Source: Mobula hypostoma | Taxonomy: Eukaryota | Direction of reading: 5' to 3' | Length of the DNA stretch: 64,000 nt | Assembly (NCBI RefSeq): GCF_963921235.1 | Contig: NC_086101.1 | Coordinates: 21,638,001-21,702,000, forward strand | Shown here: positions 1 to 64,000 of the stretch, piece after piece | Layout: the number at the start of each line of letters is the position of its first letter | How positions within the stretch are numbered: position 1 is the first letter of the stretch | The notes under the pieces: model-generated | What the model saw: the letters and a program-made list of their open reading frames with translations, nothing else | What the model was told of the DNA's origin: nothing | Databases searched by the model: none | Program-made: the position numbers and the translations under genes

Positions 1-700
1 TCCCTTCTGCACTGCAGAACCAGACTCAGTGCCAGAAATCCGGCTACTGCAGCTAGTCCCAGGTAAGTCATCCCCCCCAACAGTATCCAATGCGGTATAC
101 TTGTTGTTGAGGGGAATGGCCACAGGGGAACCCTGCTCTGCCTGCCCTTTCCTCTTCCCTCGCCTGACAGTGACCCAATTTCCTGTCCTCTGCTCCTTTG
201 GCGTAACTACCTCCCTGTAGCTACGATCTATAATCTCCTCATTCTCCCAAATGATCCGCAGGTTATCCAGCTCCTGCTCCAGTTCCCTAACGCGGTTTGT
301 TAGGAGCTGCAGCTGGATGCACTTCTTGCAGGTGTCGTTGTCAGGGACACCGGAGGGCTCCCTGACTTCCCACATCCTGCAAGAGGAGCATTCCAACATC
401 CTGCCTGGCATTCTCTCTACTCTAAACAAACTGGACAAAAACTTACCGGAACCTACCCTGGCCTCTGCCTGTTCTCGCCGAAGCCTGTTGAGCCAAAGCC
501 GTCCCACTCTGACTCAGTCCACTCCAACGATGGCCACTACAATGATGGTCGCTGTATATGGTGGTCTGTTTTTAAACTTTGGCACACTACGTCACGCGCC
601 TGCACAGTGCAGACCCTTCTCCCCAGTGTTTAAAAAAAAGACTTTTTCTACTCGATTTCCTCACTCCCTTCTTCTCATCTGCTTGCTTCAAAACTTGCGT
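1..700 (-). mobile_element. CR1 LINE 5' part (5'UTR + ORF1 N-terminus), continues beyond window start
   Basis: Minus frame from ATG at 399 reads MLECSSCRMWEV...CKKCIQLQLLTNRVRELEQELD...IPLNNKYTALDTVG, the zinc-finger/leucine-zipper start typical of CR1 ORF1. Confidence 0.75.
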
Positions 701-712
701 AGAATATGTTAA

Positions 713-2084
713 GTTCATCAGGAAGAGAAGTGCCACAGTTAACTGATATTCCCAGCCTTTTCTTTGCGCCCAGTGATCTCATTTAGACCCTGCCATAGTC
801 TACTGGCATCCCTTTGGTTAGCCTGGGCTTCCAACTTGGCTCGATATTGCCTCTTGGCGCCCTTAATGGCTTTCCGGAGTTCACGCCTGGATTCTGTGTA
901 GCGACTGGTATCCCTGGACCTAAAAGCCGCAGCTCTAGCCTTTAAAAGGGATTTGACCTCATAATTCATCCAAGGCTTACGGTTAGGGAATACCCAGATC
1001 ATCTTGCCAGACACACAGTCCTCCATGCATTTGCAAATAAAGTCCATGACAGCTGAGGCATACTCATCGAGGTTAGCTGCCGAGTCCTTGAATACTAACC
1101 AGTCCACCGATTCAAAGCAGTCACAGAGGACCTCATCCGTTTCCTCCGTCCAACGCGACACTACTTATGACACCGTGACCTCCCGCTTCAGTTTCTGTTT
1201 GTAAGCTGGGAGGAGGAGTATGGCCTGATGGTCCGATTTTCTGAAGTGAGGTCATGGGAGGCATCCTTGACTGCTGTGTAGCAGTGGTCAAGTATATTCG
1301 AGCCTCTAGTGGAGCAGGAGACATGTTGGTATAACTTTGGCAGCGCCTTTCTGAGGTTGGCCTGGTTAAAGTCCCTGGCTGTAATGAGCAAATCCTCCTG
1401 ATACCTAGTCTCAAGTTCACTGATGTTGGCATACAGTATGCTCAGAGCACACTCCACGTCCGCCTGGGGGGGAATGTAGACCGCTGTCAGTATGATTGAG
1501 GTGAATTCCCCTGGCAGATAGTAGGGACGACACTTCACCGACAGGTGTTCCAGGTCCGGGCTACAGGAGCTTGTCAGTGACACTGTGTCCGAGCACCACC
1601 CAGTGTTGATCAGTAGGCAGACACCACCTCCCCTCGTCTTGCCCGAAGATGCCGTGCGGTCCATCCAATGGATCAAAAATCCCTCCGGTCGGATGGCACA
1701 GTCGGGGGTGGCAGGGGAGAGTCGGGTCTCGGTGAAACAGAACACACAGCAGTTCTGCATCTCCCTGCAGTAGGTGAGTCTCCCTTTAAAATCATCCACC
1801 TTGTTCTCTATAGCTTGCTAGTAAGATGGTGGGCATAGGGACCCTGAAGCCCCTCAGCTTCAATCTGACCAGCAGCCCAGCTCTTTTCCCACGCTTCCTC
1901 GGTAAATAGTGCATCTTTCCAGGTTTCCATCGATGCAGTATGTTGTTGTCAGCTCTTTGAGGTTGGTGGACGCGTCCCTCGGGGATCGATCGGCGGGTCG
2001 CATTGTCGTGCGCGCCGGGTCGGGCTGAATGACGGGGGAGGCTCCACTGCCACTTCCAGCTGTCGAGGCCCTGAAGCTGACACT
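713..2084 (-). mobile_element. Rex1/Babar LINE, APE endonuclease region, frameshifted and 3'-truncated
   Basis: ORFs 1188-1799 and 739-1161 carry CFTET, AVYIPP, DFN, LDHCY and FPNRKPWMN motifs; frameshifts present. Confidence 0.85.
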
Positions 2085-4333
2085 TAAATTAGAAAAAGAG
2101 AAGCCGAAATCTGATGTGTCGATATTTCAGTGGAGTAAAGGAAATTACAGTGGCATAAGAGAGGAACTGGCCAAAGTTGACTGGAAAGAGACACTGGCGG
2201 GAAAGACAGCAGAGCAGCAGTGGCTGGAATTGATGTGAGAAGTGAGGAAGGTGCAAGACAGGTATATTCCAAAAAAGAAGAAATTTTCGAGTGGAAGAAG
2301 GATGCAACCATGGTTGACAAGAGAAGTCAAAGCCAAAGTTAAAGCAAAAGAGAGGGCATACAAGGAAGCAAAAATTAGTGGGAAGAGAGAGGATTGGGAA
2401 GTTTTTAAAACCTTACAAAAGGGAACCAAGAAGGTCATTAAGAGAGAAAAGATTAACTATGAAAGGAAGCTAGCAAATAGTATCGAAGAGGATACTAAAA
2501 GCTTTTTCAAATATAGAAAGAGTAAAAGACAGGTGAGAGTAGATATAGGACCGATAGAAAATGATGCTGGAGAAATTGTAACGGGAGATGAGGAGATGGC
2601 AGAGGAACTGAACAAGTATTTTGCATCAGTCTTCACTGAGGAAGACAGCAGGATACCGGACACTCAAGGGTGGCAGGGAAGAGAAGTGTGCGCAGTCACA
2701 ATTACGACAGAGAAAGTACTCAGGAAGCTGAATAGGCTAAAGGTAGATAAATCTCCTGGACCAGATGGAATGCACCCTCGTGTTCTGAAGGAAGTAGCTG
2801 TGGAGATTGCGGAGGCATTAGCGATGATCTTTCAAAAGTCGATAGATTCTGGCATGGTTCCGGAGGACTGGAAGATTGCAAATGTCACTCTGCTATTTAA
2901 GAAGGGGGCAGAAGCAAAAAGGAAATTATAGACCTGTTAGCTTGACATTCGTGGTTGGGAAGTTGTTGGAGTTGATTGTCAAGGATGAGGTTACAGAGTA
3001 CCTGGAGGCATATGACAAGATAGGCAGAACTCAGCATGGATTCCTTAAAGGAAAATCCTGCCTGACAAACCTATTACAATTTTTTGAGGAAATTACCAGT
3101 AGGCTAGACAAGGGAGATGCAGTGGATATTTGGATTTCAGAAGGCCTTTGACAAGGTGCCACACATGAGGCTACTTAACAAGATAAGAGCCCATGGAATT
3201 ATGGGAAAGTTACATACGTGGATAGAGCGTTGGCTGATTGGCAGGAAACAGAGAGTGGGAATAAAGGGATCCTATTCTGGTTGGCTGCCGGTTACCAGTG
3301 GTGTTCCACAGGGATGAGTGTTGGGGCTGCTTCTTTTTACATTGTACATCAACGATTTAGATTATGGAATAGATGGCTTTGTGGCTAAGTTTGCTGACGA
3401 TATGAAGATAGGTGGAGGGGCCGGTAGTGCTGAGGAAACGGAGAGTCTGCAGAGAGACTTGGATAGATTGGAAGAATGGGCAGAGAAGTGGCAAATGAAG
3501 TACAATGTTGGAAAGTGTATGGTTATGCACTTTGACAGAAAAAATAAACGGGCAGACTATTATTTAAATGGGGAAAGAATTCAAAGTTCTGAGATGCAAC
3601 GGGACTTGGGAGTCCTTGTACAGGATATCCTTAAAGTTAACCTCCAGGTTGAGTCAGTAGTGAAGATGGCGAATGCAATGTTGGCATTCATTTCTAGAGG
3701 AATAGAGAATAGGAGCAGGGATGTGATGTTGAGGCTCTATAAGGCGCTGGTGAGACCTCAGTTGGAGTACTGTGGGCAGTTTTGGTCTCCTTATTTAAGA
3801 AAGGATGTGCTGACGTTGGAGAGGGTACAGAGAAGATTCACGAGAATGATTCCGGGAATGAGAGTGTTGACATATGAGGAACGTTTGTCCACTCTTGGAC
3901 TGTATTCCTTGGAGTTTAGAAGAATGAAAGGAGACCTCATAGAAACATTTCGAATGTTGAAAGGCATGGACAGAGTGGATGTGGCAAAGTTGTTTCCCAT
4001 GATGGGGGAGTCTAGTACGAGAGGGCATGACTTCAGGATTGAAGGTCGCCCATTCAGAACAGAAATGCGAAGAAATTTTTTTAGTCAGAGGGTGGTGAAT
4101 CTATGGAATTTGTTGCCACAGGCAGCAGTGGAGGCCAAGTCATTGGGTGTATTTAAGGCAGAGACTGATAGGTATCTGAGTAGCCAGGGCATCAAAGGTT
4201 ATGGTGAGAAGGCGGGGGAGTGGGACTAAATAGGAGAAAATGGATCAGCTCATGATAAAACGGTGGAGCAGACTCGATGGGCCGAATGGCCTACTTCTGC
4301 TCCTTTGTCTTATGGTCTTATGGTCTATGGTCT
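2085..4333 (+). mobile_element. 5'-truncated CR1 LINE (ORF2 RT) nested inside the Rex1/Babar element
   Basis: ORFs 2242-2931, 2876-3151, 3117-3317 and 3318-4229 contain KSPGPDG, NYRPVSL, QHGF, KAFDKVPH, SGVPQG, FADD; stops/frameshifts; ends in a (TTATGGTC)-like tail. Confidence 0.93.
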
Positions 4334-4853
4334 TAATCCTGGATGGCCGGGCTCCTGGCTGAAACAAGTCCGTAAACCGAGTCACGGTTGCGGAGGCCTC
4401 TGCTCCAGCCGAGCCTCGGGCTCGATTTCCGAGGTCGGAGGTGGAGGCCTCACTTCTGGTAACTGTGGATGGCTACCAACAGGGTTTTACGGTGGTTGCT
4501 CCGGGGAAGCGTGTGGGGCACCTTGAGGTCTCCGCCGTCACTTCTGTGTGGTCGTCTGCTCCGGCGTGGTGCTGGTCGGAATGGGCCATGTCTCCAAGCG
4601 CTCCGGGACGGTAGCAGACCGCGGGTCTCTGGGAACGTGGTGGGCCTCGCTGGTCGGGTCCAGGTGCGGTCCGGAGTTTAAGAAGCAGTTCTGGTGCGGT
4701 GGTCTCCAGCTGGGTCAGTAGCTTCGCCAGGGGGTTGTTGATCTTTATCTTGCTAAATTGAAGGTTTAGGAGGGTTTCTCGGGTATAGGATAGTGGAGAG
4801 GGCAGTTTGCTTGGGAGAGGTCGCGCAAAGTCGCCAGTTACCGGCGCTATCTT
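4334..4853 (-). mobile_element. 5' end of the Rex1/Babar element interrupted by the CR1
   Basis: GC/CpG-rich like 1800-2084; minus strand begins AAGATAGCGCCGG, resembling the AAGATGGCG 5' ends of this family. Confidence 0.55.
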
Positions 4854-4861
4854 TAACGGTC

Positions 4862-5210
4862 TTCATGATAGTGGTATACAAGATATTAAGAGAAATAGAT
4901 GGAGTGGACATCCAGCGGCTCTTCCCCAGGGCACCACTGCTCAATACAAGAGAACATGGCTTTAAGGTAAGGGGTGAGAAGTTCAAGGGGGATATTAGAG
5001 GAAGGTTTTTTTACTCAGAGAGTGGTTGGTGCATGGAATGCACTGCCTGTGTCAGTGGTGGAGGCAGATACACTAGTGAAATTTAAGAGACTACTAGACA
5101 GGTATATGGAGGAATTTAAGGTGGGGGGTATATGGGAGACAGGGTTTGAGGGTCGGCACAACATTGTGGGCTGAAGGGCCTGTACTGTGCTGTACTATTC
5201 TATGTTCTAT
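4862..5210 (+). mobile_element. CR1 3' fragment
   Basis: YKILR...RLFP...FFTQRVVGAWNALP...FKRLLDRYM; (TTCTATG) tail; same subfamily as 41585-41840. Confidence 0.85.
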
Positions 5211-5500
5211 AAAAGTATTATCTCCTCATAATCCTGAATCTGCTCCCCCAGCCCCACCTTCAGAGACAATGTCCCTTGTTTCTTGTCTCACATACCCATG
5301 AAAACAACTTTTTTGCCTCAATTGTCTATTGTTTTCATAATTTTAGATGTTTCATTCAGATCTCTCCCATTCTTCAGCGAGTTCCAGAGGACTCCTCCCT
5401 CCCATGGGACAGCAGATACAAAAGTCTTAAAGCACCTACCGCCAGCTTCTATGCCACGGTTATAAAACAAGAGAAAGTTTGCAGATGCTGCAAATTCAAG

Positions 5501-6049
5501 TGTAACCCTCGCTTCAGCTATCGGCTTAATATAGGTCCCGGCCTGGCCAAACTTAAGAAATCTCGTTTGGGTGGATGCTACGCGATGTGTCCCCTGTTAC
5601 AAATCAGTATCACGAAATAACAAACAGTACACAATATACGATTAAACAATTGAGCTTTATAATTCTGAATTTGACTATGTGGTTAGTAAGGGGAACAAAA
5701 AAAAACAAAAGAAAAAGGGCCCATTCTCATGAAACAGGCTACTGCGCAATGTTGGAACTCACTGATAAGCCAGTCGTCCACCACTGACCTCCGATCGTCG
5801 CCGACCTTTGGACCCTCACTCCGTCCACTCTGTCTGACAGTCTACCAACTTTCTCCATTCGCGTCTTCTCTCCTCATCTCTCCCCGACAAAAGACCGCGA
5901 AAATCTCTCTTCCAGACTCACAAGAAAGAACAACATTTCTCTCATTAGATACCTCGACATTCAAAACCCCTTTATCTCTCGTCATAACCCAAGCATTGCT
6001 ACTACAGAGAAACCATTACATTAGCAGTGAAACCTTACAGCATGTTACA
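5501..6049. mobile_element. Solo LTR (TGTAAC...GTTACA)
   Basis: Inverted termini TGTAAC/GTTACA; 4-bp TSD CAAG at 5497-5500 and 6050-6053; interrupts a Penelope-type 3' fragment. Confidence 0.8.
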
Positions 6050-6324
6050 CAAGCAAGGGTCTCGGCCCGAAACGACGACTGCGCTCTTTACCGTAGATGC
6101 TGCCTGGCCTGCTGAGTTACTCCAGCATTTTGTGTGTGTTTCTCTGCAACTGTTAACTTTGTAACTTCAATCTGTATTCTTGTTCTGGCTCTATACATGC
6201 TGTAATATTTTGTCTGTCTGAACAGTATGCAAGGCAACCTTTTTCTCTGTGTCCCTGTACATGTGGCATTATCATTTCCACGTGTTCAGCCTTCTCACGG
6301 GTCGCACAGGATCAGAACAGTAAG

Positions 6325-6346
6325 TGCAATACTGCCACCTGGTGAC
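6325..6346 (-). promoter_or_regulatory. CTCF-like motif
   Basis: Minus strand reads TCACCAGGTGGCAGTATTGCA, a close match to the CTCF core; repeated at 63970-63991. Confidence 0.5.
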
Positions 6347-8531
6347 TGTACGGAATATGACCACAGCGAGCCTCGGCAACAGACACACAAAATGCTGGAA
6401 GACCTCAGCAGATCAGGTAGCATCTGTGGAATAGAGTGAACAGACAATTTTTCGGTCCGAGATCCTTCATCAGGACAGCAAGCCCCGTCACCACAGTCTC
6501 AAAATAATACCATTTGTCTGCTCAGTCCTGTATTCCCGTGTTTGCATGTGTCGAGAACAAAGAAGCAGGCAGAAAAATCTACTGAGCTCCAAAGGGCTAT
6601 TCAAACAAAACTTCACTCCATGTAAAAAACGTTTCTGCCGTTATACAGTTAATCTGATACTCCACACCTCCTCTGTCTATTACCCCCGTCACTGCACTGC
6701 ACTGTAAAGACCCCAGGCACTTTTTATCATCCTGTTTACATTGTAAATACAAGCTGGCATTTATGTATTTATGCACATTTTATTTCATATTCGTATTTCA
6801 CCTTTAACTTCACTGTTTACATAATTCTTTATAATTGTTGAATGTTGCTGTTTGTCAGTTGCATGTCACATCCTGATGAACACACCACAGCAAGTTCCTA
6901 ATACTGTAGTGACCTTCGAAGGTCATAATATTGCACTTAGGAACATGACTTTGGATTTGACTGCTGGAGGACAAACTTTGCCTCAGTTAGCAGGAGCCAA
7001 TGTAATGAAGGAAAACTTCAAGATCTAATGCACTGATATGAATCAATACTTGTGGGTCTATTTTGTTACAGAATTGCCACCGATTTCTCATTTGAATGTA
7101 GGCTGGACACAGGTTGTGGAGGAGGCAAAGGAGATAATCCATCAATGGACTAAACATACAAGTTATTAAGACATGCTGATGACCTGCTGATGAAGCAAAT
7201 GACATATTGCATGACTCAGACTCTTGGAATAAGTTTTGGAAGTGGGGATCAAATGTTTAAATACATCCATGGGTGAGGGTAATATCACATGCTGCCGAAA
7301 TATTAATTTTATGTATGCTGATAATTGTATAATTATTGTAGATTAAAATGCTGAGGTTGTGCAAATAGAAGAGGATGATGGTTTTGTAATAGAGTGAAGA
7401 TGATTCTCTGTATACAAGGTGTATGTATTCAGTAAGTATATAGTAACTTTATCTTTGTATAACGTAAGTGTTACACACCTGCTGGTGGTTCATGATAGCT
7501 CTATGAATACTCAATAGACCACAAGATGAGACATTCTCAAAACCCAGATCCTTTTAAATGACGACAGAATGCAGCAAACCCATGCCAGTCAAAAATAGTT
7601 TATCCAAGTGAGGTGTCACTTGGTTAAGTCACTGGTGTCCTGTTGGAAATCCGATGTATTTACTCCTGTTTCTGTCCCTGCATGGGAATCTGTCGTTCCT
7701 CCGCACCTGGGTTCAGTTGTTGCCGGCGTTCACCGTGACAGATTTACATGGATTTATGACTCGAGTTCAAACAACAATTTATAACGTTCCCTTCTTCACC
7801 TCAACCTCATCTTAACCCCATTCTTCCCCTTCCTTTATTCTCCTTCTCCCCCACCTCCCTCCAATTTCGTCGTTTCCAGTTTGCTCCTACTTGTCTTCCT
7901 TCTACTGCAACTGTCCTCCATCGTAGGCTGCCTCACCTCGATCTCTCCCCTCCACACCTCCCAATTCTACCCGATAAAGTTCAAAGTAAATTTATTATCA
8001 AAGTGTTTGTACGTCATCATATGTTACCTTGAGATTGATTTTCTTACATTTACAGGAAAATAAAGACATAAATGAATCTATGAAAAGCTATAAAAAACAA
8101 AGACTGACAAACAACCAATGTGTAAAAGAAGACAAATCATGCAAATAACAAAAAAGAAAATAATATTGAAAACATGAATTGTCAAGCCCTTGAAAATGAG
8201 TCCATTGTTGTGAAATCATTTCAGTGTTAAGGTGAATGAAGCTATCCACACTTTTTCATCCTTAACATGGATGGGAACTAAAGCTCTTGTACCTCCTTCC
8301 TAATGGCAACAACGAGAAGAGAGCAATGCCTGGCTGATATTCCATCTCCCCTCCCTTGCAGCCTCTAACCTTCCCGTCGCCCCCTCATGCACCCTGCTCT
8401 CCCCGACACACTGCGCCCCCTCCCCTGGCCTTACCCGTGACGTCTTCTTCCTTCCCTTGAGTTTCTACTACCAAGTTCTCTGAATTTCCTCCCTTTCAAA
8501 ACGTCTTTTGCTTCCTTCTCCAACAACCCTG

Positions 8532-8665
8532 TTGGTGCGTGGCCAGGTGGTTAAGGCGTTGGACTAGGGCTCTGAAGGACGCGAGTTCGAGCCTCAGCTG
8601 AGGCAGCGTGTTGTGTCCTTGAGCAAGGCACTTAACCACACATTGCTCCTGCACGTTTATAACCC
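8532..8665 (+). mobile_element. tRNA-derived SINE (V-SINE-like)
   Basis: A box TGGCCAGGTGG and B box GTTCGAGCC, then GTGTCCTTGAGCAAGGCACTTAACC (V-domain-like). Confidence 0.75.
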
Positions 8666-8943
8666 AGTGGTGCAGTATGGACCAGACCCTCGAACCCTTG
8701 GACACCCCTCCCACCTTGAACTTTGTTAGTCCCTTTCCTTCTAACCCTGGCTGCGTTTACAAACTAGGCATTCCTTTACCTCCTGCTCTGTCTCCTTCTT
8801 CCCGGCCCTTCATTGCCCTCTCTCTGTGCCCTCCTCCACCCCGCTTAAAGTTTCCCTTCTCTGTCTCCCTGTACTTTCAGCACTTACCCACCCGCCCCTC
8901 TCCCCGACCGCATGGCGATGAGTTCAGGCGGGCGATCTCGCAC

Positions 8944-9345
8944 CTTGTGCGCCTGGGCTGCCTCCTTTATCGGGATGACATTGTGCATCTTGTGCTGCGT
9001 AGACAGGCCACACACCAGGCAGATCATCTCCTGCTCCTCCTGACAGAACAGTTTCAGCTTCTCGTTGTGCTCCCGGCAGACAAACTCCTCCTTCTGCTCG
9101 GCCGCCCCCACCCTCAGCTGCCTGACCTTCTCTGCGACGTTGCTCAGGATGTGAGCGGGCCTGGTGTTCCTCTGGGCGAACACCTGCCGGCACTGAGGGC
9201 AGGAGACATCCCCCGAGACCCTCTCCCAAACCTGAGAGATGCACGTTGCGCAAAAGTGATGTCCACACTCCAGAGAGACCGGATCGGTGAACACCTCCAG
9301 ACAGGTGGGACACGTTAATTCCTGGACCAGGTTTGCAGAAGCCAT
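8944..9345 (-). pseudogene. TRIM copy A: orphan exon 1 (RING C3HC4 + B-box2); no exon 2 found downstream in window
   Basis: CPTC-x11-CGHHFCATC-x13-CPQC and CREH..C..C..C..H..H; 402 nt ending AAG|GTGCGA as in genes B/C; intron-1 homology breaks at ~7790; unspliced ORF is 153 aa (8884-9345). Confidence 0.75.
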
Positions 9346-9387
9346 CTTGGTCCTCTCTCACCACTCGGAATACTGAGTAATTGTTGT

Positions 9388-9414
9388 ACTTCCTGTTTTG
9401 ACCCTGTGTGACCT
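9388..9414 (-). promoter_or_regulatory. Proximal promoter of copy A: DR4 + ETS motif
   Basis: AGGTCA caca GGGTCA followed by ACAGGAAGT, 43-69 nt upstream of the ATG. Confidence 0.5.
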
Positions 9415-10989
9415 CTGAGAGGCTGCAGACGTGGAAATAAAATTGAATAGTTATTGCTACATGTACCCTCATGCAGTGAAAATTTACCTGTATTGCATAC
9501 TGTTCATACTGATCAGATCATTACACCGTCCATAGAGGTAGAACACTGACAGAATGTAGAATAAAGTGTCACAATTACAGAGAAACTGCAGTGCAGGTAA
9601 TCAATAGGGTGCAGGGTCATAACGAGGTAGATTATGAGTTCAAGTGTCCATGGTATCATACGGACCAGTCAATAGTTTTATAACAGTGGCATAGAAGCTC
9701 TCCCTGAGCCTGGTGGTAGATTCTTTCAGGCTTCTGTAACTTCTGTCCCACGGGAGGGTGGAGTCCTCTGAAACCGCCTGGAACTTAGGAAAATGAGAGA
9801 GTTTAAAGAAACAAATACAATTATAATTAGGGTAGATAATAGAGACAGGAAAGTTGTTTTCACTGGTGGGTGAGACTAGACACAACGGATAAAGCCTTAA
9901 CTTTGGTGGGGGCGAGGGGGATTCACAATGGAGATGAGGAGAAACTACTTTTCTAAGAGAGTCGTGAATCCGTGGAGTTCTCTGCCCAGGGAAGCAGCAG
10001 GGGCCACCTCATTAATGTATTTTAGTCACAGTTAGATTTGATTATTTCATGTCAGGAGAATTAATCATCATGGGGAAAGGTAGATAGGCTGCTGTGAATC
10101 TACAGCCAGATCAGTCCTGAACTTATTGAATGGTGGAGCAGCCTCAAAAGGCCAGATGACCTACTTCTGCTCTGACGTTTTATGAGAAGAGAGGATGTCT
10201 GGCGTGTGGCTGGTTGACAAGTGGCATTATCGCAGTAAGCAAGTCTTTAGTTCGTCTGGGATCTGGCGAAGTTCCCCGCATTCCTAAGGAATCTCCAACA
10301 AACTGCTGATTTACTCATCTGAGACCTGTCTGCATTGTGAATGAGTACAAAGTACTGAACTCCATCTCGGAGTAAACGCCAACATTGACTCCAGTGTCCT
10401 GGCCAACATTTACTTATTACCACTGTCAGACCTTGTGATGCCCACACTACATTCTGTGGGGACTTGCAGCCCAGAGAACAGCAACATCCCAGTCCTTTTC
10501 CCAAGGGGCAACAATGACCAATATCAGAGGACATCCGTTTCTGGTGAGTGGTGGAAAGTCTACCAGAGATGTCTGTTGTCTATGTATACACAGTGAGTGG
10601 TCAGTGGCTGAAATGCATTGCTGTGAGAGGCTGATACAATAGGCACATTTATAAAACACTTCTCTAAGTTCATTGATGTGAAAAAATTAGAGGAAGGGGT
10701 TAGATTATTTGTCGACTGGCCTTATATAGGTTGGCACAATGTGCTGGGCTAAAGGGCCCATACTGTACTATACTGTTCTGTGCTCTGTTCTATTTCTTCC
10801 ATAATCACCTGGACTTTTAGCTTCACTGTGTGTGAAGCACTGAGATGCAAACTGAGGAGGGGAAAGAGGTATGGAAACGCAATTTTCTTTTTCCTTGCAT
10901 TTATCCTTGTTACTGTTGAGTGCTGTCAAGTCGTCATCGATTCATGGCGACCCCAGTTGTCCATAGGGTTCTTGTGGCAAGATACGGAA

Positions 10990-11110
10990 GTAGATTGTCA
11001 GTTCCCTTTTCCGCACTGATACTGCTGCTGCCCAGGTTGGTCCCGGCTGGACTCAAACTCGAGACCATCTACCTCGAAGTCCACTGCTGATACCGCTGCA
11101 CCACCAGCCT
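10990..11110 (-). mobile_element. tRNA-derived SINE fragment
   Basis: Minus strand GGTGGTGCAGCGG...GAGTTTGAGTCC, A/B-box-like head related to 28045-28230. Confidence 0.5.
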
Positions 11111-11880
11111 ACCTAAACCAAAAGGAAACTCTACTTCAGATTTTATACATCTTCTCAAATGGGAAAAAACTGGACTTGAAACATTAGTAACTAAAAAGAT
11201 TCTCAATGTAAAGGTGAATCATCTGTCTCTTCCTGAACCCCGTACCTTTCCCTCCAGCATCCTAGTAGTTTACATGACTGATGCCAGGAGGAAGTGGGTT
11301 GTCACAGGAGGACCAGTTTGGTAAGCTCAGAATTTCAAAAATAAACACAGCAGTTTCTGGAATTCTGAAATAAAAATGGAAAATGCAGGTCAGGTGACAT
11401 CTGTGGAGAGAAAAACTGGTTGAATATTTCTGATCAGCTTGAGTGTTTGCAGCATTTTTTTCATTTATCTTGAACACTCCAGGCTTTCGTGTAGAGGAGG
11501 GAGGGTTGAGTGATTGGATTGGAATTGGTTTATTTTTCTCACATGTACTGAGGTGCAGTGAAAAGTGTGTCCTGCATACTGTCTATACAGATTAAATCAT
11601 TACACAGTGCATTGAGGTAGATCAAGGTAGAACGAGAAGAACTACAAAGAAAATCCAATGCAGGTAGACAATAAGGTCCACATGGATTGACTGTCACAAA
11701 GTAAAGTCCAAGGTAGGAGACCCTCTGGCATCAGATGCTGGTGCTTCTGTCTGCCTTTTGTGCCATGTGGAACAACCAAAGGAATTCCAAGCGAGTCCCA
11801 GGCCATCCAGTCAGGATTGTCACTGAAGTAGAGAAAAGTCTGTGGTTAGGTGACTGTTGGTCGTGCCCAAAGATTGGCAC

Positions 11881-13097
11881 TGTCATGCTCCTGTCTGTGA
11901 AGTCCGCATTCCAGTTCACGGTCCGGTCCATCAATCCGTATTGCAGGTTTTCCGGTTTTCCCTTGTTCTGTTTGTGCCTTAATTGAGGCACATGATTCTC
12001 ATTTTGGGCTGGCTACGTAAATAGCTCCTGGGTCCAGCTTCATTTGCTGGACTGCTCCCTTTTCTTCCTCTTCTGCCTGCAACCTTTGCCTGAAGCCTCG
12101 CCTGCTACCTTTGCCTGCGTTCTCGCCTATTCTCGCTGTCAAGTTCTACTGCCGGAGCAAGACCAGAGCCTTACTATGTCTGGATAAGGAACTGTCTTTT
12201 GTTGTGAGGAACTGTCTCTTTGTGTCCTTGCCTTCGCTAGGTAGGTCCGGCCATTTGCCGCTACCTTGAGTTGGAAATTGTCTCTATGTCCACGCCTCTG
12301 CTAGGGAGGTCCGGCTGTTTGCCGCTACCTTGAGTTGGGAACTGTCTCTTTGTGTCATTGCCATTGCTAGGTAGGTCCGGCTGTTTGCCACTACCTTGAG
12401 TTGAGAACTGTCTCTGTGTCCACGCCTTCACTAGGTAGGTCCGACAGTTTGCAGTTACCTTGAGTTGGGAACTGTCTCTGTGTCCACTCCTTCACTAGGT
12501 AGGTCCGGCCGTTTGTTGCTACCTTGAGTTGGGAACAGTGTCTTTGTGCTCTCACCTCCACTGCATAGGTCCGGCCAGTTGCCGCTACCTTGAGTGGAAA
12601 TCTGTCTCTCAGTGTTCTGAGTATGATCCCTGGCCCTATGTCCTGTTCCCAAGGAGGGGTCCCGGCTCTGTGTTCTGCATTCCTGTCTCCCAAGACCAAG
12701 GATCTCTTTTCTGTGTTCCTGTCTCCCAAGACCAAGTCTGAGCTTTGCGTCCTGCCACCTAGGTTAGAAGTGTTTCAGTCCTGTTGCCTTGCCATGTCTT
12801 GTCCTCGCCTAGATCCGGAGTTCGAGCCCAAGTCAAGACCCAGGTTCTGGATCCCTGTCCAGTCTCTGGCTCGGAGTCCTTGTTCAGGTTCCAAGTTCCT
12901 AGTTCCTCGTCCAGGTCCCACTTTCCTAGTCTAGTCCTAGCCCAGGCCCTGTATCCTAGTCTCGTCCAGGCCTGTGTCTTGTCCAGCGTCATTTCTGCCC
13001 CACTTTCCTTGCTTTCTTGACACAGCTAGTCCTGTTCCTAGTACTTCAGTGTCTGTGTCTTGCATTCGGGTCTGCTCCCAGTGGCCCCCTTATGACA
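11881..13097 (+). mobile_element. Solo LTR (Gypsy-like, TGTCA...TGACA)
   Basis: Perfect 5-bp TSD GGCAC (11876-11880, 13098-13102); empty site in paralogs at ~29515 and ~60715. Confidence 0.88.
12200..12610 (+). repeat. ~64-66 bp tandem repeat (~6 units) inside the solo LTR
   Basis: CTAGGTAGGTCCGG...CTACCTTGAGTTGG units start at ~12237, 12301, 12367, 12431, 12495, ~12561. Confidence 0.9.
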
Positions 13098-15627
13098 GGC
13101 ACTTGCATAGCTGCATGGGGTTGGGGACTGGCATTGATGTCCTCTTCTTGTAGCAGGAATGGGAGATTGGAAGCAGAGAGACTGTGGGAAGGAAACCCAG
13201 AGCTTAGAGCGTAGCTGTCTGAAGATATTGGCGAGTTGTTGAACTAGGGGAGATTACAAGATAGTGAGAGAGTGATGTTGTGGAAGGGGTTTGAAAATAA
13301 GAGTTTGATGAAACACTTCTAATCTAGGGAGCAGTGTATCCCGGTGAGAGGAGAGGTGGTGGGTGAGGAGGATTTGGTGGGTGTTACTTTCTAAGCTATG
13401 GAATGTTGACCAGATCCAGTAAATAGTGAGTGGGAGGAGGAGAAGGACTGAAAAAGTTGGAATCTGGCAGGGAAGAATTGGATGGAATCTGAACAGATGG
13501 TCTGAACCAGAGTGTGGAAGGGGACGGCTGGTCAGGTGGAGGTACTAAAGGTGGCTTCAGTGGGGTCTGAGCTCAAAAGTCTATCTCAGAGTGAGATTGG
13601 ACATGGGCTGCAGGACCAGGGTACCTGGTTCAGTCTCAGGTGGTTGTCCTGTCAGGATAAATGGAGTTGGGAGGCAAGGAGAGGGGTTTTGTGTCGGGCA
13701 TCAGAAAGGATGGATGGCTCAGACCCACCTTTGGAAGTCTGCAGACCCTCACTTGCATCTGTTTTACAAGCTCCACACCTTCAGGTGTATTACCTGTGCA
13801 ATGGAAGAAAATGTGTCTCCATTCATCGGCACATGCTGTTCATACCTCCACTGACATCTGGAGATATTTGATATTGGGATTGGAATTCTGGAGATACTGG
13901 GAATTGGGGAGTATCTTCTCAACGTCCATTGTCCAATTGCCCACCTTCTGATCTATACACAGCGAACACTCCTCATCCTCAGCTCCAACACTATAGGTAC
14001 ATTGGGAAAGATACACATACTGTGGGGGGGGGGGTAAGTCAGCATGGTGAGGGTATTAGAAACACATGCTGCTAAACAGATATTGGTAAATATTTGGGTG
14101 CAATTGGGTGGGCAAGTGAATAATTCAACTGAGAATGAGAAAATGATCCAATAGTATTGATACTGGGAAAAATGTCCCCATCACTGGAGAAGTTGAGAAC
14201 AAGGGAGAATTCCTTCTCGATGGAGACGGTCAGCAACTTCAAATTCATATGAGATGACTTATCCTAGGTTCAGCACATGAACACAATCACAGGGAAGTTG
14301 TGTCATTGTCTTTACTTTATTAAGAGCTTCAGTGTCATCAAACATTTTAATTTGAAAGTATCCTGACAGGTTGCATTATGGTCTGGTAGAAATATGCGAA
14401 CATGCAGGAGTGTAAGAAGATGCATTGCTAGCATACTCCACCCCACCCACCTTTGGCGGTATTTACATGAAACACCGCCTCAAGAAGGCAACATCTGCCA
14501 CGGACGATACCAACTGTCCAAGTCATCTTCTTGCAGCTACCATCAGACAGGAGGTACAGAGACCTGAAGTCCCACACCACCAGGTACAAGAACAGTTACT
14601 TCCCTTTAACAAATCAGTTACTAAACCAACCTGCAAAACACTAATCACTCCAGATTAGCAAAACCTGACTCCTTTAATCAATTTACACTAAAATGGACTT
14701 TGTTTTTCTTGTCTTCATATTGTATTCTTTCCTGTAAATGTTCTTTTCTTGTGAAAGCTGTTTCTATCATGCCGTGTGCCTGTGATGCAGCTGCAGGGTT
14801 TTCGTTGCACCTGTGCAGACATGTACTTGTGCATGTGACGAGAAACTCCACCTTGACTTTGACAAATGAAGTCTTCATACACTGGGATTGCATTCCCATT
14901 ACATTTCTTCATGCACAGCATGCTGTAAATCATGCTGAGGTAATCAATAATCATTAAACCCAATTTAAACTGACTTTCTGAGTTCCACGTTGCCTTCTCT
15001 GGGCATTAAAGAGTGCTCTGTTTAATTGGACCAGCCTCTCTGCCTTTCATAGACACGACTGAGGGAAGTGTGTGTCTCTTCCAGAACGAGGCTGCAATCT
15101 CCCTAAAAACTGAGAGGCAACAACTCCCCGGTCTCCCTCCAGCACTGAACCCGAACCTCCATCTCCCATTTTGTTCCCATTCAGTTCACTGTTTCCCCAA
15201 CGTAACCAGCTCAGACACATTGTCAGTTCACTCTGCAGGTTAAATGATAATGACACAGAGAATATCTGCACATTTTTACACTGATTGCTTGATGCAGATA
15301 CCACAATTCCAGAGAACAGTCCGCTTCATTTTATTCCAACACCATCTGCTCCTGAACTGCGGTCGGTGGGAGAGAGTGTGAGAGAGCTGGGGAGGAGACA
15401 CTGAGTCAAATTTACAGATTAGATGTCAATATAAACAGCCTCACCTGTCAGTAGCAATGGCAGAGAATCAGTTCTCACATGCTGGTCTGTACCTGAAACA
15501 TTAACTATGTTTTCTCCACTGCTGAGTGCTCTGACTTTTTCTGGTTGTATTTCAGAGAATCAGTGCAGTGAGATCTGCTCAGTGGGTCCAGAGAAGTCTG
15601 AGACCTCGGAGAACGTGTCCCACTGTG

Positions 15628-16151
15628 TTAAGTGGTGAGCAGTGTGAGTGGTTCAGTGTTGTCTGGCTTGTCAGTACATGGATTTAAGATGAGACAAAGT
15701 TTCTCAGTGAAACTGTCCGTGTAAGTGTGGATGTGACACATGTTGTCAGCATTGTAAAATGACACTTGGCCCCGCTCGTAATCCAGATAAACACCCAGTT
15801 TTCGGAGTTTCATTTCCAGGTGGGAGATGACATTTGGTATCTTCACTAAATTAGAAGAGACATGAATAACCCAGTATCCCTCTGCCGGTGTGTAGGGGTA
15901 CACTCTATCCCGCTTGACAGACTCTCTGCAGACACCCACAACCCAGCAGGACTTATATCCAACATACACCTCCCAGTAGTGCCTCCCAGACGTGAAACAC
16001 TGTGAATTCAAAACACAAAATTCTCTTAGAAATCTTCTCAGGTGATCCTGACGATTTTGTTTGGTGGTCACGTACTGGACACTCATCAGATCCTGAGAGA
16101 GGACAAGCTGATTGTGAGTTGTATCCGGGTCCAGCGTCAGCCGCTCTGGCA
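15628..16151 (-). CDS. Gene B exon 6: PRY-SPRY (B30.2)
   Basis: TTTCAG|TG acceptor; LTLDPDT, SGRHYWEV, WVVGV, LGVYLDYERGQVSFYN; TAA stop. Confidence 0.93.
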
Positions 16152-19100
16152 CTGAAACAAAACAGTTACGATAAGAAAACCAGGTGGAACTGACAGGATC
16201 TGAGCTGACAGTGATGACCATTGTCTCCTCTCTCAGCCCAGGAAGCGTGGAACCCCTGGAGGAGATTTCAATCCCCACTGCTCCCTCCGTCCTATTTAAC
16301 ACCGTACAACGTCACAGCGATTTATTTGTTACAGGGCAGTTCAATCCCTTTCCTCTGCCCAGCTGACTGTATTCTATGATGTTTTATGTGGCTGCAGTTC
16401 TCTTTTTAAAAGCTAAACAGGACAAGCCATGACAGCTCCATTCCCAGTGACACAGCAGCCCGTGAGGGGCCAGGGCCGAGTGGACATTTATTATTTAAGC
16501 TGCAGATGCTAGAGGTGTGAACCCAAAACAGAAATGTATCAGTACAGGCAGCATTTCCCATGGTAGAGCGATCAAAAACAAGAGGGTGGAGGTTTAAGGG
16601 GAGGGGGGGAGATTTAAAGGTGATCTGTGGGATAAGTGCTTTACACAGAGAGTGCTTGCTATCTGGAACATTCTCCCAGAGGAAGTGGTGGGATCAGATA
16701 CAACTGCCAGGTTTAAGAGACATTTAGACAGACATGTGAATAGGCCAGGCATAGAGGGATAAGAGCCGAATGTGGGCATGTGGGATTAGTGTACAGTAGA
16801 TGGCCAGAGTGGGCTGAAGGCTTGCTTCTATACAGTAGGACTCTACGACTCTGTGAATAACCAGGATGGGGTGACAAAATCTGTGCTCAAATAAAAAATG
16901 AAAACTGCAGATGCCGGAAATTTGAAGTGAGAACAGAGAATTCGGGAATCATCAAATCAGGTTGGAACTATGGAAAGAGAGAACGAATTGATGTTTTAGG
17001 TTGTAATGAAGATTCATATTTACTGATTTGTGCCAAATTCAGCACCGGATATCAGAGGGTATCACAACTCAAAACTACAGGTCAGTGTCAGAATAAGGGG
17101 CAAAGCCTTCGGATTTGAGAGGAGAAGAGATTTCTTCCCTCGGAGGGAGATGAACCTCAGCAATTCTCTTTTTGCAGAAGCCAATGCTGCTTAAGTCACA
17201 GAACTTATGAAGGATGGAGGTGGATCAATCTCTTCAATGAAATATATCGGGGGTAATCTGAGAGATAAGGGATGGTGGAACAGACCTGATGGGCCGAGTG
17301 GCCTTATTCTGCTACTCTGTCTTATCATCTATTGGAGGGAAAAGGTTGAGCAACATATTTTGCCAAAGCTGAGGTGTCCCTAAGCTGAGTGTTCCAGTCC
17401 CTGGATCAGTGATGGAGGGAAGCAAAGAAACCTCAACAAGAAGAGTCAAACTTGGGGCAGGAGGGGAGGGGGTTTTGTGAGGGTACAGGAAGCAATTCAG
17501 GACATTGTTTATGCCATATGTGGGTGTTTGAAGCAGAAATGTTGTACACACTGACCACATGCCTGATGAGGGATGTAGAGTGTGGCATCTGGAGCCTATG
17601 AGTATCAGGAATTACAGGGGAGAAGGTGGGGCAGTGGGGAGAAGGGGAATTACAGAGAAAGAGAAAGGTACCTGGTGAAACCACGGCTCTCATTTCCTTC
17701 CACACTTTGAGATACCTCAACCTTCCTTCAGCCACATCCTCAGGAAGATCGACAGACACCACTCCAGGACTGGAAACCGGCAACTCAGACCTGTCAGGGT
17801 CAGGAATTAGTGACACCCATTATCAAAGACTCTGTCTGCACCTCTCATTGTCTCAGTAAAGCAGCCAACATCATCAAAAACCCCACCCACCCTGTACACT
17901 CTCTCTTCTCCCCACCTCTCCCATCAGATAGAAGGTACAAAATCATCAAAGCACCAGGCTCAGGGAGAGTTTCTATCCTGCTGTTGTAAGACTATTGAAC
18001 AGCCCCCTTGTATGATATAATGGACTGAAGACCTCTCCATCCATCTACCACGTCTTGCAGCTTATTGTCTGTCTGCACTGCACTCTCTTTGCAAACATAG
18101 CAGTTTATTCTGCACTCTTTTGTTGTTTTCCATTCTAACGCAATATTGTGCAAAAGTTTTGGGCACATGTAAAGAGAGGTTGCCCAAGACATTTTCACAG
18201 TACGGTAGTAATTTTATGTATTGCACTATACTGCTGTCGCAAAAGAAAAAAAAAACACATTTCATGCCATATGTGACTGATGGTAATCCTGAATCTGATA
18301 CGGGTTTCTATTGTGGACTGAGAGTGGGAAGGGGGCAGGGAGAGGGGAATCCTCGTTAGGACAAGGGAAGGGGGGGGGAGGGAGCGGGATGCAACAAAAA
18401 GCCATTTTGTAATGTTCAATAAAGCAATTGTTTGAAATCAAATGTCCTTGCTTGGTGTCTCAGGGCTGGTTGTGTCTACACCCTCGCCACCATCCCCCCT
18501 CCACCCAGAGCACTCCTTCTGTCCCACCTGTGCCACACACTTCCCATGACTCTCCACTCTCTCCACTCCCAACATCCTTTGCTCCCACCATATTTACAAA
18601 CTCGCTCTCCANNNNNNNNNNNNNNNNNNNNNNNNNNNNNNNNNNNNNNNNNNNNNNNNNNNNNNNNNNNNNNNNNNNNNNNNNNNNNNNNNNNNNNNNN
18701 NNNNNNNNNNNNNNNNNNNNNNNNNNNNNNNNNNNNNNNNNNNNNCTTTTCCGCAGTACAGTATCTCAATACTCTGTTGTAAGGAAATAACATGAATGGA
18801 AAGCATGCAAAACAAAGTTTTATGTAACAATTAATCAATTGCCAATATATGTTAGAACAGCCTTTTTTAACCTTTTTGCCCTGGAGGAACCCTTAAAATA
18901 ATTTTCAGGTCTCAGGGAACCCCTGCACAAAAATTATTATATTTAGAGCTCACGGTACGTTGGCATGATCAGAAAGTTGTAGATATAATAATCCAAAAAT
19001 AATTGTCAATGTTCTTTTGAGTAGAGAACGAATTTTTAGCCAACCTTTCTTGGGGGAAAAACAGACAGTTAAGCTTAGCTTAACTTTCTTGAAATTACTC

Positions 19101-22100
19101 TTTCTTTCTCTTGCAAAAATTTAAAACAGCTCATAAGGCAAACATAATAAATTCCTCAGTTCTGGGTCGAACTTGAGATAAGCACACATGGATTTCACCT
19201 TCAACTGAAATGAGACAATCTCTGTCCTTGCTCGTGATGCTTGTTAAACAAGATGAAGCTTGTGCACACATGTCAAGAGTTGAAAACTGTAACAAAATGT
19301 TCATTGATCTCCTATGAATGGCAGGATACTCTTCTTTCACAGAAATCCAGAACTGGTCTAGGGGCAGGTCAGTAAATCTCATCTTGAGTGCTTGATCAGA
19401 CTGCATCTCACAAAGTTCCTCCTCTTCTCTCAAAGTCAAGAGCTCAGGCTGAGCAGAAGATTCAGAGAAACGGCCCCTCCGCCAGCCAAACACTTGTGTT
19501 GAAAAGGGGGAAAAATACTGTTCAATTTTGTTCTGCAATTCTTCCAGGTGGTTTTCAATAAGACTCAAGGCTCTGATATCCTTCCTCACACTCAAGCCCA
19601 AGCAGCATTGGAAACATTTCAAGGTTTCCTTTTGCAACACAATTTCTCCAAAGATTCAGTATCCTTTTAAATCCGAGATTCTTGTCACTTGAAGTCAAAA
19701 CACTTTCTCCCGTGCCTTGCAGAGACTTGTTTAACTGGTTCATATGATGAAAAATGTCTGTTAATTGGGCTAGTTTCTGCAGCTATTCTTCACCTTCAAG
19801 GCACTTAGCAAGATCTGGCCTACTATTTTCTGGAAAGTACTCCTGCAATTCACCATTCCACTTAAACACTCTTTTGAGAACTCTTCCTCTGCTAAGCCAC
19901 TGCATTTCCAATTGTAACAGGAGACTGGTTTGCTCTTGTCGAGGTTTTCACACAGTTTTTCAAACGTTCTCCAGTGAACTGGTCTTACAGCTACTAAATA
20001 AGTTGCTTCCTGTATCATTTTACTGACCGTGACTTTATTTTCAAAACCTTTAATCTCTTTGATTCCAATAGTCATTTAAAACAATCAGCACTTTTATGTG
20101 TCATATGGTTGTGAGTTGTAGTTCGGTGTCTTTTCGATTTTGCTGGAGGCATTGCTACATTTGTAAGTTGTTTGCCCAGACTAGGCACAACGGAATAGGA
20201 CAACTTGGATCACCAGTCCACGTAAAACCCATTGATAGGTAGTTTTAATGTAAAGAAGGACCTTTTTTTGTGATTTGTTGCACTAGTGCAGTGAAATGAC
20301 TCAAAAGATTAGATTAGATTATGAGGATACTCAGTCCTCGTTTATTGTCATTTAGAAATGCATGCATTAAATGTTCCTCCAGAGAGATATCACAGAAACA
20401 CAGGACAAACCAAGACTAACACTGACAAAACCACATAATTATAACATATAGTTACAACAGTGCAAAGCAATACCATAATTTGATAAAGAGCAGACCATGG
20501 GCACTGTAAAAAAAAAGTCTCAAGTCCCGATAACCCCATCATCTCACGCAGACGGTAGAAGGGAGAAGCTCTCCCTGCCATGAACCTCCAAGCGCCGCAA
20601 ACTTGCCGATGCATTGGAAGCACCCGACCGCAGCCGACTCTGAGTCCATCCGAAAACTTCGAGCCTCCGACCAGCCCTCCATCACCGAGCACCGAGCACC
20701 ATCCTCTGCCGAGAGCTTCGACCCGGCTCCGGCTGCTGAGCAACGAGCAATGCCGAGGACTCGGGGCCTTCCCCTCTGGAGATTCTGGATCACACAGTAG
20801 TAGCGGGAGTGAAGCAGGCATTTCAGAAATTTCACCAGATGTTCCTCCGTGCTCTCACGTCTGTCTCCATCAAATCAGGGTTGTGCACGGCACCCTACTT
20901 GACAGATAACAGATATCGCCACCGGAGTGGCCACTGCGAGCTGCGTCGTGCCGCCATCTTCTCCTCCCGCCTTTGTAATTCTTCATCATTAAGCTTATCA
21001 GAATTGTCCGTAGGCCTAGGCCTAGAATCCTCCTCTTCCATCTCACACCTCCTCTTCAAAAATCACCACACTGGGTCGTCTTTATAATGAAAATTTCCCT
21101 CCAATTTTCTATACACTGGTACTTTGTTTGCTCCCGTCAGTCAGTCGGTGGCGTGTCAGGGGAAGTTGAGGGAGGTAATTCAGGAGGGAGAGGCTGACGT
21201 CACAGCCCAAGTTGGGCAAGTCTATTCAATGCTTGGAAAATGCACTTTACACTCAACGGACTACCGTCCTCTCCTTTGTGGAATACAGTACTCAACAATT
21301 ATCAGCCTACCATGCTCCTCCCATGCAATACAGCGCAAACCAATTATCGGCCTACCATCCTCCCCTCTGTGCAATGTTGCGCTCACCATTTACCAGCCTA
21401 TCGTCCTTCCCTCTGTGTAATACAACGCTCTCTAATTATCAACCTACCGTCCTCCCCTCCATGCAATACAGCGCTCACCAGTTATCAACGACCTGCCCTA
21501 TCTTGCATTAAAAACTGAGAATGGATGCAAGCAAATAAAAATAGCCCTACAGCGCCTTGCCATACTGGACTGAGAGACCCCTAACGAGATAGCTAACGTG
21601 TCTGCTCGGTCACTGCCCACCACTGCGAGTGCTAGCATCGCGTGTTGCACTTAGTTCAAAGATCAATGTTTCTTTTCACATGATCTCTCGCAGAGCCCCT
21701 AGCGAACCCCAGTTGAGAAACTGTGCATTAAAGATACAACAGCACCTGGCATGAGAATTTCAGCTAAAATTTACTCACCTTCTCAAAAGGACTTGCATAT
21801 CCTGAGGAGGAAGAGAGAGAATAGGATTGAGTGAAGCTGTAGTTGAAAATCTCTGGAAGGGTTGGAGAGTGAAGGCTAAACACTCAACCAGAGGAAAGAC
21901 TTAGGAACTAATTTGATCGTTTTCCACAGCAAAACACTTCGCTTCTCTACATCCTCTAATACTTCCTTCTCTTATCAAAAACTGAACTGTTTGAACAGTT
22001 ACTTCCCTTCAACCATTCAGGTGAAATCAGCAATCAGCAAAACCCAAATCACTACAGTTTATTATCACTGTGACTACTTTGATCTCTTGCAATAAAATGG

Positions 22101-25100
22101 ACTTTTTAAAATTGTATTCTTCCTTATGAAAATTGCATATAATTTATGTTTCAATTATGTTGTGAGGAGGGGCCACTTTCTAGGATCAGAAAAGGCTGCA
22201 GAAGGTTGAAAACTCAGTCAGTAATATCACGGGAACTTGCCTCTCCCAGTATTGAGGACTTCTTTAATAGGCAATGTATCAAAAAGATAGCATCCATTAT
22301 TAAAACAAAACAAAACACTGGAGGGTGGAGTGTCTCTGTCAGTGAGGCATCACTCCAGCTCTCTCTCTCGTGGTCCTGATGCAGTGATGCACCACACTGG
22401 GGAATGGGGACTAGCACAGGGTCTGTGGTTGGGTGGGAGTGCAGAGTGGGGAGGGACTGGGACCAGGCCTGGAATGGGACAATTGGGGACAAATGTGGGA
22501 GGATGAAATGCAGGGTAGTGGGATGCAGTGGAGGGGAAAGAAGGGGCAGAGGGTGTGTTAGGGTAGAGTGAAACACAGAGAGGGGGAAGAGGAAGGGACA
22601 GGGGAGGATGGGGAGGGGAAGGAGATGAGGGAAGGGAGAGAAAGGTGGACGATGTGAGACTGCATTGGTGGTGATATGATCAGAAGCAGCCATGGGAAAT
22701 ACAGAGTTGGTTGTTACACAAGGGAGAGGTAGGTGGGACTGGTTTTGGGAAAGGGGTATTTGGAGAGGAATGACATCATCTGTGTCTGTGCAGACATGGG
22801 AAACACGGGGTTGCCATTGTGATTCAGGACAGCCCAGTCCTGGCTCCATTTCCACACTTATTTATTTAGACATACAGTGTGGAACAGGATGTTCCAGCCC
22901 AATGAGCCGTCCCACCGAGCAACCCAACAATTTTAACCCAGTCTAAACTCGCCTACTAACTGGTATGTCTTTGCACTGTTGGAGGAAATCCACATGCACA
23001 TGAGAAGGATTACAAACTTTCTTTCTTACAGAGGACACTGGAACTCAACTCTGAACTCCAACACCTTGAGACGTAATCACGTCACAGTCATCGCTATGCT
23101 ACCATGCCACCCCGCGCCCCCCATGGTATTTATCTGGGCTCAATCAATCCTCACCCCCATGGTATTTATCTGGGCTCAATCAATCCTCACCCCCATGGTG
23201 CTGACGGCGCCACCTGGTGATGATTCAAGCAATTTCTCTGGGATTTCCACACTCAGCGGATGATCTCCATTCCAGCAATCACACAGGGGTCAAACCCACG
23301 GCCAGGATGGCAAGGGCAGGGTGTGAACCCACCGCTGGTTATTCTCTGAATGTTTCTGAGTTTTTATTGAACTGACGGCACTTGGGAAACCAGTTTTAAC
23401 CCTGGTTGCCCATATAATTAAATTCACTCACAGGTATTTAAGACAGTTTGGATCCCCCAGACAAGAAAGTGACACATCCTGTACCTTGAGGAGCCCATGG
23501 GGATCGTCAATTTTCAATCTCACTTTTACGTCTTGTATCACTGCTTCAAGGGAAGAGATTTCCTTGACTGTTCTCTTTAAATTGTTTTCCAGTTGTGTTA
23601 GGATTTTGTCCGCTTCTCTCTGCAGCTCTGCTACCATCTGCTGTTGCCTCTCACGCAGGAACTGGTGCATCTTCTCAAATTCAGCCCTGATCTCATAGCT
23701 CCGTCCATCAACCTGGTCCTGGATCAGAGTGAGGTTAGCAGAGAGTCACTGGCCAAACATAATTCATTGATTTGAATGTTTGATTTTCCAAATAAGACAT
23801 TCAATGCTGCTTGGAGTGGTTATTTACACTGGGGTCAGGGTTGCTTTATTTTTGAAAGTAAAGTGGGTGCTGATTGGAGTGGGGTCAGAATAAACAATCG
23901 TAGACAGAATAATCAACCAGAATCCAATCCCAAGGATCTGACTGGATTTCTGGGATTGAACTCGATTCTGGAATTGAAGAGAGAACAACATGCACTGATA
24001 AGGACAGTTCAAGTTGTCCTTTGGGACTTCAGTAAAGTGACAAGGTTCCACATGGGAGGATCGTTGGAAAGTTTATACCATGGGATCTGAGGTGAGGTGT
24101 CCAATTGCATCTATAAACTTAGCTTGGCAGTAGGCAGCAGATCGTGTCACATATATTTTTGATGGGTCTCCTACTGTTTTGTTCTGCAGATCATTTTGGA
24201 TAGGAGTGTACAAAGTATGATTAGTAAGTTTTCAGTTAACATGAAAATACTTGTGTTGATAGAGTGGAGAACAGTCATAGCCTACAGGATGACATTGATT
24301 TGTTGGGAAATGAGGCAAAGCAGTGGCAATGGAATTTAATCTTCGGAAGTGTGAGGTGATGCACGTGGGGTGAACTAATAAGAGTTGGATATAGACAATA
24401 AAAGGCAATGTCTTAGATAGACACATTCAAAATGATGGAGGAACTCAGCAGATCAGTCAGCATCTATAGAGGCAGAAGAATAGTCAATGTTTCAGGTTGA
24501 GTCTCTTTATCATGACTGGGATATCCAGCGGTGAGATACAGACTGGAATCTAATCAATAGGTTCAGGGTGGTCTATATAAAGAACAGTGGATCCCTGAAT
24601 TATGTCGCAGGCTGGGATCGAATCCAGGTGTTCAGGTTGTTTTTTATATTGAATAATGGATACCCAGGAGTGAGTTACAGGCTAGGATATAATCAAGGGA
24701 TTCAAGCTGGTATCCATACCAATCTGTCATGGTGAGCGCTGGTAATGACTGAACCCAGGTCCGGAGGAACGACAGAGTCCCATGTAGAGATTGAATACAG
24801 AGTTAATACATTGGAATTCCAAAAGTACATCAGTGGCTCAACTGAGTTACACCCTGAGACAAAATGTTCTCAAAACTCGACCCATTAAAAATAATCACAA
24901 AATGCAGAAAGCCCTTGCCAGTCAAAATCAATTTGTGAAGATTGAACCAAAAATACCAGGGATTATTGACTCACTTCAAGACAACAATTCAAAAAGGGTC
25001 TCGGTCCGAAATGTTGACTGTACTTCTTCCTATAAATGCTGCCTGGCCTGCTGCGTTCCAAAAGCATTTTACATATGTTGCCTGAATTTCCAGCATCTGC

Positions 25101-27276
25101 AGAATTTCTCGTGTTTGTGTTTTTAAATTCACAAGTTCAGCTGCTCTTTGTAACCTTCGACGCACAGTGCCCTCCGGCTCCCCCCACAGGCCGGAGGAGC
25201 TCATTACATACAATGCTCAATATCTGGGAACAAGACACAGGTTGGAGTCTGATAAAGAGGTTACGAGGTTTATATGTAAAATACTGGATACCCAGATGCT
25301 TCAGATTCCAGCATCTATAGTCCCTCACATCTCCAAAGTGTACCCAGGGGTTGGGTGAGCAGTAAGGTATGTTTGGATGGAGGCAGGGATCAAGTAACAG
25401 CGGACATTTCACAACATTTCAAAATTTCAAGAACCCAGTCTCTAACTTCTTATGTCAAATGATAAGGACAGATGATGAAAACAGTCCACACATTCCTTTC
25501 ATTGTAGTTATTATTTACAGTCAGCTGCTTACATTTTGCTGTGGGACAGCATCGTACAGCTGGAAGGGTCAGTCACTGTCAGTCTCTTTATTTATTTATT
25601 GAAATACAGCATCGAAAAGGTCCTTCGAGCCATGATGCTCAGCAAACCCCGATTAACCCTAACCTAATCAGTAGACAATTTACAATGACCAATTAAACTA
25701 CTAATTGAAACGTCTTGTCTTTGGACTGTGGGGGGAAACTGGACACACAGCCCAGGGAACCATCCACGATCACCGAATGATTCCTTACCTTCAGCTGCCG
25801 GATCGCAGTCTCCCCTTCCCACTTACTCCGAACACTCTGATTCATTCGCTCTTGCAGAAGTTTCAGGGACTCTTCCAACTTTTCCTGAAAGTCAGAAGAT
25901 GCAGACGAACATCTGAGAAAGGACCCTTCCAAATCTGCTGACTGAAGTGGTGGTGGGGGGGGGGGAAGAGGACTGGGGGGGGTAATCCCTGATCCCATGG
26001 GGGAAATAGAATCATTCTTTCATACCTTCCCACCAGTCATGGTCACCTCCCCTTCACCCTTCATCTCCCAATCCCTCTCTCTCATTCCCTTCCTCAATAT
26101 TGTCCTTACCCCACTCTGCCTCCCCACCATGCTGCATTTCCCCATTCTCCCCACCTCCCTCCTGTTGGATCGTCTCCAATCTGATTCTATTTGTCTTCTT
26201 TCTACAACTGCTTCACCTCGACCTCTCCCCTCCACACCTCCCAATTCTGCCCGATAAAGTTCAAAGTAAATATATTATCCAAGTGTTTGTATATCTTATG
26301 TTAGCATGAGATTGATTTTCTCAGAAGCATTTACAGGAAAATAAATATATAAATAGAGTTTATGAAAACCTATACGAGTCCATTGGATGTGGAATCAGTT
26401 CAGTGTTGAGCTGAGTGAAGTTATCCACAGTCCCTTGCAGCCTCTCAGCTGTCAGACATCCCTCATCTACATTCCTCTTTCCGCCTCTCCCCCTCCCCAT
26501 TCCTTCCTTTACCCTTGACCTTTTCGTCCTTCCCTTTCTCTTGCCATATTCTCTGATTTTCTTCCCGTTCAAAACCTCTTTCTTCGTTCTCAAACATCTC
26601 TATTAACCTTGCCTTCCCCGCCCTCCCCTCACCCACGTCCCAATGTTGTCAGTCCCTTTCTTTCACACCCTGGCTGCTTCATTTCTGAACCGAGCATTCC
26701 CTTATCTCTTGCTCTGTGCCTATCGTCTGTCTTCCTCCCCGACCTTCATCGCCCTCTCTCTGCGCTCTCCACCCCTCAAAGTTTCCCTTCTCCGTCTCCC
26801 TGTACTTTCAGCATTTCCCCACCCGCCCCTCTCCCCGACCGCACGGCGGTGAGTTCAGGCGGGCGATCTCGCACCTTGTGCCCCTGGGCTGCCTCCTTTA
26901 TCGGGATGACATTGTGCATCTTGTGCTTCGCAGACAGGCCACACACCAGGCAGATCATCTCCTGTTCCTCCTGGCAGAACAGTTTCAGCTTCTCGTCGTG
27001 CTCCCGGCAGACAAACTCCTCCTTCTGCTCGGGCGCCCCCACCCTCAGCTGGTTGACCTTCTCCGCGATGTTTCTTAGGGTATAAGCGGGCCTGGTGTTC
27101 CTCTGGGCGAACACCTGCCGGCACTGAGGGCAGGAGACATCCCCCGAGACCCTCTCCCAAACCTGAGAGATGCACGCTGCACAAAAGTGATGTCCGCACT
27201 CCAGAGAGACCGGATCGGTGAACACCTCCAGACAGACGGGACACGTTAAATCCTGGACCAGGTTTGCAGAAGCCAT
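15628..27276 (-). CDS. TRIM gene B, complete RING/B-box2/coiled-coil/PRY-SPRY E3 ligase (TRIM39/A33-like class IV), 465 aa
   Basis: complement(join(15628..16151,17672..17790,21779..21801,23485..23718,25789..25884,26875..27276)) = 1398 nt, frame open, all GT-AG; model spans an N gap in intron 4. Confidence 0.9.
17672..17790 (-). CDS. Gene B exon 5 (119 nt, linker 2)
   Basis: ACAG|G acceptor, CCAG|GTACCT donor; ELPVSSPGVVSVDLPEDVAEGRLRYLKVWKEMRAVVSP conserved in C and D. Confidence 0.88.
18612..18745. other. Assembly gap (134 N)
   Basis: N run. Confidence 1.
18858..21725 (-). mobile_element. hAT Buster/Charlie-type DNA transposon, internally deleted, in gene B intron 4
   Basis: Termini CACAGTTTCTCAAC and CAGCCTTTTTTAAC; decayed 8-bp NNNTANNN TSD (TGTTAGAA/CATTAAAG); BED finger, WLSRG, NQLNKSLQG and FWISVKEEYP..ILLQFST remnants; empty site in copy D (~33846). 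Confidence 0.87.
20311..20976 (-). mobile_element. Non-autonomous Rex1-like retroposon nested in the hAT
   Basis: Absent from the gene C hAT copy (~50150); minus strand starts GAAGATGGCGG and ends AATAAA...(TAATC)n. Confidence 0.6.
21779..21801 (-). CDS. Gene B exon 4 (23 nt)
   Basis: CCTCAG|GATATGCAAGTCCTTTTGAGAAG|GTGAGT; the hallmark 23-nt TRIM micro-exon. Confidence 0.88.
23119..23198. repeat. 36-bp tandem duplication in gene B intron 3
   Basis: CCCCATGGTATTTATCTGGGCTCAATCAATCCTCAC x2; single copy in gene C (~48050-48085). Confidence 0.9.
23485..23718 (-). CDS. Gene B exon 3 (234 nt, coiled coil)
   Basis: CCAG|GAC...AAG|GTACAG; EIRAEFEKMHQFLRERQQ...DDPHGLLK. Confidence 0.92.
25789..25884 (-). 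CDS. Gene B exon 2 (96 nt, coiled coil)
   Basis: TTTCAG|GAA...AAG|GTAAGG; EKLEESLKLLQERM... Confidence 0.92.
26875..27276 (-). CDS. Gene B exon 1 (RING + B-box2)
   Basis: AAGATGG Kozak; C3HC4 RING and B-box2; AAG|GTGCGA donor. Confidence 0.93.
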
Positions 27277-27301
27277 CTTGGTCCTCTCTCCCCTACTAGG
27301 A

Positions 27302-27360
27302 ACTTTCAGTTTCAATTCTGAGTAAGTGTTGCACTTCCTGTTTTTGACCCCGTGTGACCT
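27302..27360 (-). promoter_or_regulatory. Gene B proximal promoter: DR4, ETS and ISRE motifs
   Basis: AGGTCA cacg GGGTCA (27345-27360), ACAGGAAGT (27333-27341), GAAACTGAAAGT (27302-27313). Confidence 0.6.
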
Positions 27361-28044
27361 CTGAGAGGCTGCAGTCGTGGAATTGCTGTTGGTTTATTCT
27401 GTCACAAGTCCCGAGCCTGTCTTGCAGACTCTTCACACAGATCAGACCATTACACTGTGTATAGAGGTAGAGAATAACAGAATGCAGAATGAAGTGTAAC
27501 AGCTACAGAGAAAGTGCAGAGCAGGTCAGCAATAAGGTGCAGGGTCATAACGAGGTAGATCGTGAACTCAAGGGGTTGTTCTCACGTCTCTCTGCAGATG
27601 CTCGGTAGAGATTATTCGAACACGTTGGTATGAACGGTATGGACACTCCACTGCGGCGTGCGGGAGACTCTGTAACGGTTTGTCAAAACTACCCATCGGC
27701 AACAGCCTACTCGCCATCAGGGATTTACATAAATAAAGGGGCTGGAAGTATCTTCAAGGATCCTACCCAAACTGGTCATGAGGGAGGGGGCTGCGTAGCA
27801 TCTACGCCAGGAACACCGGGCTCAGAAACAGTTACTTTCCGCAAGCAGTGAGGCTGACCAACACCTCCACCCATTTACCCACACCACATCTTCCCCCACC
27901 CCAACACCACTACTTTACCATTTCCTGCCAGTCACCTCATGTGAAGATACTCCTGTGCCGAGCGTCACTTTCAATCTATGTGTGTGTGAGCTATCGTTAG
28001 TATTTATATTTATTATTTTTTTGAAAAAAATCTCTGTCTTATTG

Positions 28045-28230
28045 GAGGTGTCGGTGGTGTAGTGGTATCAGCAAAAGGACTTCGGAACGAGAGGTCCCGG
28101 GCTCCAATCCGGCCGGTGCCTGGCACGCTTTCCATCGGTGCCGGGTTGAGCGTCGAGCTGGTAACTCGATCTCGAAACACAGCCAAACGCTGAAGAAACG
28201 GCGAGGTCACAGTCCGATGCGCCAAACAGG
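28045..28230 (+). mobile_element. tRNA-derived SINE
   Basis: A box TGGTGTAGTGG, degenerate B box GGCTCCAATCC, CpG-rich body. Confidence 0.6.
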
Positions 28231-28419
28231 ACGCAGGGAGGAACCTGACCTTTGTTTACCTTATTATTTTTCAGTGATACATCAAACCCAGAGTAACAAT
28301 TATTTTGTTCCCTTTTACATCTATGTACTGGAAACAACATAAACTACCTTGAATCTTATCATACCTGCGAGCCCGTTAATAATCTTATAACTGTGGCACA
28401 GAAGCTGGAATTAAGCCTG

Positions 28420-30890
28420 GTGGTACAGCACGTGCTTTCAGACTGCAGACATGGAATTGCTGTTGGTTTCTTATTGTCACATGTACTGAGATACAGAGAA
28501 AACTTTGTCTTGCATACTCCTCATACAGATCACATCATTACAGTGCACATAAAGTTCAACAGTTACAGAGAAACAATAAGGTGCAAGGTAGATTGTGAGG
28601 TCAGGTGTCTATGCTACCTAACCAATGAAGCAGTTAATATTAACCATGGTATTGAAGCTGTCCTTGAGCCTGTGGTAGGTGCTTTCAGGCTTTTGTATTT
28701 TTGGTCCCATGGGAGGGAGGAGTCCTCTCTTGCTGGAAGAATGGAGGAGATTTCATAGTATTTCACAAAATGGGAAAAAACTGGACTTGAAACATTATTA
28801 ACTGAAAAGATTCTCCCTGTAAAGGTTAGTCACCTGTCTCTGCCTGACTCCTGTACCTTTCACTCCAGCATCCCGAATATCTACTTGACTGATACCAGGA
28901 TGAAGTTGGTTGTCTCAGGACAAAGTGTGCTGGAGACTTGGGGAATTAAAAAAAAAACAACTGCAGGACACTGGAGAACTGAAATTATAATGGAAAATGC
29001 AGGAAACACTCAGCAGGTCAGGCAGCATCTGTGGAGAGAGAAACAGTCTGCTCAGCTTGACAAATTGTTTCTATTTATCTTGTGCTCTCTAGTTTTTAGT
29101 GTAGAAGAGGGAGAGGGATTGGGTTGGAATTGGCTTATTTTTCTCACATGTATTGAGGTGCAGTGAAAAGTGTGACCTGCATACTGTTCAAACAGATTAA
29201 ATCATTACCGAGTGCATCGAGGTAGAACAACGTAAAACAGATACAACTACAAGGAATATGCAATGCAGGTAGAAAATAAAGTACAAGATCATAACATCTA
29301 TCCCAGGCATGGACTGATTGTCACAAACCAAGCTCCACGACAGGAGGACACCTCACCCCAGACCCGCCGTCACATGCTGGTGTTTCTGTCTGCCCTTTGT
29401 GCTGTGTGGAACAACCAAAAGAATTCTAACTGACTCCCAGGCCACTCACACAGGATTGTCACTGGCATGGAGAGAAGTCTGTGGGTAGGTGGTTGTTGGT
29501 GGTGCCCAGAGATCAGTGCTCGCAGACCTGCATGGAGTTGGGGACTGGCATTGATGTTCTCCTCTTGTTGGAGGAATGTGAGGTTGGGAGCATAGAGACG
29601 GTGGGAAGGAAACCCAGACCTTAGAGTGCGGGTGTCTGAAGATATCGGTGAGTTGTTGAACTGGAGGAGATTACAAGATAGTGAGGGGGTGATGTTGTGG
29701 GTAGGATCTGAAAACAAGGTTGGTGAAACACTTCCAATCTAGGGGGCAGTGTAGCTTGGTGAGAGTGGAGATGACAACACTGTTGTTGTGGACATGATCG
29801 TCCCGTAACTCTGGAGTCAGATGTTGTGTTTGCAGGTGTTGTCACTGAGTAGATGAGACACGGGGGTGGGGGGGGTCTTGGCAGGGGTATCAGAGACAAG
29901 GAGTGTATATGGTGGGGGTTGGGGTAAGAAGACATTGAACTCTGTAGTCTTAGACTCACCCTTAGAAGTGTTCAGACCCCCACCCCACCTGTTTTACAGG
30001 CTCCACACCTTCAGGTACATTACCTGTGCAATACAATGTTCATCAGCTCATTATCTTCTCCATGCATCCACTGACATCTGGAGTGTTTCATATTGGGATT
30101 TGAAATTCTGGAGATACTGGGAATTGGGGAGTACCTTCTCAACATCTATTGTCCAATTGCCCACCTTCTGATCTGTACACAGTGAACACTCCCCATCCTC
30201 AGCTCCAACACAATAGGTAATTTGGGAAAGATACCTGTACTGTGGAGGGATAAGGCAGCCTGGTGAGGGTTTTAGAAACACAGACTGCAAAAAAGTTATT
30301 GGGAAATCTTTGGGTACAATGAAGTGGGGGAAGGGGTAGTGGTGAATAATTCAAATGTGAAAGAGAAAATGATCTAGAAAAGTGATACTGGAAAGGTGTC
30401 TTCATTGGGGGGAAAATCAAGAACAAGGGAGAAATCCCTCTGGGTGGAGAGGGCCAGCAACTTCAAATTCCTGTGTGTTAATGTATGAGATGACTTATTC
30501 TAGGATCAGCATGTTAAATACAATCACAGTGAAGGTGGGTCAGTGACTTTACTTTATTAGGAGGGTCAGACATCACCAAGCATTTTAAGAAACTTCCAGA
30601 AATGTCCTGTTGACAGTTTCTGTGGTTGCATTATGGTCTGATACAGGTATTTGAACATGCAGGAATGTATGAAGCTGCAGAGTCATGACTCTGTCCAATG
30701 TGTCAAGAACACATCACTCTCCACCTTTGGTAGTATTTACATGAGACACTGCCTCAAGAAGACAACATCTATCGTCAATGATCCGTATCGTCCAGGCCAA
30801 GTCATCTTCTCACAGTCACCATCAGACAGGAGCTACAGAGGTCTGAAATCCCACACCAACAGGTACAAGAACAGCTGCTTCCCTTCAGCA
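28420..30890 (+). repeat. Diverged direct paralog of the 9420-14610 intergenic block
   Basis: e.g. 28771-28880 matches 11160-11260, and 29950-30890 matches 13720-14610. Confidence 0.8.
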
Positions 30891-30959
30891 ATGGTCCCCT
30901 CAGTCAATGGTGAGGCTTCAAGGCATAAAATCGGTTGGGAACCCCTGCCTTAGAAAAAC

Positions 30960-32250
30960 ACACTCAAAATGATGGAGCAACACATCAGGTCAGGCAGCGT
31001 CTATACAGGCAAATGAATTGTCAAGGTTTCCAGTGGAGTTGCTTTATCAGAACTGTGATATCCAGGGGTGAGTTACAGACTGGAATCTTATCAATGGGTT
31101 CAGGGTGGGTTATATATAGAATAGTGGACCCCTGGCGTAGGCTGCAGGCTGGGATCTAATCTCAGGGTTCAGGGTGTTTTCTATATAAGATAATGGATAT
31201 CCAGGATTGAGCTACAGACTGGGAAGTAATCAAGGGGTTCAGCTGGCATCCATATAAATCTGTCATAGTGAAGTCTGGCATTAACTGAACCCAAGTCCAA
31301 AGCAATGACAGAGTCCAATGTAGAGACGGAAACAAGAGATCATACATGGGAATTCCAACAGAATATCTGTGGCTTGACTGAGTGACCCCACAAGATGAAA
31401 CAATCTCTAAACGAGGATCCCTTAAATAATCACAGGATGCAGCAAGTCCATACTGGTCAAAATCAACTTAACATGATTAAACAGAAAACACCAGAGATTA
31501 ACCACTCTCGTTAAGAGAATAATTTACAAATTCAGCTGCTGTTTGTAACCTTCAGAGCACAGTGCTCTCCGGCTCCTCAGACAGGCCGGAGGAGCTCATT
31601 ACATAAAAGGCTGGATATCTGGGTGCGAGTAACACAACTGGAGTCTAATAAATATTAGAGATTCAGATGGTTTATATATAGAATACAAGATATCCAGATA
31701 CTACAGATTCCAGCATATACACTGTCTTGCATGTCCAAAGAATACCCAGAGGTTGGGTGAGCAGTAAGGTATGTATGTATGGTTGCTTGGATGGAGGTTT
31801 GAACCAAGTGACACTGGACATTTTACAACATACAGAACCCAGTCTCCAACTTCTCATGTCAAACAATGAGGTCAGGTGATGAAAACAGTCCAACCTTCTA
31901 TGCACTATCAATTACTCCAAAAGACTGGAAGTAGTGTAAATACTGAAAGGCTTTTATTAACAGTAAAATGGGTCCTCGTCCATGCTGTATGTCTGTCCTG
32001 GACTGAGAGAGGAGCAGTGGCACAATTGCCTTTATTCAGGGGTCTGTGGGAGGAGCCACAGGGGCAGTCAGCAGAGGGGCGTGTCCAGACAGGTAACCCA
32101 GTTACAACCTATGTACATGGTTTACCACACATTTCTTTCATTGTGGTTATTATTTACAGTCAGCTGCTTACATTTTGCTGTGAGACAGCATCGTACAGCT
32201 GGAAAGGACCTGTCACTGTCAGTCTTTTTATTGTCTGATTGAAATACAGT
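30960..32250 (-). repeat. Isolated TRIM intron-2 paralog without exons
   Basis: Collinear with gene B 24420-25610; stops ~180 nt before the position of exon 2. Confidence 0.8.
31899..32129 (-). mobile_element. Short solo LTR (~230 bp)
   Basis: Absent at paralogous 25490; minus strand starts TGTGGTAAACC, contains AATAAAAGCC, ends ...GATAGTGCATA; degenerate CATTC-like TSD. Confidence 0.65.
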
Positions 32251-32499
32251 GCAGAATGAAGAGAGAAGGTTTGGCGTGTGGCTGGTTGACCAGTGGCACT
32301 ATCGCAGTAAGCAGGTTGTTAGTTCAATTCTGGTCTCCGGCAAAGATCCTTGCATTCCCAAGAATCACCTGCAAATGGCTGATTTACTAATCTGAGTAGA
32401 TACAAAGTACTGGACTCCCTGTCAGTGGAAATTCAGGTATTGACCCCAAAACATTTACTTATTTACTGTCAGACCTGGTCATACCCACACTGCATTCTG

Positions 32500-33222
32500 T
32501 GGGGTTTTTTTCTCTGTTAGTACATGGAGCTAGTGCACGGAGGATGGATTTGGAGGTACTGGCATGTTCCTTGAGTGAGATGTTGGAAATTTGGGAGATC
32601 TCCAGTCTCCTTAGTAACTATACCTGGGCAAAGTGCTTTGAGCTGCAGCTCCTTAGAGACTGTCTTAGGGAACTGGAGCTGCAGCTCATGACCTCCATAT
32701 CATGGGAAAATGAGGAGCTGCGGGGAGGTACTCACCCTTTAGTTAGAGCAGACAGATATCTGGGTGAGTGTCAGTGGAGGTAGAGTAATCAGGCAGCCAG
32801 TGCAAGTTTTCCTGTGGCCGTTCCCCTCGATAAAAAGTATACGGCTTTAGATGCTATTAGAGGGAATGACCAATGTGGGAAGCTGCAGTTCTGTGGGTCA
32901 GGAGGGAAGTGGGGAGAAGACGAGTACAGTTGTGATAGGGGTCTCCATAGTTGGCGGAGCGGAAAGCAGATTCTGTGGACATGAAAGAGACACCCTGGTG
33001 GAATGTTGTCTCCCAGGAACTCGGGTCAGCGATGTGGTGGATCAGTTCCACAAAGTTCTGAAGTGGGAAGGTGACATCCAGAGCTTTTGGTGTGTATTGG
33101 TACAAACCAAAAAGCAGGAAAAGAGAGGATGTTCTGAAGTGAGAATATAGAGAGTTAGGTAGAAAGATGAAAAGCAGGAGCTCCAGGACAGTAATCTCTG
33201 CATGTGCTGGGTGAGAGGTCCC
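32500..33222 (+). mobile_element. Degenerate CR1 ORF1 fragment at the 5' break of copy D
   Basis: KCFELQLLRDCLRELELQL and VVIGVSIV...CCLPGTRVSDV (SGNH esterase-like) remnants. Confidence 0.7.
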
Positions 33223-36200
33223 TTAATAATGGATGCCATCTTTTTGATGCATTGCCTTTTCAGAATGTCTTCAGTGTTGGGGAAGGGAGTGCTGTGAGAG
33301 AGCTGCCTGAGTTTTCAGCCCTCTGCATCTTTTACTGATCCTAGAAAGTGACCCTCCTCACAACAATTGAAACAGAACTTGTACAGGGAAAGAATATAGT
33401 TAAAGCAAAGTCCATTTCAATACAAGAGTTCAAAGTGGTCACAGTGATACTAAACTGTAGTGAATGGATTTTGCTGATGGCTTAAGGAACTGAATGGTTG
33501 AAGGGAAGTAGCTGTTCAAACAGTTCAATTCTTGAGAAGAGAAGAGGATTTAGAGAAGTCACCCTCAGAGTGAAGGGTCTTGCAATGGAACATTATTTAA
33601 ATTCAGTCCTCAAAAGCTAATTCAGGCAAAGATGGAAAAAAGGAAAACAATCACATGTTTCTGAGTCTTTCCTCTGGCTGAGTGTTTAGCCTTTGTACTC
33701 CAGCCCTCACTGTGAATCCTTCCAGAGATTTTCAGCTACTGTGTCTCTCAATTCTATTCTCTCTCTTTCCCCTCAGGATATTCAAGCCCTTTTGAAGAGG
33801 TAAGTAAATTTTAACTGAAATTCTGAGACCAGGTTGCTGTTGTGTCTCTAATGTATATTGGCAGTTGATTTATTATTGTTACATGAAACTTCATTTTGCA
33901 TGTTTTCTGTACAGGTTATTGCTTTACAGCAGTGTAAGAATTTTGCACAATACTGACTTGTCAATGTGGAATGGAGAGCGAGTTTGTAAACCTCTGTTGG
34001 GAATGGAGAGGGTGGAGAACAATGGGAGGGTGTGGGACAGTTGGCAGAGAAGGAGTCCGCTGGCAGTGAGTGGCATAGGTGTAGACACAACCAGCCCTGA
34101 GACACCAAGCAAGGTCATTTGATTTCAAACAATGGTTTATTGATCATTACAGAATGTCTTTCTGGTGCTTCTAGATCCCTCTCCTCTCCCTTCCCCTTTT
34201 CCCAACCAGGATTTCCCTCTCCCTGTCACCTTCCCACTCTCAGTCCACAATAGAAACCCATATCAGAATCAGGTTTATCATCACTGACATATGGCATGAA
34301 ATTTGTTTATTCTTTTGTGTCGGCAGTACAGTGTAATATATAAAATTACTACAATACTGTGCAAATGTCTTCGGCACGCTAACTATATACAGTAAATGTG
34401 CCGAAAACTGCTGCACAGTATTGTATTACAATGGAAAACAACAACAGAATGCAGAATGAAGTGTTACAGTTACAGAGAGAGTGCAGTGCAGACAGACAAT
34501 AAGCTGCAAGCCCATGACGAGGTAGATGGACGGAGAGGTCTTCAGTCCATTATATCGTACAAGCGACTGTTCAATAGTCTTATAACAGCAGGATAGAAAC
34601 TCTCCCTGAGCCTGGTGGTGAGCTTTGATGATTTTGTACCTTCTCCCAGATGGGAGGGGTGGGGAGAAGAGAGAGTGTACAGGGTGGGTGGGGTTTCTGA
34701 CGATGTTGGCTGCTTTACTGAGGCAGTGAGAAGTGCAGACAGAGTCTTTGGTAATGTGTGTCACTAATTCCTGTCCCTGACCTTGTAGGTGTGAGCTGCC
34801 GGTTTCCAGTCCTGGAGTGGTGTCTGTCGATCTTCCTGAGGATGTGGCTGAAGGAAGGTTGAGGTATCTCAAAGTGTGGAAGGAAATGAGAGCCGTGGTT
34901 TCACCAGGTACCTTTCTCTTTCTCTGTAATTCCCCTTCTCCCCACTGCCCCGCCGCCTTCTCCCCTGTAATACCTGATACTCCAAGGCTCCAGATCCACA
35001 CTCTGCATTTATCAGTTACCATCCCTCATCAGGCATTTGTTCAATGTGTGCAACATTTCTGCTTCAAACACCCACATTCCGACATAAGCAATGTCCTGAA
35101 ATGTTTCCTGACCCTCCCCAAGAACCCCCGCCTGCTGCCCCCATATGGAACAGCCTTGTTGAGACTGTTTCCCTCCCCGCCATCGCTGATCCATTGACTG
35201 GAACACTCATTTTAGGGACACCTCCTCTTTACCATTTTGTGTTGCTCCACTGTTTACCCCTCAGAGGCAGGTTACACCTGAGCCCACTGTAACTCCCAGG
35301 CAGTGTTTCCTCAGACAATCCACTGGTTGTCCCTTGTGGTGCAGCCCAGTGAAAACCTTCAGGACATTTGAAGCCCAACTCAGCACATCCATCACATTTA
35401 TCAGCCAACACTGGAGCATGCAAACATCGTCACTGATCCACACACACAATCATGGATGATCATCAGTCTCAATACCTTGGTCCTGCTCTCTCCTAATAGA
35501 CCATAAGACATAGGAGCAGAATAAGGCCACTCGGCCCATCAGGTCTGTTCCACCATCCCTCATCTCTCAGATTACCCCCGATACATTTCATATCTAGAGA
35601 TTGATCCACCTCCATCCTTCATAAATTCTGTGACTTAAACAGAACTGGCTTCTGTGAAAAGAGAATTCCTGAGGTTCATCTCCCTCCGAGGGAAGAAATT
35701 TCTCCTCCTCTCAAATCCGAAGGCTTTGTCCCTTATTCTGACACTAACCTGTAGTTTCAAGTAGTGATACCCTCTGATATGTGGTGTTGAATTTGCCACA
35801 AATCAACTTGTAAGTACAGATCGTTGTTACAACCTAAAACATCAATTCACAGTTTTTCCACACTCTTTCCACAGTTCCAACCTGATCTGATGATTCCAGA
35901 ATTCTCTGTTCTTATTTCAAATTTCCAGCATCAGCATTTTTCGATTTTTATTTGAGCACAGATTTTGTCACCCAGTCCTGGTTATTCACAGAGTCGTGGA
36001 GTTCTACTGTATAGAAGCAAGCCTTCAGCCCACTCTGGCCATCTACTGTACACTAATCCCACATGCCCACATTCGACTCATATCCCTCAGTGCCTGGCCT
36101 TTTCACATGTCTGTCTAAATGTCTCTTAAACCTGGCAGTTGTATCTGATCCCACCACTTCCTCTGGGAGAATGTTCCAGATAGCAAGCACTCTCTGTGTA

Positions 36201-36659
36201 AAGCACTTACCCCCACAGATCACCTTTAAATCTCCATCCTCTCCCCTTAAACCTCCACCCTCTTGTTTTTGATCGCTCTACCATGGGAAATGCTGCCTGT
36301 ACTGATACATTTCTGTTTTGGGTTCACACCTCCAGCATCTGCAGTTGAAATAATAAAATTCCACTCAGTCCTGGCCCTTCACGTGCTGCTGTGTCACTGG
36401 GAATGGAGCTGTCATGGCTTGTCCTGTTTAGCTTTTAAAAAGAGCACTGCAGCCACATAAAACATCATAGAATACAGTCAGCTGGGCAGAGAAATGGGAT
36501 TGAACTGCCCTGTAACAAATAACTCACTGTGACATTGTACAGTGTTAAATAGGACAGAGGGAGCAGTGGGGATTGAAATCTCCTCCAGGGTCTCCACACT
36601 TCCTGGGCTGAGGGAGGAGACGATGGTCATCACTGTCAGCTCAGATCCTGGCAGTTCCA

Positions 36660-37328
36660 AGCAACACACACAAAATGCTGGAGGAACTCAGCAGGCCTGG
36701 CACCATCAAGGGAGAAAAGTACAGTTGACGTTTCGGGCTGAGAACTTTCGACAGGACTGGAGAAAAAATAGACGAGGAGTAGATTTAAAAGGCGGTGGAG
36801 GGGAGAGAGAAACACAAGGTGATAGGTGAAACCTGGAGAGGGAGGGATGAATTAAATAGCTGGGAAGTTGATTGGTGAAAGAGATACCGGGCTGGGGAGG
36901 GGTGACCGATAGGAGAGGACAGAAGGCCATGGAAGAAAGAAAAGGCGGAGGAGCACCGGGGTGGGGGGGGTGATGGGCAGGCAAGGAGATAAGTTGAGAG
37001 GGGGAAAAGGGGATGAGGAATGGTGAAGGAGAGGGTTGGGGTGCATTACTGGAAGTTTGAGAAATCAATGTTCATGCCATCAGGTTGGAGTTACCCAGAC
37101 TGAATATAAGGTGTTGTTCCTCCAGCCAGAGTGTGGTCTCATCGAGACAGTCGAGGGAGAACCACTGGGTGATCCCACTTCTTCTAGCGGATGGAGCCCA
37201 TGTGCGCAGTGTAATGGTCTCCCAATCTACGTCAGGTCTCACTGATATACAGGAGACCACATGGGGAGCACTGGACACGGTGTATAAACCCAACAGACTC
37301 ACAGGTGAAGTGTCATCTCAGCTGGAAG
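36660..37328 (-). mobile_element. Penelope-like element 3' fragment (GIY-YIG end)
   Basis: LEEQHLIFSLG motif; TSD GTTCCA; same insertion in gene C (58503-59158); empty site in gene B (~16186). Confidence 0.8.
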
Positions 37329-37367
37329 GTTCCATCTGGTTTTCTCACTGTAACTGTTTTGTTTCAG

Positions 37368-37894
37368 TGCCAGAGCAGCTAACACTGGACCTGGATACAG
37401 CTCACAATGATCTCGTCCTCTCTCCGGATCTGATGAGTGTGCAGTACGGGACCACCGATCAAAATCATCAGGATCACCCGAGAAGATTTGTAGAAGATTT
37501 GTGTGTTTTGAGTTCACAGAGTTTCATGTCTGGGAGGCACTACTGGGAGGTGTATGTTGGATATAAGATTAGCTGGGTTGTGGGTGTCTGCACAGAGTCT
37601 GTAAACAGGAATGGAAGCATCTCCTACACACCGGAACAGGGACAGTGGGTTATTGATGTCTCTTCTAATTCAGTGAAGATACCAAATGTCATCTCCCATC
37701 TGGAAATAAAACTTCGAAAACTGGGGGTTTACCTGGATTACGAGCGGGGCCAGGTGTCATTTTACAATGCTGACAATATGTGTCACATCCACACTTACAC
37801 AGACAGCTTCACTGAGAAACTTTATCTCATCTTAAATCCATATACTAACAAAGCATGCGAAAACCCTGAACCACTCACACTGCTCACCAGTTAA
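37368..37894 (+). CDS. Copy D exon 6: intact PRY-SPRY
   Basis: TTTCAG|TG acceptor; SGRHYWEV, LGVYLDYERGQVSFYN; open to TAA. Confidence 0.75.
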
Positions 37895-39401
37895 CACAGT
37901 GGGACACGTTCTCCGAGGTCTCAGACTTCTCTGGACCCACTGAGCAGATCTCACTGCACCGATTCTCTGAAACACAACCAGAAAAATCGGAGCACTCAGC
38001 AGTGGGGGAAACATAGTTAATACTTCAGGTCCAGACCAGCACGTGAGAACTGATTCTCTGCCATTGCTACTGACAGGTGAGGCTGTTCATATTGACGTCT
38101 AATCTGTAAATTAGTCTCGGTGTCTCCTTCCCAGCTCTCTCACACTCTCTCCTACCGACTGCAGTTCAGGTGCACATTGTGTTAGAATGAAGTGGACTGT
38201 TCTCTGGAATTGTGATATCTGATTCTAGCAATCAGTGTGAATATGTGCAGATATTCTCTGTGTAATAAACATTTGACCTGCCGAGTGAACTGACAGTGTG
38301 TCTGAGCTGGTTACATTGGGGAAACAGTGAACGGAATGGAAACAAAATGGGGGATGGAGGTTCGGGCTCATAGCTAGAGCAATGACAGGGAAGCTGTTGC
38401 CTCTCAAGCTTTTGGGGAGATTGCTGCCTAGTTCTGAAAGAGACAAGCCCTCGATCGTTAACTTCTCTCCATAGTGTCACTGATAGGCAAAGAGTCTGGT
38501 CCAATAAAACAGAGATCCTTAAAGCCCAGTGAAACTAAGGTGGAACTCAGAAAGTCCGTGAAAAGGGTTTGAACATGTCATTAATCTTTATTGATGACCT
38601 CAGCAGTATTCAGAGTGTTCCACACATCCAGTACGTCGTGTGTGATGAAATGTACTGGAAATGCAGTCCCAGGATGAGGTTTAGTTTTGTCAAAGTCAAG
38701 GTAGTTTATTGTCACATACACAAGTACATGTCTGCACAGGTGCAATGATAAACCCGAGGCAGCAACACAGGCACACGGTATCATAGAAACAGCTTTCACA
38801 AGGGAAACTAATCAAGCATAAATTATGCACAGTATTTACAGGAGGAACACAATATGAAGACAAGAAAAACAAAGTCCATTTTGGTGCAAATTGATGGAAG
38901 GGGTGAGGTTTTGCTAATCTGGAGTGATTAGTGTTGTGCAGGTTGGTTTAACAACTGACTGGTTGAAGGAAAGTAACTGTTCTTGTACCTGGTGGTGTGG
39001 GAATTCAGGTCTCTGTACCTCCTGTCTGATGGTAGGTGCAAGAAGATGACTTGGACAGTCGGGATCGTCAGTGACAGATTTTGCCTTCTTGAGGCAGTGT
39101 CTCATGTAAATACGACCAAAGTGGGGTGGGGTGTGTCAGTGATGTATTGGACAGGGTCCAGTACTCTGCAACTTCCCACATTCCTGCATGTTTGAATTGC
39201 TGTACCAGACCATAATGCAACCTGTCAGGATACTTACAGCAGGACATTTGTAGAAGTTTGTTAAACTGTTTCATGACAATCTGAACCTCCTAATAAAGTA
39301 AAGTCACTGACTCACCTTCCTTGTGATTGTATTTATGTTCTGAGCCTAGAATAAATCATTTCATATGTTAACACACAGGAATTTGAAGTTGTCTATTTGA
39401 A

Positions 39402-39967
39402 GGATATCTATCTACGGCCTCCTCTATTGTAAAGATGAAGCCACACTCAGGTTGGAGGAACAACACCTTATATTCCATCTGGGTAGCCTCCAACCTGATG
39501 GCATGAGCATTGACTTTTCAAACTTCTGTTAATGCCCCACCTCCCCCTCGTACCCCATCAGTTATTTATTTATTTATATACACACATTCTTTTTCTCTCT
39601 CTCCTTTTTCTCCCTCTGTTCCTCTCACTATACCCCTTGCCAATCCGCTAGGCTTCCCCCCTCCCCCTTTCTTTCTCCCTAGGCCTCCTGTCCCATGATC
39701 CTCTCATATCCCTTTTGCCAATCAACTGTCCAGCTCTTGGCTCCATCCCTCCCCCTCCTGTCTTCTCCTATCATATCGGATCTCCCCCTCCCCTCCCACT
39801 TTCAAATCTCTTACAAGCTCTTCTTTCAGTTAGTCCTGACAAAGGGTCTCGGCCCGAAACATCAACTGGACCTCTTCCTAGAGATGCTGCCTGGCCTGCT
39901 GCGTTCAGCGGCAACTTTTATGTGTGTTGCTTGAAATTCCAGCATCTGCAGAATTCCTCGTGTTTGC
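39402..39967 (+). mobile_element. Penelope-like element 3' fragment
   Basis: GLLYCKDEATLRLEEQHLIFHLGSLQPDGM; CT-rich UTR; decayed hammerhead motif at 39832-39867. Confidence 0.8.
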
Positions 39968-40639
39968 CTCCTCACGATCAAGCTGCACACATGGCACCTA
40001 CATTCTCACCTTCTCCGAACCGGAAGTTACATGTAAGACACGGCGAAACCGGAGGTGACGTCATCACATGCCGCGATATACCATAGACAATGAATTTACC
40101 TTTGTTCGACTATAACATAATTATCAACCTTTAACTTTAACTAGAAAATAGTTACAAACAAATCATTTAAAGCGTAGACCCAACAAAGTCAAATAAATGT
40201 CTTAAGGGCAACACAAAAGCTGTTCCTTGATCAACAGGGTCATAGCTGATCAGCTCAACTCCGCGGTCCCACCTGATCATGGCAACCTTTTGTCTTTTGC
40301 CTCCATTTTAAAACTGTTTTGAAGATTCCTCTTTTATGACCTTTGAGGAAGAGAGTTCCGGAGATCTTTGACCTTCTCTGAGGGAGCTGCCCCTCTGCCT
40401 ACCTGCCATTTCCCCATTCCCTTCCAATGTAAATACTTATCTAACTGTATGTTAATATTTATTTAATGAGGTAGCCTCTGCTGCTTTCCTGGGCTAAGAA
40501 TTCCTGATTCACCACCGTCTGGGAAAATCAGCTTATCCTTATCTCCTTCCTGAATTTGCTCCCCCTAATCTTGAGGATATGTCCCCTAGTTCCAGTCTCA
40601 CTGACCAGTGGAAATAACTTTCATTCTTTTGTCTCATCT

Positions 40640-41035
40640 CTCCTTTCATAATTTTACCGGCCGGTACATCGAGATGTCCGTGAGGGATGCTGTCGACTGG
40701 CGCATTCCAGGCCACAGGAGTACGTGCTGAGGGACACACTGACGCTCATTGCAGCCACCGCAAGAGCTCGGTGGGACAGGAACACAATGTAGGGATCTTC
40801 TTGTACCAGAGAGGGAGGGGCAGCGTGGGTCAAGGAAGCCCCTCAATTATCGTAGCAGTATACTGTGCTGGAGAGCCACAGGACTGGCAGCAGGGTTGTT
40901 GGTGAGTGTGAATGTGAATCATATCATTCATAAACATCAGTTCGGAAAGCATTGACAGCAAATGTAACAAATGAAAGCTCATCGCATGGTTCAATCTTGT
41001 AAATATTTTATTATGAATAAAGTTTATTTTGTTAA
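40640..41035 (+). mobile_element. Possible decayed Tx1-like LINE 3' end
   Basis: CpG-rich stretch ending ATGAATAAAGTTTATTTTG; family resemblance only. Confidence 0.35.
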
Positions 41036-41070
41036 AATATGATTCTATATCAATTTAAAAAAGAAAACAA

Positions 41071-41840
41071 GCCTGACAGAGTTCTTTGAGGAGGTGACCA
41101 GGCAAATAGATGAGGGTAGTGCAGTGGATGTGATCTACATGGATTTTAGTAAGGCATTTGACAAGGTTCCACACGGTAGGCTTATTCAGAAAGTCAGAAG
41201 GCATGGGATCCAGGGAAGTTTGGCCAGGTGGATTCAGAATTGACTTGCCTGCAGAAGGCAGAGGGTCGTGGTGGAGGGAGTACATTCGGATTGGAGGGTT
41301 GTGACTAGTGGTGTCCCACAGGGATCAGTTCTGGGACCTCTACTTTCGTGATTTTTTTTAACGACCAGGATGTGGGGGTAGAAGGGTGGGTTGGCATGTT
41401 TGCAGATGATGCAAAGGTTGGTGGTGTTGTAGATAGTATAGAGTATTGTCGAAGATTTCAGAGAGACATTGATAGGATGCAGAAGTGGGCTGAGAAGTGG
41501 CAGATGTAGTTCAACCCGGAGAAGTGTCAGGTGGTACACTTTAAAAGATCAAACTCCAAGCACCACTGCTCCATACAAGAGGAGATGGTTTTAAGTTAAG
41601 GGGTGGAAGTTCAAGGGGGATATTAGAGGAAGGTTTTTTACTCAGAGAGTGGTTGGTGCGTGGAATGCACTGCCTGTGTCAGTGGTGGAGGCAGATACAC
41701 TAGTGAAATTTAAGAGACCAATAGACAGGTACATGGAGGAATTTAAAGTGGGGGCTTATATGGGAGGCAGGGTTTGAGGGTCGGCACAACATTGTGGGCC
41801 GAAGGGCCTGTATGTGCAGTACTATTCCATGTTCTATGTT
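41071..41840 (+). mobile_element. CR1 RT/3' fragment with internal deletion
   Basis: [39 protein letters not shown]; (TTCTATG) tail. Confidence 0.88.
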
Positions 41841-42285
41841 AAAAAAACATACTGCTGTCAGTTCTTCTCTCATTGTTCTTCACTCACAGTTTATCTCCTG
41901 GTTCTCCTGGCATGGATGCTATGCAGCTCCCTCCCTCATGGGAGTGGGACAAAGCGTTCATGACCAGTTTGGGTACGATCTTTGATGATACTTCCAGCCC
42001 CTTTATTTATATAAGTCCTTGATGGTGAGTAGGCTGTTGCCGATGGGTAGTATTGACAAACCGTTACAGAGTCTTCTGCCCGCCACAGTGGAGTGTCAAA
42101 ACCATTCATACCAACATGTTCGAATGCTCTCTACTGCACATCTGCAGAAAGACGTGAGAGAACAACCCTTGAGTTCACGATCTACCTCGTTATGACCCTG
42201 CACCTTATTGCTTACCTGTACTACACTTTCTCTGTGGCTGTTACACTTCATTCTGCATTCTGTTATTCTCTACCTCTATACACCA

Positions 42286-43067
42286 TGTCATTGTCTGGTC
42301 CGTGAACTCCGCATTCCGGTTCACGGTCCGGTCCGTGGACTCAGGACTCCGGCTCTTCCAGCTGTCCCTTGATTGGTTGAGTTAATAATAGGCATCTGAT
42401 TCCCATCTTGGGGCTTGGAATCTAAGTAGCCTTGGGGTTGAGTGTGGGTTGCTGGTTTGTCTTGTTAGTCCCCTTTGGAGCAATCTGCTGATGGAAGGCT
42501 AGTGAAACCATTTGTGATCTCTCGGCCTGGTTGAAGGACCACTGCTTCATGGAGCCTTGTTGCCACTCATCGGAGCAGTCATTGTGGTATGGATTTGGCT
42601 GTTTCTGTAGCCAGCCAAGGTTGCTGGCTGGCCCAAGTCTGAGAGCCACCCTGGATTGAGCTCTTTTTCTGTCCTTGCCTCTGTTGGGTAAGCCAGGCCG
42701 TATTTGCTGTTACCCTGTGGTTGGTTCTGTCCCTCCCTGTCCCTTGCCTCTGTCGGGTAAGCAGGCCATTTGGTGTTACCCTGCAGTTGGGTCCGACCCT
42801 CCCAGTTTTTGCCTCTGCGGGGTGAAGTTCCGCGTCCTGCCCAGGAGAAGCTCCCAGAAGCCCAGCCTCAAGGATCCCACAGCCAGGCTCCCAGAACCCC
42901 AGCCTCGAGGATCCCGCAGCAGGGCTCCCAGAACCCCAGCCTCGAGGATCCCGCACTAGAGTAGGGACCTGACTAGACTAGGGACCTGACGGATACAGAC
43001 AAGTCCTGTTCCTTGTACTTAATGTGTCTTGCATTTAGGTCCGTTCCCAGCGCCCCCCATTGTGACA
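42286..43067 (+). mobile_element. Solo LTR (same family as 11881-13097) just upstream of gene C
   Basis: TGTCA...TGACA; shared 5' CCGCATTCCRGTTCACGGTCCGGTCC and 3' GTCTTGCATTYRGGTC; absent from gene B promoter (~27455); TSD not recognisable. Confidence 0.78.
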
Positions 43068-43167
43068 ACTCGGTAAAATGGTCTGATCTGTGTGAAGAGT
43101 CTGCAAGACAGGCTCGGTACTTGTGGTAAAATAAACCAGTAGCAATTCCAAGGCTGCAGCCTCTCAG

Positions 43168-43195
43168 AGGTCACATGGGGTCAAAAACAGGAAGT
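43168..43195 (+). promoter_or_regulatory. Gene C proximal promoter: DR4 + ETS motif
   Basis: AGGTCA catg GGGTCA, then ACAGGAAGT. Confidence 0.5.
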
Positions 43196-43253
43196 GCAAC
43201 ACTTCCTCAGAATTGAATGTGGAAGTTACGAGTAGGGGAGAGAGAGGACCAAG

Positions 43254-43655
43254 ATGGCTTCTGCAAACCTGGTCCAGGAATTAACGTGTCCCATTTGTCT
43301 GGAGGTGTTCACGGATCCGGTCTCTCTGGGGTGCGGACATCACTTCTGTGCAACGTGCATCTCTCAGGTTTGGGAGAGGGTCTCGGGGAATGTCTCCTGT
43401 CCTCAGTGCCGGCAGGTGTTCGCCCAGAGGAACACCAGGCCCGCTCACATCCTGAGCAACGTCGCAGAGAAGGTCAGGCAGCTGAGGGTGGGGGCGGCCG
43501 AGCGGAGGAAGGAGTTTGTCTGTCGGGAGCACGATGAGAAGCTGAAACTGTTCTGTCAGGAGGAGCAGATGATGGTCTGCTTGGTGTGTGGCCTGTCTGC
43601 GCAGCACAAGATGCACAATGTCATCCCGATAAAGGAGGCAGCCCAGGCGCACAAG
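43254..43655 (+). CDS. Gene C exon 1 (RING + B-box2)
   Basis: CPIC..CGHHFCATC..CPQC; CREH..C..C..C..H..H; AAG|GTGCGA. Confidence 0.93.
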
Positions 43656-46600
43656 GTGCGAGATCGCCCGCCTGAACTCACCGCCGTGCGGTCAGGGAGA
43701 GGGGCGGGTGGGTAAGTGCTGAAAGTACAGGGAGACGGAGAAGGGAAACTTTGAGAAGGTGGAGAGCGCAGAGAGAGGGCGATGAAGGTCGGGAAGGAAG
43801 GAAAACAATAGGGACAGAGCAGGGATACGGGATTTTCCCGTTTAGAGGTGAGAGAGTTGTTTGAGAACGAAGGAAAAGACGTTTTGAACGGGAGGAAAAT
43901 CGGAGAATATGGCAAGGGAAAGGGAAGGGAGAAAAGATCAAGGGTAAAGGAAGGAATGGGGAGGGGGAGAGGTGGAAAGAGAAGTGTAGATGAGGGATGT
44001 CTGACAGCTGAGAGGCTGCAAGGGAGGGGAGGTGGGTTCTCACCCAGACCATGCTCTCTGGCTGCTGCCATTGGGAAGGAGGTACGAGAGGTACTAGTCA
44101 CCAGGTCAGTCAGGCTCCCGAAACACTGTGGATAACTTCACTCACCTCAACACTGAACTGATTCCACATCCAATGGACTCATGTGGTTTTTCATAAATTC
44201 TACTTATATCTTTATTTTCCTGAACATATGATGACGTACAAACACGTTGATAATAAATTTACTTTGAACTTTATCGGGCAGAATTGGGAGGTGTGGAGGG
44301 AAGAGGTTGAGGTGAGGCAGTTGTAGAAAGAAGACAAACTGAATCAGATTGGAGACGATCCAACAGGAGGGAGGTGTGGGAGAATGGGGAAATGCAGGAT
44401 GGTGGGGGAGGGGCAGAGTGGGGTAAGGACAATATTGAGGAAGGGAATGAGAGAGAGGGACTAGGAGATGAAGGGTGAAGGGGAGGTGAACATGACTGGT
44501 AGGAAGGTTTGAAAGAATGATTCTATTTCCCCCACGGGATTACCCCCCCAGTCCTCTTCCACCACCCCCCCCCCCCCCACTTTGATCAGCAGATTCGGCA
44601 GGTTCATTTCTCAGATCTTCTGCATCTTTTGACTTTCAGGAAAAGTTGGAAGAATCACTGAAGCTTTTGCAAGAGCGAATGAATCAGGGTGTTCGGAGTC
44701 AGCAGGAAGGGGAGACTGTGATCCGGCGGCTGAAGGTGAGGAATCATTCGGTGATCGTGGATGGTTCCCTGGGCTGTGTGTCCAGTTTCATCCGACAGTC
44801 CAAAGACAAGACGTTTCAATTGGTAGTCTAATTGGTGATTGTAAATTGCTGATTAGGTTAGGGTTAATCGGGGGTTGCTGAGCGTCATGGCTCGAAGGAC
44901 CTTTCCGATGCTGTATTTCAATAAATAAATAAAGAGACTGACAGTGACAGGCCCCTTCCAGCTGTACGATGCTGTCCCACAGCAAAATGTAAGCAGCTGA
45001 CTGTAAATAATAACTACAATGAAAGGAATGTGGGAACTGTTTTCATCATCTGACCTTATCATTTGACATGAGATGTTAGAGACTGGGTTCTATATGTTGT
45101 GAAATGTCCACTGTTACTTGATCCCTGCCTCCATCCAAACATACCTTACTGCTCACCCAACCCCTGGGTACACTTTGGAGACGCGAGGGACTATAGATGC
45201 TGGAATCTGAAGCATCTGGGTATCCAGTATTTTAAATATAAACCTCGTAACCTCTTTATCAGACTTCAGCAACATACATCAAAGTTGCTGGTGAACGCAG
45301 CAGGCCAAGCAGCATCTATAGGAAGAGGCGCAGTCGACGTTTCAGGCCGAGACCCTTCGTCAGGACTAACTGGAGGAAGAGTGAGTAAGGGATTTGAAAG
45401 CTGGAGGGGGAGGAGGAGATGCAAAATGATTGGAGAAGACAGGAGGGGGAGGGATAGAGCCGAGAGCTGGACAGGTGATAGGCAAAAGGGGATACGGGAG
45501 GATCATGGGACAGGAGGTCCGGGAAGAAAGACAAGGGGGGGGGTGACCCAGAGGATGGGCAAGAGGTATATTCAGAGGGACAGAGGGAGAAAAAGGAGAG
45601 TGAGAGAAAGAATGTGTGCATAAAAATGAGTAACAGATGGGGTACGAGGGGGAGGTGGGGCCTTAGCGGAAGTTAGAGAAGTCGATGTTCATGCCATCAG
45701 GTTGGAGGCTACCCAGACGGAATATAAGGTGTTGTTCCTCCAACCTGAGTGTGGCTTCATCTTTACAGTAGAGGAGGCCGTGGATAGACATGTCAGAATG
45801 GGAATGGGATGTGGAATTAAAATGTGTGGCCACTGGGAGATCCTGCTTTCTCTGGCGGACAGAGCGTAGATGTTCAGCAAAGCGGTCTCCCAGTCTGCGT
45901 CGGGTCTCACCAATATATGAAAGGCCACATCGGGAGCACCAGACGCACTATATCACCCCAGTCGACTCACAGGTATCAGACCTGTTTCTTGCTCCCAGAT
46001 ATTGAACATTGTATGTAATGAGCTCCTCCGGCCTGTGGGGGGAGCCGGAGGGCACTGTGTGCTGAAGGTTACAAAGAGCAGCTGAATTTGTGAATTTAAA
46101 AACGCAAACACGAGGAAATCTGCAGATGCTGGAAATTCAGGCAACATACGTAAAATGCTGGTGGAACGCAGCAGGCCAGGTAGCATTTATAGGAAGAAGT
46201 ACAGTCGACGTTTCAGGCCGAGACCCTTTGCGAATTGTTGTCTTGACGTGAGTCAATAATCCCTGGTATTTTCGGTTTAATCTTCACAATTGATTTTGAC
46301 TGGCAAGGGCTTTCTGTGTTCTGTGATTATTTAAGTGGGTCGAGTTTTGAGAACATTTCCTCTCAGGGTGTCATTCATTTGAGCCACTGAAGTAATTTTG
46401 GAATTCCAATGTATTAACTCTGTATTCAATCTCTACATGGGACTCTGTCGTTCCTCCGGACCTGGGTTCACTCATTACCAGTGCTCACCATGACAGATTG
46501 GTATGGATACCAGCTGAATCCCTTGCTTATATCCTAGCCTGTAACTCACTCCTGGGTATCCATTATTCAATATAAAAAACACCATGAACCCATTGATTAG

Positions 46601-49600
46601 ATCCCAGCCTGCAACATAGTCCAGGGATCCACTATTCTATATATAGACCACCCTGAACCTATTGATTAGATTCCAGTCTGTAACTCACCCCTGGATATCC
46701 CAGTCATGATAAAGAGACTCAACCTGAAACCTTGACTATTCTTTTGCCTCTATAGATGCTGACTAATCTTCCATCATTTTGAATGTCTAAGACGTTGCCT
46801 TTTATTGTCTATGTCCAACTCTTTATTAGTCCACCCCACTTGCATCACCTCACACTTCCAAAGATTAAATTCCAATGCCACTGCTTTGCCTCATTTCCCA
46901 ACAGATCAATGTCATCCTGTAGGCTATGACTGTTCTCCACTCTATCAACACAAGTATTTTCATGTTAACTGGAAACTTACAAATCATATCTTGTACACTC
47001 CTATCCAAAATGATCTGCAGAACAAAACAGTAGGAGTCCCAACAGTGATATTTGTAAGGCATCACAGGTCAAAAATATCTAATCACTAAAACAACACAAT
47101 CTGCTTCCTATTGCCAAGCTAAGTCTATAGATACAATTTGCCACCTCACCCCATATCCTACGGTGTAACCTTTCCAAACATCCTCCCATGTGGAATCTTG
47201 TCACTTTACTGAAGTCCCAAAGGACAACTTGAACTGTCCTCTTCACTGCATGTTGTTCTCTCTTCGATTCCAGAATGGGGATCAATCCCAGAGATCCAGT
47301 CAGATACTTGGGATTGGATTTTGGTCAATTATTCTGTCTATGATTGTTTATTCTGACCCCACTTCAATCAGCGCCCATTTTTTACTTTTAAAAAAAAAAG
47401 CAACCCTGACCCCAGTGTAAATAACCACTCCAAGCAGCACCAAATGTGTTATTTAGAAAATAAATCATTCAAATGCATGAATTATATTTGGCCAGTGACT
47501 CTCTGCTAACCTCACTCTAACTCAGGACCAGGTTGATGGACGGAGCTGTGAGATCAGGGCTGAATTTGAGAAGATGCACCAGTTCCTGCGTGAGAGGCAA
47601 CAGCAGATGGAAGCAGAGCTGCAGAGAGAAGCGGACAAAATCCTAACACAACTGGAAAACAACTTAAAGAGAACCGTCGATGAAATCTCTTCACTTAAAG
47701 CAGTGATACAAGGTGTAAAAGTGAGATTGGAAATTGACGATCCCCATGGGCTCCTCAAGGTACAGGATGAGTCACTTTCTTGTCTGGGGGATCCAAACTG
47801 TCATAAATACCTGTGAGTGAATTTAATTATATGGGCAACTAGGGTTAATACTGGTTTCCTGAATGCAGTCAGTTCAATAGAAACTCAGAAACGTTCAGAG
47901 AATAACCAGCGGTGGGTTCACACCCTGCCCTTGCCATCCTGTCCCTGGGTTTGACCCCTGTGTGATTGCTGGAATGGAGATCATTCTCTGAATGTGGAAA
48001 TCCCAGAGCAATTGCTTGAATCATCACCAGGTGGCGCCGTCAGCACCATGGGGGTGAGGATTGATTGAGTCCAAATAAATACCATGGGGGGGGGCGCGGG
48101 GTGGCATGGTAGCATAGCGATGACCGTGACGCGATTACATCTCAAGGTGTTGGAGTTCAGAGTTGAGTTCCAGTGTCCTCTGTAAGAAAGAAAGTTTGTA
48201 CTCCTTCCCATGTGCATGTGGGTTTCCTCCGACAGTTCAAAGACGTATCAGTTAGTGGGCTGGTTTAGACTGGGTTAAAGTTGTTGGGCTACTCGGTGGG
48301 ATGGCCCATCGGGCTGGAACCTCCTGTTCACACTGTATGTCTAAATAAATAAGTGTGGAAATTGTTCTGGGAATGGGCTGTCCTGAATCACAATGGCAAC
48401 CCCGTGTTTCCTGTGTCTGCACAGGCACAGATGATGTCATTCCTCCAAATACTCCTTTCCCAAAACCGGTCCCACCTACCTCTCCCTTGTGTAACAACCA
48501 ACTCTGTATTTGCCCCAGCTGCTGCTGATCAATTCACCACCAATGCAGTCTCACATCATCCACCTTTCTCCCCCTTCCCTCATCTCCTTCCCCTCCCCAT
48601 CCTCCCCTGTCCCTTTTTCTTCTCCCTCTCTGTGCTTCCCTCTTCCCTAACACACTCTCTGCCCATTCTTTCCCCTCCACTGCATCCCACTACCCTGCAT
48701 TTCAACCTCCCACATTTGTCCCCAGTTGTCCCATTCCAGGCCTGGTCCCAGTCCCTCCCCACTCTGCACTCCCACCCAACCACAGACCCTGTGCTAGTCC
48801 CCATTCCCCAGTGTGGTGCATCACTGCATCAGGACCACGAGAGAGAGAGAGAGCTGGAGAGATGCCTCACTGACAGAGACACTCCACCCTCCAGTGTTTT
48901 GTTTTGTTTTAATAATGGATGCCATCTTTTTGATACATTGCCTTTTAAAGAAGTCCTCAATACTGGGGAGGCAAGCTCCCATGATAGAACTGACTGAGTC
49001 TGCAACCTTCTGCAGCCTTTTCTGATCCTAGAAAGCGGCCCCTCCTCACAACATAATTGAAACATAAATTATACACAACTTTTATAAGGAAGAATATAAT
49101 TAAAACAAAGTTCATTTTAGTGCAAGTGATCAAAGTGGTCACAGTGATGATAAACTGTCGTGATTTGGGTTTTGCTGATTTCAGCTGAATGGCTGAAGGG
49201 AAGTAGCTGTTCAAACAGTTCTGTATTTGAGAAGAGAAGAAGGTATTGGAGGACGTAGAGAGGTAACCTCAGAGTGAAGGGCTTTGCTGTGGAAAACAAT
49301 CAAATTAGTTCCTGAGTCTTTCCTCTGGTTGAGTGTCTAGCCTTCATACTCCAACCCTTCCAGAGAGTTTCAAGGACAGTTTCACTCAATCCTATTCTCT
49401 CTCTTTCCCCTCAGGATATTCAAGCCCTTTTGAAGAGGTGAGTAAGTTTTAGCTGAAGTTCTGACACCGGGTGCTGTTGTGTCTCTAACGCTCAGTTTCT
49501 TGACCGAGGTTCCGTGAAAGGTTGCTAGGGGTTCCACAAGAGATCATGTAAAAAAAAACTTTGTTTTTTGAACTAAGTACAACGTGTGATGCGAGCACTC

Positions 49601-52600
49601 ACAGTGGTGGGCAGTGACCGAGCAGACCCGTTCACAATCTCGTTAGAGGTCTCTCAGCCCAGTATGGGAATGCACTGCCGGGCCATTTTTATTTGCTTGA
49701 GTGCATTCTCAATTTTTACCGTGAGGTAGGGGAGGTCATTTGTAACTGGTGAGCACTGTATTACACGGAGGGGAGGACGGTAGGCTGATAATTGGTGAGC
49801 ATTGTAGTGCATGGATGGTAGTATGGTAGGCTGATAACTGGTGAACATTGTATTTCAGAGGGGAGGCTGGTAGTCTGTTGAGTGTGAAGTGCATTTTCCA
49901 AGCATTGAATAGACTCGCCCAACTTGGGCTGTGACGTCAGCCTCTCCCTCCTGAATTACCTCCCACACCCTCCCCTGACACACCACCGACTGACTGATGG
50001 GAGCAAACAAAGTACCAGTGTATAGAAAGTAAGAGAAATTTTCATTCGGGATGGCCCAGTGTGGCGATTTTTGAAGTGGAGGTATGAGATGGAAGAGGAG
50101 GATTCTAGCCTAGGCCTACGGACAATTCTGATAAGGTTAATGGTGAAGAATTTCAATCTTCTGAGTCATTTCACTGCACTAGTGCAACAACGGACACAAA
50201 TAAAGGTCCATCTTTACATTAAAACTACCTATCAATGGGTTTTACACGGACTGGTGATCCTAGTTGTCTGATTCCATTGTGCCTAGTCTGGGCAAACAAC
50301 TTACAAATGTAGCAATGGCTCCAGCAAAATTGAAAAGACAGTTAACGACAAATCACAACTGTATGAAACGTAAAAGTGCTGATTATTTTAAATGACTATT
50401 GGAATCAAAGAGATTCCAGCTTTTGAATATAATGTCACAGTCAGTAAAATAATATAGGAAGCAACTTATTTACGCAAACAACAGGAATTCTGCAGATGCT
50501 GGAAATTCAAGCAACATACATCAAAGTTGCTGGTGAACGCAGCAGGCCAGGCAGCATCTATAGGAAGAGGCGCAGTCGACGTTTCAGGCCGAGACCCTTC
50601 ATCGAAGGGTCTCGGCCTGAAACGTCGACTGCGCCTCTTCCTATAGATGCTGCCTGGCCTGCTGCGTTCACCAGCAACTTTGATGTAAGCAACTTATTTA
50701 GTAGCTTTAAGACCAGTTCACTCGAGAATGTTTGAAAAACTGTATGAAAACCTCAACAAGGAGCAAACCAGTCTCCTGTTACATGTGGAAATCCAGTGGC
50801 TTCACAGAGGAAGTTCTCAACAGGGTGTTTAAGCTGAAAGCTGAATTGCAGGAGTGCTTTCAAGAAAATAATAGGCCAGATTTTGCTGAGTGCTTTGAAG
50901 ATGAAGAACTGCTCCATAAACTAGCCAACTTAACAGAAATTCTTCATCATATGAACCAGTTAAACAAGTCTCTGCAAGGCACTGGAGAAAATGTTTTGAC
51001 TTCAAGTGACAAGAATCTTAGATTTAAAGGGAAACTGAATCTTTGGAAAAATCATGTTGCAAAAACCTTGAAATGTTTCCACAGCTGCTTGTGCTTGAGT
51101 GTGAGGAAGGATATCAGAAAGTCACGAGTCTTTTTGAAAACCACTTGGATAACTGCAGAACAAAACTTTCTTTCTTTTTTAATCTTTTTATTAATTTCAA
51201 AATATAGAAACAAAACATAGCAATAATACAAATAGTAGGAGATGTATTGTTACACTTAAAAAAAGTAATTGTAAAATCAAATAGTGTAAATTAACAAAGC
51301 TCCCAATCATGTAGAACTAACAATGGATAATACAAAGCAAAAAAAAAACTGGAAAAAAACATGAAAAAGAAAAAAAAAACAAAACGAAAAAAAAAAGCAA
51401 ACCCCATCCCCAAAGAAAAACAAAATTAATCAACTAAACTAAAAGACTTGGACAAAACTAACAACTTAAAAATGGAAAAGAAGAAAACCTTTGTGTCGAC
51501 GACTCCATTCCCCTCCAACAACAGTACAGAGAGATAAAACAAGTTTGGAAATGATCAAATTACATCAAATGAAAATGCTGAATGAATGGCCTCCAAGTTT
51601 TTTCAAATTTAATGGAGGAGTCATAAACCGCACTTCTAATTTTCTGCAAATTCAACCACACCATAGTTTGTGAAAACCAATGAAATACAGTACGAGGGTT
51701 AATCTCTTTCCAATTCAACAAAATGGACCTTCTAGCTATTAAAGTAAGAAATGCAATCATCCTTTGTGATGAAGAGGTTAAATTATTTAAGTCTATCATT
51801 GGTAGTCGAAAGATAGCAGTAATTGGATGAGGTTGTAAGTCTATATTTAGGACCATTGAAATAATATCAAAAATATCTTTCCAATATTTCTCCAACAAGG
51901 GACATGACCAAAACATGTGGGTTAAAGAAGCTATCTCGGAATGGCATCTGTCACATATTGGATTAATATAAGAGTAATAACAAGATAGTTTATCTTTGGA
52001 CATATGAGCCCTGTGCAGTACTTTAAACTGTATCAACCTTTGCTTAGCACATACAGAGGATGAATTCACCAACTGAAGAATTTTTTCCCATTTTTCGGTC
52101 GGTATATTAATCTCAAGTTCTCTTTCCCAGTCAGCTTTGATTTTATTAGAAGCATCAGGACATAGATTCATAATTATATTATATATAATTGCTACTACAC
52201 TTTTCTGAGGGAGATTTAAATCTAAGATTTTTTCCAAAGTGTCCATTGGATATAGGTGTGGAAAATTAGGGGAGACAGTAATTAAAAAGTTTCTAATCTG
52301 TAGATATCTGAAAAAATGAGATCTGGGTAAGTTATATTTATTAGAGAGTTGATCAAAAGACATAAAACAATTATCCAAAAATAAATCGTGAAAAGATATT
52401 ATACCTTTGGTTTTCCAATCAAAGTAAGCTTGATCCATCGTGGAAGGTTGAAAAAGAAAATTTGATATAATAGGACTTGCTAGAATAAATCGATTAAACC
52501 CAAAAAATCTTCAGAATTGAAACCATATACGTAAAGTATGCTTAACTATTGGGTTGTTCATTTGTTTATATGATTTAAAAGAAGTAAAAGGAAGTAAAGT

Positions 52601-55600
52601 TCCTAAAACCGAACCCAAGGAAAACCCTTGTAATGAATTAGATTCAAGATTTACCCAATAAGGGTTTAAAGATACGTCCAAATCTCGTAACCAAAATTTT
52701 AAATATCGAATATTAATTGCCCAGTAATACAACCTAAAATTCGGGAGGGCGAGCCCCCCCACCTCCTTTTTAGATTTCTGTAGATACCTTTTACCTAACC
52801 TAGGATTTTTATTCTGCCAAATATATGAGGAAATTTTTGAATCTACATTATCAAAAAAAGATTTTGGGATAAAAATTGGAACCGATTGGAATATATACAA
52901 AAATTTGGGCAAAATGATCATCTTAATAGCATTAATCTGACCAATCAAAGACAAAGAGATTGGTGACCATTTAGTAAATAAAAGTTTAATCTGATCAATT
53001 AAAGGTAAAAAATTAGCTTTAAATAAATCTTTATATTTTTTTGTAATTGTTATCCCTAAATATATAAATGAATCAGTAACCAATTTAAATGGTAACCATC
53101 CATAAATAGGTACATGCTTATTTAAAGGGAATAATTCACTCTTTTAAGATTCAATTTGTAACCAGAGAAGTTACTAAATTGAGCTAACAGATCTAAGATA
53201 GCAGGAATTGACTTCTCCGGGTTAGAGATGTATAACAACAAATCATCTGCATATAATGATAATTTATGTATTTCATTTCCACGGGTAATACCAACAATAT
53301 TTGGCGTGTCACGAATAGCAATTGCTAAAGGTTCAAGAGCAATATTGAATAGTAAAGGACTAAGAGGGCAACCTTGCCTAGTACCACGAAAAAGACGAGA
53401 AAAAGGAGATCTATAATTATTTGTACAAACCGAGGCTACCGGGGAGTAATATAACAATTTAATCCAAGATATAAATGTCAAATTAAAATTAAATTTCTCA
53501 AGAACATTAAATAAATAAGGCCATTCAACTCTGTTAAAGGCTTTCTCAGCATCTAATGAGATAATACATTCCAGGGTAATAGGTGAGGGGTTATAAACAA
53601 TATTCATTAACCTCCTAATATTAAAGGATGAATAACGATTTTTAATAAATCCGGTTTGATCCATGGAGATAATTTGAGGTAACACCTTCTCCAACCTAGT
53701 TACTAGAATTTTTGAAAAAATTTTAGAGTCTACATTCAGAAGAGATATCGGTCTGTATGATGCACAATCAGTAGGATCTTTATTCTTTTTAAGAATTAAG
53801 GAAATAGAGGCTTCCTAAAACAATTGTGGTAATTTACCTAAACTGATTGCTTCCTTGAATATTCTAGACAACTTAGAAGAAAGAATGGAGGAAAAAAAAT
53901 TAAAAATTTCCACTGTAAACCCATCTGGACCGGGTGCTTTACTGGAATTCAATGAAGAGATTGCAGTTATTATTTCTTCCTCTGAAATGGAAGTTTCTAA
54001 TGATAAGCAATCTTCGGGTGATAGTTTCGGAAAACTCAATTTACTTAAAAAATCATGCATGAAATTAGAATCATGAGGAAAATCAGAGTGATATTAAGAG
54101 GTATAAAATTCTTGAAAGGTTTGGTTTATCCCAGCATGATCAACTGTGAAAGTATCATCCTGTTTGTGAATCTTAGTAACTTGACGTTTAACCGAATCAA
54201 ATTTCAATTGGTTAGCCAGTAATTTACCCAATTTATCGCTATAAATATAAAAATCACTTCTAGTTCTCATTAATTGATTTTTGATTGAGGATGTTAATAA
54301 TAAGCTATGTTCCAACTTAACAGAAATTCTTCATCATATGAACCAATTAAATAAGTCTCTGCAAAGCACTGGAGAAAACGTTTTGACTTCAAGTGACAAG
54401 AATCTTAGATTTAAAAAGAAACTGAATCTTTGGAAAAATCATGTTGCAAAAACCTTGAAATGTTTCCACAGCTGCTTGTGCTTGAGTGTGAGGAAGGATA
54501 TCAGAAAGTCACGAGTCTTTTTGAAAACCACCTAGAATAACTGCAGAACAAAATTGAACAGTATTTTTCCTCCCTTTCAACACAAGTGCATGACTAGATG
54601 AGAGACCGTTTCTCTGAATCTTCTGCTCAGCCTGAGAACTTGACTTTGAGAGAAGAGGAAGAACTTTGTGAGATGCAGTCTGATCGTGCACTCAAGATGA
54701 GATTTACTGACCTGCCCCGGGACAAGTTCTGGATTTCTGTGAAAGAAAAGTTTCAAGCCATTCATTGGAAAGCAATGAACATTTTGTTGCAGTTTTCAAC
54801 TTCTTACATGTGTCAGCAAGCTTTTTCTTGTTTAACAAGCATCACGAGTAAGGAAAGACATTGTCTCATTTCAGTTGAAGGTGAAATTCATGTGTGCTGA
54901 TCTCAAGTTCGACCCAGAACTGAGACATTTATTATGTTTGCCTTATGAGTTGTTTAAAATTTATGCAAGAGAAAGAAAGAGTAATTTCAAGAAAGGTAAG
55001 CTAAGCTTAACTGTCTGTATTTTTTCTCCCCCAAGAAAGGTCAACTAAAAATTTATTTTCTACTCGGAAGAGCATTGTACACAGTACTATGTTAACATGG
55101 AGTGGAGAGCGAGTTTGTAAGTGTGGTGGGAGCAAAGAATGTTGGGAGTGGAGAGTGGAGAGTCATGGGAAGTGTGTGGCACAGGTGAGACAGGAGGAGT
55201 GCTGAGGGATGGTGACACGGGTGCAGACGTACCCACCCCTGAGACACCAAGCAAGGTCATTTGATTTCAAACAATTCCTTTATTGATCATTACAGAACGT
55301 CTCTCTGGTGCATCCTGCTCTGTCCCCTCTCCCTTCCCCTTGTCCCAACCAGGATTCCCCTCTCCCTGCCCCCTTCCCACTGTCAGTCCACAATAGAAAC
55401 CCATACCAGAATCGGGTTTATCATCACTCAGATATGCCCTGAAATTTGTTATGTTTTTCCTTTGCGGCTGCAGTACAGTGCAATACAGAAAATTACTACA
55501 GTACTGTGCAAATGTCTTAGGGACTCTAGCTGTGTAAATGTGTCTTAAAGTTTTGCACAGTATTGTATTACAGTTGAAAACAGCAAAAGAGTGCAGAATG

Positions 55601-58600
55601 AAGTGTTACAGTTACAGAGAGAGTGCAGTGCAGACAGACAATAAGCTGCAAGGCCGTGACGTGGTAGATGGATGGTGAGGTCTTCAGTCCATTATATCAT
55701 ACAAGGGGGCTGTTCAATAGTCTTACAACAGCAGGATAGAAACTCTCCCTAAGCCTGGTGATCTGATGATTTTGTACCTTCTCTCTGATGGGAGGAGTGG
55801 GGAAAAGGGAGAGTGGGGAAAAGGGAGAGTGTACAGGGTGGGAGGGGTTTCTGATGATGTTGGCTGTTTACTGAGGCTGTGAGAAGTGCAGACAGAGTCT
55901 TTGATAATGTGTGTCACTAATTTCTGTCCCTGACCTTGTAGGTGTGAGTTGCCGGTTTCCAGTCCTGGAGTGGTGTCTGTCGATCTTCCTGAGGATGTGG
56001 CTGAAGGAAGACTGAGGTATCTCAAAGTGTGGAAGGAAATGAGAGCCGTGGTTTCACCAGGTATCTTTCTCTTTCTCTGTAATTCCCCTTCTCCCCACTG
56101 CCCCGCCTTCTCTACTGTAATTCCAGAAACTCCAGATGCCACCCTCTGCATTTATTAGTTACCATTCCTTATGACTTCAGGAGGAGCCCCCCAATACTCC
56201 CCCCACTCACTATACTCAACAGTATTGTGTCTGCTGTGGAGACCTTCAGGTTTCTGGGTGTCACAATCTCCCAGGACCTGAAGTGGACACCCAACAGGGA
56301 CACTCTTATCAAAAAGGCTCAGCAGAGGTTGTATTTCCTACGTCAACTCAGGAAGTACAACCTGCCTCAGGAGCTGCTGATTCAATTCTATTCAGGAATA
56401 ACCCAGTCTGTTCTCTGTTCATCCATCACTGTCTGGTTTGGATCAGCTACCAAACAAGACAAGAATAGACTCCAAAAAACCGTCAGGGCTGCGGAAAGGA
56501 TTATTGGTGTGAAGCTGCCCTCGATCCAGGACTTATACGCATCTAGAGTCAGGAAGCGAGCGAGCAGCATCATTGTAGACCCATCACACCCTGGACATCA
56601 CCTGTTCCAACTCCTTCCTTCTGGTAGGCGCTTTGGATCACTGTATGCCAGGACAAATAGGTACAAGAACAGTTTCTTTCCGTATGCCATCAGTCTTATG
56701 AACACTTGAATTTTAGTCTATTATAGACCAAGTCCACCTGTACATACACAGGTATACCTCATTGTATATAGCTCACGACCATTCGCATTATTGTTTTGTT
56801 TGTTTTTTAATTCTCTACAGCGAGAGCTCAGAGAAACCTGCGTCAAATTCCCTATATGTGTCCACATATTTGGCGATATTAAAGGATTCCGATTCTGATT
56901 ATCAGGCATGTGTTCATTGTGTACAACATTTCTGCTTCTGACACACACAACCTGACATATGCACTGTCTTGTAATGCATCCAGAACCTCCCCAACACCCT
57001 TCCCTACCTCATCCCTAGTTGAGGCAGCTTCAATTCCCTCCATCACTGATTGATGGATTGGAACACTCAGTTTAGGGATATCTCACCTTTGGCAATACAT
57101 ATTGCTCAAAGTTTTGCCTCCAAAGAGGCAGCTTACAGGTGAACCCATTGCATCTCCCAGCCAGTGTTTCCTAGGATAATCCCCAGGTTGTCCCTTGTTG
57201 TGCAGCCCCGTGGAAGCCTTCAGCACATTTGAAGCCCAACTCAGCACATCCATCACATTTATCAGCCAACACTGGAGCATGCAAACATCGTCACTGATCC
57301 ACACACACAATCATGGATGATCATCAGTCTCAATACCTTGGTCCTGCTCTCTCCTAATAGACCATAAGACATAGGAGCAGAATAAGGCCACTCGGCCCAT
57401 CAGGTCTGTTCCACCATCCCTCATCTCTCAGATTACCCCCGATACATTTCATATCTAGAGATTGATCCACCTCCATCCTTCATAAATTCTGTGACTTAAA
57501 CAGAATTGGCTTCTGCGAGAAGAGAATTCCTGAGGTTCAACTCACTCCGAGGGAAGAAATTTCTCCTCCTTTCAAATCCGAACGCTTTGCCGCTTATTCT
57601 GACACTGACCTGTAGTTTCAAGTAGTGATACCCTTGATATCTGGTGCTGAATTTGCCACAAATCAACTTCTAAGTACAAATCGTTGTTACAACCTAAAAT
57701 ATCAATTCACAGTTTTTCCACACTCTTTTCACAGTTCCAACCTGATCTGATGATTCCAGAATTCTCTGTTCTTATTTCAAATTTCCAGCATCTGCATTTT
57801 TTGACTTTTTTTTTCCCAGTCCTGGTTATTCACAGAGTCGTAGAGTTCTACTGTACAGAAGCAAGCCTTCAGCCCACTCTGGCCATCTACTGTACACTAA
57901 TCCCACATGCCCACATTTGGCTCATATCCCTCTGTGCCTGACCTTTTCACATGTCTGTCTAAATGTCTCTTAAACCTGGCAATTGTATCTGATTCCACCA
58001 CTTCCTCTGGGAGAATGTTCCAGATAGCAAGCAATCTCTGTTTAAAGCACTTACCCCACATATCACCTTTAAATCTCCTTCCCCTCCCCTTAAACCTCCA
58101 CCCTCTTGTTTTTGATCACTCTACCATGGGAAATGCTGCCTGTACTGATACATTTCTGTTTTGGGTTCACATCTCCAGCATCTGCAGTTTAAATAATAAA
58201 ATTCCACTGGGCCCTGGCCCCTCACGGGCTGCTGTGTCACTGGGAATGGAGCTGTCATGGCTTGTCCTGTTTAGCTTTTAAAAAGAGAACTGCAGCCACA
58301 TAAAACATCATAGAATACAGTCAGCTGGGCAGAGGAAGGGGATTGAACTACTCTGTAACAAATAACTCACTGTGACATTGTACAGTGTAAAGTAGGATGG
58401 AGGGATCAATGGGGATTGAAATCTCCTCCAGGGGCCCCACACTTCCTAGGCTGAGGGAGGAGACGATGGTCATCACTGTCAGCTCAGATCCTGGCACTTC
58501 CAAGCAACACACACAAAATGCTGGAGGAACTCAACAGGCCAGGCAGCATCTATGGAAAAAAAAGTACAGTTGACATTTCGGGCTGAGACCCTTCGGCAGG

Positions 58601-59724
58601 ACTGGAGAAAAAATAGACGAGGAGTAGATTTAAAAGGTGGGGGAGGGGAGAGAGAAACACAAGGTGATAGGTGAAACCGAGAGAGGGAGGGACGAATTAA
58701 ATAGCTGGGAAGTTGATTGGTGAAAGAGATACCGGGCTGGGGAAGGATGAACGATGAGAGAGGACAGAAGGCCATGGAAGAAAGAGAAGGAGGAGGAGCA
58801 CCAGAGGGGGTGATGGGCAGGCAAGGAGATAAGTTGAGAGGGGGAAAAGAGGATGGGGAATGGTGAAGGAGAGGGTTGGGTTGCATTACTGGAAGTTTGA
58901 GAAATCAATGTTCATGCCATCAGGTTGGTGTTACCCAGACTGAATATAAGGTGTTGTTCCTCCAGCCAGAGTGTGGTCTCATTGAGACAGTCGAGGGAGA
59001 ACCACTGGGTGATCCCACTTTGTCTGGCCAATGGAGCCTAAGTGCTCAGTGTAATGGTCTCCCAATCTATGTCGGTATACAGGAGGCCACATGGGGAGCA
59101 CTGGACACGGTGTATAAACCCAACAGACTCACAGGTGAAGTGTCATCTCAGCTGGAAGGTTCCATCTGGTTTTCTCACTGTAACTGTTTTGTTTCAGTGC
59201 CAGAGCGGCTAACACTGGACCTGGATACAGCTCACAATGATCTCGTCCTCTCTCAGGATCTGATGAGTGTGCAGTACGTGACCACCGATCAAAATCGTCA
59301 GGATCACCCGAGAAGATTTGTAGAAGATTTGTGTGTTTTGAGTTCACAGAGTTTCATGTCTGGGAGGCACTACTGGGAGGTGTATGTTGGATATAAGATT
59401 AGCTGGGTTGTGGGTGTCTGCACAGAGTCTGTAAACAGGAATGGAAGCATCTCCTACACACCGGAACAGGGACAGTGGGTTATTGATGTCTCTTCTAATT
59501 CAGTGAAGATACCAAATGTCATCTCCCATCTGGAAATAAAACTCCGAAAACTGGGGGTTTACCTGGATTATGAGCGTGGCCAAGTGTCATTTTACAATGC
59601 TGACAATATGTGTCACCTCCACACTTACACAGACAGTTTCACTGAAAAACTTTGTCTCATCTTAAATCCATGTGATAACAAATCAGGCAAAAACTCTGAA
59701 CCACTCACACTGCTCACCACTTAA
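43254..59724 (+). CDS. TRIM gene C, complete RING/B-box2/coiled-coil/PRY-SPRY E3 ligase, 466 aa
   Basis: join(43254..43655,44640..44735,47526..47759,49415..49437,55942..56060,59198..59724) = 1401 nt, frame open, all GT-AG. Confidence 0.92.
44640..44735 (+). CDS. Gene C exon 2 (96 nt)
   Basis: TTTCAG|GAA...AAG|GTGAGG. Confidence 0.92.
45265..45973 (-). mobile_element. Young Penelope-like element 3' fragment in gene C intron 2
   Basis: YIGETRRRLGDRFAEH...LEEQHLIFRLGSLQPDGMNIDF (GIY-YIG); TATCAGAC duplicated at flanks; absent from gene B (~25247). Confidence 0.85.
45332..45367 (-). ncRNA. Minimal type I hammerhead ribozyme motif (Penelope-associated)
   Basis: AGTC CTGACGA AGGGTCTCGGCCT GAAA C GTC GACT: intact CUGANGA/GAAA core, stem I AGTC/GACT, GUC cleavage triplet. 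Confidence 0.7.
47526..47759 (+). CDS. Gene C exon 3 (234 nt)
   Basis: CTCAG|GAC...AAG|GTACAG; coiled coil. Confidence 0.92.
49415..49437 (+). CDS. Gene C exon 4 (23 nt)
   Basis: CCTCAG|GATATTCAAGCCCTTTTGAAGAG|GTGAGT. Confidence 0.88.
50473..50686. mobile_element. Inverted (palindromic) Penelope-type mini-insertion
   Basis: 84-bp perfect arms at 50517-50600 and 50604-50687; 14-bp TSD AAGCAACTTATTTA. Confidence 0.88.
51166..54311 (-). mobile_element. 5'-truncated L1 LINE (ORF2 RT + C-terminal zinc knuckle), broken ORF
   Basis: KAPGPDGF, QTGFI, SLDAEKAF, RGTRQGCPLSP, LYADD, GGLALPN, CDRC..HMFWSC; AATAAA + (AAAG)n tail at 51166. Confidence 0.93.
55942..56060 (+). CDS. Gene C exon 5 (119 nt)
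   Basis: TTGTAG|G...CCAG|GTATCT. Confidence 0.88.
56173..56898 (+). mobile_element. Rex1/Babar 3' fragment in gene C intron 5
   Basis: DFRR..FRFLGVTIS..KAQQRLYFLRQL..HPGHHLFQLLPSGRR..NSFFP; (GATTCT)-like tail; absent in B and D. Confidence 0.88.
58503..59158 (-). mobile_element. Penelope-like 3' fragment shared with copy D
   Basis: Same position and TSD (CTTCCA/GTTCCA) as 36660-37328. Confidence 0.8.
59198..59724 (+). CDS. Gene C exon 6: PRY-SPRY
   Basis: TTTCAG|TG; SGRHYWEV; LGVYLDYERGQVSFYN; TAA. Confidence 0.93.
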
Positions 59725-59889
59725 CACAGTGGGACACGTTCTCCGAGGTCTCAGACTTCCCTGGACCCACTGAGCAGATCTCACTGCACCGATTCTCTGA
59801 AATACAACCAGAAAAATCGGAGCACTCTGCAATGTGGAAACATAGTTAATGTTTCAGGTCCAGACCAGCATGTGAGAACTGATTCTCTG

Positions 59890-62720
59890 TACCTCCTGTC
59901 TGATGGTAGGTGCAAGCAGATGACTTGGACGGTCGGGATCGTCAGTGACAGATTTTGCCTTCTTGAGGCAGTGTCTCATGTAAGAACGACCAAAGTGGGG
60001 TGGGGTGTGTCAGTGATGTATTGGACAGGGTCCAGTACTCTGCAGCTTCCCACATTCCTGCATGTTTGAATTGCTGTACCAGACCATAATGCAACCACAG
60101 GATACTCTCAGCAGGACATTTGTAGAAGTATGTTAAACTGTTTCATGACAATCTGAACCTCCTAATAAAGTGAAGACACTGACACACCTTCCTTGTGATT
60201 GTATTTATGTGCTGAGGCTAGAATAAGTCATCTCCTACGTTAACATACAGGAATTTGAAATTGCTGGCCCTCTCCACCCAGAGGGATTTCTCCCTTGTTC
60301 TTGATTTCCCCACCAATGAAGACACCCTTCCAGTATCACTTTTCCAGATCATTTTCTCTTTCAGATCTGAATTATTCATCACTATCCCTTCCCCTGCCTC
60401 ATTGTACCCAAAGATTTCCCAATAACTTTTTTGCAGTCTGTGTTTCCAATACCCCCACCAGGCTGCCTTACCCATCCACAGTACAGGTATCTTTCCCAAT
60501 GTACCTATCGTGTTGGTGCGGAGGATGGGGAGTGTTCACTGTGTACAGATCAGAAGTTGGGCAATTTGACAGTGGATGTTGAGAATATACTTCCCAATTC
60601 CCAGACACCCACACTCTGGGTTTCCTTCCCACCGTCTCTATGCTTCCCAACCTCCCATTCCACCAACAAGAGCAGAACATCAATGTCAATCCCCAACCCC
60701 ATGCAGGTCTGCAAGCACTGATCTCTGGGCACCACCAACAACCACCTACCCACAGACTTCTCTCCACGCCAGTGACAATCCTGTCTGCGTGGCCTGGGAC
60801 TCACTTAAAATTCCTTTGGTTGTTCCATACGGCACAAAGGGCAGACAGAAACACTAACATCTGATGCCAGGGCAGGATCGGGGGGGGGGGGGGCGTGGTG
60901 GTTCTCCTGTTGTGCAGCTTGTTTTGTGACAGTCAGTCTACCCTGAGACAGTTGTCATGATCTTGTACCTTATTGTCTACCTGCATTGGATTTTCAATGT
61001 AGTTGTTACTGTTTTACCTCATTCTGCCTCAATGAACTGTGTAATGATTTAATCTGTATGAAGAGTATGCAGGTCACACTTTTTACTGCACCTCAGTACA
61101 TTTGAGAAAAATAAGCCAATTCCAATCCAATCACTCACCTCTCTCTCTTCTACACTAAAGGTTAGAGTGCCGAAGATAAATGAAAATATGTTGCAAACAC
61201 ATAAGCAGATCAGAAATATCAAATGAGTTTCCCTCTCCACAGCTGCTGCCTGACCTGCTGAGTGTTTCCTGCATTTTCCATTTTTATTTCACATCTCCAA
61301 CAAATCCTGAGCTGATGGAACCTTTCCTCCTGAGACAACTCACTTCATTCTGGTATCCGTTAAGTAAACCACTGAGATGTTGGATGGCAATATACAGGAG
61401 ACAGGGAGAAAACACATGATTCAACATTACAAGGTCAATCTTATTAGTTACCAATACTTTGTCCAGTTTCTCTCCTTTTCAGAAGATCCATGAAATCTGA
61501 ATTAGAGTTTATTTTTGGTTTCAGGATAAAACAAGGAAGAAAAAAACTACATTTCCATAGTCCCTTTCCCCTCCTCAGCTTGTCTCTCAGTGCTTCAAAC
61601 ACAGTGAAGCTAGTTTTATGATGCAGATGTTTATGAAAGTAGAACAGAACAGTATTGTACAGTATGGGCCCTTTGGCCCATCACGTTGTGCTAACCTATA
61701 TAAACCCAGTCCAGAAATAATATAACTCCTCTCTCTAATTTTCTCACTTGAATGGACTTATTGGAGTGTTTTATAAATGTCCCTATTGTATCAACCTCTT
61801 CCGGCAATGCATTCCAGACACCTGCTGAAAACCAGGCATCTGACATCTCCCCGAGACTTTCAACCACTCACCATAAACAGATGTTCTCTGATATTGGTCA
61901 TTGCTGCCCCTGGGATAAAGGACTGGGATTTTGCAGTACAGTAGATGGGCAGCCTCTGGGCAGCAAGACCCCACAGAACGTAGTGTGGGTATGACCAGGT
62001 CTGGCAATAGTGGTAAGTAAATGATGCCCAGGACACCAAGGTCAATGTCAGAGTTTCCACCAAAATCGACTTCAGTACTTTGTACCCACTAACAGTGTAG
62101 ACAGGTTTGAGGTTAATGAATCAGAAATTTGTAGGTGATTCCTTGGGAATGCAGGGAACTTTGCCGGAGCCCAGAATTGAACCAACAACCTTCTATTCCA
62201 GGGTAATGCCACCGGACAACCAGCCACACACTCGACACTCTCTCTTCTCATTGGAATATCAGAGCAAATGTAGGCAATCTGGCCTTTGAATCTGCTCACC
62301 ATTCAATAAGATCAGGGCTGACCTGACCATAGACTCAGATCCACCTATCTACATTTTCCCCATGACAATAAATTCTCTGCCACGTAATAATCAAATCTAC
62401 TGTAACTGTGTCTGAAGAATATCTAATGAGGTGGCCCCTGCAACTTCCCCGGGAAGAGAACTGCACAGATTCACTCTCTCTGAGAAACGTATTATCTCCT
62501 CATAATCCTGAATCTGCTCTCCCATCCTCACCTTCAGAGGACTATGTCCCCTGTTTCTTGTCTCATATACCCATGAAAACAGCTTTATTGCCTCTATATC
62601 TATCCTTTTCATAATTGTCAGTGTTTTGATAGGATCTCTCCCATTCTTCAGCGAGTTCCAGAGGACTCCTCCCTCCCATGGGACAGAAAGTCTTAAAGCA
62701 CCTACCGCCAGCTTCTATGC
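59890..62720 (-). repeat. Inverted paralog of the gene B 3' flank (~9680-14560)
   Basis: e.g. 62630-62720 is the reverse complement of 9690-9800; 60790-60870 matches 11725-11810. Confidence 0.82.
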
Positions 62721-62766
62721 CATGGTTATAAAACAAGAGAAAGTTTGCAGGTGCTGCAAATTCAAG

Positions 62767-63303
62767 TGTAATGCTCGCTTCAGCTAGCAGCTCAATATAG
62801 GTCCCGGCCCGGCCAAACTTTAGAAATCTCGTCTGGGTGGATGCTGTGCACTGTGTCCCCATTACAAATCAGTACCCTGAAATAACAAACAGTACACAAT
62901 ATGCGATTAAACGATTGAGCTATATAATTCTTACTTTGACTATATAGTTAGTAAAAAAAAAACAAATAAAAGCAAAAGGGTCCATTCTCATGAAACAATG
63001 TTGGAGCTCACTGATAAGCCAGTTGTCCACCTTCGACCTCCTCGGATCGTCGCTGACCTTCGGACCCTCGCTCCAAGTCCATTCCATCTGGCAGTCAACC
63101 AACTTTCTCCATTCGTGTCTTCTCTCCTCATCTCTCCCCAGCAAACGACCACGAAAATCTCTCTTCCAGACTCACAAGAAAGAACAACATTCCTCTCATT
63201 AGATACCCCAACATTCAAAACCCCTTTATCTCTAGTCATAACCCAAGCATTGCTGCTATAGAGAAGGCATTGCACTAGCAGTGAAACATTACAGCATGTT
63301 ACA
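62767..63303. mobile_element. Solo LTR, duplicated copy of 5501-6049
   Basis: TGTAA...GTTACA with the same CAAG TSD. Confidence 0.8.
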
Positions 63304-63379
63304 CAAGCAAGGGTCTCGGCCTGAAACGTCGACTGCACTCCTTACCATAGATGCTGCCTGGCCTGCTGAGTTACTCCAG

Positions 63380-63772
63380 GATCTTATTGAAACATATAAG
63401 ATTATTAAGGGATTGGACACGCTGGAGGCTGGAAGCATGTTCCCGCTGATGGGTGAGTCCAGAACCAGAGGCCACAGTTTAAGAATAAGGGGTAGGCCAT
63501 TTAGAACGGAGTTGAGGAAAAACTTTTTCACCCAGAGAGTGGTGGATATATGGAATGCTCTGCCCCAGAAGGCTGTGGAGGCCAATTCTCTGGATGCTTT
63601 CAAGAAAGAGATGGAAAGAGCTCTTAAAGATAGCGGAATCAAAGGTTATGGGGATAAGGCAGGAACTGGATACTGGCTGTGGATTATCAGCCATGATCAC
63701 AGTGAATGGTGGTGCTGGCTCGAAGGGCCGAATGGCCTACTCCTGCACCTATTGTCTATTGTCTATTGTCTA
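63380..63772 (+). mobile_element. Young CR1 3' fragment
   Basis: DLIETYKI..TRGHSL..FFTQRVVDIWNALP; (CTATTGT)n tail; empty site in paralog at ~6125. Confidence 0.88.
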
Positions 63773-64000
63773 TTCTGTGTGTGTTTCTCTGCAACTGTTA
63801 ACCATGTAACTTTAATCTGTATTCTTGTTCTGGCTCTATACATGCTGTAATATTTTGTCTGTCTGAACAGTATGCAAGGCAACCTTTTTCTCTGTGTCCC
63901 CGTACATGTGGCATTATCATTTCCACGTGTTCAGCCTTCTCACGGGTCGCACAGGATCCGAACAGTAAGTGCAATACTGCCACCTGGTGACTGTACGGAA

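What the first reader, a model, noticed from the sequence alone, without database searches (positions are those of the whole stretch)
33225..59724. Orphan PRY-SPRY cassette (D) appears to exchange ligand-binding loops with intact gene C by gene conversion
Seen: C and D exon 6 are identical over 246 nt (D 37468-37713 = C 59298-59543), the stretch carrying the loops that differ most from gene B. The last ~180 nt carry ~16 differences, and C's exon ends look B-like (ERLTL, SQDL, YVTT, KLCLILNPC, TLLTT). Established: B30.2 variable loops set target specificity in TRIM5/TRIM21. Inference: the headless but intact D cassette acts as a donor (or recipient) reservoir that reshuffles TRIM recognition surfaces, reminiscent of pseudogene-templated diversification.
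Basis: partly seen in the sequence, partly recalled or inferred. Interest (0 to 1): 0.8.

Follow-up and report, generated by a model that had tools for sequence, protein, structure and literature searches.

The report
Gene conversion between ray TRIM copies
In a devil-ray cluster of immune-type TRIM genes, a headless partial gene copy and its intact neighbour carry freshly copy-pasted identical stretches, which is the ordinary way such gene families evolve and gives no sign of a special diversity-generating device.

Summary
D 37468-37713 equals C 59298-59543 exactly (246 nt). The rest of exon 6 carries 20 differences: 4 before the tract and 16 in the last 181 nt.

The window is Mobula hypostoma. 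It holds six-exon RING/B-box/coiled-coil/PRY-SPRY genes annotated "zinc-binding protein A33-like". D is a partial duplicate with intact exons 4-6, which NCBI models as a 182-aa PRY/SPRY protein.

The identity is a mosaic, not uniform divergence.
- A second perfect tract of 281 nt lies in intron 5.
- Background C-D divergence is about 5-7%, rising to 12-22% in intron 4.
- No permutation reached 246 nt (0 of 200,000).
- A test on polymorphic sites gave 33 consecutive C=D sites (0 of 20,000).
- Synonymous sites are also identical.
- DNA word depth over part of the tract is about twice that of the unique flanks.

Recent germline interlocus gene conversion is therefore well supported, and protein-level mosaicism runs through the whole family.

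- The "reservoir" or pseudogene-templated idea has no evidence. There is one fragment, the direction is unresolved (weak hints favour C to D), and no D-specific exon-6 words appear in RNA.
- C's exon ends are not specially B-like; they carry family-consensus residues.
- The tracts do not respect exon or loop boundaries.

Short-tract B30.2 conversion combined with positive selection is already described in fish and primates.

The parts
43254..59724 (+). Gene C, an intact six-exon class-IV TRIM ('zinc-binding protein A33-like', 466 aa). Exons: 43254-43655, 44640-44735, 47526-47759, 49415-49437, 55942-56060, 59198-59724.
   Evidence: Splicing these exons at GT/AG sites reproduces protein P0001 exactly. 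RING, B-box, PRY and SPRY Pfam hits.
33223..39391 (+). Segment D, a partial duplicate: the 3' part of intron 3, exon 4 (33777-33799), exon 5 (34789-34907), exon 6 (37368-37894) and the 3' flank. It has no exons 1-3.
   Evidence: Self-BLAST homology to C and B. tblastn finds only exons 5 and 6, and a peptide search finds exon 4. All splice dinucleotides are intact and the open frame is 222 codons; 34886-34907 plus 37368-37894 gives P0003, the 182-aa NCBI model.
37468..37713 (+). Exonic conversion tract in D, identical to C 59298-59543 (codons 326-407).
   Evidence: Exact identity. Permutation tests. DNA contig 37538-37692 has word depth 26 against about 11 in unique flanks.
59298..59543 (+). 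Exonic conversion tract in C. It covers the second half of loop 319-337 and loops 345-347, 355-359, 368-383 and 391-398 of the B30.2 model.
   Evidence: dN/dS against B is 1.81 here and 0.25-0.46 in the flanks.
35364..35644 (+). Intronic conversion tract in D (intron 5), identical to C 57225-57505. It contains a high-copy repeat.
   Evidence: Word depth of 66,000 or more at 35400-35599.
57225..57505 (+). Intronic conversion tract in C. Divergence on its 5' side jumps to 24-33%.
   Evidence: windowed divergence.
37257..37376 (+). 120-nt exact C=D tract across the intron 5/exon 6 junction (C 59087-59206).
   Evidence: A run of 120 or more has P = 0.025 on its own.
15628..27276 (-). Gene B, an intact paralog (465 aa, P0007), head-to-head with C. 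Used as the third sequence in the tests.
38061..39009 (+). About 950 bp of 3' flank present in D and B but deleted in C. This marks D as its own lineage rather than a recent copy of present-day C.
   Evidence: Contigs of a related species cover parts of it (38228-38370, 38829-38989) at about 3% divergence. Perfect low-depth RNA contigs lie at 38342-38733.

Best explanation
B, C and D are members of a tandem/inverted cluster of class-IV TRIM genes in Mobula hypostoma. D is an old partial duplicate (exons 4-6 plus 3' flank). It sits 21.8 kb upstream of the matching part of C, in the same orientation.

Double-strand-break repair in the germline has repeatedly used one copy as template for the other. 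This is non-allelic (interlocus) gene conversion with short tracts of about 120-460 bp. It left patches of 0% divergence (281 nt in intron 5; 120 and 246 nt at exon 6) inside a 5-7% background, which is itself younger than the 12-22% divergence of intron 4.

The process is blind to coding. It happens to have made the central B30.2 loops of C and D identical, while part of loop 319-337 and loop 449-460 stay different. The central loops show dN/dS above 1 against B, so they were shaped by selection in a functional gene. D most likely received them passively from C.

Shown: the mosaic, its significance, D's anatomy, and family-wide mosaicism. Inferred: the repair mechanism, the germline timing and the C-to-D direction.
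For: - Exact tracts.
- Run-length permutation, 0 of 200,000.
- Polymorphic-site test, 0 of 20,000, which excludes a merely slow-evolving region because B differs at 33 sites inside the tract.
- Synonymous differences: none in about 52 sites of the tract, 5-6 in about 39 sites downstream, Fisher P = 0.004. All differences: 0 of 246 against 20 of 279, P = 2.5e-6.
- Heterogeneous divergence: intron 4 has all three pairs at 12-22%, most of intron 5 is about 5%, the tracts are 0%.
- In residues 408-466, D is farther from C (9 of 59) than nearly every other paralog is, yet identical in the tract.
- Family-wide reticulation: PHI-like test P < 0.0005 on full length and 0.019 on exon 6.
- DNA word depth over 37538-37692 is 26 against about 11 in unique flanks, with no alternative letters among those listed.
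- A related species, about 2.8% divergent, carries D-specific segments, so D predates that split. At that divergence 527 identical nt have P(0) = 3.5e-7, so the conversions came later.
- dN/dS between C and B is 1.81 in the tract and 0.25-0.46 outside.
- C's exon 6 is evenly 5-9% from paralog P0002 in all three segments, whereas D's flanks are 12-15% from it. This is a weak hint that the tract is native to C.
Against: - The direction of transfer is not established. No nucleotide sequence of other paralogs or of orthologs could be fetched.
- The four differences just 5' of the tract are all nonsynonymous, with none synonymous and none in the adjacent 120 nt. Simple neutral decay after one long conversion does not predict this. 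It needs either patchy repair, two separate tracts, or selection.
- The DNA run used for the depth check is probably from the same individual as the assembly, so it is not independent. De Bruijn contigs cannot link across an exact 246-nt repeat.
- The table of alternative letters was truncated (40 of 106 rows shown).
Confidence: 0.8

Rival explanations
1. D is a selectively maintained donor, a 'reservoir'. Its cassette supplies loop variants to intact TRIM genes in the germline, or somatically as in the chicken and rabbit Ig pseudogene system.
For: - D keeps an open frame of 222 codons and all splice sites, although it is older than a species split.
- Several of D's minority residues recur in intact paralogs: Q295, Y444, Y450, T451 and P458 in M. 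birostris P0005, and P311 in M. hypostoma P0002.
- D also shares a 155-nt exact tract with B at exon 5.
Against: - There is one fragment, not an array.
- The intact frame is not improbable by chance. The intron 5 indel:substitution ratio of 6:98 predicts about 1.4 indels in D's diverged coding part, so P(0) is about 0.25.
- One tract is purely intronic, and the exonic ones ignore loop boundaries.
- dN/dS above 1 in the shared tract implies the changes were selected in an expressed gene.
- No D-specific exon-6 words were found in RNA: 0.22 observed against 0.16 expected from words shared with C.
- Somatic exchange was not testable.
Confidence: 0.06
2. Both C and D received the tract from a third paralog outside the window, such as a P0002-like gene. 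The C=D identity would then reflect two conversions from one donor, not direct C-D exchange.
For: The cluster has at least eight members on this chromosome and shows pervasive mosaicism. P0002 is the closest other protein in the tract, with 7 of 82 differences.
Against: No listed M. hypostoma protein other than C and D carries the tract identically. Two independent conversions with identical end points, plus a second shared intronic tract, are less parsimonious than direct exchange.
Confidence: 0.08
3. Assembly or polishing artefact: reads of C were used to correct D, or the reverse, creating false identity.
For: The region is a recent segmental duplication. There is a 134-N gap in the cluster at 18612-18745. 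High-copy repeats lie inside intron 5.
Against: - C and D lie on one gap-free stretch, are only about 92% identical overall, and have dense diagnostic differences on both sides of each tract.
- Raw-read-derived contigs show about 2x word depth over part of the tract (37538-37692) and no alternative letters among those listed.
Confidence: 0.04
4. There was no conversion. A single recent duplication was followed by uneven mutation or strong purifying selection on the tract.
For: Exon sequence is expected to be conserved. Exon 5 is nearly invariant across the family.
Against: - The tract is the most variable part of the domain across paralogs.
- Synonymous and intronic sites are identical too.
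- Intron 4 and the last 59 codons of exon 6 (dS = 0.14) are far more diverged than the tracts.
- D keeps about 950 bp that C has lost.
Confidence: 0.02

Closest known systems
Short-tract gene conversion among B30.2 exons of zebrafish NLR-B30.2 and finTRIM genes (Howe et al., bioRxiv 10.1101/027151; read)
   Same: Clustered innate-immune genes have the B30.2 domain on a single exon. Positive selection is concentrated in surface loops. Low synonymous divergence and discordant trees are explained by conversion tracts shorter than the exon, which recombine loop variants among paralogs.
   Different: This case is a cartilaginous fish, a small family with about 8 proteins listed on the chromosome, and a pair in which one partner is a headless fragment. 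The evidence here is a single pair of exact tracts, not family-wide dS statistics.
Paralog conversion and turnover in primate TRIM clusters (Han et al. 2011, PMC3228819; read)
   Same: Young, segmentally duplicated TRIM genes and pseudogenes sit side by side. Neighbouring copies were made identical by a presumed conversion (A1/A2, over 6 kb). GARD breakpoints lie within coding exons, and there is positive selection in B30.2.
   Different: The primate example is a whole-gene conversion between intact genes. Here the tracts are a few hundred bp and involve a partial copy.
Pseudogene-to-gene interlocus conversion in humans, such as CYP21A1P/CYP21A2
   Same: A non-functional tandem duplicate tens of kb away, in direct orientation, exchanges short tracts with the functional gene through germline homologous repair.
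   Different: In those cases the direction (pseudogene to gene) is demonstrated and the effect is deleterious. Here the direction is unresolved and probably the opposite.
AID-driven somatic gene conversion of chicken and rabbit Ig V genes from upstream pseudogene arrays (own knowledge)
   Same: A promoterless upstream copy in the same region as a functional gene shares patches with it.
   Different: That system has an array of many donors and is somatic, unidirectional and tied to B-cell development. None of these features is seen or testable here.

Membership tests
Class-IV TRIM (RING, B-box2, coiled coil, PRY/SPRY) | N-terminal RING and B-box | tested here: met
   Exon 1 of genes C, B and A: zf-C3HC4_4 at 4e-13 to 1e-13 and zf-B_box at about 1e-10. 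D has none, so D itself is not a TRIM gene.
Class-IV TRIM (RING, B-box2, coiled coil, PRY/SPRY) | Coiled-coil exons of conserved size (96, 231-234 and 23 nt) | tested here: met
   C's exons are 402, 96, 234, 23, 119 and 527 nt and splice to P0001 exactly. TRIM_CC (PF25600) is recorded for several paralogs. That these sizes are conserved across the class is recalled from memory.
Class-IV TRIM (RING, B-box2, coiled coil, PRY/SPRY) | C-terminal B30.2 (PRY+SPRY) fold | tested here: met
   PRY and SPRY Pfam hits for B, C and D. PDB sequence matches to the B30.2 domains of pyrin, BTN3A1, TRIM7 and TRIM21 at 1e-35 to 1e-28. The AF2 model has pLDDT 88 and is almost entirely beta-strand (13 strands); it was not compared with solved structures.
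Interlocus (non-allelic) gene conversion | Identity tract between paralogs significantly longer than background divergence allows | tested here: met
   0 of 200,000 and 0 of 20,000 permutations.
Interlocus (non-allelic) gene conversion | Tract not explained by constraint (silent and non-coding sites included) | tested here: met
   No synonymous differences in the tract against 5-6 downstream. A 281-nt intronic tract also exists.
Interlocus (non-allelic) gene conversion | Paralogs closer to each other in the tract than to their orthologs in a sister species | tested here: inconclusive
   Only indirect. A related species' contigs on D-unique segments are 2.8% diverged, which makes 527 identical nt improbable if equally old. 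Orthologous C and D sequences could not be fetched.
Interlocus (non-allelic) gene conversion | Real in the DNA, not an assembly artefact | tested here: inconclusive
   Word depth is about 2x over 37538-37692 and no alternative letters are listed. However, the sample is the same as the assembly's, the contigs cannot link across the repeat, and the table was truncated.
Pseudogene-templated diversification system (Ig type) | Array of multiple donor cassettes next to one functional gene | tested here: not met
   Only one exon 4-6 fragment lies between B and C. The other remnant (28748-31892) has no exons.
Pseudogene-templated diversification system (Ig type) | Somatic chimeric sequences in immune tissue | not testable with these tools
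   Only assembled RNA contigs were available. Those laid on D's exons 5 and 6 carry mismatches to D and come from other paralogs.
Pseudogene-templated diversification system (Ig type) | Unidirectional flow from fragment to gene | tested here: inconclusive
   Protein-level comparison with P0002 weakly favours C to D. There is no nucleotide outgroup.

The most novel reading that the evidence does not exclude
The headless exon 4-6 fragment D is kept intact because it serves the cluster. It could be a germline store of alternative B30.2 loop segments, traded by short conversion tracts with several intact TRIM neighbours: C at exon 6, B at exon 5, and the P0002/P0005 lineage at the exon ends. Alternatively it could be a separately expressed PRY/SPRY-only protein that mimics or competes with C's central recognition loops.
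Probability: 0.07. Interest if true: 0.7.

Novelty: new member of a known kind. Interest (0 to 1): 0.3.

Why it matters
This is a clean, statistically strong example of recent short-tract interlocus gene conversion in an elasmobranch TRIM cluster. It includes the B30.2 loops that show dN/dS above 1. It extends to cartilaginous fish a pattern already described in teleost NLR-B30.2/finTRIM genes and in primate TRIMs.

In practice, trees, orthology calls and selection tests for these ray genes must be done per segment. Gene fragments such as D should be included when reconstructing the family's history. It does not reveal a new mechanism.

Tried and rejected
- Fetching DNA of the other M. hypostoma paralogs and of M. 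birostris orthologs failed because the sample files are too large. No nucleotide-level GARD or 3SEQ across the cluster and no ortholog polarisation were possible.
- Laying reads on D was swamped by high-copy repeats in introns 4 and 5. RNA contigs on D's exons carried 1 mismatch in exon 5 and 5 in 200 nt of exon 6, so they belong to other paralogs. The exon 4-5 splice joint therefore says nothing about D.
- A word search with D's exon-6 3' end found no excess of D-specific words in RNA: 0.22 against 0.16 expected from words shared with C.
- The idea that C's exon ends were converted from B was rejected. C-specific and D-specific changes are balanced (7 and 10), and the residues listed are family consensus.
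- D's intact reading frame was rejected as evidence of selection, since the expected number of indels is only about 1.4.
- Other exact repeats in the window (B-C 128 and 124 nt; B-D 155, 108 and 92 nt) were considered. The intronic ones are near what about 5% divergence allows. The 155-nt B-D run is mostly the highly conserved exon 5, so it is only suggestive.
- Earlier scan notes and literature searches on shark or ray TRIM clusters gave nothing relevant.
Full report
**What is in the window.**
- The best protein matches are Mobula hypostoma "zinc-binding protein A33-like" proteins on a 199-Mb chromosome.
- Splicing six GT/AG-bounded exons reproduces the 466-aa protein P0001 exactly. The exons are 43254-43655, 44640-44735, 47526-47759, 49415-49437, 55942-56060 and 59198-59724. 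This is gene C.
- Gene C has RING and B-box in exon 1, coiled-coil exons of 96, 234 and 23 nt, and PRY/SPRY on the last exon.
- Gene B (465 aa, P0007) lies head-to-head on the minus strand, from exon 1 at 27276 to the stop at 15628.
- A third RING/B-box exon (A, 9345-8944, minus strand) has no further exons in the window.
- The C-terminal domain matches solved B30.2 domains of pyrin, BTN3A1, TRIM7 and TRIM21. Its model has mean pLDDT 88.

**What D is.** D is more than an exon-6 cassette.
- Homology to C and B starts at 33223, inside intron 3, and runs to 39391 in the 3' flank.
- It contains exon 4 (33777-33799), exon 5 (34789-34907) and exon 6 (37368-37894). All splice dinucleotides are intact and the frame is open for 222 codons.
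- No exons 1-3 lie upstream on the plus strand.
- NCBI's annotation models D as a 182-aa PRY/SPRY-only protein, P0003, starting at a Met inside exon 5. The window encodes that protein exactly.
- D keeps about 950 bp of 3' flank (38061-39009) that B also has but C has lost.
- Contigs of a related species, about 2.8% diverged, cover D-unique segments. D is therefore an old lineage, not a fresh copy of present-day C.

**The observation.** The 246-nt identity is exact. Exon 6 has 20 C-D differences:
- 4 in the first 100 nt, all nonsynonymous;
- none in the 246-nt tract;
- 16 in the last 181 nt.

Two more exact tracts exist: 281 nt in intron 5 (35364-35644 = 57225-57505) and 120 nt across the intron 5/exon 6 junction (37257-37376 = 59087-59206).

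**Is it more than chance or constraint?**
- Over 2995 aligned columns with 214 differences, none of 200,000 permutations produced a run of 246 or more. The null maximum was 225 and the analytic expectation 2.6e-6.
- Using only polymorphic sites, with B as third sequence, 33 consecutive sites at 59309-59538 have C=D and B different. None of 20,000 permutations reached this (null maximum 20). The tract is therefore not simply invariant sequence.
- Synonymous differences are 0 in about 52 sites inside the tract and 5-6 in about 39 sites downstream (P = 0.004). All differences are 0 of 246 against 20 of 279 (P = 2.5e-6).
- Divergence is layered. In intron 4 all three pairs are 12-22% apart. In most of intron 5 they are about 5% apart and roughly equidistant. 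In the tracts they are 0% apart.
- The last 59 codons have dS = 0.14 between C and D. At the protein level D is there more distant from C (9 of 59) than almost any other paralog is.

This refutes one recent duplication with uniform divergence.

**Artefact check.**
- C and D lie on one gap-free stretch. The only N run is 18612-18745, in B's intron 4.
- Contigs built from raw DNA reads of the same species give word depth 26 over 37538-37692, against 10.5-11.7 in D-unique pieces. No alternative letters are listed in the tract. This is what two truly identical copies predict.
- The run is probably from the assembly individual, and the contigs cannot link across the repeat. The check is supportive but not decisive.

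**Timing.** At the 2.8% divergence seen for the related species on D-unique pieces, 527 identical nt would have P(0) = 3.5e-7. The conversions are therefore probably younger than that species split, while D itself is older.

**Selection and structure.**
- Between C and B, dN/dS is 1.81 in the tract and 0.25-0.46 in the flanks. dS is lower in the tract than outside, so the excess replacements are not due to greater age.
- On the model, variable positions concentrate in loops 319-337, 368-383, 391-398, 403-408 and 449-460.
- The tract covers the second half of the first loop and the central loops.
- The 13 C-D replacements sit mainly in 319-325 and 449-460. D is therefore not a copy of C's whole surface.

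**Family context.**
- Twelve Mobula proteins show reticulate patterns. A PHI-like test gives P < 0.0005 on full length and 0.019 on exon 6.
- D's minority residues are not random decay. Q295, Y444, Y450, T451 and P458 recur in M. birostris P0005, and P311 in M. hypostoma P0002.
Polarised counts are balanced, with 10 D-specific and 7 C-specific changes.

**Direction and function.**
- The direction could not be settled, because DNA of other paralogs and orthologs was unavailable.
- Two weak arguments favour C to D. First, the replacements in the tract look positively selected, which requires an expressed gene. Second, C's exon 6 is evenly 5-9% from P0002 in all three segments, whereas D's flanks are 12-15% from it.
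- D's expression is doubtful. RNA contigs laid on its exons 5 and 6 carry mismatches and belong to other paralogs.
- D-specific words of the exon-6 3' end are not enriched in RNA: 0.22 observed against 0.16 expected from words shared with C.
- Only three perfect, low-depth contigs (depth 3-6) at 38342-38733 in one sample suggest weak transcription of its 3' region.
- D's open frame is not statistically surprising, since about 1.4 indels are expected.

**Comparison with what is known.**
- Short-tract conversion among B30.2 exons combined with positive selection on loops has been proposed explicitly for zebrafish NLR-B30.2 and finTRIM genes (10.1101/027151).
- Conversion between neighbouring TRIM paralogs, and GARD breakpoints within them, are reported for primate TRIM clusters that also contain pseudogenes (PMC3228819).
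- The present case is a new, clear instance in a cartilaginous fish.
- The Ig-like "pseudogene-templated diversification" analogy fails the one defining feature that could be tested, a donor array. The other features were untestable.

**Verdict.**
- Observation: confirmed.
- Gene conversion: well supported (0.8).
- Reservoir function: unsupported (about 0.06-0.07).
- Class: an ordinary evolutionary process in a family where it is already known.

Noticed in passing
window 17628-17782 (B, minus strand) = 34797-34951 (D): B and D are exactly identical for 155 nt, covering most of exon 5 plus 44 nt of intron 5. C differs from D at 3 sites in exon 5. This could be a B-D conversion, or just the strong conservation of exon 5.
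   Followed up: partly
window 59884 (C) against D 38061-39009 and B 14562-15461: C lacks about 950 bp of 3' flank just downstream of exon 6 that both B and D retain. Beyond the deletion, C and D are again 97% identical (59900-60100), with 18 consecutive C=D polymorphic sites.
   Followed up: partly
window 56172-56901: A C-specific insertion of about 730 bp in intron 5 is absent from D and B. It carries a reverse-transcriptase-like ORF fragment (56227-56709).
   Followed up: no
window 28748-31892: A gene remnant in minus orientation lies between B's promoter and D. It has sequence homologous to the 3' flank of C and B, joined directly to sequence like intron 2, with no exons. Part of it may be a transposable element.
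   Followed up: no
window 8944-9345 (minus strand): A third intact RING/B-box exon 1 (gene A) is 92.5% identical in protein to C's exon 1. No exons 2-6 follow it within the window. LINE-like reverse-transcriptase ORFs at 739-4229 lie where the gene body would be.
   Followed up: no
window 18612-18745: A run of 134 N lies inside intron 4 of gene B. It is the only gap in the window.
   Followed up: no
window 34000-34400, 35400-35600, 36600-37200: Introns 4 and 5 of D contain very high-copy repeats. Word depths reach 1e4 to 1e6 in DNA runs and thousands in RNA runs. One of them lies inside the 281-nt C=D tract. The same element family occurs at 39404-39948, 45268-45791 and 58485-58996.
   Followed up: partly
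window 37539-37738 (RNA contigs of runs X11 and X12): The longest RNA contig laid on this part of exon 6 has 5 mismatches to D in 200 nt. C and D differ at only one position there, so the contig comes from another paralog outside the window.
   Followed up: no
window 12208-12609 and 42669-42821: Tandem arrays with a unit of about 64-66 nt and similar-looking consensus units lie in B's 3' flank and in C's promoter region.
   Followed up: no
window 51560-53694 (minus strand): Three consecutive long ORFs (292, 190 and 190 aa) of a LINE-type reverse transcriptase sit in an AT-rich block (GC 0.31-0.36) inside intron 4 of gene C.
   Followed up: no
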